Origin: Eledone cirrhosa
Taxonomy: Eukaryota
NCBI GenBank assembly: GCA_964016885.1
Contig: OZ024744.1
Span: 132,804,001-132,868,000 of the forward strand
Direction: 5' to 3'
Length of the DNA stretch: 64,000 nucleotides
Shown here: positions 1-64,000 of the stretch, piece after piece
How the letters are laid out: every line of letters starts with the position of its first letter
How positions within the stretch are numbered: the first letter of the stretch is position 1
Notes under the pieces: model-generated
What the model was told of the DNA's origin: nothing
What the model saw: the letters and a program-made list of their open reading frames with translations, nothing else
Database searches by the model: none
Position numbers and translations under genes: made by a program

Positions 1-1450
1 AACCCCAACTTAACTTAACCCCAACTTAACTTAACCCCATCTTAACTTAACCCCAACTTAATTTAACCTCAACTTAACTTAACCCCAACTTAATTTAACC
101 CCAACTTAACTTAACCCCAACTTAACTTAACCCCAACTTAATTAAACCCAACTTAAATTAACCCCAACTTAACTTACCCCCAACTTAACTTACCCCCAAC
201 TTAACTTAACCACAACCTAACTTAACCCCAACTTAACTTAACCCCAACTTAACCTAACCCCAACTTAACTTAACCCCAACTTAATTTAACCCCAACTTAA
301 CTCAACCCAACTTAACTTAACCCTAACTTAACCCCAAATTAACTTAACCCCAACTTAACTTAACCCCATCTTAACTTACCCCCAACTTAACTACCACCAA
401 CTTACCTTACCCCCAACTTAACTTAACCCCAACTTAACTTAACCCCAACTTAACTTAACCCCAACTTAATTTAACCCCAACTTAACTTAACCCCAACTTA
501 ATTTAACCCCAACTTAACTTAACCCCAACTTAAATTAACCCCAACTTAATTTGACCCAACTTAAATTAACCCCAACTTAACTTACCCCCAACTTAACTTA
601 CCCCCAACTTAACTTAACCCCAACTTAACTTAACCCCAACTTAACTTAACCCCACTTAACTTAAACCCAACTTAAGTACCCCCAACTTAAGTTAACCCCA
701 AATTAACTCAACCCCAACTTAACTTAACCCCAACTTAACTTAACCCCAACTTAATTAGACCCAACTTAAATTAACCCCAACTTAACTTACCCCCAACTTA
801 ACTTACCCCCAACTTAATTTAACCACAACCTAACTTAACCCCAACTTAACTTAACCCCAACTTAACTTAACCCCAACTTAACTTAACCCCACTTAACTTA
901 AACCCAACTTAAGTACCCCCAACTTAAGTTAACCCCAACTTAACTTAACCCCAACTTAACTTAACCCCAACTCAACTTAACCCCGCCTTAACTTAACCCC
1001 AACTTAACTTAACCCCAACTTAACTTAACCCCAACTTAACTTAACCACAATCTAACTTAACCCCAACTTAACTTAACCCCAACTTAAATTAACCCCAACT
1101 TAACTTAACCCCAATTTAACTTAACCCCAACTTAACTTAACCCCAACTTAACTTAACCGCAACTTAACTTAACCCCAACTTAAAATAACCCCAACTTAAC
1201 TTAACCCCAACTTAACTCAACCCCAACTTAACTTAACCCTAACTTAACTTAACCCCAACTTAACTTAACCCCAACTTAACTTACCCCCAACTTAACTTAC
1301 CCCCAACTTAACTTTCCCCCAACTTAAATTAACCCCAACTTAACTTAACCCCAACTTAACTTAACCCCAACTTAACTTAACCCCAACTTAACTTAACCCC
1401 AACTTAAATCACCCGCAACTTAACTTAACCCCAACTTAAATTAACCCCAA
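1..1450 (+). repeat. Left-edge sub-domain of the satellite with its own variant set and short internal duplications
   Basis: Variants such as AAGTACCCCC (674 and 911, 237 bp apart), AACCACAACCT (about 209 and 821) and frequent ACCCCC hexamers occur here. I did not see the first two in the rest of the window. The right boundary is approximate. Confidence 0.6.
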
Positions 1451-4400
1451 CTTAACTTAACCCCAACTTAAATAAACCCCAACTTAAATTAACCCCAACT
1501 TAACTTAACCCCAACTTAACTTAACCCCAACTTAACTCAGCCCCAACTTAACTTAGCCCCAACTTAACTTAACCCCAACTTAACTTAACCCCAACTTAAC
1601 TTAACCCCAACTTAACTTATCCCCAACTTAACTTAACCCTAACTTAACTTAAACCCAACTTAACTTAACCCCAACTTCAATTATCCCCAACTTAACTTAT
1701 CCCCAACTTAACTTAACCCCAACTTAACTTAACCCCAACTTAATTTAACCCCAACTTAACTTAACCCCAACTTAACTTAACCCCAACTTAACTTAACCAC
1801 AAATTAACTTAACCCCAACTTAACTTAACCCCAACTTAACTTAACCCCAACTTAACTTAAACCTAACTTAACTTAACCCCAACTTAACCCCAACTTAACT
1901 TGACCCCAACTTAACTTAACCCCAACTTAACTCAACCCCAACTTAACTTAACCCCAACTTAACTCAGCCCCAAATTAACTCAGCCCCAACTTAACTTAGC
2001 CCCAACTTACCTTAACACCAACTTAACTTAACCCCAACTTAACTTAACCCCAACTTAACTTAACCCCAACTTAACTTATCCCCAACTTAACTGAACCCCA
2101 ACTTAACTTAACCCCAACTTAATATAACCCCAACTTAACTTAACCCCAACTTAACTCAACCCCAACTTAAATTAACCCCAACTTAAATTAACCTCAACTT
2201 AACTTAACACCAACTTAACGTAACCCCAACTTAACTTAACCCCAACTTAACTTAAACCTAACTTAACTTAACCCCAACTTAACCCCAACTTAACTTGACC
2301 CCAACTTAACTTAACCTCAACTTAACTTAACCCCAACTTAACTTAACCACATCTTAACTTAACCCCAACTTAACTTAACCCCAACTTAACTTAACCCCAA
2401 CTTAAATTAACCCCAACTTAACTTAACCCCAACTTAACTTAACCCCGACTTAACTTAACCCCAACTTAACTTAACCCCAACTTAACTTAACCCCAACTTA
2501 ACTTAACCACAAATTAACTTAACCCCAACTTAACTTAACCCCAACTTAACTTAACCCCAACTTAACTTAACCCCAACTTAATTAAACCTAACCTAACTTA
2601 ACCCCAACTTAACCCCAACTTAACTTGACCCCAACTTAACTTAACCCCAACTTAACTCAACCCCAACTTAACTTAACCCCAACTTAACTCAGCCCCAACT
2701 TAACTCAGCCCCAACTTAACTTAGCCACAACTTAACTTAACACCAACTTAACTTAACCCCAACTTAACTTAACCCCAACTTAACTTAACCCCAACTTAAC
2801 TTATCCCCAACTTAACTGAACCCCAACTTAACTTAACCCCAACTTAATATAACCCCAACTTAACTCAACCCCAACTTAAATTAACCCCAACTTAACTTAT
2901 CCCCAACTTAACTTAACCCCAACTTAATTAACCCCAACTTAAATTAACCCCAACTTAACTTAACACCAACTTAACGTAACCCCAACTTAACTTAACCCCA
3001 ACTTAACTTAAACCTAACTTAACTTAACCCCAACTTAACCCCAACTTAACTTGACCCCAACTTAACTTAACCCCAACTTAACTCAACCCCAACTTAACTT
3101 AACCCCAACTTAACTTAGCCCCAACTTAACTTAACACCAACTTAACTTAACCCCAACTGAACTTAACCCCAACTTAACTTAACCCCAACTTAACTTATCC
3201 CCAACTTAACTGAACCCCAACTTAACTGAACCCCAACTTAAATTAACCCCAACTTAACTTAACCCCAACTTAACTTAACCCCAACTTAACTCAACACCAA
3301 CTTAACTCAACCCCAACTTAACTCAACCCCAATTTAACTCAACCCCAACTTAACTCAACCCCAACTTAACTTAACCCCAACTTAACTGAACCCTAACTTA
3401 ACTTAACCCCGACTTAACTTAACCCCGACTTAACTTAACCCCAACTTAACTTAACCCCAACTTAACTCAACCCCAACTTAACTTAACCCCAACTTAATTT
3501 AACCCCATCTTAACCCCAACTTAACTTAACCCCAACTTAACTGAACCCCAACTTAATTTAACACCAACTTAACGTAACCCCAACTTAAATAAACCCCAAC
3601 TTAAATTAACCCCAACTTAACTTAACCCCAACTTAACTTAACCCCAACTTAACTTAACCCCAACTTAACTTACCCCCAACTTAACTTAACCCCAACTTAA
3701 CTTAAACCCAACTTAACTTAACCCCAACTTAACTTAACCCCAACTTAATTTAACGCCAACTTAACTTAACCTCAACTTAACTTAACCCCAACTTAACTTA
3801 ACCCCAACTTAACTTAACCCCAACTTAATTTAACCCCAACTTAACTTAACCTCAACTTAACTTAGCCCCAACTTAACTTAACCCCAACTTAAATTAACCC
3901 CAACTTAACTTAACCCCAACTTAACTTAACCCCGACTTAACTTAACCCCAACTTAACTTAACCGCAACTTAACTTAACCCCAACTTAACTTAACCACAAA
4001 TTAACTTAACCCCAACTTAACTTAACCCCAACTTAACTTAACCCCAACTTAACTTAACCCCAACTTAACTTAAACCTAACTTAACTTAACCCCAACTTAA
4101 CCCCAACTTAACTTGACCCCAACTTAACTTAACCCCAACTTAACTCAACCCCAACTTAACTTAACCCCAACTTAACTCAGCCCCAACTTAACTCAGCCCC
4201 AACTTAACTTAGCCCCAACTTAACTTAACACCAACTTAACTTAACCCCAACTTAACTTAACCCCAACTTAACTTAACCCCAACTTAACTTATCCCCAACT
4301 TAACTGAACCCCAACTTAACTCAACCCCAACTTAAATTAACCCCAACTTAACTTAACCCCAACTTAACTTAACCCCAACTTAATTAACCCCAACTTAAAT

Positions 4401-7400
4401 TAACCCCAACTTAACTTAACACCAACTTAACGTAACCCCAACTTAATTTAACCCCAACTTAAATTAACCCCAACTTAACTTGCCCCCAACTTAACTTACC
4501 CCCAACTTAACTTAACCCCAACTTAATTTAACCCCAACTTAATTTAACCCCAACTTAACTTAAACCCAACTTAACTTAACCCCAACTTAACTTAACCCCA
4601 AATTAACTCAACCCCAACTTAACTCAACCCCAACTTAACTTAACCCCAACTTAACTTAACCACAAATTAAATTAGCCCCAACTTAAATTAACCCCAACTT
4701 AACTCAACCACAACTTAACTTAACCCCGACTTAACTTAACCCCACCTTAACTTAACCTCAACTTAACTTAACTGCAACTTAACTTAACCCCAACTTAACT
4801 TAACCCCAACTTAACTCAACACCAACTTAACTCAACCCCAACTTAACTCAACGCCAATTTAACTCAACCCCAACTTAACTCAACCCCAACTTAACTTAAC
4901 CCCGACTTAAATTAACCCCGACTTAACTTAACCCCAACTTAACTCAACCCCAACTTAACTTAACCCCAACTTAACTTAACCCCAACTTAAATTAACCCCA
5001 GCTTAACTTAAACTCAACTTAACTAACCAACTTAACTTAACCCCAACTTAACTTGACCCCAACTTAACTTAACCCCAACTTAACTTAAACCCAACTTAAC
5101 TTAACCCCAACTTAACTTAACCCCAACTTAACTTAACCCCAACTTAACCCCAAATTAAATTAACCTCAACTTAACTTAACCCCAACTTAACTTAGCCCCA
5201 ACTTAACTTAGCCCCAACTTAACTTAGCCCCAACTTAACTTAACCCCAACTTAACTTAACCGCACCTTAACTTAACCTCAACTTAACTTAACTGCAACTT
5301 AACTTAACCCCAACTTAACTTAACCCCAACTTAACTCAAAACCAACTTAACTCAACCCCAACTTAACTCAACCCCAATTTAACTCAACCCCAACTTAACT
5401 CAACCCCAACTTAACTTAACCCCAACTTAACTGAACCCTAACTTAACTTAACCCCGACTTAACTTAACCCCGACTTAACTTAACCCCAACTTAACTTAAC
5501 CCCAACTTAACTTAACCCCAACTTAACTTAACCCCAACTTAATTTAACCCCATCTTAACCCCAACTTATCTTAACCCCAACTTAACTGAACCCCAACTTA
5601 ATTTAACCCCAACTTAAATAAACCCCAACTTAACTTAACCCCAACTTAACTTAACCCCAACTTAACTTAACCCCAACTTAACTCAGCCCCAACTTAACTT
5701 AGCCCCAACTTAACTTAACCCCAACTTAACTTAACCCCAACTTAACTTAACCCCAACTTAACTTAACACCAACTTAACGTAACCCCAACTTAATTTAACC
5801 CCAACTTAACTTAACCTCAACTTAACTTAACCCCAACTTAACTTAACCCCATCTTAACTTAACCCCAACTTAACTGAACCCCAACTTAACTTAACCCCAA
5901 CTTAAATTAACCCCAACTTAACTTAACCCCAACTTAACTTAACCCCGACTTAACTTAACCCCAACTTAACTTAATCCCAACTTAACTTAACCCCAACTTA
6001 ACTTAACCACAAATTAACTTAACCCCAACTTAACTTAACCCCAACTTAACTTAACCCCAACTTAACTTAACCCCAACTTAACTTAACCCCAACTTAACTT
6101 AAACCTAACTTAACTTAACCCCAACTTAACCCCAACTTAACTTGACCCCAACTTAACTTAACCCCAACTTAACTCAACCCCAACTTAACTTAACCCCAAC
6201 TTAACTCAGCCCCAACTTAACTCAGCCCCAACTTAACTTAGCCACAACTTAACTTAACACCAACTTAACTTAACCCCAACTTAACTTAACCCCAACTTAA
6301 CTTAACCCCAACTTAACTCAACCCCAACTTAAATTAACCCCAACTTAACTTATCCCCAACTTAACTTAACCCCAACTTAATTAACCCCAACTTAAATTAA
6401 CCCCAACTTAACTTAACACCAACTTAACGTAACCCCAACTTAAATAAACCCCAACTTAAATTAACCCCAACTTAACTTAACCCCAACTTAACTTAACCCC
6501 AACTTAACTCAGCCCCAACTTAACTTAGCCCCAACTTAACTTAACCCCAACTTAACTTAACCCCAACTTAACTTAACCCCAACTTAACTTAAACCTAACT
6601 TAACTAAACCCCAACTTAACCCCAACTTAACTTGACCCCAACTTAACTTAACCTCAACTTAACTTAACCCCAACTTAACCTAACCCCATCTTAACTTAAC
6701 CCCAACTTAACTTAACCCCAACTTAACTTAACCCCAACTTAAATTAACCCCAACTTAACTTAACCCCAACTTAACTTAACCCCGTATAACTTAACCCCAA
6801 CTTAACTTAACCCCAACTTAACTTAACCCCAACTTAACTTAACCACAAATTAACTTAACCCCAACTTAACTTAACCCCAACTTAACTTAACCCCAACTTA
6901 ACTTAACCCCAACTTAACTTAACCCCAACTTAACTGAAACCTAACCTAACTTAACCCCAACTTAACCCCAATTTAACTTGACCCCAACTTAACTTAACCC
7001 CAACTTAACTCAACCCCAACTTAACTTAACCCCAACTTAACTTAGCCCCAACTTAACTCAGCCCCAACTTAACTTAGCCACAACTTAACTTAACACCAAC
7101 TTAACTTAACCCCAACTTAACTTAACCCCAACTTAACTTAACCCCAACTTAACTTATCCCCAACTTAACTGAACCCCAACTTAACTTAACCCCAACTTAA
7201 TATAACCCCAACTTAACTTAACCCCAACTTAACTCAACACCAACTTAAATTAACCCCAACTTAACTTATCCCCAACTTAACTTAACCCCAACTTAATTAA
7301 CCCCAACTTAAATTAACCCCAACTTAACTTAACACCAACTTAACGTAACCCCAATTTAACTTAACCCCAACTTAACTTAAACCTAACTTAACTTAACCCC

Positions 7401-9461
7401 AACTTAACCCCAACTTAACTTGACCCCAACTGAACTTAACCCCAACTTAACTCAACCCCAACTTAACTTAACCCCAACTTAACTCAGCCCCAACTTAACT
7501 CAGCCCCAACTTAACTTAGCCCCAACTTAACTTAACACCAACTTAACTTAACCCCAACTTAACTTATCCCCAACTTAACTGAACCCCAACTTAACTGAAC
7601 CCCAACTTAAATTAACCCCAACTTAACTTAACCCCAACTTAACTTAACCCCAACTTAACTCAACACCAACTTAACTCAACCCCAACTTAACTCAACCCCA
7701 ATTTAACTCAACCCCAACTTAACTCAACCCCAACTTAACTTAACCCCAACTTAACTGAACCCTAACTTAACTTAACCCCGACTTAACTTAACCCCGACTT
7801 AACTTAACCCCAACTTAACTTAACCCCAACTTAACTTAACCCCAACTTAACTTAACCCCAACTTAATTTAACCCCATCTTAACCCCAACTTAACTTAACC
7901 CCAACTTAACTGAACCCCAACTTAACTTAACCCCAACTTAAATAAACCCCAACTTAACTTAACCCCAACTTAACTTAACCCCAACTTAACTTAACCCCAA
8001 CTTAACTCAGCCCCAACTTAACTTAGCCCCAACTTAACTTAACCCCAACTTAACTTAACCCCAACTTAACTTTACCCCAACTTAACTTAACCCCAACTTA
8101 ACTTAAACCCAACTTAACTTAACCCCAACTTAAATTATCCCCAACTTAACTTATCCCCAACTTAACTTAACCCCAACTTAACTTAACCCCAACTTAACTT
8201 AACCCCAACTTAATTTAACCCCAACTTAACTTAACCTCAACTTAACTTAACCCCAACTTAACTTAACCCCATCTTAACTTAACCCCAACTTAACTTAACC
8301 CCAACTTAACTTAACCCCAACTTAAATTAACCCCAACTTAACTTAACCCCAACTTAACTTAACCCCGACTTAACTTAACCCCAACTTAACTTAACCCCAA
8401 CTTAACTTAACCCCAACTTAACCCCAACTTAACTTGACCCCAACTTAACTTAACCCCAACTTAACTCAACCCCAACTTAACTTAACCCCAACTTAACTCA
8501 GCCCCAACTTAACTCAGCCCCAACTTAACTTAGCCCCAACTTAACTTAACACCAACTTAACTTAACCCCACCTTAACTTAACCCCAACTTAACTTAACCC
8601 CAACTTAACTTATCCCCAACTTAACTGAACCCCAACTTAACTTAACCCCAACTTAATATAACCCCAACTTAACTTAACCCCAACTTAACTCAACCCCAAC
8701 TTAAATTAACCCCAACTTAACTTAACCCCAACTTAACTTAACCCCAACTTAATTAACCCCAACTTAAATTAACCCCAACTTAACTTAACACCAACTTAAC
8801 GTAACCCCAACTTAATTTAACCCCAACTTAAATTAACCCCAACTTAACTTGCCCCCAACTTAACTTACCCCCAACGTAACTTAACCCCAACTTAATTTAA
8901 CCCCAACTTAATTTAACCCCAACTTAACTTAACCCCAAATTAACTCAACCCCAACTTAACTCAACCCCAACTTAACTTAACCCCAACTTAACTTAACCCC
9001 AACTTAACTTAACCACAAATTAACTTAGCCCCAACTTAAATTAACCCCAACTTAACTCAACCACAACTTAACTTAACCCCGACCTAACTTAACCCCAACT
9101 TAACTTAACCCCAACTTAACTTAACCCCAACTTCACTCAACCCCAACTTAACTCAACCCCAACTTAACCCCAACTTAACTTAACCCCAACTTAAATTAAC
9201 CACAAAGTTAACTTAACCCCAATTTAAATTAACCCCAACTTAACTTAACCCCAACTTAACATAACCACCACTTAATTAACCCCAACTTAACTCAACCCCA
9301 ACTTAACTTAACCCTAACTTAACTTAACCCCAACTTAACCGCAACTTAACTTAACCCCAACTTAACTTACCCCCAACTTAACTTACCCCCCAACTTAACT
9401 GAACCCCAACTTAAGTTAAGCCTAACTTAACTTAACGCCAACTTAACTTAACCCCGACTTA

Positions 9462-9634
9462 GGGCTTAAGTTAAGTTGGGGCTAAGTTAAGTTGGGGTTA
9501 AGTCAAGTTGGAAGTTGTGGTTGAGTGAAGTTGGGGTTAAGTTAAGTTGGGGTTGAGTGAAGTTGGGGTTAAGTTAAGTTGGGGTTGAGTTACGTTGGGG
9601 TTGAGTGAAGTTGGGGTTAAGTTAAGTTGGGGTT
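9462..9634 (-). repeat. 173-bp inverted satellite island, copy 1 (TACG allele, upstream C6 run)
   Basis: The strand switches at CCCCGACTTA|GGGCTTAAG and switches back at GGGGTT|AACCCC. It contains the diagnostic AAGTCAAGTTGGAAGTTGTGG and GAGTTACGTT. Confidence 0.97.
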
Positions 9635-12600
9635 AACCCCAACTTAACTTAACCCCAACTTAACTTAACCCCAACTTAACTTAACCCCAACTTAACTTAA
9701 CCCCAACATAACTTAACCCCAACTTAAATTAACCCCAACTTAACTTAAACTCAACTTAACTAACCAACTTAACTTAACCCCAACTTAACTTAACCCCAAC
9801 TTAACTTAACCCCAACTTAACTTAACCCCAACTTAACTTAACCCCAACTTAAATTAACCCCAACTTAACTTAACCCCAACTTAACTTAACCCCGACTTAA
9901 CTTAACCCCAACTTAACTTAACCCCAACTTAACTTAGCCCCAACTTAACTTAGCCCCAACTTAACTTAGCCCCAACTTAACTTAACCCCAACTTAACATA
10001 ACCGCACCTTAACTTAACCTCAACTTAACTTAACTGCAACTTAACTTAACCCCAACTTAACTTAACCCCAACTTAACTCAACACCAACTTAACTCAACCC
10101 CAACTTAACTCAACCCCAATTTAACTCAACCCCAACTTAACTCAACCCCAACTTAACTTAACCCCAACTTAACTGAACCCTAACTTAACTTAACCCCGAC
10201 TTAAATTAAGCCCAACTTAACTTAACCCCAACTTAACTCAGCCCCAACTTAACTTAGCCCTAACTTAACTTAACCCCAACTTAACTTAACCCCAACTTAA
10301 TTAACCCCAACTTAAATTAACCCCAACTTAACTTAACACCAACTTAACATAACCCCATCTTAAATAAACCCCAACTTAAATTAACCCCAACTTAACTTAA
10401 CCCCAACTTAACTTAACCCCAACTTAACTCAGCCCCAACTTAACTTAGCCCCAACTTAACTTAACCCCAACTTAACTTAACCCCAACTTAACTTAACCCC
10501 AACTTAACTTATCCCCAACTTAACTTAACCCCAACTTAACTTAAACCCAACTTAACTTAACCCCAACTTAAACTATCCCCAACTTAACTTATCCCCAACT
10601 TACCTTAACCCCAACTTAACTTAACCCCAACTTAACTTAACCCCAACTTAATTTAACCCCAACTTAACTTAACCTCAACTTAACTTAACCCCAACTTAAC
10701 TTAACCCCAACTTAACTTAACCCCAACTTAAATTAGCCCCAACTTAACTTAACCCCAACTTAAATTAACCCCAACTTAACTTAACCCCAACTTAACTTAA
10801 CCCCGACTTAAATTAACCCCAACTTAACTTAACCCCAACTTAACTTAACCCCAACTTAACTTAACCACAAATTAAATTAACCCCAACTTAACTTAACCCC
10901 AACTTAACTTAACCCCAACTTAACTTAACCCCAACTTAACTTAACCCCAACTTAACTTAAACCTAACTTAACTTAACCCCAACTTAACCCCAACTTAACT
11001 TGACCCCAACTTAACTTAACCCCAACTTAACTCAACCCCAACTTAACTTAACCCCAACTTCACTCAGCCCCAACTTAACTCAGCCCCAACTTAACTTAGC
11101 CCCAACTTAACTTAACACCAACTTAACTTAACCCCAACTTAACTTAACCCCAACTTAACTTAACCCCAACTTAACTCAACCCCAACTTAACTTAACCCCA
11201 ACTTAACTCAGCCCCAACTTAACTCAGCACCAACTTAACTTAGCCCCAACTTAACTTAACACCAACTTAACTGAACCCCAACTTAACTTAACCCCAACTT
11301 AATATAACCCCAACTTAACTTAACCCCAACTTAACTCAACCCCAACTTAAATTAACCCCAACTTAACTTAACCCCAACTTAACTTAACCCCAACTTAATT
11401 AACCCCAACTTAAATTAACCCCAACTTAACTTAACACCAACTTAACGTAACCCCAACTTAACTTAACCCCAACTTAACTTAAACCTAACTTAACTTAACC
11501 CCAACTTAACCCCAACTTAACTTGACCCCAACTTAACTTAACCCCAACTTAACTCAACCCCAACTTAACTTAACCCCAACTTAACTCAGCCCCAACTTAA
11601 CTCAGCCCCAACTTAACTTAGCCCCAACTTAACTTAACACCAACTTAACTTAACCCCAACTTAACTTAACCCCAACTTAACTTAACCCCAACTTAACTTA
11701 TCCCCAACTTAACTGAACCCCAACTTAACTGAACCCCAACTTAACTTAACCCCAACTTAACTTAACCCCAACTTAACTTAAACCCAACTTAACTTAACCC
11801 CAACTTAAATTATCCCCAACTTAACTTATCCCCAACTTAACTTAACCCCAACTTAACTTAACCCCAACTTAACTTAACCCCAACTTAATTTAACCCCAAC
11901 TTAACTTAACCTCAACTTAACTTAACCCCAACTTAACTTAACCCCATCTTAACTTAACCCCAACTTAACTTAACCCCAACTTAACTTAACCCCAACTTAA
12001 ATTAACCCCAACTTAACTTAACCCCAACTTAACTTAACCCCGACTTAACTTAACCCCAACTTAACTTAACCCCAACTTAAGTTAACCCCAACTTAACCCC
12101 AACTTAACTTGACCCCAACTTAACTTAACCCCAACTTAACTCAACCCCAACTTAACTTAACCCCAACTTAACTCAGCCCCAACTTAACTCAGCCCCAACT
12201 TAACTTAGCCCCAACTTAACTTAACACCAACTTAACTTAACCCCACCTTAACTTAACCCCAACTTAACTTAACCCCAACTTAACTTATCCCCAACTTAAC
12301 TGAACCCCAACTTAACTCAACCCCAACTTAAATTAACCCCAACTTAACTTAACCCCAACTTAACTTAACCCCAACTTAATTAACCCCAACTTAAATTAAC
12401 CCCAACTTAACTTAACACCAACTTAACGTAACCCCAACTTAATTTAACCCCAACTTAAATTAACCCCAACTTAACTTGCCCCCAACTTAACTTACCCCCA
12501 ACGTAACTTAACCCCAACTTAATTTTACCCCAACTTAATTTAACCCCAACTTAACTTAACCCCAAATTAACTCAACCCCAACTTAACTCAACCCCAACTT

Positions 12601-13087
12601 AACTTAACCCCAACTTAACTTAACCCCAACTTAACTTAACCACAAATTAACTTAGCCCCAACTTAAATTAACCCCAACTTAACTCAACCACAACTTAACT
12701 TAACCCCGACCTAACTTAACCCCAACTTAACTTAACCCCAACTTAACTTAACCCCAACTTCACTCAACCCCAACTTAACTCAACCCCAACTTAACCCCAA
12801 CTTAACTTAACCCCAACTTAAATTAACCACAAAGTTAACTTAACCCCAATTTAAATTAACCCCAACTTAACTTAACCCCAACTTAACATAACCACCACTT
12901 AATTAACCCCAACTTAACTCAACCCCAACTTAACTTAACCCTAACTTAACTTAACCCCAACTTAACCGCAACTTAACTTAACCCCAACTTAACTTACCCC
13001 CAACTTAACTTACCCCCAACTTAACTGAACCCCAACTTAAGTTAAGCCTAACTTAACTTAACGCCAACTTAACTTAACCCCGACTTA

Positions 13088-13260
13088 GGGCTTAAGTTAA
13101 GTTGGGGCTAAGTTAAGTTGGGGTTAAGTCAAGTTGGAAGTTGTGGTTGAGTGAAGTTGGGGTTAAGTTAAGTTGGGGTTGAGTGAAGTTGGGGTTAAGT
13201 TAAGTTGGGGTTGAGTTAAGTTGGGGTTGAGTGAAGTTGGGGTTAAGTTAAGTTGGGGTT
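13088..13260 (-). repeat. 173-bp inverted satellite island, copy 2 (TAAG allele)
   Basis: Same junctions and length as copy 1, with GAGTTAAGTT in place of GAGTTACGTT. Confidence 0.97.
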
Positions 13261-16200
13261 AACCCCAACTTAACTTAACCCCAACTTAACTTAACCCCAA
13301 CTTAACTTAACCCCAACTTAACTTAACCCCAACATAACTTAACCCCAACTTAAATTAACCCCAACTTAACTTAAACTCAACTTAACTAACCAACTTAACT
13401 TAACCCCAACTTAACTTAACCCCAACTTAACTTAACCCCAACTTAACTTAACCCCAACTTAACTTAACCCCAACTTAAATTAACCCCAACTTAACTTAAC
13501 CCCAACTTAACTTAACCCCGACTTAACTTAACCCCAACTTAACTTAACCCCAACTTAACTTAGCCCCAACTTAACTTAGCCCCAACTTAACTTAGCCCCA
13601 ACTTAACTTAACCCCAACTTAACATAACCGCACCTTAACTTAACCTCAACTTAACATAACTGCAACTTAACTTAACCCCAACTTAACTTAACCCCAACTT
13701 AACTCAACACCAACTTAACTCAACCCCAACTTAACTCAACCCCAATTTAACTCAACCCCAAGTTAACTCAACCCCAACTTAACTTAACCCCAACTTAACT
13801 GAACCCTAACTTAACTTAACCCCGACTTAAATTAAGCCCAACTTAACTTAACCCCAACTTAACTCAGCCCCAACTTAACTTAGCCCTAACTTAACTTAAC
13901 CCCAACTTAACTTAACCCCAACTTAATTAACCCCAACTTAAATTAACCCCAACTTAACTTAATACCAACTTAACGTAACCCCATCTTAAATAAACCCCAA
14001 CTTAAATTAACCCCAACTTAACTTAACCCCAACTTAACTTAACCCCAACTTAACTCAGCCCCAACTTAACTTAGCCCCAACTTAACTTAACCCCAACTTA
14101 ACTTAACCCCAACTTAACTTAACCCCAACTTAACTTATCCCCAACTTAACTTAACCCCAACTTAACTTAAACCCAACTTAACTTAACCCCAACTTAAACT
14201 ATCCCCAACTTAACTTATCCCCAACTTAACTTAACCCCAACTTAACTTAACCCCAACTTAACTTAACCCCAACTTAATTTAACCCCAACTTAACTTAACC
14301 TCAACTTAACTTAACCCCAACTTAACTTAACCCCAACTTAACTTAACCCCAACTTAAATTAGCCCCAACTTAACTTAACCCCAACTTAAATTAACCCCAA
14401 CTTAACTTAACCCCAACTTAACTTAACCCCGACTTAAATTAACCCCAACTTAACTTAACCCCAACTTAACTTAACCCCAACTTAACTTAACCACAAATTA
14501 ACTTAACCCCAACTTAACTTAACCCCAACTTAACTTAACCCCAACTTAACTTAACCCCAACTTAACTTAACCCCAACTTAACTTAAACCTAACTTAACTT
14601 AACCCCAACTTAACCCCAACTTAACTTGACCCCAACTTAACTTAACCCCAACTTAACTCAACCCCAACTTAACTTAACCCCAACTTCACTCAGCCCCAAC
14701 TTAACTCAGCCCCAACTTAACTTAGCCCCAACTTAACTTAACACCAACTTAACTTAACCCCAACTTAACCCCAACTTAACTTAACCCCAACTTAACTCAA
14801 CCCCAACTTAACTTAACCCCAACTTAACTCAGCCCCAACTTAACTTAGCCCCAACTTAACTTAGCCCCAACTTAACTTAACACCAACTTAACTTAACCCC
14901 AACTTAACTTAACCCCAACTTAACTTAACCCCAACTTAACTTATCCCCAACTTAACTGAACCCCAACTTAACTTAACCCCAACTTAATATAACCCCAACT
15001 TAACTTAACCCCAACTTAACTCAACCCCAACTTAAATTAACCCCAACTTAACTTAACCCCAACTTAACTTAACCCCAACTTAATTAACCCCAACTTAAAT
15101 TAACCCCAACTTAACTTAACACCAACTTAACGTAACCCCAACTTAACTTAACCCCAACTTAACTTAAACCTAACTTAACTTAACCCCAACTTAACCCCAA
15201 CTTAACTTGACCCCAACTTAACTTAACCCCAACTTAACTCAACCCCAACTTAACTTAACCCCAACTTAACTCAGCCCCAACTTAACTCAGCCCCAACTTA
15301 ACTTAGCCCCAACTTAACTTAACACCAACTTAACTTAACCCCAACTTAACTTAACCCCAACTTAACTTAACCCCAACTTAACTTATCCCCAACTTAACTG
15401 AACCCCAACTTAACTGAACCCCAACTTAAATTAACCCCAACTTAACTTAACCCCAACTTAACTTAACCCCAACTTAACTCAACGCCAACTTAACTCAACC
15501 CCAACTTAACTCAACCCCAATTTAACTCAACCCCAACTTAACTCAACCCCAACTTAACTTAACCCCAACTTAACTGAACCCTAACTTAACTTAACCCCGA
15601 CTTAACTTAACCCCGACTTAACTTAACCCCAACTTAACTTAACCCCAACTTAACTTAACCCCAACTTAACTTAACCCCAACTTAATTTAACCCCATCTTA
15701 ACCCCAACTTAACTTAACCCCAACTTAACTGAACCCCAACTTAAATTAACCCCAACTTAAATAAACCCCAACTTAACTTAACCCCAACTTAACTTAACCC
15801 CAACTTAACTTAACCCCAACTTAACTCAGCCCCAACTTAACTTAGCCCCAACTTAACTTAACCCCAACTTAACTTAACCCCAACTTAACTTAACCCCAAC
15901 TTAACTTAACCCCAACTTAACTTAACCCCAATTTAACTTAAACCCAACTTAACTTAACCCCAACTTAAATTATCCCCAACTTAACTTATCCCCAACTTAA
16001 CTTAACCCCAACTTAACTTAACCCCAACTTAACTTAACCCCAACTTAATTTAACCCCAACTTAACTTAACCTCAACTTAACTTAACCCCAACTTAACTTA
16101 ACCCCATCTTAACTTAACCCCAACTTAACTTAACCCCAACTTAACTTAACCCCAACTTAAATTAACCCCAACTTAACTTAACCCCAACTTAACTTAACCC

Positions 16201-19200
16201 CGACTTAACTTAACCCCAACTTAACTTAACCCCAACTTAACTTAACCCCAACTTAACCCCAACTTAACTTGAACCCAACTTAACTTAACCCCAACTTAAC
16301 TTAAACCTAACTTAACTTAACCCCAACTTAACCCCAACTTAACTTGACCCCAACTTAACTTAACCCCAACTTAACTCAACCCCAACTTAACTTAACCCCA
16401 ACTTAACTCAGCCCCAACTTAACTCAGCCCCAACTTAACTTAGCCCCAACTTAACTTAACACCAACTTAACTTAACCCCAACTTAACTTAACCCCAACTT
16501 AACTTAACCCCAACTTAACTTATCCCCAACTTAACTCAACCCCAACTTAACTCAACCCCAACTTAAATTAACCCCAACTTAACTTAACCCCAACTTAACT
16601 TAACCCCAACTTAATTAACCCCAACTTAAATTAACCCCAACTTAACTTAACACCAACTTAACGTAACCCCAACTTAATTTAACCCCAACTTAAATTAACC
16701 CCAACTTAACTTGCCCCCAACTTAACTTACCCCCAACTTAACTTAACCCCAACTTAATTTAACCCCAACTTAATTTAACCCCAACTTAACTTAAACCCAA
16801 CTTAACTTAACCCCAACTTAACTTAACCCCAAATTAACTCAACCCCAACTTAACTCAACCCCAACTTAACTTAACCCCAACTTAACTTAACCACAAATTA
16901 AATTAGCCCCAACTTAAATTAACCCCAACTTAACTCAACCACAACTTAACTTAACCCCGACTTAACTTAACCCCACCTTAACTTAACCTCAACTTAACTT
17001 AACTGCAACTTAATTTAACCCCAACTTAACTTAACCCCAACTTAACTCAACACCAACTTAACTCAACCCCAACTTAACTCAACGCCAATTTAACTCAACC
17101 CCAACTTAACTCAACCCCAACTTAACTTAACCCCGACTTAAATTAACCCCGACTTAACTTAACCCCAACTTAACTCAACCCCAACTTAACTTAACCCCAA
17201 CTTAACTCAACCCCAACTTAACTTAACCCCAACTTAACTCAGCCCCAACTTAACTTAGCCCCAACTTAACTTAGCCCCAACTTAACTTAACACCAACTTA
17301 ACTTAACCCCAACTTAACTTAACCCCAACTTAACTTAACCCCAACTTAACTTATCCCCAACTTAACTGAACCCCAACTTAACTTAACCCCAACTTAATAT
17401 AACCCCAACTTAACTTAACCCCAACTTAACTCAACCCCAACTTAAATTAACCCCAACTTAACTTAACCCCAACTTAACTTAACCCCAACTTAATTAACCC
17501 CAACTTAAATTAACCCCAACTTAACTTAACACCAACTTAACGTAACCCCAACTTAACTTAACCCCAACTTAACTTAAACCTAACTTAACTTAACCCCAAC
17601 TTAACCCCAACTTAACTTGACCCCAACTTAACTTAACCCCAACTTAACTCAACCCCAACTTAACTTAACCCCAACTTAACTCAGCCCCAACTTAACTCAG
17701 CCCCAACTTAACTTAGCCCCAACTTAACTTAACACCAACTTAACTTAACCCCAACTTAACTTAACCCCAACTTAACTTAACCCCAACTTAACTTATCCCC
17801 AACTTAACTGAACCCCAACTTAACTGAACCCCAACTTAAATTAACCCCAACTTAACTTAACCCCAACTTAACTTAACCCCAACTTAACTCAACACCAACT
17901 TAACTCAACCCCAACTTAACTCAACCCCAATTTAACTCAACCCCAACTTAACTCAACCCCAACTTAACTTAACCCCAACTTAACTGAACCCTAACTTAAC
18001 TTAACCCCGACTTAACTTAACCCCGACTTAACTTAACCCCAACTTAACTTAACCCCAACTTAACTTAACCCCAACTTAACTTAACCCCAACTTAATTTAA
18101 CCCCATCTTAACCCCAACTTAACTTAACCCCAACTTAACTGAACCCCAACTTAAATTAACCCCAACTTAAATAAACCCCAACTTAACTTAACCCCAACTT
18201 AACTTAACCCCAACTTAACTTAACCCCAACTTAACTCAGCCCCAACTTAACTTAGCCCCAACTTAACTTAACCCCAACTTAACTTAACCCCAACTTAACT
18301 TAACCCCAACTTAACTTAACCCCAACTTAACTTAACCCCAATTTAACTTAAACCCAACTTAACTTAACCCCAACTTAAATTATCCCCAACTTAACTTATC
18401 CCCAACTTAACTTAACCCCAACTTAACTTAACCCCAACTTAACTTAACCCCAACTTAATTTAACCCCAACTTAACTTAACCTCAACTTAACTTAACCCCA
18501 ACTTAACTTAACCCCATCTTAACTTAACCCCAACTTAACTTAACCCCAACTTAACTTAACCCCAACTTAAATTAACCCCAACTTAACTTAACCCCAACTT
18601 AACTTAACCCCGACTTAACTTAACCCCAACTTAACTTAAACCTAACTTAACTTAACCCCAACTTAACCCCAACTTAACTTGACCCCAACTTAACTTAACC
18701 CCAACTTAACTCAACCCCAACTTAACTTAACCCCAACTTAACTCAGCCCCAACTTAACTCAGCCCCAACTTAACTTAGCCACAACTTAACTTAACACCAA
18801 CTTAACTTAACCCCAACTTAACTTAACCCCAACTTAACTTAACCCCAACTTAACTTATCCCCAACTTAACTGAACCCCAACTTAACTTAACCCCAACTCA
18901 ATATAACCCCAACTTAACTTAACCCCAACTTAACTCAACCCCAACTTAAATTAACCCCAACTTAACTTATCCCCAACTTAACTTAACCCCAACTTAATTA
19001 ACCCCAACTTAAATTAACCCCAACTTAACTTAACACCAACTTAACGTAACCCCAACTTAAATAAACCCCAACTTAAATTAACCCCAACTTAACTTAACCC
19101 CAACTTAACTTAACCCCAACTTAACTCAGCCCCAACTTAACTTAGCCCCAACTTAACTTAACCCCAACTTAACTTAACCCCAACTTAACTTAACCCCAAC

Positions 19201-22030
19201 TTAACTTAAACCTAACTTAACTTAACCCCAACTTAACCCCAACTTAACTTGACCCCAACTTAACTTAACCTCAACTTAACTTAACCCCAACTTAACTTAA
19301 CCCCATCTTAACTTAACCCCAACTTAACTTAACCCCAACTTAACTTAACCCCAACTTAAATTAACCCCAACTTAACTTAACCCCAACTTAACTTAACCCC
19401 GACTTAACTTAACCCCAACTTAACTTAACCCCAACTTAACTTAACCCCAACTTAACTTAACCACAAATTAACTTAACCCCAACTTAACTTAACCCCAACT
19501 TAACTTAACCCCAACTTAACTTAACCCCAACTTAACTTAAACCTAACCTAACTTAACCCCAACTTAACCCCAATTTAACTTGACCCCAACTTAACTTAAC
19601 CCCAACTTAACTCAACCCCAACTTAACTTAACCCCAACTTAACTCAGCCCCAACTTAACTCAGCCCCAACTTAACTTAGCCACAACTTAACTTAACACCA
19701 ACTTAACTTAACCCCAACTTAACTTAACCCCAACTTAACTTAACCCCAACTTAACTTATCCCCAACTTAACTGAACCCCAACTTAACTTAACCCCAACTT
19801 AATATAACCCCAACTTAACTTAACCCCAACTTAACTCAACCCCAACTTAAATTAACCCCAACTTAACTTATCCCCAACTTAACTTAACCCCAACTTAATT
19901 AACCCCAACTTAAATTAACCCCAACTTAACTTAACACCAACTTAACGTAACCCCAATTTAACTTAACCCCAACTTAACTTAAACCTAACTTAACTTAACC
20001 CCAACTTAACCCCAACTTAACTTGACCCCAACTTAACTTAACCCCAACTTAACTCAACCCCAACTTAACTTAACCCCAACTTAACTCAGCCCCAACTTAA
20101 CTCAGCCCCAACTTAACTTATCCCCAACTTAACTGAACCCCAACTTAACTGAACCCCAACTTAAATTAACCCCAACTTAACTTAACCCCAACTTAACTTA
20201 ACCCCAACTTAACTCAACACCAACTTAACTCAACCCCAACTTAAATCAACCCCAATTTAACTCAACCCCAACTTAACTCAACCCCAACTTAACTTAACCC
20301 CAACTTAACTGAACCCTAACTTAACTTAACCCCGACTTAACTTAACCCCGACTTAACTTAACCCCAACTTAACTTAACCCCAACTTAACTTAACCCCAAC
20401 TTAACTTAACCCCAACTTAATTTAACCCCATCTTAACCCCAACTTAACTTAACCCCAACTTAACTGAACCCCAACTTAACTTAACCCCAACTTAAATAAA
20501 CCCCAACTTAACTTAACCCCAACTTAACTTAACCCCAACTTAACTTAACCCCAACTTAACTCAGCCCCAACTTAACTTAGCCCCAACTTAACTTAACCCC
20601 AACTTAACTTAACCCCAACTTAACTTAACCCCAACTTAACTTAACCCAAACTTAACTTAACCCCAACTTAACTTAAACCCAACTTAACTTAACCCCAACT
20701 TAAATTATCCCCAACTTAACTTATCCCCAACTTAACTTAACCCCAACTTAACTTAACCCCAACTTAACTTAACCCCAACTTAATTTAACCCCAACTTAAC
20801 TTAACCTCAACTTAACTTAACCCCAACTTAACTTAACCCCATCTTAACTTAACCCCAACTTAACTTAACCCCAACTTAACTTAACCCCAACTTAAATTAA
20901 CCCCAACTTAACTTAACCCCAACTTAACTTAACCCCGACTTAACTTAACCCCAACTTAACTTAACCCCAACTTAACTTAACCCCAACTTAACCCCAACTT
21001 AACTTGACCCCAACTTAACTTAACCCCAACTTAACTCAACCCCAACTTAACTTAACCCCAACTTAACTCAGCCCCAACTTAACTCAGCCCCAACTTAACT
21101 TAGCCCCAACTTAACTTAACACCAACTTAACTTAACCCCACCTTAACTTAACCCCAACTTAACTTAACCCCAACTTAACTTATCACCAACTTAACTGAAC
21201 CCCAACTTAACTTAACCCCAACTTAATATAACCCCAACTTAACTTAACCCCAACTTAACTCAACCCCAACTTAAATTAACCCCAACTTAACTTAACCCCA
21301 ACTTAACTTAACCCCAACTTAATTAACCCCAACTTAAATTAACCCCAACTTAACTTAACACCAACTTAACGTAACCCCAACTTAATTTAACCCCAACTTA
21401 AATTAACCCCAACTTAACTTGCCCCCAACTTAACTTACCCCCAACGTAACTTAACCCCAACTTAATTTAACCCCAACTTAATTTAACCCCAACTTAACTT
21501 AACCCCAAATTAACTCAACCCCAACTTAACTCAACCCCAACTTAACTTAACCCCAACTTAACTTAACCCCAACTTAACTTAACCACAAATTAACTTGGCC
21601 CCAACTTAAATTAACCCCAACTTAACTCAACCACAACTTAACTTAACCCCGACCTAACTTAACCCCAACTTAACTTAACCCCAACTTAACTTAACCCCAA
21701 CTTCACTCAACCCCAACTTAACTCAACCCCATCTTAACCCCAACTTAACTTAACCCCAACTTAAATTAACCACAAGGTTAACTTAACCCCAATTTAAATT
21801 AACCCCAACTTAACTTAACCCCAACTTAACATAACCACCACTTAATTAACCCCAACTTAACTCAACCCCAACTTAACTTAACCCTAACTTAACTTAACCC
21901 CAACTTAACCGCAACTTAACTTAACCCCAACTTAACTTACCCCCAACTTAACTTACCCCCAACTTAACTGAACCCCAACTTAAGTTAAGCTTAACTTAAC
22001 TTAACGCCAACTTAACTTAACCCCGACTTA

Positions 22031-22203
22031 GGGCTTAAGTTAAGTTGGGGCTAAGTTAAGTTGGGGTTAAGTCAAGTTGGAAGTTGTGGTTGAGTGAAGT
22101 TGGGGTTAAGTTAAGTTGGGGTTGAGTGAAGTTGGGGTTAAGTTAAGTTGGGGTTGAGTTACGTTGGGGTTGAGTGAAGTTGGGGTTAAGTTAAGTTGGG
22201 GTT
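22031..22203 (-). repeat. 173-bp inverted satellite island, copy 3 (TACG allele, upstream AAGCTT)
   Basis: Same junctions and length as copy 1. Confidence 0.97.
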
Positions 22204-25200
22204 AACCCCAACTTAACTTAACCTCAACTTAACTTAACCCCAACTTAACTTAACCCCAACTTAACTTAACCCCAACATAACTTAACCCCAACTTAAATTA
22301 ACCCCAACTTAACTTAAACTCAACTTAACTAACCAACTTAACTTAACCCCAACTTAACTTAACCCCAACTTAACTTAACCCCAACTTAACTTAACCCCAA
22401 CTTAACTTAACCCCAACTTAAATTAACCCCAACTTAACTTAACCCCAACTTAACTTAACCCCGACTTAACTTAACCCCAACTTAACTTAACCCCAACTTA
22501 ACTTAGCCCCAACTTAACTTAGCCCCAACTTAACTTAGCCCCAACTTAACTTAACCCCAACTTAACATAACCGCACCTTAACTTAACCTCAACTTAACTT
22601 AACTGCAACTTAACTTAACCCCAACTTAACTTAACCCCAACTTAACTCAACACCAACTTAACTCAACCCCAACTTAACTCAACCCCAATTTAACTCAACC
22701 CCAACTTAACTCAACCCCAACTTAACTTAACCCCAACTTAACTGAACCCTAACTTAACTTAACCCCGACTTAAATTAAGCCCAACTTAACTTAACCCCAA
22801 CTTAACTCAGCCCCAACTTAACTTAGCCCTAACTTAACTTAACCCCAACTTAACTTAACCCCAACTTAATTAACCCCAACTTAACTTAACCCCAACTTAA
22901 CTTAACCCCGACTTAACTTAACCCCAACTTAACTTAAACCTAACTTAACTTAACCCCAACTTAACCCCAACTTAACTTGACCCCAACTTAACTTAACCCC
23001 AACTTAACTTAACCCCAACTTAACTTAACCCCAACTTAATTTAACCCCATCTTAACCCCAACTTAACTTAACCCCAACTTAACTGAACCCCAACTTAAAT
23101 TAACCCCAACTTAAATAAACCCCAACTTAACTTAACCCCAACTTAACTTAACCCCAACTTAACTTAACCCCAACTTAACTCAGCCCCAACTTAACTTAGC
23201 CCCAACTTAACTTAACCCCAACTTAACTTAACCCCAACTTAACTTAACCCCAACTTAACTTAACCCCAACTTAACTTAACCCCAATTTAACTTAAACCCA
23301 ACTTAACTTAACCCCAACTTAAATTATCCCCAACTTAACTTATCCCCAACTTAACTTAACCCCAACTTAACTTAACCCCAACTTAACTTAACCCCAACTT
23401 AATTTAACCCCAACTTAACTTAACCTCAACTTAACTTAACCCCAACTTAACTTAACCCCATCTTAACTTAACCCCAACTTAACTTAACCCCAACTTAACT
23501 TAACCCCAACTTAAATTAACCCCAACTTAACTTAACCCCAACTTAACTTAACCCCGACTTAACTTAACCCCAACTTAACTTAAACCTAACTTAACTTAAC
23601 CCCAACTTAACCCCAACTTAACTTGACCCCAACTTAACTTAACCCCAACTTAACTCAACCCCAACTTAACTTAACCCCAACTTAACTCAGCCCCAACTTA
23701 ACTCAGCCCCAACTTAACTTAGCCACAACTTAACTTAACACCAACTTAACTTAACCCCAACTTAACTTAACCCCAACTTAACTTAACCCCAACTTAACTT
23801 ATCCCCAACTTAACTGAACCCCAACTTAACTTAACCCCAACTCAATATAACCCCAACTTAACTTAACCCCAACTTAACTCAACCCCAACTTAAATTAACC
23901 CCAACTTAACTTATCCCCAACTTAACTTAACCCCAACTTAATTAACCCCAACTTAAATTAACCCCAACTTAACTTAACACCAACTTAACGTAACCCCAAC
24001 TTAAATAAACCCCAACTTAAATTAACCCCAACTTAACTTAACCCCAACTTAACTTAACCCCAACTTAACTCAGCCCCAACTTAACTTAGCCCCAACTTAA
24101 CTTAACCCCAACTTAACTTAACCCCAACTTAACTTAACCCCAACTTAACTTAAACCTAACTTAACTTAACCCCAACTTAACCCCAACTTAACTTGACCCC
24201 AACTTAACTTAACCTCAACTTAACTTAACCCCAACTTAACTTAACCCCATCTTAACTTAACCCCAACTTAACTTAACCCCAACTTAACTTAACCCCAACT
24301 TAAATTAACCCCAACTTAACTTAACCCCAACTTAACTTAACCCCGACTTAACTTAACCCCAACTTAACTTAACCCCAACTTAACTTAACCCCAACTTAAC
24401 TTAACCACAAATTAACTTAACCCCAACTTAACTTAACCCCAACTTAACTTAACCCCAACTTAACTTAACCCCAACTTAACTTAAACCTAACCTAACTTAA
24501 CCCCAACTTAACCCCAATTTAACTTGACCCCAACTTAACTTAACCCCAACTTAACTCAACCCCAACTTAACTTAACCCCAACTTAACTCAGCCCCAACTT
24601 AACTCAGCCCCAACTTAACTTAGCCACAACTTAACTTAACACCAACTTAACTTAACCCCAACTTAACTTAACCCCAACTTAACTTAACCCCAACTTAACT
24701 TATCCCCAACTTAACTGAACCCCAACTTAACTTAACCCCAACTTAATATAACCCCAACTTAACTTAACCCCAACTTAACTCAACCCCAACTTAAATTAAC
24801 CCCAACTTAACTTATCCCCAACTTAACTTAACCCCAACTTAATTAACCCCAACTTAAATTAACCCCAACTTAACTTAACACCAACTTAACGTAACCCCAA
24901 TTTAACTTAACCCCAACTTAACTTAAACCTAACTTAACTTAACCCCAACTTAACCCCAACTTAACTTGACCCCAACTTAACTTAACCCCAACTTAACTCA
25001 ACCCCAACTTAACTTAACCCCAACTTAACTCAGCCCCAACTTAACTCAGCCCCAACTTAACTTATCCCCAACTTAACTGAACCCCAACTTAACTGAACCC
25101 CAACTTAAATTAACCCCAACTTAACTTAAGCCCAACTTAACTTAACCCCAACTTAACTCAACACCAACTTAACTCAACCCCAACTTAAATCAACCCCAAT

Positions 25201-26974
25201 TTAACTCAACCCCAACTTAACTCAACCCCAACTTAACTTAACCCCAACTTAACTGAACCCTAACTTAACTTAACCCCGACTTAACTTAACCCCGACTTAA
25301 CTTAACCCCAACTTAACTTAACCCCAACTTAACTTAACCCCAACTTAACTTAACCCCAACTTAATTTAACCCCATCTTAACCCCAACTTAACTTAACCCC
25401 AACTTAACTGAACCCCAACTTAACTTAACCCCAACTTAAATAAACCCCAACTTAACTTAACCCCAACTTAACTTAACCCCAACTTAACTTAACCCCAACT
25501 TAACTCAGCCCCAACTTAACTTAGCCCCAACTTAACTTAACCCCAACTTAACTTAACCCCAACTTAACTTAACCCCAACTTAACTTAACCCAAACTTAAC
25601 TTAACCCCAACTTAACTTAAACCCAACTTAACTTAACCCCAACTTAAATTATCCCCAACTTAACTTATCCCCAACTTAACTTAACCCCAACTTAACTTAA
25701 CCCCAACTTAACTTAACCCCAACTTAATTTAACCCCAACTTAACTTAACCTCAACTTAACTTAACCCCAACTTAACTTAACCCCATCTTAACTTAACCCC
25801 AACTTAACTTAACCCCAACTTAACTTAACCCCAACTTAAATTAACCCCAACTTAACTTAACCCCAACTTAACTTAACCCCGACTTAACTTAACCCCAACT
25901 TAACTTAACCCCAACTTAACTTAACCCCAACTTAACCCCAACTTAACTTGACCCCAACTTAACTTAACCCCAACTTAACTCAACCCCAACTTAACTTAAC
26001 CCCAACTTAACTCAGCCCCAACTTAACTCAGCCCCAACTTAACTTAGCCCCAACTTAACTTAACACCAACTTAACTTAACCCCACCTTAACTTAACCCCA
26101 ACTTAACTTAACCCCAACTTAACTTATCACCAACTTAACTGAACCCCAACTTAACTTAACCCCAACTTAATATAACCCCAACTTAACTTAACCCCAACTT
26201 AACTCAACCCCAACTTAAATTAACCCCAACTTAACTTAACCCCAACTTAACTTAACCCCAACTTAATTAACCCCAACTTAAATTAACCCCAACTTAACTT
26301 AACACCAACTTAACGTAACCCCAACTTAATTTAACCCCAACTTAAATTAACCCCAACTTAACTTGCCCCCAACTTAACTTACCCCCAACGTAACTTAACC
26401 CCAACTTAATTTAACCCCAACTTAATTTAACCCCAACTTAACTTAACCCCAAATTAACTCAACCCCAACTTAACTCAACCCCAACTTAACTTAACCCCAA
26501 CTTAACTTAACCCCAACTTAACTTAACCACAAATTAACTTGGCCCCAACTTAAATTAACCCCAACTTAACTCAACCACAACTTAACTTAACCCCGACCTA
26601 ACTTAACCCCAACTTAACTTAACCCCAACTTAACTTAACCCCAACTTCACTCAACCCCAACTTAACTCAACCCCATCTTAACCCCAACTTAACTTAACCC
26701 CAACTTAAATTAACCACAAGGTTAACTTAACCCCAATTTAAATTAACCCCAACTTAACTTAACCCCAACTTAACATAACCACCACTTAATTAACCCCAAC
26801 TTAACTCAACCCCAACTTAACTTAACCCTAACTTAACTTAACCCCAACTTAACCGCAACTTAACTTAACCCCAACTTAACTTACCCCCAACTTAACTTAC
26901 CCCCAACTTAACTGAACCCCAACTTAAGTTAAGCTTAACTTAACTTAACGCCAACTTAACTTAACCCCGACTTA

Positions 26975-27147
26975 GGGCTTAAGTTAAGTTGGGGCTAAGT
27001 TAAGTTGGGGTTAAGTCAAGTTGGAAGTTGTGGTTGAGTGAAGTTGGGGTTAAGTTAAGTTGGGGTTGAGTGAAGTTGGGGTTAAGTTAAGTTGGGGTTG
27101 AGTTACGTTGGGGTTGAGTGAAGTTGGGGTTAAGTTAAGTTGGGGTT
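26975..27147 (-). repeat. 173-bp inverted satellite island, copy 4 (TACG allele, upstream AAGCTT)
   Basis: Same junctions and length as copy 1, located 4944 bp after copy 3. Confidence 0.97.
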
Positions 27148-30100
27148 AACCCCAACTTAACTTAACCCCAACTTAACTTAACCCCAACTTAACTTAACCC
27201 CAACTTAACTTAACCCCAACATAACTTAACCCCAACTTAAATTAACCCCAACTTAACTTAAACTCAACTTAACTAACCAACTTAACTTAACCCCAACTTA
27301 ACTTAACCCCAACTTAACTTAACCCCAACTTAACTTAACCCCAACTTAACTTAACCCCAACTTAAATTAACCCCAACTTAACTTAACCCCAACTTAACTT
27401 AACCCCGACTTAACTTAACCCCAACTTAACTTAACCCCAACTTAACTTAGCCCCAACTTAACTTAGCCCCAACTTAACTTAGCCCCAACTTAACTTAACC
27501 CCAACTTAACATAACCGCACCTTAACTTAACCTCAACTTAACTTAACTGCAACTTAACTTAACCCCAACTTAACTTAACCCCAACTTAACTCAACACCAA
27601 CTTAACTCAACCCCAACTTAACTCAACCCCAATTTAACTCAACCCCAACTTAACTCAACCCCAACTTAACTTAACCCCAACTTAACTGAACCCTAACTTA
27701 ACTTAACCCCGACTTAAATTAAGCCCAACTTAACTTAACCCCAACTTAACTCAGCCCCAACTTAACTTAGCCCTAACTTAACTTAACCCCAACTTAACTT
27801 AACCCCAACTTAATTAACCCCAACTTAAATTAACCCCAACTTAACTTAACACCAACTTAACATAACCCCATCTTAAATAAACCCCAACTTAAATTAACCC
27901 CAACTTAACTTAACCCCAACTTAACTTAACCCCAACTTAACTCAGCCCCAACTTAACTTAGCCCCAACTTAACTTAACCCCAACTTAACTTATCCCCAAC
28001 TTAACTTAACCCCAACTTAACTTTAACCCAACTTAACTTAACCCCAACTTAAACTATCCCCAACTTAACTTATCCCCAACTTAACTTAACCCCAACTTAA
28101 CTTAACCCCAACTTAACTTAACCCCAACTTAATTTAACCCCAACTTAACTTAACCTCAACTTAACTTAACCCCAACTTAACTTAACCCCAACTTAACTTA
28201 ACCCCAACTTAAATTAGCCCCAACTTAACTTAACCCCAACTTAAATTAACCCCAACTTAACTTAACCCCAACTTAACTTAACCCCGACTTAAATTAACCC
28301 CAACTTAACTTAACCCCAACTTAACTTAACCCCAACTTAACTTAACCACAAATTAACTTAACCCCAACTTAACTTAACCCCAACTTAACTTAACCCCAAC
28401 TTAACTTAACCCCAACTTCACTTAAACCTAACTTAACTTAACCCCAACTTAACCCCAACTTAACTTGACCCCAACTTAACTTAACCCCAACTTAACTCAA
28501 CCCCAACTTAACTTAACCCCAACTTCACTCAGCCCCAAACTTAACTCAGCCCCAACTTAACTTAGCCCCAACTTAACTTAACACCAACTTAACTTAACCC
28601 CAACTTAACTTAACCCCAACTTAACTTAACCCCAACTTAACTCAACCCCAACTTAACTTAACCCCAACTTAACTCAGCCCCAACTTAACTCAGCCCCAAC
28701 TTAACTTAGCCCCGACTTAACTTAACACCAACTTAACTTAACCCCAACTTAACTTAACCCCAACTTAACTTAACCCCAACTTAACTTATCCCCAACTTAA
28801 CTGAACCCCAACTTAACTTAACCCCAACTTAATATAACCCCAACTTAACTTAACCCCAACTTAACTCAACCCCAACTTAAATTAACCCCAACTTAACTTA
28901 ACCCCAACTTAACTTAACCCCAACTTAATTAACCCCAACTTAAATTAACCCCAACTTAACTTAACACCAACTTAACGTAACCCCAACTTAACTTAACCCC
29001 AACTTAACTTAAACCTAACTTAACTTAACCCCAACTTAACCCCAACTTAACTTGACCCCAACTTAACTTAACCCCAACTTAACTCAACCCCAACTTAACT
29101 TAACCCCAACTTAACTCAGCCCCAACTTAACTCAGCCCCAACTTAACTTAGCCCCAACTTAACTTAACACCAACTTAACTTAACCCCAACTTAACTTAAC
29201 CCCAACTTAACTTAACCCCAACTTAACTTATCCCCAACTTAACTGAACCCCAACTTAACTGAACCCCAACTTAAATTAACCCCAACTTAACTTAACCCCA
29301 ACTTAACTTAACCCCAACTTAACTCAACACCAACTTAACTCAACCCCAACTTAACTCAACCCCAATTTAACTCAACCCCAACATAACTCAACCCCAACTT
29401 AACTTAACCCCAACTTAACTGAACCCTAACTTAACTTAACCCCGACTTAACTTAACCCCGACTTAACTTAACCCCAACTTAACTTAACCCCAACTTAATT
29501 TAACCCCAACTTAACTTAACCCCAACTTAATTTAACCCCATCTTAACCCCAACTTAACTTAACCCCAACTTAACTGAACCCCAACTTAAATTAACCCCAA
29601 CTTAAATAAACCCCAACTTAACTTAACCCCAACTTAACTTAACCCCAACTTAACTTAACCCCAACTTAACTCAGCCCCAACTTAACTTAACCCCAACTTA
29701 ACTTAACCCCAACTTAACTTAACCCCAACTTAACTTAACCCCAACTTAACTTAACCCCAACTTAACTTAAACCCAACTTAACTTAACCCCAACTTAAATT
29801 ATCCCCAACTTAACTTATCCCCAACTTAACTTAACCCCAACTTAACTTAACCCCAACTTAACTTAACCCCAACTTAATTTAACCCCAACTTAACTTAACC
29901 TCAACTTAACTTAACCCCAACTTAACTTAACCCCATCTTAACTTAACCCCAACTTAACTTAACCCCAACTTAACTTAACCCCAACTTAAATTAACCCCAA
30001 CTTAACTTAACCCCAACTTAACTTAACCCCGACTTAACTTAACCCCAACTTAACTTAACCCCAACTTAACTTAACCCCAACTTAACCCCAACTTAACTTG

Positions 30101-31124
30101 ACCCCAACTTAACTTAACCCCAACTTAACTCAACCCCAACTTAACTTAACCCCAACTTAACTCAGCCCCAACTTAACTCAGCCCCAACTTAACTTAGCCC
30201 CAACTTAACTTAACACCAACTTAACTTAACCCCACCTTAACTTAACCCCAACTTAACTTAACCCCAACTTAACTTATCCCCAACTTAACTGAACCCCAAC
30301 TTAACTTAACCCCAACTTAATATAACCCCAACTTAACTTAACCCCAACTTAACTCAACCCCAACTTAAATTAACCCCAACTTAACTTAACCCCAACTTAA
30401 CTTAACCCCAACTTAATTAACCCCAACTTAAATTAACCCCAACTTAACTTAACACCAACTTAACGTAACCCCAACTTAATTTAACCCCAACTTAAATTAA
30501 CCCCAACTTAACTTGCCCCCAACTTAACTTACCCCCAACGTAACTTAACCCCAACTTAATTTAACCCCAACTTAATTTAACCCCAACTTAACTTAACCCC
30601 AAATTAACTCAACCCCAACTTAACTCAACCCCAACTTAACTTAACCCCAACTTAACTTAACCCCAACTTAACTTAACCACAAATTAACTTAGCCCCAACT
30701 TAAATTAACCCCAACTTAACTCAACCACAACTTAACTTAACCCCGACCTAACTTAACCCCAACTTAACTTAACCCCAACTTAACTTAACCCCAACTTCAC
30801 TCAACCCCAACTTAACTCAACCCCAACTTAACCCCAACTTAACTTAACCCCAACTTAAATTAACCACAAAGTTAACTTAACCCCAATTTAAATTAACCCC
30901 AACTTAACTTAACCCCAACTTAACATAACCACCACTTAATTAACCCCAACTTAACTCAACCCCAACTTAACTTAACCCTAACTTAACTTAACCCCAACTT
31001 AACCGCAACTTAACTTAACCCCAACTTAACTTACCCCCAACTTAACTTACCCCCAACTTAACTGAACCCCAACTTAAGTTAAGCCTAACTTAACTTAACG
31101 CCAACTTAACTTAACCCCGACTTA

Positions 31125-31297
31125 GGGCTTAAGTTAAGTTGGGGCTAAGTTAAGTTGGGGTTAAGTCAAGTTGGAAGTTGTGGTTGAGTGAAGTTGGGGT
31201 TAAGTTAAGTTGGGGTTGAGTGAAGTTGGGGTTAAGTTAAGTTGGGGTTGAGTTAAGTTGGGGTTGAGTGAAGTTGGGGTTAAGTTAAGTTGGGGTT
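31125..31297 (-). repeat. 173-bp inverted satellite island, copy 5 (TAAG allele)
   Basis: Same junctions and length as copy 2. It shares the downstream markers AACATAACTGC, CAAGTTAACTC and AATACC with copies 2 and 6. Confidence 0.97.
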
Positions 31298-33361
31298 AAC
31301 CCCAACTTAACTTAACCCCAACTTAACTTAACCCCAACTTAACTTAACCCCAACTTAACTTAACCCCAACATAACTTAACCCCAACTTAAATTAACCCCA
31401 ACTTAACTTAAACTCAACTTAACTAACCAACTTAACTTAACCCCAACTTAACTTAACCCCAACTTAACTTAACCCCAACTTAACTTAACCCCAACTTAAC
31501 TTAACCCCAACTTAAATTAACCCCAACTTAACTTAACCCCAACTTAACTTAACCCCGACTTAACTTAACCCCAACTTAACTTAACCCCAACTTAACTTAG
31601 CCCCAACTTAACTTAGCCCCAACTTAACTTAGCCCCAACTTAACTTAACCCCAACTTAACATAACCGCACCTTAACTTAACCTCAACTTAACATAACTGC
31701 AACTTAACTTAACCCCAACTTAACTTAACCCCAACTTAACTCAACACCAACTTAACTCAACCCCAACTTAACTCAACCCCAATTTAACTCAACCCCAAGT
31801 TAACTCAACCCCAACTTAACTTAACCCCAACTTAACTGAACCCTAACTTAACTTAACCCCGACTTAAATTAAGCCCAACTTAACTTAACCCCAACTTAAC
31901 TCAGCCCCAACTTAACTTAGCCCTAACTTAACTTAACCCCAACTTAACTTAACCCCAACTTAATTAACCCCAACTTAAATTAACCCCAACTTAACTTAAT
32001 ACCAACTTAACGTAACCCCATCTTAAATAAACCCCAACTTAAATTAACCCCAACTTAACTTAACCCCAACTTAACTTAACCCCAACTTAACTCAGCCCCA
32101 ACTTAACTTAGCCCCAACTTAACTTAACCCCAACTTAACTTAACCCCAACTTAACTTAACCCCAACTTAACTTATCCCCAACTTAACTTAACCCCAACTT
32201 AACTTAAACCCAACTTAACTTAACCCCAACTTAAACTATCCCCAACTTAACTTATCCCCAACTTAACTTAACCCCAACTTAACTTAACCCCAACTTAACT
32301 TAACCCCAACTTAATTTAACCCCAACTTAACTTAACCTCAACTTAACTTAACCCCAACTTAACTTAACCCCAACTTAACTTAACCCCAACTTAAATTAGC
32401 CCCAACTTAACTTAACCCCAACTTAAATTAACCCCAACTTAACTTAACCCCAACTTAACTTAACCCCGACTTAAATTAACCCCAACTTAACTTAACCCCA
32501 ACTTAACTTAACCCCAACTTAACTTAACCACAAATTAACTTAACCCCAACTTAACTTAACCCCAACTTAACTTAACCCCAACTTAACTTAACCCCAACTT
32601 AACTTAACCCCAACTTAACTTAAACCTAACTTAACTTAACCCCAACTTAACCCCAACTTAACTTGACCCCAACTTAACTTAACCCCAACTTAACTCAACC
32701 CCAACTTAACTTAACCCCAACTTCACTCAGCCCCAACTTAACTCAGCCCCAACTTAACTTAGCCCCAACTTAACTTAACACCAACTTAACTTAACCCCAA
32801 CTTAACCCCAACTTAACTTAACCCCAACTTAACTCAACCCCAACTTAACTTAACCCCAACTTAACTCAGCCCCAACTTAACTCAGCCCCAACTTAACTTA
32901 GCCCCAACTTAACTTAACACCAACTTAACTTAACCCCAACTTAACTTAACCCCAACTTATCTTAACCCCAACTTAACTTATCCCCAACTTAACTGAACCC
33001 CAACTTAACTTAACCCCAACTTAATATAACCCCAACTTAACTTAACCCCAACTTAACTCAACCCCAACTTAAATTAACCCCAACTTAACTTAACCCCAAC
33101 TTAACTTAACCCCAACTTAATTAACCCCAACTTAAATTAACCCCAACTTAACTTAACACCAACTTAACGTAACCCCAACTTAACTTAACCCCAACTTAAC
33201 TTAAACCTAACTTAACTTAACCCCAACTTAACCCCAACTTAACTTGACCCCAACTTAACTTAACCCCAACTTAACTCAACCCCAACTTAACTTAACCCCA
33301 ACTTAACTCAGCCCCAACTTAACTCAGCCCCAACTTAACTTAGCCCCAACTTAACTTAACA

Positions 33362-36300
33362 CCAACTTAACTTAACCCCAACTTAACTTAACCCCAACTT
33401 AACTTAACCCCAACTTAACTTATCCCCAACTTAACTGAACCCCAACTTAACTGAACCCCAACTTAAATTAACCCCAACTTAACTTAACCCCAACTTAACT
33501 TAACCCCAACTTAACTTAACCCCAACTTAACTCAACCCCAACTTAACTTAACCCCAACTTAACTCAGCCCCAACTTAACTCAGCCCCAACTTAACTTAGC
33601 CCCAACTTAACTTAACACCAACTTAACTTAACCCCAACTTAACTTAACCCCAACTTAACTTAACCCCAACTTAACTTATCCCCAACTTAACTGAACCCCA
33701 ACTTAACTTAACCCCAACTTAATATAACCCCAACTTAACTTAACCCCAACTTAACTCAACCCCAACTTAAATTAACCCCAACTTAACTTAACCCCAACTT
33801 AACTTAACCCCAACTTAATTAACCCCAACTTAAATTAACCCCAACTTAACTTAACACCAACTTAACGTAACCCCAACTTAACTTAACCCCAACTTAACTT
33901 AAACCTAACTTAACTTAACCCCAACTTAACCCCAACTTAACTTGACCCCAACTTAACTTAACCCCAACTTAACTCAACCCCAACTTAACTTAACCCCAAC
34001 TTAACTCAGCCCCAACTTAACTCAGCCCCAACTTAACTTAGCCCCAACTTAACTTAACACCAACTTAACTTAACCCCAACTTAACTTAACCCCAACTTAA
34101 CTTAACCCCAACTTAACTTATCCCCAACTTAACTGAACCCCAACTTAACTGAACCCCAACTTAAATTAACCCCAACTTAACTTAACCCCAACTTAACTTA
34201 ACCCCAACTTAACTCAACACCAACTTAACTCAACCCCAACTTAACTCAACCCCAATTTAACTCAACCCCAACTTAACTCAACCCCAACTTAACTTAACCC
34301 CAACTTAACTGAACCCTAACTTAACTTAACCCCGACTTAACATAACCCCGACTTAACTTAACCCCAACTTAACTTAACCCCAACTTAACTTAACCCCAAC
34401 TTAACTTAACCCCAACTTAATTTAACCCCATCTTAACCCCAACTTAACTTAACCCCAACTTAACTGAACCCCAACTTAAATTAACCCCAACTTAAATAAA
34501 CCCCAACTTAACTTAACCCCAACTTAACTTAACCCCAACTTAACTTAACCCCAACTTAACTCAGCCCCAACTTAACTTAGCCCCAACTTAACTTAACCCC
34601 AACTTAACTTAACCCCAACTTAACTTAACCCCAACTTAACTTAACCCCAACTTAACTTAACCCCAATTTAACTTAAACCCAACTTAACTTAACCCCAACT
34701 TAAATTATCCCCAACTTAACTTATCCCCAACTTAACTTAACCCCAACTTAACTTAACCCCAACTTAACTTAACCCCAACTTAATTTAACCCCAACTTAAC
34801 TTAACCTCAACTTAACTTAACCCCAACTTAACTTAACCCCATCTTAACTTAACCCCAACTTAACTTAACCCCAACTTAACTTAACCCCAACTTAAATTAA
34901 CCCCAACTTAACTTAACCCCAACTTAACTTAACCCCCACTTAACTTAACCCCAACTTAACTTAACCCCAACTTAACTTAACCCCAACTTAACCCCAACTT
35001 AACTTGACCCCAACTTAACTTAACCCCAACTTAACTCAACCCCAACTTAACTTAACCCCAACTTAACTCAGCCCCAACTTAACTCAGCCCCAACTTAACT
35101 TAGCCCCAACTTAACTCAACCCCAACTTAACTCAACCCCAATTTAACTCAACCCCAAGTTAACTCAACCCCAACTTAACTTAACCCCAACTTAACTGAAC
35201 CCTAACTTAACTTAACCCCGACTTAAATTAAGCCCAACTTAACTTAACCCCAACTTAACTCAGCCCCAACTTAACTTAGCCCTAACTTAACTTAACCCCA
35301 ACTTAACTTAACCCCAACTTAATTAACCCCAACTTAAATTAACCCCAACTTAACTTAATACCAACTTAACGTAACCCCATCTTAAATAAACCCCAACTTA
35401 AATTAACCCCAACTTAACTTAACCCCAACTTAACTTAACCCCAACTTAACTCAGCCCCAACTTAACTTAGCCCCAACTTAACTTAACCCCAACTTAACTT
35501 AACCCCAACTTAACTTAACCCCAACTTAACTTATCCCCAACTTAACTTAACCCCAACTTAACTTAAACCCAACTTAACTTAACCCCAACTTAAACTATCC
35601 CCAACTTAACTTATCCCCAACTTAACTTAACCCCAACTTAACTTAACCCCAACTTAACTTAACCCCAACTTAATTTAACCCCAACTTAACTTAACCTCAA
35701 CTTAACTTAACCCCAACTTAACTTAACCCCAACTTAACTTAACCCCAACTTAAATTAGCCCCAACTTAACTTAACCCCAACTTAAATTAACCCCAACTTA
35801 ACTTAACCCCAACTTAACTTAACCCCGACTTAAATTAACCCCAACTTAACTTAACCCCAACTTAACTTAACCCCAACTTAACTTAACCACAAATTAACTT
35901 AACCCCAACTTAACTTAACCCCAACTTAACTTAACCCCAACTTAACTTAACCCCAACTTAACTTAACCCCAACTTAACTTAAACCTAACTTAACTTAACC
36001 CCAACTTAACCCCAACTTAACTTGACCCCAACTTAACTTAACTCCAACTTAACTCAACCCCAACTTAACTTAACCCCAACTTCACTCAGCCCCAACTTAA
36101 CTCAGCCCCAACTTAACTTAGCCCCAACTTAACTTAACACCAACTTAACTTAACCCCAACTTAACCCCAACTTAACTTAACCCCAATTTAACTCAACCCC
36201 AACTTAACTTAACCCCAACTTAACTCAGCCCCAACTTAACTCAGCCCCAACTTAACTTAGCCCCAACTTAACTTAACACCAACTTAACTTAACCCCAACT

Positions 36301-39300
36301 TAACTTAACCCCAACTTAACTTAACCCCAACTTAACTTATCCCCAACTTAACTGAACCCCAACTTAACTTAACCCCAACTTAATATAACCCCAACTTAAC
36401 TTAACCCCAACTTAACTCAACCCCAACTTAACTTAACCCCAACTTAACTTAACCCCAACTTAATTAACCCCAACTTAAATTAACCCCAACTTAACTTAAC
36501 ACCAACTTAACGTAACCCCAACTTAACTTAACCCCAACTTAACTTAAACCTAACTTATCTTAACCCCAACTTAACCCCAACTTAACTTGACCCCAACTTA
36601 ACTTAACCCCAACTTAACTCAACCCCAACTTAACTTAACCCCAACTTAACTCAGCCCCAACTTAACTCAGCCCCAACTTAACTTAGCCCCAACTTAACTT
36701 AACCCCAACTTAACTTAACCCCAACTTAACTTAACCCCAACTTAACTTATCCCCAACTTAACTGAACCCCAACTTAACTGAACCCCAACTTAAATTAACC
36801 CCAACTTAACTTAACCCCAACTTAACTTAACCCCAACTTAACTCAACACCAACTTAACTCAACCCCAACTTAACTCAACCCCAATTTAACTCAACCCCAA
36901 CTTAACTCAACCCCAACTTAACTTAACCCCAACTTAACTGAACCCTAACTTAACTTAACCCCGACTTAACTTAACCCCGACTTAACTTAACCCCAACTTA
37001 ACTTAACCCCAACTTAACTTAACCCCAACTTAACTTAACCCCAACTTAATTTAACCCCATCTTAACCCCAACTTAACTTAACCCCAACTTAACTGAACCC
37101 CAACTTAAATTAACCCCAACTTAAATAAACCCCAACTTAACTTAACCCCAACTTAACTTAACCCCAACTTAACTTAACCCCAACTTAACTTAACCCCAAC
37201 TTAACTTATCCCCAACTTAACTGAACCCCAACTTAACTGAACCCCAACTTAAATTAACCCCAACTTAACTTAACCCCAACTTAACTTAACCCCAACTTAA
37301 CTTAACCCCAACTTAACTCAACCCCAACTTAACTTAACCCCAACTTAACTCAGCCCCAACTTAACTCAGCCCCAACTTAACTTAGCCCCAACTTAACTTA
37401 ACACCAACTTAACTTAACCCCAACTTAACTTAACCCCAACTTAACTTAACCCCAACTTAACTTATCCCCAACTTAACTGAACCCCAACTTAACTTAACCC
37501 CAACTTAATATAACCCCAACTTAACTTAACCCCAACTTAACTCAACCCCAACTTAAATTAACCCCAACTTAACTTAACCCCAACTTAACTTAACCCCAAC
37601 TTAATTAACCCCAACTTAAATTAACCCCAACTTAACTTAACACCAACTTAACGTAACCCCAACTTAACTTAACCCCAACTTAACTTAAACCTAACTTAAC
37701 TTAACCCCAACTTAACCCCAACTTAACTTGACCCCAACTTAACTTAACCCCAACTTAACTCAACCCCAACTTAACTTAACCCCAACTTAACTCAGCCCCA
37801 ACTTAACTCAGCCCCAACTTAACTTAGCCCCAACTTAACTTAACACCAACTTAACTTAACCCCAACTTAACTTAACCCCAACTTAACTTAACCCCAACTT
37901 AACTTATCCCCAACTTAACTGAACCCCAACTTAACTGAACCCCAACTTAAATTAACCCCAACTTAACTTAACCCCAACTTAACTTAACCCCAACTTAACT
38001 CAACACCAACTTAACTCAACCCCAACTTCACTCAACCCCAATTTAACTCAACCCCAACTTAACTCAACCCCAACTTAACTTAACCCCAACTTAACTGAAC
38101 CCTAACTTAACTTAACCCCGACTTAACATAACCCCGACTTAACTTAACCCCAACTTAACTTAACCCCAACTTAACTTAACCCCAACTTAACTTAACCCCA
38201 ACTTAATTTAACCCCATCTTAACCCCAACTTAACTTAACCCCAACTTAACTGAACCCCAACTTAAATTAACCCCAACTTAAATAAACCCCAACTTAACTT
38301 AACCCCAACTTAACTTAACCCCAACTTAACTTAACCCCAACTTAACTCAGCCCCAACTTAACTTAGCCCCAACTTAACTTAACCCCAACTTAACTTAACC
38401 CCAACTTAACTTAACCCCAACTTAACTTAACCCCAACTTAACTTAACCCCAATTTAACTTAAACCCAACTTAACTTAACCCCAACTTAAATTATCCACAA
38501 CTTAACTTATCCCCAACTTAACTTAACCCCAACTTAACTTAACCCCAACTTAACTTAACCCCAACTTAATTTAACCCCAACTTAACTTAACCTCAACTTA
38601 ACTTAACCCCAACTTAACTTAACCCCATCTTAACTTAACCCCAACTTAACTTAACCCCAACTTAACTTAACCCCAACTTAAATTAACCCCAACTTAACTT
38701 AACCCCAACTTAACTTAACCCCCACTTAACTTAACCCCAACTTAACTTAACCCCAACTTAACTTAACCCCAACTTAACCCCAACTTAACTGAACCCCAAC
38801 TTAACTTAACCCCAACTTAACTCAACCCCAACTTAACTTAACCCCAACTTAACTCAGCCCCAACTTAACTCAGCCCCAACTTAACTTAGCCCCAACTTAA
38901 CTCAACCCCAACTTAACTCAACCCCAATTTAACTCAACCCCAAGTTAACTCAACCCCAACTTAACTTAACCCCAACTTAACTGAACCCTAACTTAACTTA
39001 ACCCCGACTTAAATTAAGCCCAACTTAACTTAACCCCAACTTAACTCAGCCCCAACTTAACTTAGCCCTAACTTAACTTAACCCCAACTTAACTTAACCC
39101 CAACTTAATTAACCCCAACTTAAATTAACCCCAACTTAACTTAATACCAACTTAACGTAACCCCATCTTAAATAAACCCCAACTTAAATTAACCCCAACT
39201 TAACTTAACCCCAACTTAACTTAACCCCAACTTAACTCAGCCCCAACTTAACTTAGCCCCAACTTAACTTAACCCCAACTTAACTTAACCCCAACTTAAC

Positions 39301-42090
39301 TTAACCCCAACTTAACTTATCCCCAACTTAACTTAACCCCAACTTAACTTAAACCCAACTTAACTTAACCCCAACTTAAACTATCCCCAACTTAACTTAA
39401 CCCCAACTTAACTCAACACCAACTTAACTCAACCCCAACTTAACTCAACCCCAATTTAACTCAACCCCAACTTAACTCAACCCCAACTTAACTTAACCCC
39501 AACTTAACTGAACCCTAACTTAACTTAACCCCGACTTAACATAACCCCGACTTAACTTAACCCCAACTTAACTTAACCCCAACTTAACTTAACCCCAACT
39601 TAACTTAACCCCAACTTAATTTAACCCCATCTTAACCCCAACTTAACTTAACCCCAACTTAACTGAACCCCAACTTAAATTAACCCCAACTTAAATAAAC
39701 CCCAACTTAACTTAACCCCAACTTAACTTAACCCCAACTTAACTTAACCCCAACTTAACTCAGCCCCAACTTAACTTAGCCCCAACTTAACTTAACCCCA
39801 ACTTAACTTAACCCCAACTTAACTTAACCCCAACTTAACTTAACCCCAACTTAACTTAACCCCAATTTAACTTAAACCCAACTTAACTTAACCCCAACTT
39901 AAATTATCCACAACTTAACTTATCCCCAACTTAACTTAACCCCAACTTAACTTAACCCCAACTTAACTTAACCCCAACTTAATTTAACCCCAACTTAACT
40001 TAACCTCAACTTAACTTAACCCCAACTTAACTTAACCCCATCTTAACTTAACCCCAACTTAACTTAACCCCAACTTAACTTAACCCCAACTTAAATTAAC
40101 CCCAACTTAACTTAACCCCAACTTAACTTAACCCCCACTTAACTTAACCCCAACTTAACTTAACCCCAACTTAACTTAACCCCAACTTAACCCCAACTTA
40201 ACTGAACCCCAACTTAACTTAACCCCAACTTAACTCAACCCCAACTTAACTTAACCCCAACTTAACTCAGCCCCAACTTAACTCAGCCCCAACTTAACTT
40301 AGCCCCAACTTAACTCAACCCCAACTTAACTCAACCCCAATTTAACTCAACCCCAAGTTAACTCAACCCCAACTTAACTTAACCCCAACTTAACTGAACC
40401 CTAACTTAACTTAACCCCGACTTAAATTAAGCCCAACTTAACTTAACCCCAACTTAACTCAGCCCCAACTTAACTTAGCCCTAACTTAACTTAACCCCAA
40501 CTTAACTTAACCCCAACTTAATTAACCCCAACTTAAATTAACCCCAACTTAACTTAATACCAACTTAACGTAACCCCATCTTAAATAAACCCCAACTTAA
40601 ATTAACCCCAACTTAACTTAACCCCAACTTAACTTAACCCCAACTTAACTCAGCCCCAACTTAACTTAGCCCCAACTTAACTTAACCCCAACTTAACTTA
40701 ACCCCAACTTAACTTAACCCCAACTTAACTTATCCCCAACTTAACTTAACCCCAACTTAACTTAAACCCAACTTAACTTAACCCCAACTTAAACTATCCC
40801 CAACTTAACTTATCCCCAACTTAACTTAACCCCAACTTAACTTAACCCCAACTTAACTTAACCCCAACTTAATTTAACCCCAACTTAACTTAACCTCAAC
40901 TTAACTTAACCCCAACTTAACTTAACCCCAACTTAACTTAACCCCAACTTAAATTAGCCCCAACTTAACTTAACCCCAACTTAAATTAACCCCAACTTAA
41001 CTTAACCCCAACTTAACTTAACCCCGACTTAAATTAACCCCAACTTAACTTAACCCCAACTTAACTTAACCCCAACTTAACTTAACCACAAATTAACTTA
41101 ACCCCAACTTAACTTAACCCCAACTTAACTTAACCCCAACTTAACTTAACCCCAACTTAACTTAACCCCAACTTAACTTAAACCTAACTTAACTTAACCC
41201 CAACTTAACCCCAACTTAACTTGACCCCAACTTAACTTAACCCCAACTTAACTCAACCCCAACTTAACTTAACCCCAACTTCACTCAGCCCCAACTTAAC
41301 TCAGCCCCAACTTAACTTAGCCCCAACTTAACTTAACACCAACTTAACTTAACCCCAACTTAACCCCAACTTAACTTAACCCCAATTTAACTCAACCCCA
41401 ACTTAACTTAACCCCAACTTAACTCAGCCCCAACTTAACTCAGCCCCAACTTAACTTAGCCCCAACTTAACTTAACACCAACTTAACTTAACCCCAACTT
41501 AACTTAACCCCAACTTAACTTAACCCCAACTTAACTTATCCCCAACTTAACTGAACCCCAACTTAACTTAACCCCAACTTAATATAACCCCAACTTAACT
41601 TAACCCCAACTTAACTCAACCCCAACTTAACTTAACCCCAACTTAACTTAACCCCAACTTAATTAACCCCAACTTAAATTAACCCCAACTTAACTTAACA
41701 CCAACTTAACGTAACCCCAACTTAACTTAACCCCAACTTAACTTAAACCTAACTTATCTTAACCCCAACTTAACCCCAACTTAACTTGACCCCAACTTAA
41801 CTTAACCCCAACTTAACTCAACCCCAACTTAACTTAACCCCAACTTAACTCAGCCCCAACTTAACTCAGCCCCAACTTAACTTAGCCCCAACTTAACTTA
41901 ACCCCAACTTAACTTAACCCCAACTTAACTTAACCCCAACTTAACTCATCCCCAACTTAACTGAACCCCAACTTAACTGAACCCCAACTTAAATTAACCC
42001 CAACTTAACTTAACCCCAACTTAACTTAACCCCAACTTAACTCAACACCAACTTAACTCAACCCCAACTTAACTCAACCCCAATTTAACT
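33362..42090 (+). repeat. Tandem duplication, period 3786 bp, whose second copy contains a nested 1413-bp duplication
   Basis: CATAACCCCG 34341/38127, AACCCCCACT 34931/38717 and TATCCCC 33421/37207 are all offset by +3786. Past the nested duplication the offset becomes 5199 = 3786+1413 (TAACTTATCT 36551/41750). Confidence 0.85.
37985..40810 (+). repeat. Nested tandem duplication, period 1413 bp
   Basis: TTATCCAC 38491/39904, AACATA 38125/39538 and CTATCCCC 39381/40794 are all offset by +1413. Edges are approximate. Confidence 0.88.
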
Positions 42091-42249
42091 TAACCCCAAC
42101 TTAACTTAACCCCATCTTAACTTAACCCCAACTTAACTTAACCCCAACTTAACTTAACCCCAACTTAATTTAACCCCAACTTAACTTAACCTCAACTTAA
42201 CTTAACCCCAACTTAACTTAACCCCATCTTAACTTAACCCCAACTTAAC

Positions 42250-44400
42250 TTAACCCCAACTTAACTTAACCCCAACTTAACCCCAACTTAACTTGACCCC
42301 AACTTAACTTAACCCCAACTTAACTCAACCCCAACTTAACTTAACCCCAACTTAACTCAGCCCCAACTTAACTCAGCCCCAACTTAACTTAGCCCCAACT
42401 TAACTCAACCCCAACTTAACTCAACCCCAATTTAACTCAACCCCAAGTTAACTCAACCCCAACTTAACTTAACCCCAACTTAACTGAACCCTAACTTAAC
42501 TTAACCCCGACTTAAATTAAGCCCAACTTAACTTAACCCCAACTTAACTCAGCCCCAACTTAACTTAGCCCTAACTTAACTTAACCCCAACTTAACTTAA
42601 CCCCAACTTAATTAACCCCAACTTAAATTAACCCCAACTTAACTTAATACCAACTTAACGTAACCCCATCTTAAATAAACCCCAACTTAAATTAACCCCA
42701 ACTTAACTTAACCCCAACTTAACTTAACCCCAACTTAACTCAGCCCCAACTTAACTTAGCCCCAACTTAACTTAACCCCAACTTAACTTAACCCCAACTT
42801 AACTTAACCCCAACTTAACTTATCCCCAACTTAACTTAACCCCAACTTAACTTAAACCCAACTTAACTTAACCCCAACTTAAACTATCCCCAACTTAACT
42901 TATCCCCAACTTAACTTAACCCCAACTTAACTTAACCCCAACTTAACTTAACCCCAACTTAATTTAACCCCAACTTAACTTAACCTCAACTTAACTTAAC
43001 CCCAACTTAACTTAACACCAACTTAACTTAACCCCAACTTAAATTAGCCCCAACTTAACTTAACCCCAACTTAAATTAACCCCAACTTAACTTAACCCCA
43101 ACTTAACTTAACCCCGACTTAAATTAACCCCAACTTAACTTAACCCCAACTTAACTTAACCCCAACTTAACTTAACCACAAATTAACTTAACCCCAACTT
43201 AACTTAACCCCAACTTAACTTAACCCCAACTTAACTTAACCCCAACTTAACTTAACCCCAACTTAACTTAAACCTAACTTAACTTAACCCCAACTTAACC
43301 CCAACTTAACTTGACCCCAACTTAACTTAACCCCAACTTAACTCAACCCCAACTTAACTTAACCCCAACTTCACTCAGCCCCAACTTAACTCAGCCCCAA
43401 CTTAACTTAGCCCCAACTTAACTTAACACCAACTTAACTTAACCCCAACTTAGCCCCAACTTAACTTAACCCCAATTTAACTCAACCCCAACTTAACTTA
43501 ACCCCAACTTAACTCAGCCCCAACTTAACTCAGCCCCAACTTAACTTAGCCCCAACTTAACTTAACACCAACTTAACTTAACCCCAACTTAACTTAACCC
43601 CAACTTAACTTAACCCCAACTTAACTTATCCCCAACTTAACTGAACCCCAACTTAACTTAACCCCAACTTAATATAACCCCAACTTAACTTAACCCCAAC
43701 TTAACTCAACCCCAACTTAACTTAACCCCAACTTAACTTAACCCCAACTTAATTAACCCCAACTTAAATTAACCCCAACTTAACTTAACACCAACTTAAC
43801 GTAACCCCAACTTAACTTAACCCCAACTTAACTTAAACCTAACTTATCTTAACCCCAACTTAACCCCAACTTAACTTGACCCCAACTTAACTTAACCCCA
43901 ACTTAACTCAACCCCAACTTAACTTAACCCCAACTTAACTCAGCCCCAACTTAACTCAGCCCCAACTTAACTTAGCCCCAACTTAACTTAACCCCAACTT
44001 AACTTAACCCCAACTTAACTTAACCCCAACTTAACTTATCCCCAACTTAACTGAACCCCAACTTAACTGAACCCCAACTTAAATTAACCCCAACTTAACT
44101 TAACCCCAACTTAACTTAACCCCAACTTAACTCAACACCAACTTAACTCAACCCCAACTTAACTCAACCCCAATTTAACTCAACCCCAACTTAACTCAAC
44201 CCCAACTTAACTTAACCCCAACTTAACTGAACCCTAACTTAACTTAACCCCGACTTAACTTAACCCCGACTTAACTTAACCCCAACTTAACTTAACCCCA
44301 ACTTAACTTAACCCCAACTTAACTTAACCCCAACTTAATTTAACCCCATCTTAACCCCAACTTAACTTAACCCCAACTTAACTGAACCCCAACTTAAATT
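42250..44400 (+). repeat. Further copy of the block at about 34960-37110 (2090 bp after the 40-42 kb copy)
   Basis: CCCCAAGTTA 40351/42441 and AACTTATCTT 41751/43841 are offset by +2090. Edges are approximate. Confidence 0.8.
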
Positions 44401-44462
44401 AGCCCCAACTTAACTTAACCCCAACTTAACTTAACCCCAACTTAACTTAACCCCAACTTAAC

Positions 44463-47400
44463 TTAACCCCAACTTAACTTAACCCCAATTTAACTTAAAC
44501 CCAACTTAACTTAACCCCAACTTAAATTATCCCCAACTTAACTTATCCCCAACTTAACTTAACCCCAACTTAACTTAACCCCAACTTAACTTAACCCCAA
44601 CTTAATTTAACCCCAACTTAACTTAACCTCAACTTAACTTAACCCCAACTTAACTTAACCCCATCTTAACTTAACCCCAACTTAACTTAACCCCAACTTA
44701 ACTTAACCCCAACTTAAATTAACCCCAACTTAACTTAACCCCAACTTAACTTAACCCCGACTTAACTTAACCCCAACTTAACTTAACCCCAACTTAACTT
44801 AACCCCAACTTAACCCCAACTTCACTTGACCCCAACTTAACTTAACCCCAACTTAACTCAACCCCAACTTAACTTAACCCCAACTTAACTCAGCCCCAAC
44901 TTAACTCAGCCCCAACTTAACTTAGCCCCAACTTAACTTAACACCAACTTAACTTAACCCCACCTTAACTTAACCCCAACTTAACTTAACCCCAACTTAA
45001 CTTATCCCCAACTTAACTGAACCCCAACTTAACTTAACCCCAACTTAATATAACCCCAACTTAACTTAACCCCAACTTAACTCAACCCCAACTTAAATTA
45101 ACCCCAACTTAACTTAACCCCAACTTAAGTTAACCCCAACTTAATTAACCCCAACTTAAATTAACCCCAACTTAACTTAACACCAACTTAACGTAACCCC
45201 AACTTAATTTAACCCCAACTTAAATTAACCCCAACTTAACTTGCCCCCAACTTAACTTACCCCCAACGTAACTTAACCCCAACTTAATTTAACCCCAACT
45301 TAATTTAACCCCAACTTAACTTAACCCCAAATTAACTCAACCCCAACTTAACTCAACCCCAACTTAACTTAACCCCAACTTAACTTAACCCCAACTTAAC
45401 TTAACCACAAATTAACTTAGCCCCAACTTAAATTAACCCCAACTTAACTCAACCACAACTTAACTTAACCCCGACCTAACTTAACCCCAACTTAACTTAA
45501 CCCCAACTTAACTTAACCCCAACTTCACTCAACCTCAACTTAACTCAACCCCAACTTAACCCCAACTTAACTTAACCCCAACTTAAATTAACCACAAAGT
45601 TAACTTAACCCCAATTTAAATTAACCCCAACTTAACTTAACCCCAACTTAACATAACCACCACTTAATTAACCCCAACTTAACTCAACCCCAACTTAACT
45701 TAACCCCGACTTAACTTAAACCTAACTTAACTTAACCCCAACTTAACCCCAACTTAACTTGACCCCAACTTAACTTGACCCCAACTTAACTTAACCTCAA
45801 CTTAACTTAACCCCAACTTAACCTAACCCCATCTTAACTTAACCCCAACTTAACTTAACCCCAACTTAACTTAACCCCAACTTAAATTAACCCCAACTTA
45901 ACTTAACCCCAACTTAACTTAACCCCGACTTAACTTAACCCCAACTTAACTTAACCCCAACTTAACTTAACCCCAACTTAACTTAACCACAAATTAACTT
46001 AACCCCAACTTAACTTAACCCCAACTTAACTTAACCCCAACTTAACTTAACCCCAACTTAACTTAACCCCAACTTAACTGAAACCTAACCTAACTTAACC
46101 CCAACTTAACCCCAATTTAACTTGACCCCAACTTAACTTAACCCCAACTTAACTCAACCCCAACTTAACTTAACCCCAACTTAACTCAGCCCCAACTTAA
46201 CTCAGCCCCAACTTAACTTAGCCACAACTTAACTTAACACCAACTTAACTTAACCCCAACTTAACTTAACCCCAACTTAACTTAACCCCAACTTAACTTA
46301 TCCCCAACTTAACGGAACCCCAACTTAACTTAACCCCAACTTAATATAACCCCAACTTAACTTAACCCCAACTTAACTCAACCCCAACTTAAATTAACCC
46401 CAACTTAACTTATCCCCAACTTAACTTAACCCCAACTTAATTAACCCCAACTTAAATTAACCCCAACTTAACTTAACACCAACTTAACGTAACCCCAATT
46501 TAACTTAACCCCAACTTAACTTAAACCTAACTTAACTTAACCCCAACTTAACCCCAACTTAACTTGACCCCAACTTAACTTAACCCCAACTTAACTCAAC
46601 CCTAACTTAACTTAACCCCAACTTAACTCAGCCCCAACTTAACTCAGCCCCAACTTAACTTAGCCCCAACTTAACTTAACACCAACTTAACTTAACCCCA
46701 ACTTAACTTATCCCCAACTTAACTGAACCCCAACTTAACTGAACCCCAACTTAAATTAACCCCAACTTAACTTAACCCCAACTTAACTTAACCCCAACTT
46801 AACTCAACACCAACTTAACTCAACCCCAACTTAACTCAACCCCAATTTAACTCAACCCCAACTTAACTCAACCCCAACTTAACTTAACCCCAACTTAACT
46901 GAACCCTAACTTAACTTAACCCCGACTTAACTTAACCCCGACTTAACTTAACCCCAACTTAACTTAACCCCAACTTAACTTAACCCCAACTTAACTTAAC
47001 CCCAACTTAATTTAACCCCATCTTAACCCCAACTTAACTTAACCCCAACTTAACTGAACCCCAACTTAACTTAACCCCAACTTAAATAAACCCCAACTTA
47101 ACTTAACCCCAACTTAACTTAACCCCAACTTAACTTAACCCCAACTTAACTCAGCCCCAACTTAACTTAGCCCCAACTTAACTTAACCCCAACTTAACTT
47201 AACCCCAACTTCACTTAACCCCAACTTAACTTAACCCCAACTTAACTTAACCCCAACTTAATTTAACCCCAACTTAACTTAACCTCAACTTAACTTAACC
47301 CCAACTTAACTTAACCCCATCTTAACTTAACCCCAACTTAACTTAACCCCAACTTAACTTAACCCCAACTTAAATTAACCCCAACTTAACTTAACCCCAA

Positions 47401-50400
47401 CTTAACTTAACCCCGACTTAACTTAACCCCAACTTAACTTAACCCCAACTTAACTTAACCCCAACTTAACCCCAACTTAACTTGACCCCAACTTAACTTA
47501 ACCCCAACTTAACTCAACCCCAACTTAACTTAACCCCAACTTAACTCAGCCCCAACTTAACTCAGCCCCAACTTAACTTAGCCCCAACTTAACTTAACAC
47601 CAACTTAACTTAACGCCACCTTAACTTAACCCCAACTTAACTTAACCCCAACTTAACTTATCCCCAACTTAACTGAACCCCAACTTAACTTAACCCCAAC
47701 TTAATATAACCCCAACTTAACTTAACCCCAACTTAACTCAACCCCAACTTAAATTAACCCCAACTTAACTTAACCCCAATTTAACTTAAACCCAACTTAA
47801 CTTAACCCCAACTTAAATTATCCCCAACTTAACTTATCCCCAACTTAACTTAACCCCAACTTAACTTAACCCCAACTTAACTTAACCCCAACTTAATTTA
47901 ACCCCAACTTAACTTAACCTCAACTTAACTTAACCCCAACTTAACTTAACCCCATCTTAACTTAACCCCAACTTAACTTAACCCCAACTTAACTTAACCC
48001 CAACTTAAATTAACCCCAACTTAACTTAACCCCAACTTAACTTAACCCCGACTTAACTTAACCCCAACTTAACTTAACCCCAACTTAACTTAACCCCAAC
48101 TTAACCCCAACTTCACTTGACCCCAACTTAACTTAACCCCAACTTAACTCAACCCCAACTTAACTTAACCCCAACTTAACTCAGCCCCAACTTAACTCAG
48201 CCCCAACTTAACTTAGCCCCAACTTAACTTAACACCAACTTAACTTAACCCCACCTTAACTTAACCCCAACTTAACTTAACCCCAACTTAACTTATCCCC
48301 AACTTAACTGAACCCCAACTTAACTTAACCCCAACTTAATATAACCCCAACTTAACTTAACCCCAACTTAACTCAACCCCAACTTAAATTAACCCCAACT
48401 TAACTTAACCCCAACTTAAGTTAACCCCAACTTAATTAACCCCAACTTAAATTAACCCCAACTTAACTTAACACCAACTTAACGTAACCCCAACTTAATT
48501 TAACCCCAACTTAAATTAACCCCAACTTAACTTGCCCCCAACTTAACTTACCCCCAACGTAACTTAACCCCAACTTAATTTAACCCCAACTTAATTTAAC
48601 CCCAACTTAACTTAACCCCAAATTAACTCAACCCCAACTTAACTCAACCCCAACTTAACTTAACCCCAACTTAACTTAACCCCAACTTAACTTAACCACA
48701 AATTAACTTAGCCCCAACTTAAATTAACCCCAACTTAACTCAACCACAACTTAACTTAACCCCGACCTAACTTAACCCCAACTTAACTTAACCCCAACTT
48801 AACTTAACCCCAACTTCACTCAACCTCAACTTAACTCAACCCCAACTTAACCCCAACTTAACTTAACCCCAACTTAAATTAACCACAAAGTTAACTTAAC
48901 CCCAATTTAAATTAACCCCAACTTAACTTAACCCCAACTTAACATAACCACCACTTAATTAACCCCAACTTAACTCAACCCCAACTTAACTTAACCCCGA
49001 CTTAACTTAAACCTAACTTAACTTAACCCCAACTTAACCCCAACTTAACTTGACCCCAACTTAACTTGACCCCAACTTAACTTAACCTCAACTTAACTTA
49101 ACCCCAACTTAACCTAACCCCATCTTAACTTAACCCCAACTTAACTTAACCCCAACTTAACTTAACCCCAACTTAAATTAACCCCAACTTAACTTAACCC
49201 CAACTTAACTTAACCCCGACTTAACTTAACCCCAACTTAACTTAACCCCAACTTAACTTAACCCCAACTTAACTTAACCACAAATTAACTTAACCCCAAC
49301 TTAACTTAACCCCAACTTAACTTAACCCCAACTTAACTTAACCCCAACTTAACTTAACCCCAACTTAACTGAAACCTAACCTAACTTAACCCCAACTTAA
49401 CCCCAATTTAACTTGACCCCAACTTAACTTAACCCCAACTTAACTCAACCCCAACTTAACTTAACCCCAACTTAACTCAGCCCCAACTTAACTCAGCCCC
49501 AACTTAACTTAGCCACAACTTAACTTAACACCAACTTAACTTAACCCCAACTTAACTTAACCCCAACTTAACTTAACCCCAACTTAACTTATCCCCAACT
49601 TAACGGAACCCCAACTTAACTTAACCCCAACTTAATATAACCCCAACTTAACTTAACCCCAACTTAACTCAACCCCAACTTAAATTAACCCCAACTTAAC
49701 TTATCCCCAACTTAACTTAACCCCAACTTAATTAACCCCAACTTAAATTAACCCCAACTTAACTTAACACCAACTTAACGTAACCCCAATTTAACTTAAC
49801 CCCAACTTAACTTAAACCTAACTTAACTTAACCCCAACTTAACCCCAACTTAACTTGACCCCAACTTAACTTAACCCCAACTTAACTCAACCCTAACTTA
49901 ACTTAACCCCAACTTAACTCAGCCCCAACTTAACTCAGCCCCAACTTAACTTAGCCCCAACTTAACTTAACACCAACTTAACTTAACCCCAACTTAACTT
50001 ATCCCCAACTTAACTGAACCCCAACTTAACTGAACCCCAACTTAAATTAACCCCAACTTAACTTAACCCCAACTTAACTTAACCCCAACTTAACTCAACA
50101 CCAACTTAACTCAACCCCAACTTAACTCAACCCCAATTTAACTCAACCCCAACTTAACTCAACCCCAACTTAACTTAACCCCAACTTAACTGAACCCTAA
50201 CTTAACTTAACCCCGACTTAACTTAACCCCGACTTAACTTAACCCCAACTTAACTTAACCCCAACTTAACTTAACCCCAACTTAACTTAACCCCAACTTA
50301 ATTTAACCCCATCTTAACCCCAACTTAACTTAACCCCAACTTAACTGAACCCCAACTTAACTTAACCCCAACTTAAATAAACCCCAACTTAACTTAACCC

Positions 50401-51070
50401 CAACTTAACTTAACCCCAACTTAACTTAACCCCAACTTAACTCAGCCCCAACTTAACTTAGCCCCAACTTAACTTAACCCCAACTTAACTTAACCCCAAC
50501 TTCACTTAACCCCAACTTAACTTAACCCCAACTTAACTTAACCCCAACTTAATTTAACCCCAACTTAACTTAACCTCAACTTAACTTAACCCCAACTTAA
50601 CTTAACCCCATCTTAACTTAACCCCAACTTAACTTAACCCCAACTTAACTTAACCCCAACTTAAATTAACCCCAACTTAACTTAACCCCAACTTAACTTA
50701 ACCCCGACTTAACTTAACCCCAACTTAACTTAACCCCAACTTAACTTAACCCCAACTTAACCCCAACTTAACTTGACCCCAACTTAACTTAACCCCAACT
50801 TAACTCAACCCCAACTTAACTTAACCCCAACTTAACTCAGCCCCAACTTAACTCAGCCCCAACTTAACTTAGCCCCAACTTAACTTAACACCAACTTAAC
50901 TTAACGCCACCTTAACTTAACCCCAACTTAACTTAACCCCAACTTAACTTATCCCCAACTTAACTGAACCCCAACTTAACTTAACCCCAACTTAATATAA
51001 CCCCAACTTAACTTAACCCCAACTTAACTCAACCCCAACTTAAATTAACCCCAACTTAACTTAACCCCAA
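44463..51070 (+). repeat. Near-identical tandem duplication, period 3291 bp
   Basis: Private markers recur at +3291: TTCACTTGAC 44821/48112, AACGGAACCC 46311/49602 and TAACGCCACC 47611/50902. The junction overlap is about 47754-47779. Confidence 0.93.
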
Positions 51071-52970
51071 CTTAACTTAACCCCAACTTAATTAACCCCA
51101 ACTTAAATTAACCCCAACTTAACTTAACACCAACTTAACGTAACCCCAACTTAATTTAACCCCAACTTAAATTAACCCCAACTTAACTTGCCCCCAACTT
51201 AACTTACCCCCAACGTAACTTAACCCCAACTTAATTTAACCCCAACTTAATTTAACCCCAACTTAACTTAACCCCAACTTAATTAACCCCAACTTAAATT
51301 AACCCCAACTTAACTTAATACCAACTTAACGTAACCCCATCTTAAATAAACCCCAACTTAAATTAACCCCAACTTAACTTAACCCCAACTTAACTTAACC
51401 CCAACTTAACTCAGCCCCAACTTAACTTAGCCCCAACTTAACTTAACCCCAACTTAACTTAACCCCAACTTAACTTAACCCCAACTTAACTTATCCCCAA
51501 CTTAACTTAACCCCAACTTAACTTAAACCCAACTTAACTTAACCCCAACTTAAACTATCCCCAACTTAACTTATCCCCAACTTAACTTAACCCCAACTTA
51601 ACTTAACCCCAACTTAACTTAACCCCAACTTAATTTAACCCCAACTTAACTTAACCTCAACTTAACTTAACCCCAACTTAACTTAACCCCAACTTAACTT
51701 AACCCCAACTTAAATTAGCCCCAACTTAACTTAACCCCAACTTAAATTAACCCCAACTTAACTTAACCCCAACTTAACTTAACCCCGACTTAAATTAACC
51801 CCAACTTAACTTAACCCCAACTTAACTTAACCCCAACTTAACTTAACCACAAATTAACTTAACCCCAACTTAACTTAACCCCAACTTAACTTAACCCCAA
51901 CTTAACTTAACCCCAACTTAACTTAACCCCAACTTAACTTAAACCTAACTTAACTTAACCCCAACTTAACCCCAACTTAACTTGACCCCAACTTAACTTA
52001 ACCCCAACTTAACTCAACCCCAACTTAACTTAACCCCAACTTCACTCAGCCCCAACTTAACTCAGCCCCAACTTAACTTAGCCCCAACTTAACTTAACAC
52101 CAACTTAACTTAACCCCAACTTAACCCCAACTTAACTTAACCCCAATTTAACTCAACCCCAACTTAACTTAACCCCAACTTAACTCAGCCCCAACTTAAC
52201 TCAGCCCCAACTTAACTTAGCCCCAACTTAACTTAACACCAACTTAACTTAACCCCAACTTAACTTAACCCCAACTTAACTTAACCCCAACTTAACTTAT
52301 CCCCAACTTAACTGAACCCCAACTTAACTTAACCCCAACTTAATATAACCCCAACTTAACTTAACCCCAACTTAACTCAACCCCAACTTAACTTAACCCC
52401 AACTTAACTTAACCCCAACTTAATTAACCCCAACTTAAATTAACCCCAACTTAACTTAACACCAACTTAACGTAACCCCAACTTAACTTAACCCCAACTT
52501 AACTTAAACCTAACTTAACTTAACCCCAACTTAACCCCAACTTAACTTGACCCCAACTTAACTTAACCCCAACTTAACTCAACCCCAACTTAACTTAACC
52601 CCAACTTAACTCAGCCCCAACTTAACTCAGCCCCAACTTAACTTAGCCCCAACTTAACTTAACCCCAACTTAACTTAACCCCAACTTAACTTAACCCCAA
52701 CTTAACTTATCCCCAACTTAACTGAACCCCAACTTAACTCAACACCAACTTAACTCAACCCCAACTTAACTCAACCCCAATTTAACTCAACCCCAACTTA
52801 ACTCAACCCCAACTTAACTTAACCCCAACTTAACTGAACCCTAACTTAACTTAACCCCGACTTAACTTAACCCCGACTTAACTTAACCCCAACTTAACTT
52901 AACCCCAACTTAACTTAACCCCAACTTAACTTAACCCCAACTTAATTTAACCCCATCTTAACCCCAACTT

Positions 52971-53064
52971 AACTTAACCCCAACTTAACTGAACCCCAAC
53001 TTAAATTAACCCCAACTTAAATAAACCCCAACTTAACTTAACCCCAACTTAACTTAACCCCAAC
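52971..53064 (+). repeat. Left copy of the 94-bp direct repeat flanking the large inverted block
   Basis: Identical by eye to 55241-55334, with the same ordered variants AACTG, AAATT and AAATA. Confidence 0.8.
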
Positions 53065-53196
53065 GTAACTCAACCCCAACTTAACTTAACCCCAACTTCA
53101 CTCAACCCCAACTTAACTTAACCCCAACTTCACTCAACCACAACTTCCAACTTGACTTAACCCCAACTTAACTTAGCCCCAACTTAACTTAAGCCC
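53056..53196 (+). repeat. Eighth island copy, re-inverted (now C-rich on +) and truncated to 141 bp
   Basis: It contains CCACAACTTCCAACTTGACTT, CAACGTAACTC and AAGCCC|TAAGTCGGGG, which are exact reverse complements of the island markers. The last two island monomers (32 bp) are missing. Confidence 0.93.
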
Positions 53197-55240
53197 TAAG
53201 TCGGGGTTAAGTTAAGTTGGCGTTAAGTTAAGTTAGGCTTAACTTAAGTTGGGGTTCAGTTAAGTTGGGGGGTAAGTTAAGTTGGGGGTAAGTTAAGTTG
53301 GGGTTAAGTTAAGTTGCGGTTAAGTTGGGGTTAAGTTAAGTTAGGGTTAAGTTAAGTTGGGGTTGAGTTAAGTTGGGGTTAATTAAGTGGTGGTTATGTT
53401 AAGTTGGGGTTAAGTTAAGTTGGGGTTAATTTAAATTGGGGTTAAGTTAACTTTGTGGTTAATTTAAGTTGGGGTTAAGTTAAGTTGGGGTTAAGTTGGG
53501 GTTGAGTTAAGTTGGGGTTGAGTGAAGTTGGGGTTAAGTTAAGTTGGGGTTAAGTTAAGTTGGGGTTAAGTTAGGTCGGGGTTAAGTTAAGTTGTGGTTG
53601 AGTTAAGTTGGGGTTAATTTAAGTTGGGGCTAAGTTAATTTGTGGTTAAGTTAAGTTGGGGTTAAGTTAAGTTGGGGTTAAGTTAAGTTGGGGTTGAGTT
53701 AAGTTGGGGTTGAGTTAATTTGGGGTTAAGTTAAGTTGGGGTTAAATTAAGTTGGGGTTAAATTAAGTTGGGGTTAAGTTACGTTGGGGGTAAGTTAAGT
53801 TGGGGGCAAGTTAAGTTGGGGTTAATTTAAGTTGGGGTTAAATTAAGTTGGGGTTACGTTAAGTTGGTGTTAAGTTAAGTTGGGGTTAATTTAAGTTGGG
53901 GTTAATTAAGTTGGGGTTAAGTTAAGTTGGGGTTAAGTTAAGTTGGGGTTAATTTAAGTTGGGGTTATATTAAGTTGGGGTTCAGTTAAGTTGGGGATAA
54001 GTTAAGTTGGGGTTAAGTTAAGTTGGGGTTAAGTTAAGGTGGGGTTAAGTTAAGTTGGTGTTAAGTTAAGTTGGGGCTAAGTTAAGTTGGGGCTGAGTTA
54101 AGTTGGGGCTGAGTTAAGTTGGGGTTAAGTTAAGTTGGGGTTGAGTTAAGTTGGGGTTAAGTTAAGTTGGGGTCAAGTTAAGTTGGGGTTAAGTTGGGGT
54201 TAAGTTAAGTTGGGGTTAAGTTAAGTTGGGGTTAAGTTAAGTCGGGGTTAAGTTAAGTTGGGGTTAAGTTAAGTTGGGGTTAATTTAAGTTGGGGTTAAG
54301 TTAAGTTGGGGTTAAGTTAAGTTGGGGTTAAGTTAAGATGGGGTTAAGTTAAGTTGGGGTTAAGTTAAGTTGAGGTTAAGTTAAGTTGGGGTTAAATTAA
54401 GTTGGGGTTAAGTTAAGTTGGGGTTAAGTTAAGTTGGGGTTAAGTTAAGTTGGGGATAAGTTAAGTTGGGGATAATTTAAGTTGGGGTTAAGTTAAGTTG
54501 GGTTTAAGTTAAGTTGGGGTTAAGTTAAGTTGGGGTTAAGTTAAGTTGGGGTTGAGTTAAGTTGGGGTTAATTAAGTGGTGGTTATGTTAAGTTGGGGTT
54601 AAGTTAAGTTGGGGTTAATTTAAATTGGGGTTAAGTTAACTTTGTGGTTAATTTAAGTTGGGGTTAAGTTAAGTTGGGGTTAAGTTGGGGTTGAGTTAAG
54701 TTGAGGTTGAGTGAAGTTGGGGTTAAGTTAAGTTGGGGTTAAGTTAAGTTGGGGTTAAGTTAGGTCGGGGTTAAGTTAAGTTGTGGTTGAGTTAAGTTGG
54801 GGTTAATTTAAGTTGGGGCTAAGTTAATTTGTGGTTAAGTTAAGTTGGGGTTAAGTTAAGTTGGGGTTAAGTTAAGTTGGGGTTGAGTTAAGTTGGGGTT
54901 GAGTTAATTTGGGGTTAAGTTAAGTTGGGGTTAAATTAAGTTGGGGTTAAATTAAGTTGGGGTTAAGTTACGTTGGGGGTAAGTTAAGTTGGGGGCAAGT
55001 TAAGTTGGGGTTAATTTAAGTTGGGGTTAAATTAAGTTGGGGTTACGTTAAGTTGGTGTTAAGTTAAGTTGGGGTTAATTCAAGTTGGGGTTAATTAAGT
55101 TGGGGTTAACTTAAGTTGGGGTTAAGTTAAGTTGGGGTTAATTTAAGTTGGGGTTGATTTAAGTTGGGGTTAAGTTAAGTTGGGGTTATATTAAGTTGGG
55201 GTTAAGTTAAGTTGGGGTTCAGTTAAGTTGGGGATAAGTT
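53197..55240 (-). repeat. 2044-bp inverted (G-rich on +) satellite block
   Basis: Continuous TTAAGTTAAGTTGGGG repeats run from TAAGTCGGGG (53197) to the palindromic junction GATAAGTT|AACTTAAC (55240/55241). Confidence 0.98.
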
Positions 55241-55334
55241 AACTTAACCCCAACTTAACTGAACCCCAACTTAAATTAACCCCAACTTAAATAAACCCCA
55301 ACTTAACTTAACCCCAACTTAACTTAACCCCAAC
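55241..55334 (+). repeat. Right copy of the 94-bp direct repeat flanking the large inverted block
   Basis: Matches 52971-53064 at offset 2270 and begins exactly at the strand-switch point. Confidence 0.8.
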
Positions 55335-57220
55335 TTAACTTATCCCCAACTTAACTGAACCCCAACTTAACTGAACCCCAACTTAAATTAACCCCAACTT
55401 AACTTAACCCCAACTTAACTTAACCCCAACTTAACTCAACACCAACTTAACTCAACCCCAACTTAACTCAACCCCAATTTAACTCAACCCCAACTTAACT
55501 CAACCCCAACTTAACTTAACCCCAACTTAACTGAACCCTAACTTAACTTAACCCCGACTTAACTTAACCCCGACTTAACTTAACCCCAACTTAACTTAAC
55601 CCCAACTTAACTTAACCCCAACTTAACTTAACCCCAACTTAATTTAACCCCATCTTAACCCCAACTTAACTTAACCCCAACTTAACTGAACCCCAACTTA
55701 AATAAACCCCAACTTAACTTAACCCCAAGTTAACTTAACCCCAACTTAACTTAACCCCAACTTAACTCAGCCCCAACTTAACTTAGCCCCAACTTAACTT
55801 AACCCCAACTTAACTTAACCCCAACTTAACTTAACCCCAACTTAACTTAACCCCAACTTAACTTAACCCCAACTTAACTTAAACCCAACTTAACTTAACC
55901 CCAACTTAAATTATCCCCAACTTAACTTATCCCCAACTTAACTTAACCCCAACTTAACTTAACCCCAACTTAACTTAACCCCAACTTAATTTAACCCCAA
56001 CTTAACTTAACCTCAACTTAACTTAACCCCAACTTAACTTAACCCCATCTTAACTTAACCCCAACTTAACTTAACCCCAACTTAACTTAACCCCAACTTA
56101 AATTAACCCCAACTTAACTTAACCCCAACTTAACTTAACCCCGACTTAACTTAACCCCAACTTAACTTAACCCCAACTTAACTTAACCCCAACTTAACCC
56201 CAACTTAACTTGACCCCAACTTAACTTAACCCCAACTTAACTCAACCCCAACTTAACTTAACCCCAACTTAACTCAGCCCCAACTTAACTCAGCCCCAAC
56301 TTAACTTAGCCCCAACTTAACTTAACACCAACTTAACTTAACCCCACCTTAACTTAACCCCAACTTAACTTAACCCCAACTTAACTTATCCCCAACTTAA
56401 CTGAACCCCAACTTAACTTAACCCCAACTTAATATAACCCCAACTTAACTTAACCCCAACTTAACTCAACCCCAACTTAAATTAACCCCAACTTAACTTA
56501 ACCCCAACTTAACTTAACCCCAACTTAATTAACCCCAACTTAAATTAACCCCAACTTAACTTAACACCAACTTAACGTAACCCCAACTTAATTTAACCCC
56601 AACTTAAATTAACCCCAACTTAACTTGCCCCCAACTTAACTTACCCCCAACGTAACTTAACCCCAACTTAATTTAACCCCAACTTAACTTAACCCCAAAT
56701 TAACTCAACCCCAACTTAACTCAACCCCAACTTAACTTAACCCCAACTTAACTTAACCCCAACTTAACTTAACCACAAATTAACTTAGCCCCAACTTAAA
56801 TTAACCCCAACTTAACTCAACCACAACTTAACTTAACCCCGACCTAACTTAACCCCAACTTAACTTAACCCCAACTTAACTTAACCCCAACTTCACTCAG
56901 CCCCAACTTAACTCAACCCCAACTTAACCCCAACTTAACTTAACCCCAACTTAAATTAACCACAAAGTTAACTTAACCCCAATTTAAATTAACCCCAACT
57001 TAACTTAACCCCAACTTAACATAACCACCACTTAATTAACCCCAACTTAACTCAACCCCAACTTAACTTAACCCTAACTTAACTTAACCCCAACTTAACC
57101 GCAACTTAACTTAACCCCAACTTAACTTACCCCCAACTTAACTTACCCCCAACTTAACTGAACCCCAACTTAAGTTAAGCCTAACTTAACTTAACGCCAA
57201 CTTAACTTAACCCCGACTTA

Positions 57221-57393
57221 GGGCTTAAGTTAAGTTGGGGCTAAGTTAAGTTGGGGTTAAGTCAAGTTGGAAGTTGTGGTTGAGTGAAGTTGGGGTTAAG
57301 TTAAGTTGGGGTTGAGTGAAGTTGGGGTTAAGTTAAGTTGGGGTTGAGTTAAGTTGGGGTTGAGTGAAGTTGGGGTTAAGTTAAGTTGGGGTT
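57221..57393 (-). repeat. 173-bp inverted satellite island, copy 6 (TAAG allele)
   Basis: Same junctions and length, with flanking markers as in copies 2 and 5. Confidence 0.97.
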
Positions 57394-60300
57394 AACCCCA
57401 ACTTAACTTAACCCCAACTTAACTTAACCCCAACTTAACTTAACCCCAACTTAACTTAACCCCAACATAACTTAACCCCAACTTAAATTAACCCCAACTT
57501 AACTTAAACTCAACTTAACTAACCAACTTAACTTAACCCCAACTTAACTTAACCCCAACTTAACTTAACCCCAACTTAACTTAACCCCAACTTAACTTAA
57601 CCCCAACTTAAATTAACCCCAACTTAACTTAACCCCAACTTAACTTAACCCCGACTTAACTTAACCCCAACTTAACTTAACCCCAACTTAACTTAGCCCC
57701 AACTTAACTTAGCCCCAACTTAACTTAGCCCCAACTTAACTTAACCCCAACTTAACATAACCGCACCTTAACTTAACCTCAACTTAACATAACTGCAACT
57801 TAACTTAACCCCAACTTAACTTAACCCCAACTTAACTCAACACCAACTTAACTCAACCCCAACTTAACTCAACCCCAATTTCACTCAACCCCAAGTTAAC
57901 TCAACCCCAACTTAACTTAACCCCAACTTAACTGAACCCTAACTTAACTTAACCCCGACTTAAATTAAGCCCAACTTAACTTAACCCCAACTTAACTCAG
58001 CCCCAACTTAACTTAGCCCTAACTTAACTTAACCCCAACTTAACTTAACCCCAACTTAATTAACCCCAACTTAAATTAACCCCAACTTAACTTAATACCA
58101 ACTTAACGTAACCCCATCTTAAATAAACCCCAACTTAAATTAACCCCAACTTAACTTAAACCCAACTTAACTTAACCCCAACTTAACTCAGCCCCAACTT
58201 AACTTAGCCCCAACTTAACTTAACCCCAACTTAACTTAACCCCAACTTAACTTAACCCCAACCTAACTTATCCCCAACTTAACTTAACCCCAACTTAACT
58301 TAAACCCAACTTAACTTAACCCCAACTTAAACTATCCCCAACTTAACTTATCCCCAACTTAACTTAACCCCAACTTAACTTAACCCCAACTTAACTTAAC
58401 CCCAACTTAATTTAACCCCAACTTAACTTAACCTCAACTTAACTTAACCCCAACTTAACTTAACCCCAACTTAACTTAACCCCAACTTAAATTAGCCCCA
58501 ACTTAACTTAACCCCAACTTAAATTAACCCCAACTTAACTTAACCCCAACTTAACTTAACCCCGACTTAAATTAACCCCAACTTAACTTAACCCCAACTT
58601 AACTTAACCCCAACTTAACTTAACCACAAATTAACTTAACCCCAACTTAACTTAACCCCAACTTAACTTAACCCCAACTTAACTTAACCCCAACTTAACT
58701 TAAACCTAACTTAACTTAACCCCAACTTAACCCCAACTTAACTTGACCCCAACTTAACTTAACCCCAACTTAACTCAACCCCAACTTAACTTAACCCCAA
58801 CTTCACTCAGCCCCAACTTAACTCAGCCCCAACTTAACTTAGCCCCAACTTAACTTAACACCAACTTAACTTAACCCCAACTTAACCCCAACTTAACTTA
58901 ACCCCAACTTAACTCAACCCCAACTTAACTTAACCCCAACTTAACTCAGCCCCAACTTAACTCAGCCCCAACTTAACTTAGCCCCAACTTAACTTAACAC
59001 CAACTTAACTTAACCCCAACTTAACTTAACCCCAACTTAACTTAACCCCAACTTAACTTATCCCCAACTTAACTGAACCCCAACTTAACTTAACCCCAAC
59101 TTAATATAACCCCAACTTAACTTAACCCCAACTTAACTCAACCCCAACTTAAATTAACCCCAACTTAACTTAACCCCAACTTAACTTAACCCCAACTTAA
59201 TTAACCCCAACTTAAATTAACCCCAACTTAACTTAACACCAACTTAACGTAACCCCAACTTAACTTAACCCCAACTTAACTTAAACCTAACTTAACTTAA
59301 CCCCAACTTAACCCCAACTTAACTTGACCCCAACTTAACTTAACCCCAACTTAACTCAACCCCAACTTAACTTAACCCCAACTTAACTCAGCCCCAACTT
59401 AACTCAGCCCCAACTTAACTTAGCCCCAACTTAACTTAACACCAACTTAACTTAACCCCAACTTAACTTAACCCCAACTTAACTTAACCCCAACTTAACT
59501 TATCCCCAACTTAACTGAACCCCAACTTAACTGAACCCCAACTTAAATTAACCCCAACTTAACTTAACCCCAACTTAACTTAACCCCAACTTAACTCAAC
59601 ACCAACTTAACTCAACCCCAACTTAACTCAACCCCAATTTAACTCAACCCCAACTTAACTCAACCCCAACTTAACTTAACCCCAAATTAACTGAACCCTA
59701 ACTTAACTTAACCCCGACTTAACTTAACCCCGACTTAACTTAACCCCAACTTAACTTAACCCCAACTTAACTTAACCCCAACTTAACTTAACCCCAACTT
59801 AATTTAACCCCATCTTAACCCCAACTTAACTTAACCCCAACTTAACTGAACCCCAACTTAAATTAACCCCAACTTAAATAAACCCCAACTTAACTTAACC
59901 CCAACTTAACTTAACCCCAACTTAACTTAACCCCAACTTAACTCAGCCCCAACTTAACTTAGCCCCAACTTAACTTAACCCCAACTTAACTTAACCCCAA
60001 CTTAACTTAACCCCAACTTAACTTAACCCCAACTTAACTTAACCCCAATTTAACTTAAACCCAACTTAACTTAACCCCAACTTAAATTATCCCCAACTTA
60101 ACTTATCCCCAACTTAACTTAACCCCAACTTAACTTAACCCCAACTTAACTTAACCCCAACTTAATTTAACCCCAACTTAACTTAACCTCAACTTAACTT
60201 AACCCCAACTTAACTTAACCCCATCTTAACTTAACCCCAACTTAACTTAACCCCAACTTAACTTAACCCCAACTTAAATTAACCCCAACTTAACTTAACC

Positions 60301-61572
60301 CCAACTTAACTTAACCCCGACTTAACTTAACCCCAACTTAACTTAACCCCAACTTAACTTAACCCCAACTTAACCCCAACTTAACTTGACCCCAACTTAA
60401 CTTAACCCCAACTTAACTTAAACTTAACTTAACTTAACCCCAACTTAACCCCAACTTAACTTGACCCCAACTTAACTTAACCCCAACTTAACTCAACCCC
60501 AACTTAACTTAACCCCAACTTAACTCAGCCCCAACTTAACTCAGCCCCAACTTAACTTAGCCCCAACTTAACTTAACACCAACTTAACTTAACCCCAACT
60601 TAACTTAACCCCAACTTAACTTAACCCCAACTTAACTTATCCCCAACTTAACTGAACCCCAACTTAACTCAACCCCAACTTAAATTAACCCCAACTTAAC
60701 TTAACCCCAACTTAACTTAACCCCAACTTAATTAACCCCAACTTAAATTAACCCCAACTTAACTTAACACCAACTTAACGTAACCCCAACTTAATTTAAC
60801 CCCAACTTAAATTAACCCCAACTTAACTTGCCCCCAACTTAACTTACCCCCAACTTAACTTAACCCCAACTTAATTTAACCCCAACTTAATTTAACCCCA
60901 ACTTAACTTAAACCCAACTTAACTTAACCCCAACTTAACTTAACCCCAAATTAACTCAACCCCAACTTAACTCAACCCCAACTTAACTTAACCACAAATT
61001 AAATTAGCCCCAACTTAAATTAACCCCAACTTAACTCAACCACAACTTAACTTAACCCCGACTTAACTTAACCCCACCTTAACTTAACCTCAACTTAACT
61101 TAACTGCAACTTAACTTAACCCCAACTTAACTTAACCCCAACTTAACTCAACACCAACTTAACTCAACCCCAACTTAACTCAACGCCAATTTAACTCAAC
61201 CCCAACTTAACTCAACCCCAACTTAACTTAACCCCGACTTAAATTAACCCCGACTTAACTTAACCCCAACTTAACTCAACCCCAACTTAACTTAACCCCA
61301 ACTTAAATTAACCACAAAGTTAACTTAACCCCAATTTAAATTAACCCCAACTTAACTTAACCCCAACTTAACATAACCACCACTTAATTAACCCCAACTT
61401 AACTCAACCCCAACTTAACTTAACCCTAACTTAACTTAACCCCAACTTAACCGCAACTTAACTTAACCCCAACTTAACTTACCCCCAACTTAACTTACCC
61501 CCAACTTAACTGAACCCCAACTTAAGTTAAGCCTAACTTAACTTAACGCCAACTTAACTTAACCCCGACTTA

Positions 61573-61745
61573 GGGCTTAAGTTAAGTTGGGGCTAAGTTA
61601 AGTTGGGGTTAAGTCAAGTTGGAAGTTGTGGTTGAGTGAAGTTGGGGTTAAGTTAAGTTGGGGTTGAGTGAAGTTGGGGTTAAGTTAAGTTGGGGTTGAG
61701 TTAAGTTGGGGTTGAGTGAAGTTGGGGTTAAGTTAAGTTGGGGTT
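61573..61745 (-). repeat. 173-bp inverted satellite island, copy 7 (TAAG allele, short shared flanks)
   Basis: Same junctions and length. The usual flanks are present only from about 61270 to about 61950. Confidence 0.97.
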
Positions 61746-62940
61746 AACCCCAACTTAACTTAACCCCAACTTAACTTAACCCCAACTTAACTTAACCCCA
61801 ACTTAACTTAACCCCAACATAACTTAACCCCAACTTAAATTAACCCCAACTTAACTTAAACTCAACTTAACTAACCAACTTAACTTAACCCCAACTTAAC
61901 TTAACCCCAACTTAACTTAACCCCAACTTAACTTAACCCCAACTTAACTTAACCCCGACTTAAATTAACCCCGACTTAACTTAACCCCAACTTAACTCAA
62001 CCCCAACTTAACTTAACCCCAACTTAACTTAACCCCAACTTAACTTAACCCCAACTTAAATTAACCCCAACTTAACTTAAACTCAACTTAACTAACCAAC
62101 TTAACTTAACCCCAACTTAACTTGACCCCAACTTAACTTAACCCCAACTTAACTTAAACCCAACTTAACTTAACCCCAACTTAACTTAACCCCAACTTAA
62201 CTTAACCCCAACTTAACCCCAAATTAAATTAACCTCAACTTAACTTAACCCCAACTTAACTTAGCCCCAACTTAACTTAGCCCCAACTTAACTTAGCCCC
62301 AACTTAACTTAACCCCAACTTAACTTAACCGCACCTTAACTTAACCTCAACTTAACTTAACTGCAACTTAACTTAACCCCAACTTAACTTAACCCCAACT
62401 TAACTCAAAACCAACTTAACTCAACCCCAACTTAACTCAACCCCAATTTAACTCAACCCCAACTTAACTCAACCCCAACTTAACTTAACCCCAACTTAAC
62501 TGAACCCTAACTTAACTTAACCCCAACTTAACTTAACCCCAACTTAATTTAACCCCAACTTAACTTAACCTCAACTTAACTTAACCCCAACTTAACTTAA
62601 CCCCATCTTAACTTAACCCCAACTTAACTTAACCCCAACTTAACTTAACCCCAACTTAAATTAACCCCAACTTAACTTAACCCCAACTTAACTTAACCCC
62701 GACTTAACTTAACCCCAACTTAACTTAACCCCAACTTAACTTAACCCCAACTTAACCCCAACTTAACTTGACCCCAACTTAACTTAACCCCAACTTAACT
62801 CAACCCCAACTTAACTTAACCCCAACTTAACTCAGCCCCAACTTAACTCAGCCCCAACTTAACTTAGCCCCAACTTAACTTAACACCAACTTAACTTAAC
62901 CCCACCTTAACTTAACCCCAACTTAACTTAAGCCCAACTT

Positions 62941-64000
62941 AACTTATCCCCAACTTAACTGAACCCCAACTTAACTTAACCCCAACTTAATATAACCCCA
63001 ACTTAACTTAACCCCAACTTAAATCAACCCCAACTTAAATTAACCCCAACTTAACTTAACCCCAACTTAAGTTAACCCCAACTTAATTAACCCCAACTTG
63101 AATTAACCCCATCTTAACTTAACACCAACTTAACGTAACCCCAACTTAATTTAACCCCAACTTAAATTAACCCCAACTTAACTTGCCCCCAACTTAACTT
63201 ACCCCCAACGTAACCTAACCCCAACTTAATTTAACCCCAACTTAATTTAACCCCAACTTAACTTAACCCCAAATTAACTCAACCCCAACTTAACTCAACC
63301 CCAACTTAACTTAACCCCAACTTAACTTAACCCCAACTTAACTTAACCACAAATTAACTTAGCCCCAACTTAAATTAACCCCAACTTAACTCAACCACAA
63401 CTTAACTTAACCCCGACCTAACTTAACCCCAACTTAACTTAACCCCAACTTAACTTAACCCCAACTTCACTCAACCTCAACTTAACTCAACCCCAACTTA
63501 ACCCCAACTTAACTTAACCCCAACTTAAATTAACCACAAAGTTAACTTAACCCCAATTTAAATTAACCCCAACTTAACTTAACCCCAACTTAACATAACC
63601 ACCACTTAATTAACCCCAACTTAACTCAACCCCAACTTAACTTAACCCCAACTTAACTTAACCCCAACTTAACTTAAACCCAACTTAACTTAACCCCAAC
63701 TTAAATTATCCCCAACTTAACTTATCCCCAACTTAACTTAACCCCAACTTAACTTAACCCCAACTTAACTTAACCCCAACTTAATTTAACCCCAACTTAA
63801 CTTAACCTCAACTTAACTTAACCCCAACTTAACTTAACCCCATCTTAACTTAACCCCAACTTAACTTAACCCCAACTTAACTTAACCCCAACTTAAATTA
63901 ACCCCAACTTAACTTAACCCCAACTTAACTTAACCCCGACTTAACTTAACCCCAACTTAACTTAACCCCAACTTAACTTAACCCGAACTTAACCCCAACT
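62941..64000 (+). repeat. Forward-orientation partner of the inverted block (reverse complement of 54181-55240)
   Basis: Matching coordinates sum to 118181, for example the G of AACTTGAATT at 63100 pairs with the C at 55081. The rare AAATCAACC, AAGTT and TTGAATT variants are shared. I noticed three mismatches in 1060 bp. Confidence 0.93.

Follow-up and report, generated by a model that had tools for sequence, protein, structure and literature searches.

A megabase internal satellite with a 16-bp unit, plausibly derived from TTAGGG repeats, in a mollusc genome

The 64-kb stretch of DNA analysed here (the window) is, on balance, best read as the inside of an internal, megabase-sized satellite that probably derives from TTAGGG repeats, has likely grown in blocks and is likely heterochromatic. 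We are highly confident that the 16-mer array is not a telomere; its resemblance to the telomere repeat of Bombus is convergent.

TRF recovered a single array from 1 to 63,993 of the window with a period of 16 bp, 4,033.9 copies, 90% matches and 2% indels. Wraparound alignment of the window resolved 4,055 monomers, of which 1,621 (40%) were exact, with a monomer divergence of about 5.5%. The consensus on the G-rich minus strand reads TTAAG-TTAAG-TTGGGG, which bears out the (TTAAG)2-TTGGGG build proposed in the initial annotation. Three perfect units matched the genome 29,906 times versus 0 for a reversed control pattern, and chance cannot account for the array. The 11-bp monomers previously described as recurring are present, but they are a minor component (82 in perfect context versus 1,368 16-mers in the window, with a single 21-mer). 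This 11-mer is indeed one base away from the Bombus motif TTAGGTTGGGG, the complete form of which occurs once in the window. Equally, the rare TTAGG pentamers pointed out earlier, including the one at 251, are real. They number 4 among at least 2,567 first-slot pentamers and 0 of 1,403 in the second slot of the window, and TTAGG is one of the rarest variants, far exceeded by TTAAT (206) and TTGAG (194). Among the hexamer slots of the window counted in perfect context, about 1,240 in all, 10 hold TTAGGG.

The window also contains features that the initial annotation overlooked, namely higher-order duplication on the kilobase scale and eight strand inversions, seven of them 171-bp islands (Table 1), and the inversion junctions coincide with the self-complementary TTAA of the 16-mer unit. 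The left end of the 2.04-kb inversion re-uses an island junction in reverse, and positions 53,056-53,966 match 8,692-9,602, read as its reverse complement, at 100% identity. Exact 120-mers present at least twice cover 95% of the window, and duplicated blocks of 1-5 kb, 99-100% identical, are superimposed on the monomer divergence. The satellite has likely grown by copying its own kilobase blocks, not through telomerase.

Table 1 Features of the 16-bp satellite in the window (positions are those of the window).
Feature	Position	Strand	Remark
16-bp satellite	1..64000	-	G-rich strand on -; slice of the 8.38-Mb C28 block
TTAGG point variant, first pentamer slot	251..255	-	perfect context; 1 of 4
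171-bp inverted island, copy 1/7	9466..9636	+	right junction a perfect palindrome centred on TTAA
171-bp inverted island, copy 2/7	13092..13262	+	
171-bp inverted island, copy 3/7	22035..22205	+	
171-bp inverted island, copy 4/7	26979..27149	+	
171-bp inverted island, copy 5/7	31129..31299	+	
171-bp inverted island, copy 6/7	57225..57395	+	
171-bp inverted island, copy 7/7	61577..61747	+	
2.04-kb inversion	53203..55242	+	right junction palindromic at TTAA
Largest tandem block duplication	18036..27828		18,036-22,884 and 22,980-27,828; 4,849 bp, 99.96% identical
Tandem block duplication	44463..51070		44,463-47,779 and 47,754-51,070; 3,317 bp, 100% identical

The window is part of an internal block of 8.38 Mb on contig C28 (G000:C28:126,967,455-135,348,074), 130 times its own length, which stops 1.15 Mb short of the contig end with other DNA beyond. 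All 20 spaced 10-kb samples of this block were dominated by the 16-mer at a divergence of 4.8-6.5%, and local variant domains were found within it. A head-to-tail tandem array of this size, homogenised block by block, is satellite DNA. The family makes up about 6% of C28 and all 32 eight-unit perfect runs lie there, while six-unit perfect runs, among the matches listed, were confined to C3, C18 and C28 (3 of 28 chromosome-scale contigs), a count that could miss collapsed or diverged arrays. The C3 array (0.61 Mb) lies at 48.8% of its contig and a composite form lies at 50.3% of C2, both at the midpoint of a giant chromosome, and C18 carries two arrays separated by 5 Mb. No three-unit perfect run was found on C1, and none of 12 one-kb samples, sparsely spread over C4:183-191 Mb near the middle of that contig, contained the 16-mer or the other satellites described here. 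C28 is out of size order among the contigs and might be the Z chromosome, for which PMC10925132 offered no usable marker. At a distance of 10 kb upstream, the window is preceded by a 200-N gap (C28:132,793,543-742) and a noisy stretch of about 1.3 kb, so the orientation and total length of the block holding the window are uncertain. An assembly artefact is an unlikely source of the 16-mer, since three sequencing runs of one sample contain 0.54-0.67 of its words; shares of 0.05-0.18 in runs of other organisms were counted as no evidence.

The host is a mollusc with TTAGGG chromosome ends. The mollusc-type hemocyanin domain PF14830 gave 39 matches in the genome, and these molluscan domains place the host outside the arthropod TTAGG lineage. 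The seven-unit hemocyanin is likely that of an octopod, and the single-unit structures best matched PDB entries from organisms that we take to be cephalopods. Of 22 sampled contig ends, four carried CCCTAA arrays in end polarity and none carried the 16-mer. These terminal TTAGGG arrays are near-pure (94-99% matches) and extend for at least 11.5 kb on C7, C10 and C13 and about 10 kb on C9. The 16-mer was absent behind the C9 telomere, the sole telomere spanned (the other three exceeded the 11.5 kb analysed), and a subtelomeric position was rejected on this ground. Profile searches for telomerase RNA (RF00024) and TERT (PF12009) returned no matches, with the positive controls equally silent. TTAGGG is described as the sole experimentally determined cephalopod telomere motif (PMC13218726).

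Several other repeats adjoin the 16-mer. At C3:184,769,169 it meets, free of gaps, a degenerate CCCTAA/TTAGGG array of at least 219 kb; the two arrays lie on opposite strands with their tails together, which makes this junction the product of a rearrangement, not of a gradual change from one repeat to the other. TTGGGG accounted for 8/112 and 10/111 hexamers in two samples of the degenerate C3 arrays. Degenerate TTAGGG also lies at 49.2% of C1, and a search of the other chromosomes with an over-specified pattern found no further such arrays. On C28, the 16-mer joins, on the same strand, a hexamer-built 32-bp relative that is older than the 16-mer and also occurs at 51% of C8. A single TTAGGG tract inside the C28 32-mer, which repair may have inserted there, runs into it in phase. 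Unrelated satellites, AT-rich ones of 37 bp and ones of 227 bp, abut the 16-mer as well, so its adjacency to TTAGGG arrays may merely reflect satellite clustering. The 227-bp satellite (97-99% identity) fills unplaced scaffolds and is present on C1, C2, C3, C4 and C28. The C28 and C18 arrays have a common junction within a broken C2H2 zinc-finger gene, with flanks 97% alike. We read this site, at the left junction, as an insertion or break junction; the gene was rejected as the source of the 16-mer, as the alignment of its remaining copies in the genome starts only at the junction. An origin in the rDNA spacer was likewise rejected: nine regions of 10 kb surrounding 5.8S genes (C4, C12, C25) contained no 16-mer words. 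A 230-bp 16-mer tract at C28:125.49 Mb is the sole one near rDNA-derived repeats.

The evidence that the 16-mer descends from the host TTAGGG repeats is moderate, and we consider such descent probable. No shuffle out of 1,500 reached the score between the 16-mer and the 32-mer. The 32-mer score against TTAGGG was reached by 2/800 shuffles and that against TTAGG by 102/800; for the 16-mer the figures were 35/1,500 and 16/1,500, and by itself this unit is no poorer a match to TTAGG than to TTAGGG. The TTAGGG-likeness of the 16-mer (0.375) exceeded that of all 26 other local tandem units (best 0.25), and that of the 32-mer (0.26) was barely above an unrelated local unit. When the null kept the x-x-y internal build, 94 of 3,000 random units (about 3%) matched the 16-mer score, and TTAGGG ranked 13th among 350 hexamer classes for the 16-mer and 14th for the 32-mer. 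Under strict nulls, the likeness of the 16-mer to TTAGGG is modest. The intermediate GGGTTAAGTTAAG was absent from 65.6 kb of 32-mer, and TTAAGTT occurred only 0-4 times per TTAGGG-array sample.

The 16-mer could instead be an ordinary satellite of unrelated origin that resembles a telomere repeat by chance, its TTAGGG junctions arising from clustering and from recombination at TTAA or GTT microhomologies. The strict nulls (about 3-4%), the lack of intermediates in the 32-mer and TTAGGG-array samples, the junctions with unrelated satellites and the zinc-finger gene, and the many unrelated local satellites in this genome are all consistent with this explanation. We nonetheless find it rather unlikely, because two related units of 16 and 32 bp are both TTAGGG-like, the hexamer-built 32-mer favours TTAGGG over TTAGG, and the TTAGGG tract enters the 32-mer in phase. 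The initial suggestion of a telomere-derived, amplified satellite is supported in part: the array is internal and of megabase size, and its likely source is the host TTAGGG and not TTAGG.

Descent from TTAGGG could have begun with the decay of an internal telomeric array, TTGGGG being a common TTAGGG variant on C3. A derived unit would then have become established in two forms, the 32-mer and the 16-mer, and pieces may have been transferred between chromosomes, as the common zinc-finger junction of the C28 and C18 arrays would suggest. Amplification may have proceeded via unequal exchange or template switching, and fold-back at TTAA would give rise to the inversions.

A second alternative is that the 16-mer block, telomere-derived or not, provides C28 (and C2, C3 and C18) with a functional centromere of chromosome-specific DNA, on the model of dodeca on Drosophila chromosome 3, a satellite reported to bear a minor CENP-A domain (PMC6516634). 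The megabase size, higher-order blocks, inversions and local variant domains would suit such a role, as would the near-central arrays on C2 and C3, the degenerate TTAGGG of C1, the 32-mer of C8 and a strand-asymmetric G/C unit for which a G-quadruplex (-11.7 kcal/mol) is predicted to be favoured over a hairpin (-5.5 kcal/mol). The midpoint pattern was established for C1-C3 only, and the C2 and C3 positions are only suggestive of a centromeric or pericentromeric location. We judge a functional centromere improbable. The long perfect runs on three of the 28 contigs, with the composite on C2, fall short of an array on every chromosome; C1 and the C4 samples lack the repeat as described above, and C18 has two arrays. 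Across the 20 samples of the C28 block, divergence did not fall from the edges towards a uniform core, which led us to reject a layered, centromere-like age structure, and the 227-bp satellite is a rival candidate. It is also doubtful that cephalopod centromere DNA was born from telomere repeats. In that case the genome would retain the whole series, from pure TTAGGG ends through degenerate internal TTAGGG and the hexameric 32-mer to the 16-mer, the series would mark the midpoints of the giant chromosomes, where fusion scars had become centromeres, and the C28 block would be the centromere of C28. There is a good likelihood that the C28 block is heterochromatin and that the main kinetochore site lies elsewhere. 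The 16-mer block likely acts as silent heterochromatic DNA, a putative role, and the 16-mer would be a candidate for centromere-flanking DNA.

It is scarcely credible that the 16-mer is a product of telomerase, whether a terminal motif or a compound one of insect type: the 11-mer is close to the Bombus motif, the G-strand of most of the C28 block faces the nearer contig end and the distal C28 end has no assembled telomere, but the host is a mollusc, the sampled ends carry TTAGGG and never the 16-mer, other DNA lies distal to the block, the units are block-copied and far less uniform than those of true telomeres, with kilobase-block variants and both polarities, and TTAGG variants occur only at background level. 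Neither the link to insect TTAGG or Bombus telomeres nor the undescribed terminal motif raised in the initial annotation finds support in the mapping of the block or in the sampled contig ends.

The mapped 16-mer family is apparently undescribed. No published description of this satellite and none of a cephalopod centromere sequence was found in the main texts of the open-access papers searched, and the 11-mer, on either strand, appeared only in papers titled on other subjects. A false lead is thereby removed, as there is no new telomere motif. The family offers FISH probes and CENP-A targets for locating cephalopod centromeres, and its position at the C2 and C3 midpoints, beside relic telomere arrays, bears on whether fusion scars seed centromeres. 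Were centromeres telomere-born here, the 16-mer would be a first candidate for the centromere sequence of a cephalopod and would put directly to the test the telomere-to-centromere model that PMC4620154 credits to Villasante et al. 2007; should CENP-A prove absent, the 16-mer would be another lineage-restricted satellite.

Of the known systems closest to the 16-mer, heterochromatic interstitial telomeric sequences (het-ITS), such as those of Chinese hamster, are described as large internal blocks that can reach megabases and lie close to centromeres or fusion sites, with unequal crossing-over, conversion, slippage or rolling circle as the routes of their amplification (PMC6410037). The degenerate TTAGGG arrays at the C1 and C3 midpoints belong directly to this class. 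The 16-mer shares its large internal blocks on C28 and C3 but differs as a new fixed unit in which the host repeat TTAGGG is rare. PaB6 of Prospero autumnale, a plant with TTAGGG telomeres and an unstable karyotype, is reported as a pericentromeric satellite with intact and degenerate TTAGGG motifs (PMC4273535). Both would be satellites related to TTAGGG in a TTAGGG-telomere organism; however, the PaB6 monomer is 249 bp with seven intact TTAGGG, whereas the unit here is 16 bp with none in its consensus, and PaB6 occupies several to all chromosomes whereas the 16-mer lies mostly on one, its centromere relation putative. Dodeca is reported to have a unit of 11/12 bp, to be strand-asymmetric and chromosome-specific and to span about 1 Mb, with a C-strand that forms i-motifs in vitro (PMC6516634, PMC8122249, PMC4542561). 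It resembles the 16-mer as a short, strand-asymmetric satellite with large, chromosome-restricted arrays, but the sequences are unrelated and the CENP-A evidence belongs to dodeca alone. Finally, the Bombus repeat, one base apart from the minor 11-bp monomer here, is reported as a genuine hymenopteran telomere repeat, terminal and telomerase-made according to FISH, TRAP and a matching template (PMC9841428), whereas the 16-mer is internal, block-copied and molluscan.

The initial annotation described a 16-bp repeat with the G-strand TTAAG TTAAG TTGGGG, and this is confirmed by a single tandem array (period 16, 4,033.9 copies, 90% matches) that fills the window, the plus strand being C-rich and the minus strand carrying the G-rich unit (the 16-mer). 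Exact monomers number 1,621 of 4,055 (40%), and variation lies mostly within the first pentamer. Across all window monomers, per-site conservation is 96-99% in the second pentamer and 79-95% in the first, a pattern also present in samples from C3 and elsewhere on C28, the window's own contig, which could reflect shared ancestry or protein-binding constraint. The 11-bp monomers, one base off the Bombus compound telomere motif, are present, but number only 82 against 1,368 16-mers in perfect context. TTAGG pentamers do occur in the window: in perfect context, the first pentamer reads TTAGG in 4 of at least 2,567 cases and the second in 0 of 1,403. Because these counts are far below those of the variants TTAAT (206) and TTGAG (194) in the same context, they look like rare point mutants, not relics. 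Four units of the 16-mer are predicted to form a G-quadruplex.

These pieces are real, but the higher-order structure of the window had been overlooked. A 171-bp inverted island occurs in it seven times, alongside a 2.04-kb inversion and block duplications that reach 4.8 kb and are 98.7-100% identical; repeated exact 120-mers cover 95% of the window. Block-wise copying is superimposed on monomer divergence of greater age, and variants form local domains: window 64-mers are shared at 0.90 and 0.87 with C28 at 132.87 and 133.7 Mb, at 0.03-0.09 with C28 at 127-130 Mb, at 0.05 with C3 and at 0.015 with C18. Telomerase is unable to copy variants in blocks. Going by established satellite biology (PMC6410037), the array would grow via template switching, conversion or unequal exchange. 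At each right-hand inversion junction the sequence is a palindrome with TTAA at its centre, a self-complementary word found twice per unit, and inversions might likewise arise via fold-back at TTAA.

Mapping placed the window at C28:132,804,001-132,868,000 and its array in the interior of that contig, in an 8.38-Mb block that stops 1.15 Mb short of the contig end and mostly has its G-strand on plus; as is typical of such satellites, it would be heterochromatic. The 16-mer was dominant in all 20 spaced 10-kb samples of the block (divergence 4.8-6.5%); an AT-rich 37-bp satellite was also present in three of these and was the sole content of one separate 2-kb sample. The window is part of an opposite-strand stretch whose orientation may be a scaffolding choice, because it begins 10 kb upstream, at a 200-N gap, and has variants in common with the G-strand-on-plus region at 133.7 Mb. 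After the gap come about 1.3 kb of noisy sequence, rich in C and A, that resemble the poor-quality end of a read.

All 32 perfect eight-unit runs in the genome lie on C28. Perfect six-unit runs total 705, and among the first 100 listed, 70 are on C28, 22 on C18, 8 on C3 and none elsewhere. The 16-mer site of C2 lies 50.3% of the way along the chromosome and that of C3 48.8%, and a degenerate TTAGGG array lies at 49.2% of C1, where no three-unit 16-mer run was found; none of 12 one-kb samples from mid-C4 matched any of these families. The left edge of the C28 block is the same junction as the C18 edge at 4,801,865, inside a broken C2H2 zinc-finger gene, and the flanks are 97% alike; array plus flank were therefore duplicated between chromosomes. 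The C18 gene copy has one stop codon and the C28 copy two repeats fewer. At both junctions the G-strand points to the nearer end, with the gene behind it, a polarity as in a healed break, although 3-bp microhomology fits recombination equally well.

The 16-mer may have a centromere role, consistent with its size, higher-order blocks and midpoint positions, and would be of greater interest if CENP-A sits on it. Against its being the general centromere repeat count its absence from most chromosomes, its two arrays on C18, the lack of an age gradient in the block and a good rival candidate, a 227-bp satellite. Unplaced scaffolds carry this satellite at 97-99% identity, related copies occur on C1, C2, C3, C4 and C28, and pieces of it make up the spacer of a C2 composite satellite and break up the C3 telomeric array. 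An AT-rich satellite (about 19% GC, A/T tracts) lies beside or interleaved with the 16-mer on three chromosomes. Elsewhere on C28 there is a tandem repeat pieced together from short rRNA-unit fragments, with a histone 3' stem-loop match after it, and also a 171-bp rDNA spacer-like repeat.

The host assembly comprises 3.0 Gb, with four giant chromosomes (443, 416, 379 and 379 Mb) and smaller ones down to 22 Mb; C28 (136.5 Mb) comes out of size order after the size-ordered C1-C27 and may be a sex chromosome. A mollusc-type hemocyanin domain has 39 matches, seven of them consecutive in one C1 gene, and seven units are a mark of octopods. The best single-unit chains for one unit were 4YD9_C and 1JS8_A (659 and 650 bits; next 460), presumably squid and octopus proteins. 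Among 22 sampled contig ends (19 starts, 3 ends), four open with CCCTAA arrays (at least 11.5 kb on C7, C10 and C13, about 10 kb on C9) and none holds the 16-mer or a TTAGG array. The terminal motif found is TTAGGG, the sole experimentally determined cephalopod telomere motif according to PMC13218726. Telomerase RNA and TERT searches of the assembly gave no informative match. The 16-mer array is real but, given this hemocyanin and these ends, not an insect-type telomere; an undescribed terminal motif is not supported either, since the block is internal and the 16-mer absent from all 22 sampled ends. The Bombus motif is a genuine telomere repeat (PMC9841428) of a lineage unrelated to this host. 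An rDNA-spacer origin was rejected, with no 16-mer match in nine 10-kb rDNA stretches.

The suggestion of a telomere-derived satellite held as regards an amplified internal satellite; its descent from TTAGGG we consider somewhat probable. Three contacts implicate the host's telomere repeat as origin. On C3, the 16-mer is joined without a gap, tail to tail, by a degenerate array of CCCTAA spanning at least 219 kb; among the variant hexamers in parts of that array, TTGGGG is the most frequent (8 of 112, 10 of 111). At the distal edge of the C28 block, the 16-mer joins a 24-kb array of a 32-bp unit on the same strand (TTGGGG TTGGGG TTTAAG TCTAAG TCTAAG GC; 72-73% matches, more diverged than the 16-mer), and one TTAGGG tract passes in phase into this 32-mer. 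The large mid-chromosome degenerate TTAGGG arrays of C1 and C3 have a common 7-base variant and are probably either relics of fusions or an internal telomeric satellite that was amplified.

In likeness tests picked post hoc, with the sequence already known, 1,500 random units and as many shuffles were compared with the 16-mer: 1 and 35 of them, respectively, matched its wraparound score against TTAGGG, 0 and 16 its score against TTAGG, and none of either its score against the 32-mer. For the 32-mer, TTAGGG scores were matched by 0 of 800 random units and 2 of 800 shuffles, and TTAGG scores by 10 and 102. The 16-mer also exceeds all 26 other local tandem units in TTAGGG-likeness. Against descent, 94 of 3,000 null units of the same internal build attain its score, TTAGGG ranks 13th (16-mer) and 14th (32-mer) among 350 hexamer classes, intermediate units are absent from 65.6 kb of 32-mer and from the TTAGGG arrays examined, and unrelated satellites also adjoin the 16-mer.

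Locations of the 16-mer and neighbouring features. C, contig or chromosome; L, individual stretch.
Feature	Location	Remarks
16-mer block	C28:126,967,455-135,348,074	
16-mer array	C3:184,769,169-185,379,739	610 kb, runs up to a gap
16-mer arrays	C18 around 4.80 Mb; C18 9.9-10.4 Mb	
520-bp composite satellite	C2:209.196-209.80 Mb (L019:6211-10000, L067-L070, L153, L154)	variable 16-mer tract (own fixed variants) plus 272-bp spacer
Inversion	window 53,203-55,242	
Gap and noisy sequence	L100:9543-10000, L001:1-1100	just upstream of window
Array edge in C2H2 zinc-finger gene	L115:6871-7161; L107:7170-7459	large multi-chromosome gene family
32-bp hexamer-built satellite	C28:135,348,075-135,371,668 (L103:7075 to L106:668)	related to 16-mer
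32-bp satellite, further sites	C8 30.9-31.06 Mb; C18 13.1 Mb (L130-L134)	
Degenerate TTAGGG arrays	C1 217.89 Mb (L038); C3 184.55-184.77 Mb (L120, L137, L142, L149, L150)	
227-bp satellite	unplaced C1456, C625, C1125, C634 (L162, L164, L168, L169)	97-99% identity between copies
227-bp satellite, further sites	C1:280.05 Mb (L165); L138:682-1210; L101:4364-10000	
196-bp variant of 227-bp satellite	C4:247.48 and 211.94 Mb (L166, L167)	
AT-rich 36-46-bp satellite	C28 (L005, L004, L100, L186, L194, L196); C2 (L019, L157); C18:12.9 Mb (L129)	
rRNA-fragment tandem repeat; 171-bp rDNA spacer-like repeat	C28:125.49 and 126.0 Mb (L101:1-2340, L041)	
Histone 3' stem-loop match	3131-3175	after rRNA-fragment repeat

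Searches of the accessible literature on cephalopod satellites, centromeres, telomeres and fusions (including PMC12682272 and PMC9498494) yielded no description of the 16-mer, nor did a search of the same scope with the 11-mer on both strands. The 16-mer is neither a telomere repeat nor a strict interstitial telomeric sequence. By analogy, it may work in like manner to the heterochromatic interstitial telomeric blocks of Chinese hamster and to PaB6, the telomere-derived satellite of Prospero autumnale, and in build it is similar to the Drosophila satellite dodeca.

Follow-up and report, generated by a model that had tools for sequence, protein, structure and literature searches.

The 64,000-bp stretch analyzed here (the window) lies within a satellite array in which short patches with identical ends run backwards, and it raises the question of whether such patches are retained for a role or are carried along passively as the array expands. 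The satellite has a 16-bp unit, AACCCCAACTTAACTT, and fills the whole window (TRF: positions 1-63993, 4033.9 copies, 90% matches), with unique 48-mers beginning at merely 5,571 of 63,953 positions. Widely spaced samples placed this multi-megabase array at 127.0-135.25 Mb of a 136.5-Mb scaffold, amid other satellites and at a distance of 1.2-9.5 Mb from the scaffold end. At its left end, 10.3 kb before the window starts, the forward block holding the window runs into 200 N, followed by a degenerate stretch. All copy numbers and spacings given below were taken from the assembly, in which the genome is represented by 1,796 pieces. A full-text match of the unit in six rotations found no mention of it in the literature.

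Seven inverted islands and their junctions

An orientation scan found short reverse patches exactly where the initial annotation had placed seven inverted islands of 173 bp (Table 1), set against forward stretches of 3.4-21.9 kb. The islands had been described as identical in length and junctions apart from one internal SNP, and indeed the seven 173-mers collapsed to two sequences with a one-base difference at position 131 (counted 0-based). Each island holds 10.8 units of this 16-bp satellite in reverse orientation, and all seven have in common an irregular 23-bp unit, both junctions, and the variants of the left flank. The 19-mer junction CCCCGACTTAGGGCTTAAG was found eight times in the window, compared to 0 times in 100 shuffles.

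The array had been called otherwise unidirectional, but a marker scan revealed a further reverse block at 53248-55232, together with a minus-strand eighth copy of the junction. It had also been stated that the diagnostic internal string of the islands, CCACAACTTCCAACTTGACTT, has no forward copy in the window, but it reads in forward sense at 53138-53158 (C28:132857138-158, +). This forward copy sits in a re-inverted island copy and is not an independent donor. The string has 68 copies in the genome, and none of these qualified as an independent forward donor: 64 lie at the expected offset, on the opposite strand to the exact junction, and the other four turned out to belong to islands whose junction differs by one base.

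The description of the islands as spacer-less palindromes applies to the right junction only, whereas the left junction is without a perfect centre. At the right junction, a perfect arm of 27 nt (54-bp palindrome) is present in six of the seven copies, and in the copy at 22031 a substitution shortens the perfect arm to 20 nt (40 bp). The right-junction arms are 92-93% alike over 100 nt. Single-strand hairpins predicted at the two junctions were very stable (-156 and -135 kcal/mol, with z of -25 and -20), but these fold scores are nonspecific because any switch of satellite orientation yields a strong hairpin.

Table 1. Positions of the satellite array, the inverted islands and the associated features in the window
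Feature	Position	Strand	Remarks
Satellite array	1..64000	+	C-rich strand on +; every other feature embedded within; from TRF and orientation scan
Core block, near-identical in all seven copies	9166..9846 (copy 1)	+	-296 to +384 from island start
Inverted island copy 1	9462..9634	-	C at position 131
Inverted island copy 2	13088..13260	-	A at position 131
Inverted island copy 3	22031..22203	-	C at position 131; in 4,944-bp tandem duplication with copy 4
Inverted island copy 4	26975..27147	-	C at position 131; in 4,944-bp tandem duplication with copy 3
Inverted island copy 5	31125..31297	-	A at position 131
Inverted island copy 6	57221..57393	-	A at position 131
Inverted island copy 7	61573..61745	-	A at position 131; flanks in common with the others shortest (-296 to +384)
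96-bp target stretch, left copy of direct duplication	52969..53064	+	flanks inverted insert
2,174-bp inverted insert	53065..55238	-	holds eighth junction copy (53188-53206, minus strand)
96-bp target stretch, right copy	55239..55334	+	flanks inverted insert

Islands, flanks and the genome-wide junction family

A MAFFT alignment of ±1000 bp around the seven islands defined the core block, whose variable columns are at -256, -76, -40, 131, and 193; this corresponds to 1 of 173 bp in the island versus 4 of 507 bp in the flank. Beyond the core, the islands are embedded in kilobase-scale blocks that are 99.9% identical, with 2 differences in 4000 bp left of the islands at 22031 and 26975 and 2 in 2200 bp right of those at 13088 and 31125. 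Pairwise flank homology (95% window threshold) was noisy, unrelated satellite stretches being 75-100% alike, and was kept for near-identical pairs only. Diagonals of rare 32-mers around the islands had offsets of 4944 (over 18139-22829), 18037 (12471-14760), and 44133 (12534-14430), and the distances between islands are the same as the offsets between duplicated blocks. The same diagonal pattern was seen in island-free stretches (offset 3291 over 44464-47618 and 5199 over 34310-36557). The shared junctions and co-duplicated kilobase blocks agree with the earlier proposal that one old event, either an inversion or an inverted insertion, was copied with its flanks, and the near-identity of neighbouring blocks likewise bears out a very recent amplification of the seven window copies.

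It had been suggested, as the alternative to very recent amplification, that the islands are retained intact owing to a role, with a density and divergence matching passive hitch-hiking on random duplications named among the observations that would speak against this. Such a divergence was found: among 22 clean copies, which are related by descent and so do not provide independent samples for this comparison, segregating columns amounted to 5 of 173 in the island versus 18 of 507 in the flanks (11/296 left, 7/211 right), and pi was 0.77% versus 0.66%. The 22 were drawn from 33 aligned copies, with 11 rows dropped as partly unalignable through block replacement, deletion, or recombination. Since the island evolves like its flanks, hitch-hiking is favoured over function. 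Forward-oriented marker blocks far from the islands were present in 8-15 copies each in the window (for example, 15 copies of 3372-3458, 14 of 8088-8179, and 11 of 15698-15792), so that ordinary forward variants match or exceed the islands in copy number. Neither the spacing, given by the duplicated-block offsets, nor the gain and loss of units across the genome fits retention for a role.

Across the genome, a degenerate form of the left junction has 714 copies, with a single scaffold represented among the matches listed, while the exact left junction has 111 and a generic right-junction palindrome 774. Islands of exactly 173 bp account for 270 of the 714. This is about one copy per 12 kb if 127.0-135.25 Mb is taken as continuous, which is not entirely so; among the matches listed, successive junction sites are irregularly spaced, from 1 kb to >40 kb apart. 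Sampled copies had island lengths of 141 bp (a 32-bp deletion, in copy L012), 173 bp, ~198 bp (at 124.6 Mb), and 214 bp (at 130.25 Mb), and in some of them the left flank was replaced or carried a 48-bp deletion. The 173-bp form derives from the 214-bp form through deletions of 25 bp and 16 bp. The variants form a nested order, from the 214-bp island with a T-type left junction to the 173-bp island, the A-type junction, the GTTGTGG variant, and finally C or A at position 131.

Junction point variants, such as GGGCATAAG, were found on both strands among the sampled copies. One junction sub-variant is paired on both strands, at 133.119/133.124 Mb (+) and 133.741/133.748 Mb (-). Compared by eye among the matches listed, the junction spacings of the forward block and of the reverse block on its right did not look mirror-like.

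An eighth copy within a 2,174-bp inverted insert

The eighth junction copy lies in an inverted insert whose flanks were placed by exact 40-mer anchors. Read in reverse complement, the insert comprises 2,042 bp from the left flank of an island, followed by the left junction and the first part of the island (positions 0-131). Of its 2174 bases, 2170 agree with the block to the left of the next island, just beyond the right edge of the window. The insert is flanked by a direct duplication of 96 bp, equal to six satellite units; the exact 96-mer occurs 11 times in the window, nine of these as uninterrupted "empty" sites. At 55236-55245, the insert forms a new head-to-head junction, AAGTT/AACTT, and a 30-mer spanning it has no second occurrence genome-wide.

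Recombination of an island with the forward array, producing a simple inversion, was considered as a source of the 2.2-kb block and rejected, as the far junction differs from the island right junction and as the 96-bp direct duplication has intact "empty" paralogs. Neither does a transposable element appear to be involved, since satellite units alone make up both the islands and the 2,174-bp insert, with no element-specific sequence or termini, and the flanking duplication likewise amounts to six satellite units and not to a short fixed target-site duplication. We infer that the eighth copy arose recently, by an inverted duplication that also duplicated 96 bp of target, and it would illustrate how inverted patches arise.

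Orientation-changing breakpoints inside the island were seen in two of 34 sampled A-type copies (33 aligned copies and the eighth window copy), at positions 131-141 in the eighth copy and at position 37 in copy L019. The latter, at C28:133,355,385, is the end of the forward block holding the window. Given these two breakpoints, the islands may not be entirely inert.

Probable passive spread of a strand-switch scar

The seven islands are part of a family in which one strand-switch patch is present in at least 714 copies, and they very probably spread passively with kilobases of flank through recent segmental duplication or unequal exchange within the array. The founding patch would have had one origin, in which replication or the repair of a break switched template twice, first folding back and then returning. 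The right junction, GGGGTT/AACCCC, is centred on the self-complementary TTAA, and the older left junction, CCCCGACTTTGGGG, can be seen as a near-palindrome with a 2-nt centre if its G is taken for the consensus A. The eighth copy is probably a fresh instance of the same process: 2,174 bp from ~10 kb away would have been copied in inverted orientation and inserted, giving rise to the 96-bp target duplication and to a new head-to-head junction centred on TTAA. The islands would then persist as they are young and short, and not through selection; their only likely effect would be to serve as a substrate for further inversions.

It is very unlikely that the islands are instead retained as periodic cruciform or dyad sites, for instance in centromere specification or chromatin organisation. 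The long perfect palindrome in six of seven right junctions, the similarity of its arms, the stable predicted hairpins, and the hundreds of densely placed junction-family copies would fit such sites, as would the thousands of conserved inversion-site copies in Tribolium madens, which the authors reporting them regard as possibly functional (PMC13081366). However, the islands are no better conserved than their flanks, they vary between 141 and 214 bp, with 173 bp in only 270 of 714 copies, and one window copy has had its palindrome arm cut by a substitution. Moreover, the irregular spacing among the matches listed follows duplication blocks, 22-kb stretches of the window are without islands, and a satellite yields a strong hairpin wherever its orientation switches. 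No support for a cruciform or centromere role was found at the sequence level. Assembly artefacts of a near-homogeneous satellite, affecting the islands themselves or their number and spacing, are extremely improbable. The 200-N run with degenerate sequence close to the window and the number of assembly pieces could point that way, but hundreds of copies have exact junctions, and nested subfamilies change consistently in island and flank. Nor would the derived form with 25-bp and 16-bp deletions, junction variants on both strands, and base-exact flanks be expected of an artefact.

The islands could also be selfish drivers, whose palindromic junctions stall or break forks so that repair, by break-induced replication or template switching, preferentially duplicates island blocks and seeds larger inversions. 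Two sampled copies (the eighth and L019) do pass from inside an island into a long reverse array, and the fresh 2,174-bp inverted duplication ends within an island. However, a tally by eye of inferred homology breakpoints in a 688-bp core gave 2 in the 173-bp island versus 6 in the 515-bp flank, i.e., equal density, in small numbers, and blocks without islands were duplicated equally often; such a driver role is very unlikely. The broader claim that the islands are active in array dynamics, their junctions repeatedly stalling or breaking forks and thereby seeding template-switch duplications and large inversions such as the 2.2-kb window insert and the orientation flip at C28:133.355 Mb, is very improbable as well. 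If true, the growth of the satellite and its two-strand mosaic would be partly due to one self-propagating patch of 173-214 bp, which would parallel on a small scale, in an animal other than Tribolium, the conserved inversion sites of those beetles.

Passive spread of a scar has parallels in other satellites. Human HSat3 and beta satellites are reported to contain >200 inversion breakpoints, and strand switches in HSat3B5 of chromosome 9, beta, and divergent alpha satellites likewise change orientation within head-to-tail arrays; the hundreds of switches per array are read as rearrangement scars that build up and are carried along in expansion (10.1101/2021.07.12.452052). Unlike those arrays as described there, a single junction pair is here present at ~700 copies, the patch is short (141-214 bp), and the satellite has a 16-bp unit. 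Identical insertions in satellite arrays, including transposon copies in centromeric satellites with identical target-site duplications, are read in another report as one event copied by host recombination (10.64898/2026.09.17.752431). The logic of a founding event and array-internal duplication is shared, as identical junctions at every copy point to one founding event followed by duplication within the array, but the marker here, unlike that in the transposon case, is a reversed piece of the satellite itself. As in a scar within a satellite, one tandem unit stands in opposite orientation on either side of the junctions, and the islands show a single origin, co-duplicated flanks, and copy numbers comparable to those of ordinary variants. 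This makes the array a clean, sequence-resolved case of a single strand-switch scar that reached hundreds of copies via ordinary satellite expansion.

The satellites of T. madens, T. freemani, and T. castaneum have conserved inversion sites and macro-dyad symmetries, and, as in the present array, hundreds or thousands of near-identical inversion sites with predicted long-stem hairpins are reported to lie in megabase satellite (PMC13081366); the corresponding numbers here are 774 and 714 copies. In that account, the direct and the inverted subarrays each extend over kilobases in rough symmetry, with two satellites alternating as cassettes. Comparable direct and inverted subarrays of kilobases were not found here, where 173 bp of reverse sequence (141-214 bp in sampled relatives) stands against 3.4 to ~22 kb of forward array, and the window therefore has no macro-symmetry. 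A centromere-specifying satellite, as characterized in a further study, is bound by CENP-A/CENH3 and has short dyad symmetries within each monomer (PMC5889037). The present array calls for caution, since identical palindromic junctions at kilobase intervals, of a sort lately deemed possibly functional in beetles, can come from hitch-hiking alone; comparing the divergence and copy number of junctions with those of flanks and ordinary variants serves as the test. The junction words are also handy markers of array history in other individuals.

Inverted duplications formed by fold-back or template switching in yeast and human are reported to have head-to-head junctions at short self-complementary microhomology (PMC7467729, PMC11724301, PMC3907307, PMC10766186). 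The TTAA microhomology and the inverted copy of nearby sequence are the parallel here, and this junction anatomy suggests that the mechanism may be shared. Unlike the yeast and human events in those accounts, the events here are small and array-internal and have become fixed and been amplified in the germ line, with one fresh inverted duplication and its target duplication caught in the act.

Anatomy of the islands in the window

The whole window was found to be one tandem array of the 16-bp unit AACCCCAACTTAACTT (TRF: 1-63993, 4033.9 copies, 90% matches). An orientation scan, which used the C-rich versus G-rich hexamers of the unit, placed the array on the + strand, broken by seven short reverse patches, the islands, and one longer reverse block. 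The 19-mer left junction was found 8 times in the window and 0 times in 100 shuffles, with seven matches on the + strand at the islands, and the seven 173-mers collapsed into two sequences with a single-base difference at 0-based position 131. Junction search and 173-mer comparison therefore bore out exactly the seven 173-bp islands and the one SNP described in the initial annotation. The same annotation had taken the array to be unidirectional apart from the islands, which does not hold, since an eighth junction copy on the minus strand and a 2.2-kb inverted block had been overlooked; the island-internal diagnostic string, thought to be without a forward copy, does have a forward-sense match.

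Positions and copy numbers of islands, related features and junction sequences
Feature	Location	Copies	Detail
Island 1	window 9462 (start)		C at position 131
Island 2	window 13088 (start)		A at position 131
Island 3	window 22031 (start)		C at position 131
Island 4	window 26975 (start)		C at position 131
Island 5	window 31125 (start)		A at position 131
Island 6	window 57221 (start)		A at position 131
Island 7	window 61573 (start)		A at position 131
Eighth 19-mer junction	window 53188-53206		minus strand
Diagnostic string, forward sense	window 53138-53158		
Reverse block (scan)	window 53248-55232		
Inverted insert	window 53065-55238		2,174 bp
Direct repeat flanking insert	window 52969-53064 and 55239-55334		96 bp, exact
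Far junction of insert	window 55236-55245		AAGTT/AACTT
Forward marker block	window 3372-3458	15	
Forward marker block	window 8088-8179	14	
Forward marker block	window 15698-15792	11	
Forward marker block	window 10158-10308	10	
Exact left junction	genome-wide	111	60 +, 51 -
Diagnostic string	genome-wide	68	
Degenerate left junction CCGACTTWGGGSTTAAGTTAAG	genome-wide	714	74 +, 640 -
Generic right-junction palindrome	genome-wide	774	
Degenerate left junction and right junction	genome-wide	270	exactly 173 bp apart

Each island consists of 10.8 satellite units in reverse, among them one that is irregular at 23 bp (GGAAGTTGTGGTTGAGTGAAGTT). At the right junction (...AAGTTGGGGTT/AACCCCAACTT...) the sequence forms a perfect palindrome with a TTAA centre; its arms measure 27 nt in six of the islands but 20 nt in that at 22031, shortened by a flank substitution at +193, and over 100 nt they remain 92-93% alike. 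No perfect centre exists at the left junction (CCCCGACTTA/GGGCTTAAG). As single strands, both junction regions were predicted to form long hairpins (-156 and -135 kcal/mol, with z -25 and -20). Any orientation switch within a satellite would fold likewise, and the hairpin scores are therefore no specific evidence.

Duplication of the islands with their flanks

Tracing duplicated blocks as long diagonals of rare 32-mers showed that the islands move within larger duplicated blocks. An offset of 4944 over 18139-22829 marks a tandem duplication carrying islands 3 and 4, further offsets surround other islands (18037 over 12471-14760; 44133 over 12534-14430), and the spacings between islands (3626, 8943, 4944, 4150 and 4352 bp) are duplication-block offsets too. 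Equal diagonals were seen in island-free stretches (3291 over 44464-47618; 5199 over 34310-36557). Close pairs were nearly identical, with 2 differences in 4000 bp between the left flanks of 22031 and 26975 and 2 in 2200 bp between the right flanks of 13088 and 31125, and the core common to all seven copies ran from -296 to +384, counted from the island start. It was also noted that the two copies of the 4,944-bp tandem duplication, which spans 18139-27773, show ~4 differences in aligned flanks.

The initial annotation had proposed a single old event, recently copied together with its flanks, and had also raised a role for the islands, such as periodic cruciform or dyad sites. Judged from the block diagonals, the near-identical close pairs and the shared core, the first proposal appears right. 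For a functional role we found no support in the sequence, as the island is no better kept than its flanks and its copy number is ordinary. Across the seven window copies, one column varied in the 173-bp island and four in the 507-bp flank. A wider sample comprised 33 copies with the A-type left junction, in which the 7 window copies were joined by 26 from other sampled stretches; 11 of the 33 were left out for block replacement, deletion or recombination. In the remaining 22, segregating columns numbered 5/173 in the island, 11/296 in the left flank and 7/211 in the right flank, and the mean pairwise difference was 0.77% for the island vs 0.66% for the flanks, consistent with hitch-hiking; since the copies are related by descent, these figures compare regions of one genealogy and carry no significance test. 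Neither the seven nor the 22 copies showed better conservation of the island than of its surroundings. Homology breakpoints, tallied by eye from aligned copies over the 688-bp core, were of equal density in island (2) and flanks (6), albeit in small numbers. Unique 48-mers start at only 5,571 of 63,953 window positions, and forward-oriented marker blocks distant from the islands occur in 8-15 copies each, against which the islands showed no special copy number in the same window.

Identical insertions in satellite arrays have been interpreted as a single event copied by host recombination (10.64898/2026.09.17.752431). Strand switches are described as common in human satellites, with HSat3B5 and beta satellite showing >200 breakpoints and divergent alpha satellite many (10.1101/2021.07.12.452052). 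The nearest parallel is Tribolium madens, where two inversion-site sequences occur in 2,044 and 3,486 copies that are 98-99% alike; a conserved, multiplied inversion site is common to both systems. The authors propose structural significance for these sites and state that macro-dyad symmetries are to date found only in that genus (PMC13081366). That defining symmetry is missing here, where 173 bp are inverted vs kilobases of forward array, and the islands of Eledone cirrhosa passed a direct test of hitch-hiking. In their proposal on centromeres, Kasinathan and Henikoff deal with dyad symmetries of <10 bp within monomers (PMC5889037), which differ in scale from the present islands.

A 2,174-bp inverted insert

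Read in reverse complement, the insert holding the eighth junction contains 2,042 bp from the left flank of an island, then the left junction and then island positions 0-131. It matches the block left of the next island, just past the window's right end, at 2170/2174 bases, and the flanks of other islands at ~96%. The direct repeat at its borders comprises six units, and the same 96-mer occurs at 9 further window sites in uninterrupted, "empty" form. The far junction has a TTAA centre and is unique in the genome. This junction anatomy looks like the product of an apparently very recent replicative template switch, in which a block ~10 kb to the right would have been copied in inverted orientation before a return six units upstream of the departure point, leaving the 96-bp target duplication. 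The eighth copy would illustrate how inverted patches arise. Because one island junction is TTAA-centred and the other near-palindromic, the founding island may most simply be read as a smaller template-switch event of this kind, amplified later.

The island family on scaffold C28

The window lies at C28:132,804,001-132,868,000, on the 136.5-Mb scaffold C28 of a 3.0-Gb genome. Judged from 800-bp samples spaced 0.25-1 Mb, the 16-bp satellite occurs from 127.0 to 135.25 Mb, mainly in reverse orientation and with other repeats interspersed. All junction-family places among the matches listed (first 100 per search) were on C28.

The sampled copies record a nested history. At 130.25 Mb, 214-bp islands combine regular units with a T-type junction (GACTTTGGGC); adjoining 173-bp islands are shorter by 25-bp and 16-bp deletions, the former accounting for the irregular unit. 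At 132.94-133.11 Mb, the 173-bp form already has the A-type junction and retains GTTGGGG, while the window's form adds GTTGTGG and, in some copies, C-to-A at position 131. Among other copies, L012 has lost 32 bp and is 141 bp long, L018 has had its left flank replaced, L020 and L024 each contain a converted unit, L024 also lacks 48 bp of left flank, and a point change in the junction (GGGCATAAG) was seen on both strands; ~198-bp relatives lie in a separate array at 124.6 Mb. Left-flank variants adjoining the junction (AAGTTAAGCCTAAC... and, in most copies, AACGCC) were preserved across the family to the same degree as the island. The family thus looks like a neutral marker carried by an array as it expands. 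The rare GGGCATAAG junction with matching right-flank variants was seen at 133.119 and 133.124 Mb (L016, L017; +) and as a pair ~0.6 Mb away at 133.741 and 133.748 Mb (L061, L062; -), a hint that part of the array has undergone a large inverted duplication.

The forward block holding the window ends at a flip within C28:133,353,870-133,366,870 (L019/L023), where a left junction at 133,355,385 leads into no more than 37 bp of island before the array continues in reverse for at least 11.5 kb. After the eighth copy, this is the second in which orientation changes inside the island, and islands can therefore come to border larger flips. At 133.45 and 133.5 Mb, the samples were reverse too. On the left, the forward block meets 200 N and then degenerate sequence, and its long-range orientation may depend on scaffolding. 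The stretch there (L081, C28:132,793,543-132,794,200), at 10.3 kb from the window, has the 200-N run, either a gap in the scaffold or sequence that was withheld, another 16-bp repeat, TTTTAACCTAACCTAA, containing CCTAA pairs, a degenerate C/A-rich stretch and then forward satellite again.

The scaffold's last 400 bases hold a C/A-rich tandem repeat and no canonical telomere repeat. Scattered through the satellite domain at 132.2, 132.4, 132.45, 132.5 and 132.65 Mb (L039, L066, L070, L071, L074) are very AT-rich stretches (GC 0.18-0.20) whose motifs recur; they look like a second repeat family. The motif CATTCTAA.CACATGTCATAGTATCAG... is common to stretches at 118, 120 and 121 Mb (L026, L059, L060), 1-2 Mb apart, and therefore points to another multi-megabase repeat proximal to the 16-bp satellite.

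What the first reader, a model, noticed from the sequence alone, without database searches (positions are those of the whole stretch)
53056..55240. 2.2-kb inverted insertion whose left breakpoint is hidden inside a re-inverted island
Seen: the visible strand switch at 53196/53197 is only the old island junction read backwards. The inverted segment actually continues left to about 53056 as a 141-bp C-rich island copy lacking its last two monomers, and it joins the forward array with no strand change. Inference: the island acted as a homology entry point that let a forward strand invade in the opposite direction and copy about 2 kb backwards before exiting at an AAGTT|AACTT dyad. Small inversions would thus seed larger ones, a self-propagating route to polarity switches in satellites.
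Basis: partly seen in the sequence, partly recalled or inferred. Interest (0 to 1): 0.8.

Follow-up and report, generated by a model that had tools for sequence, protein, structure and literature searches.

The report
Tiny satellite inversions seed larger ones
Inside a long array of a 16-letter repeat, a 2.2-kb backwards copy of a nearby stretch has one end hidden in an older, tiny backwards "island", and a roughly 580-kb backwards block of the same array ends the same way, which suggests small inversions likely act as stepping stones for larger ones.

Summary
Window 53056-55242 is an inverted copy of 62939-65141, which is still intact 7.7 kb downstream (3 substitutions, one 16-bp indel). The left breakpoint lies 141 bp inside a 173-bp island copy; the right is a 4-bp TTAA dyad. 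Donor-private alleles argue against a chimera; reads could not be checked. In 1.65 Mb of the array, 437 strand switches give only two large opposite-polarity blocks. The second, about 575-585 kb, has the same anatomy: GTTAAC dyad at one end, breakpoint 37-45 bp inside an island at the other. Its first and last 3-kb units are each other's nearest relatives, as if a 3-kb seed was later enlarged. The mechanism works like the known inverted-repeat BIR/MMBIR route to human DUP-TRP/INV-DUP. Whether the island was entry or exit is unresolved; n = 2.

The parts
52969..53064 (+). Target duplication, left copy (96 bp, 6 monomers)
   Evidence: Identical to 55239-55334, with different bases on both sides
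53056..53064 (.). Hidden left breakpoint: 9-bp exact overlap between recipient and island copy, in monomer register (39 of 41 bp identical over 53024-53064)
53056..53196 (-). 141-bp partial island copy (reads C-rich on +), lacking the island's last two monomers
   Evidence: Exact reverse complement of donor island ending at 65141
53193..53206 (-). Visible strand switch = pre-existing island junction read backwards
53197..55242 (-). 2.05-kb inverted copy of the array upstream of the donor island, including a 1,189-bp internal duplication that the donor also has
55239..55242 (.). Right breakpoint: TTAA microhomology at the AAGTTAACTT dyad
   Evidence: TTAA (4 bp) is the longest word shared by the consensus array and its reverse complement
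55239..55334 (+). Target duplication, right copy (96 bp)
62939..64000 (+). Donor, intact; continues outside the window to 65141 (G000:C28:132,869,141), ending inside the island at about 65001
   Evidence: 3 substitutions + one 16-bp indel over 2,187 bp; best of 63 island units, -5.75 against -43.35 for the next
35280..37250 (+). Sibling unit resembling the pre-insertion (empty) site
   Evidence: The monomer junction rebuilt by removing the insert occurs only here and at the insert's right flank
9462..9634 (-). Complete 173-bp island (others start at 13088, 22031, 26975, 31125, 57221, 61573)
1..64000 (+). 16-bp satellite array; part of an array spanning at least 128.0-135.3 Mb of contig C28 (sampled)

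Best explanation
The segment is an inverted copy of the array 7.7-9.9 kb downstream, flanked by a 96-bp target duplication, and it was likely made by two template switches during break or fork repair, with the island likely serving as the homology entry point. Shown: copy, donor, duplication and both junction sequences. Inferred: a C-rich 3' end at 53064 paired with the donor's G-rich island, the only nearby sequence of opposite polarity (39 of 41 bp match). It copied 141 bp of island, crossed the island's old junction and ran about 2 kb backwards. It then rejoined its own locus 96 bp behind the exit through TTAA. An island halves the problem of making an inversion: it supplies a homologous join and a ready-made +/- junction, so only one new 4-bp joint is needed. 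The ~580-kb plus-oriented block that contains this window likely began as a 3-kb insert of the same kind and was then enlarged by recombination with a homologous unit.
For: Unique near-identical donor, still in place. 96-bp duplication; by chance 36 of 29,582 monomer starts (0.12%) carry this 96-mer, and 0.8% give any duplication of 80 bp or more. Empty-site sibling. In-register join at the island. Census of 1,646,000 bases: 437 switches, 6 with both sides over 600 bp, 2 of these at or beside scaffold gaps; the other 4 are the ends of two events, each one GTTAAC dyad plus one island junction. Genome-wide, the young island junction continues G-rich at only 2 places: this insert and C28:133,355,368. 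Islands are 1.9% of the local array, so with uniform breakpoints P is about 0.0015 for 2 of 2 events (about 0.04 at the roughly 10% density of older regions; my arithmetic). The big block's flanks are mutual best relatives. Its first and last 3-kb units differ by 3 substitutions and one 32-bp indel, closest among 99 units, and share a marker found exactly twice in the genome. Same two-step model in human CGRs (PMC11293582).
Against: Only two events. Direction of synthesis is not readable from the product. In the big event the exact overlap on the recipient side is only 9 bp, and the join sits 37-45 bp into the island, which fits 'return at first chance' better than invasion. The donor island was the third downstream, not the nearest. 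Joining the big block's two parts crosses two scaffold gaps with an 806-kb contig between them; it rests on 7.1-7.6-kb exact overlaps of the contig ends and the shared marker. No empty site or target duplication was found for the big event. No read evidence. C18 islands formed with two TTAA dyads and no older island junction, so islands are not required for small inversions.
Confidence: 0.55

Rival explanations
1. Island as exit, not entry: the G-rich strand primed on the donor through TTAA, copied about 2 kb in the wrong polarity, and could re-anneal to its own locus only after copying into the first island it met.
For: Gives the identical product. Both events run from a dyad to the first island within one inter-island unit (2.05 kb and 3.03 kb). 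The big event joins only 37-45 bp into the island with 9 bp of exact overlap.
Against: It needs initiation on 4 bp of microhomology about 8 kb away. In the small event the recipient 3' end matches the island's terminal 41 bp right up to the island edge. The published model puts homology first (PMC11293582).
Confidence: 0.3
2. The island location is coincidence: both junctions are ordinary microhomology joins that happened to fall in islands.
For: n = 2. Any in-register join in this satellite has a 9-bp overlap. Islands reach about 10% of sequence in older regions.
Against: Islands are 1.9% and 1.0% of the two young-island domains. A non-island breakpoint would create a new +/- junction; genome-wide searches found these only at small islands (4 places).
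Confidence: 0.08
3. Assembly artefact (chimeric or fold-back read).
For: No reads examined. The contig starts about 63 kb to the left with low-quality sequence.
Against: At 3 of 3 substitutions the donor allele is single-copy in the sequence searched while the insert holds the shared allele (3, 84 and 100 copies); the insert has its own private deletion. A clean 96-bp duplication and an empty-site sibling are not expected from a chimera. No gap lies near the insert.
Confidence: 0.04
4. Simple in-place reciprocal inversion between an island and the array.
For: One breakpoint is in an island, as such an event would give.
Against: The missing two island monomers and the GGGGTTAACCCC exit are not at the right end; the donor is intact elsewhere; the target is duplicated.
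Confidence: 0.02

Closest known systems
DUP-TRP/INV-DUP rearrangements (inverted-repeat BIR plus NHEJ/MMBIR; PMC11293582, abstract and Introduction read)
   Same: One junction inside an inverted repeat pair, synthesis in reverse, second junction by microhomology; copy gain with an inverted segment.
   Different: Here the inverted repeat is a 173-bp internal inversion of a tandem satellite, paired with the array itself. Scale is 2 kb. The two gains (96 bp and 2.19 kb) are separate, with no triplicated core.
[quoted passage not shown]
   Same: Duplicated fragment inserted in inverted orientation through two junctions with 1-3 bp microhomology; a duplication at the insertion site is described in one family.
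   Different: Those are unique-sequence, often interchromosomal events of kb to Mb size; no pre-existing inversion supplies a junction.
ODIRA fold-back inverted amplification (PMC10766186, passages read)
   Same: Inverted junction at a short dyad.
   Different: ODIRA uses closely spaced inverted repeats and gives palindromes. Here the template is about 9.8 kb from the exit point (pre-insertion distance). The C18 islands look more like local fold-backs.
Strand switches in human satellite arrays (chr1 active HOR 1.7-Mb inversion; over 200 breakpoints in HSat3B5 and beta satellite; 10.1101/2021.07.12.452052, 10.64898/2026.07.22.740206, PMC13684623, passages read)
   Same: [quoted passage not shown]
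   Different: The passages seen describe and count switches; none traces a large inversion's breakpoint into a smaller, older inversion.

Membership tests
DUP-TRP/INV-DUP | One junction within an inverted repeat pair | tested here: met
   Left junction joins forward array to an island copy in register, 39 of 41 bp identical
DUP-TRP/INV-DUP | Second junction with microhomology or blunt join | tested here: met
   TTAA overlap at 55239-55242
DUP-TRP/INV-DUP | Inverted triplicated segment embedded in a duplication | tested here: not met
   Gains are a 96-bp duplication and a separate 2.19-kb inverted duplicate with single-copy sequence between; it works like this class but is not a member
DUP-TRP/INV-DUP | Formed by BIR after fork collapse | not testable with these tools
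   Needs genetics or de novo events
Templated inverted insertion (FoSTeS/MMBIR-type) | Donor retained, copy inserted elsewhere through two junctions | tested here: met
   Donor 62939-65141 intact
Templated inverted insertion (FoSTeS/MMBIR-type) | Microhomology at junctions, with duplication or deletion at the site | tested here: met
   9-bp and 4-bp overlaps; 96-bp duplication
ODIRA / fold-back inverted duplication | Inverted arm copies the sequence immediately adjacent to the junction | tested here: not met
   Best template is 7.7-9.9 kb away; the monomer variants on the two sides of the dyad are not mirrored
Balanced NAHR inversion | Reciprocal hybrid repeats at both ends, no copy gain | tested here: not met
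   Remainder of the island is absent at the right end; net gain of 2,270 bp

The most novel reading that the evidence does not exclude
Polarity domains of this multi-megabase satellite descend from one ancient junction through a three-step cascade. The junction was amplified as hundreds of islands; islands bridge kilobase inverted insertions; such an insertion then seeds a domain of about 580 kb. Inversions in satellites would be self-propagating, and their true breakpoints systematically hidden from strand-switch maps.
Probability: 0.4. Interest if true: 0.75.

Novelty: new variant of a known kind. Interest (0 to 1): 0.55.

Why it matters
Complete assemblies now show many strand switches and occasional megabase inversions in satellite arrays, but how a unidirectional array acquires them is open. 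This array records two stages with base-pair resolution: a fresh 2.2-kb insert with donor, target duplication and empty-site sibling, and a ~580-kb block with the same ends. It gives a concrete, testable rule: large inversions reuse an old junction, and their real breakpoint lies inside a small inversion. It also warns that visible strand switches are not breakpoints and that counting them overstates independent events: 215 of 218 +/- switches here were classed as one junction family.

Tried and rejected
Read support: the look-up of sequencing runs on the 60-bp right junction (2 sampled words) listed no run; that is no evidence either way. An early idea that +/- switches never form at TTAA dyads (0 hits) was wrong: a looser pattern found 4 places, 3 on C18 and 1 truncated island on C28. 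The +/- dyad at C28:130,474,802 was followed as a possible third large event; it is a 112-bp island. The 10 places were only partly viewed: blocks containing 4 of them were fetched (5 counting one cut by a block edge), and none had both sides over 600 bp; the rest share their sequence starts. 'The big junction is the ancestor of the islands' was rejected because young islands share interior variants and both junctions with older, more diverged islands, while the big junction keeps only young-island variants for 37 bp. 'The big block is a recent one-step inverted duplicate' found no support: the longest exact match to 133.355-134.0 Mb is 2,241 bp, with no long collinear run; 134.0-134.5 Mb was not fetched. 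No empty site was found for the big event. The monomer was not found in the literature library. Earlier-findings look-ups returned nothing.

Full report
Setting. The window is G000:C28:132,804,001-132,868,000 of a 3.0-Gb assembly. It is one tandem array of AACCCCAACTTAACTT (about 4034 copies), C-rich on the + strand, with seven 173-bp G-rich islands and one 2-kb G-rich block. Samples show the satellite from at least 128.0 to 135.3 Mb of C28, mostly G-rich on +. None of four spellings of the monomer was found in the paper library.

Observation. The reverse complement of 53056-53966 equals 8692-9602 (911 bp exact), while forward matches of the left flank end at 53064. The breakpoint is therefore in 53056-53064, and the visible switch near 53197 is the island junction read backwards. 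141 of the island's 173 bp are present. The right end is the dyad AAGTT|AACTT with a TTAA overlap at 55239-55242. TTAA is the longest word that the consensus array shares with its reverse complement.

Donor and target. With 846 kb of contiguous sequence held, the best template is 62939-65141: 3 substitutions and one 16-bp indel over 2,187 bp, score -5.75 against -43.35 for the next of 63 island units. The donor is intact, so the segment is a copy. 52969-53064 is repeated exactly at 55239-55334. 36 of 29,582 monomer starts in the plus domain carry this 96-mer, and 239 would give any duplication of 80 bp or more. The monomer junction expected after removing the insert occurs only twice in the blocks searched: at the right flank, and at 37,121 in a unit that also matches the left flank over about 1.9 kb. 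That sibling has four consensus monomers where ours has two. Net gain is 2,270 bp.

Is it real? Reads could not be examined; one search listed no run, which is no evidence. Internal evidence argues against a chimera: at all 3 substitutions the donor allele is single-copy in the 1.24 Mb searched, and the insert has the shared allele (3, 84 and 100 copies). The 16-bp deletion is private to the insert. Copy and donor have thus diverged independently, by about 0.14%.

I mapped polarity over 1,646,000 bases of the C28 array: 437 switches, of which 215 were classed as the old non-dyad junction family and 213 as GGTTAACC dyads, the two ends of islands up to about 500 bp. Six switches have more than 600 bp on both sides. 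One is a scaffold gap and one is an ordinary island 500 bp after a gap. The other four are two GTTAAC dyads (window 55240; C28:131,964,579) and two island junctions (window 53197; C28:133,355,371). Genome-wide patterns agree. The young junction continues G-rich at only these 2 places. GTTAAC dyads occur at 5 places, 3 of them small C18 islands. Other spacings gave nothing further in the satellite. These exact patterns can miss mutated junctions, and most of the array was not fetched.

The second event. At 133,355,371 the forward array enters an island, follows it for 37 bp (up to 45 bp counting ambiguous bases) and continues in register into a diverged G-rich unit for more than 600 kb with only islands. 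At 131,964,579 the G-rich array turns C-rich at a GTTAAC dyad. Between them lie 22.8 kb, a gap, an 806-kb contig with older islands, a gap, and 562 kb. The two plus-oriented contig ends share 83% of 100-mers and exact runs of 7,154 and 7,560 bp, so they are probably contiguous and the block is about 575-585 kb. Read from the other strand, it has the insert's anatomy. Its outer flanks are each other's best relatives (13-26% shared 100-mers, against 8% or less for any other bin outside these flanks for the left flank). Its first 3,027 bp (dyad to first island junction) and its last unit differ by 3 substitutions and one 32-bp indel, the closest of 99 units, and share a 44-bp marker found exactly twice in the genome. 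The simplest reading (inferred) is a 3-kb insert like the 2.2-kb one, later split by recombination with a homologous unit that brought in the rest. Two successive inversions, or excision and re-integration of a circle, give the same product and cannot be told apart here. A recent one-step duplication is not supported.

Chance. Islands make up 1.9% of the plus domain and 1.0% of 133.355-133.80 Mb. With uniform breakpoints, at least one of two ends falls in an island with probability about 0.04 per event, or about 0.0015 for both. At the roughly 10% density of older regions it is about 0.04 for both (my arithmetic). This is suggestive, with n = 2.

Which came first. Islands left of the gap and at 124.6, 130.4-131.9 and 134.7 Mb carry diverged forms of the same entry junction, the same upstream context, shared interior variants and the same exit. 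The junctions of both large events carry the young form. Islands therefore likely predate both events.

Mechanism. Shown: donor, copy, duplication, an in-register island join and a TTAA join. Inferred: two template switches. Island-first (0.55): a C-rich 3' end pairs with the island (39 of 41 bp, ending at the island edge), copies backwards and returns 96 bp behind by TTAA. Island-last (0.3): priming at TTAA, with return at the first island met; the big event's short overlap favours this. Either way the island is the bridge. Islands are not needed for small inversions: the C18 islands have two TTAA dyads and repeat a rare variant from the adjacent flank, like local fold-backs.

Known systems. 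Homology at an inverted repeat, reverse synthesis and a return by NHEJ/MMBIR is the model for DUP-TRP/INV-DUP (PMC11293582; abstract and Introduction). There is no triplication here, so it works like that class but is not a member. Inverted insertions with a duplication at the site are described in PMC5120786 (passages). ODIRA (PMC10766186, passages) does not fit the distant donor. Human arrays show many strand switches and rare megabase inversions (10.1101/2021.07.12.452052, 10.64898/2026.07.22.740206, PMC13684623; passages). Eight searches (listings only, apart from the papers named) showed no paper tracing a large satellite inversion into an older small one. Supplements were not read and may bear on this.

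Verdict. A real, well-resolved templated inverted insertion, with a second and much larger case in the same array. New variant of a known kind; interest 0.55.

Noticed in passing
G000:C28:131,987,343-132,793,742: An 806-kb contig with older islands and AT-rich interruptions sits between two 200-N gaps whose outer neighbours overlap by 7-kb exact runs; probably misplaced in scaffolding. Similar old islands end at a gap near 124.69 Mb.
   Followed up: partly
L107 (C18:10,129,106-10,129,272 and 10,132,206-372), L108 (C18:10,188,782-948): An independent island type of about 150 bp with TTAA dyads at both ends, repeating a rare variant of the adjacent flank; looks like a local fold-back copy.
   Followed up: partly
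L013-L020 (C28:132.70-132.78 Mb): Blocks of a different AT-rich repeat interrupt the array, each joined through a 128-144-bp island-like segment that has the old junction but no dyad exit.
   Followed up: no
C28:133.355-133.57 Mb (L021-L040, L081-L082): 214 kb without any island, with its own diverged unit types, directly after the big junction.
   Followed up: partly
window 31300-53050: A 22-kb island-free stretch made of truncated units and tandem duplications (offsets 1,413, 2,090, 3,291, 5,199 bp).
   Followed up: no
C28:132.79-133.355 Mb: The plus domain is layered: both ends resemble 133.58-133.73 Mb and the core resembles 133.78-133.86 Mb of the minus domain.
   Followed up: partly
L011/L012 (C28:132,793,743-132,795,500) and L122 just before 131,987,343: Degenerate, error-like satellite sequence at the contig ends next to the gaps.
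   Followed up: no
L142, L143, L147 (C28:130,418,287; 130,422,496; 130,474,802): Truncated islands that lost the old junction by deletion and now switch at a new short joint.
   Followed up: partly
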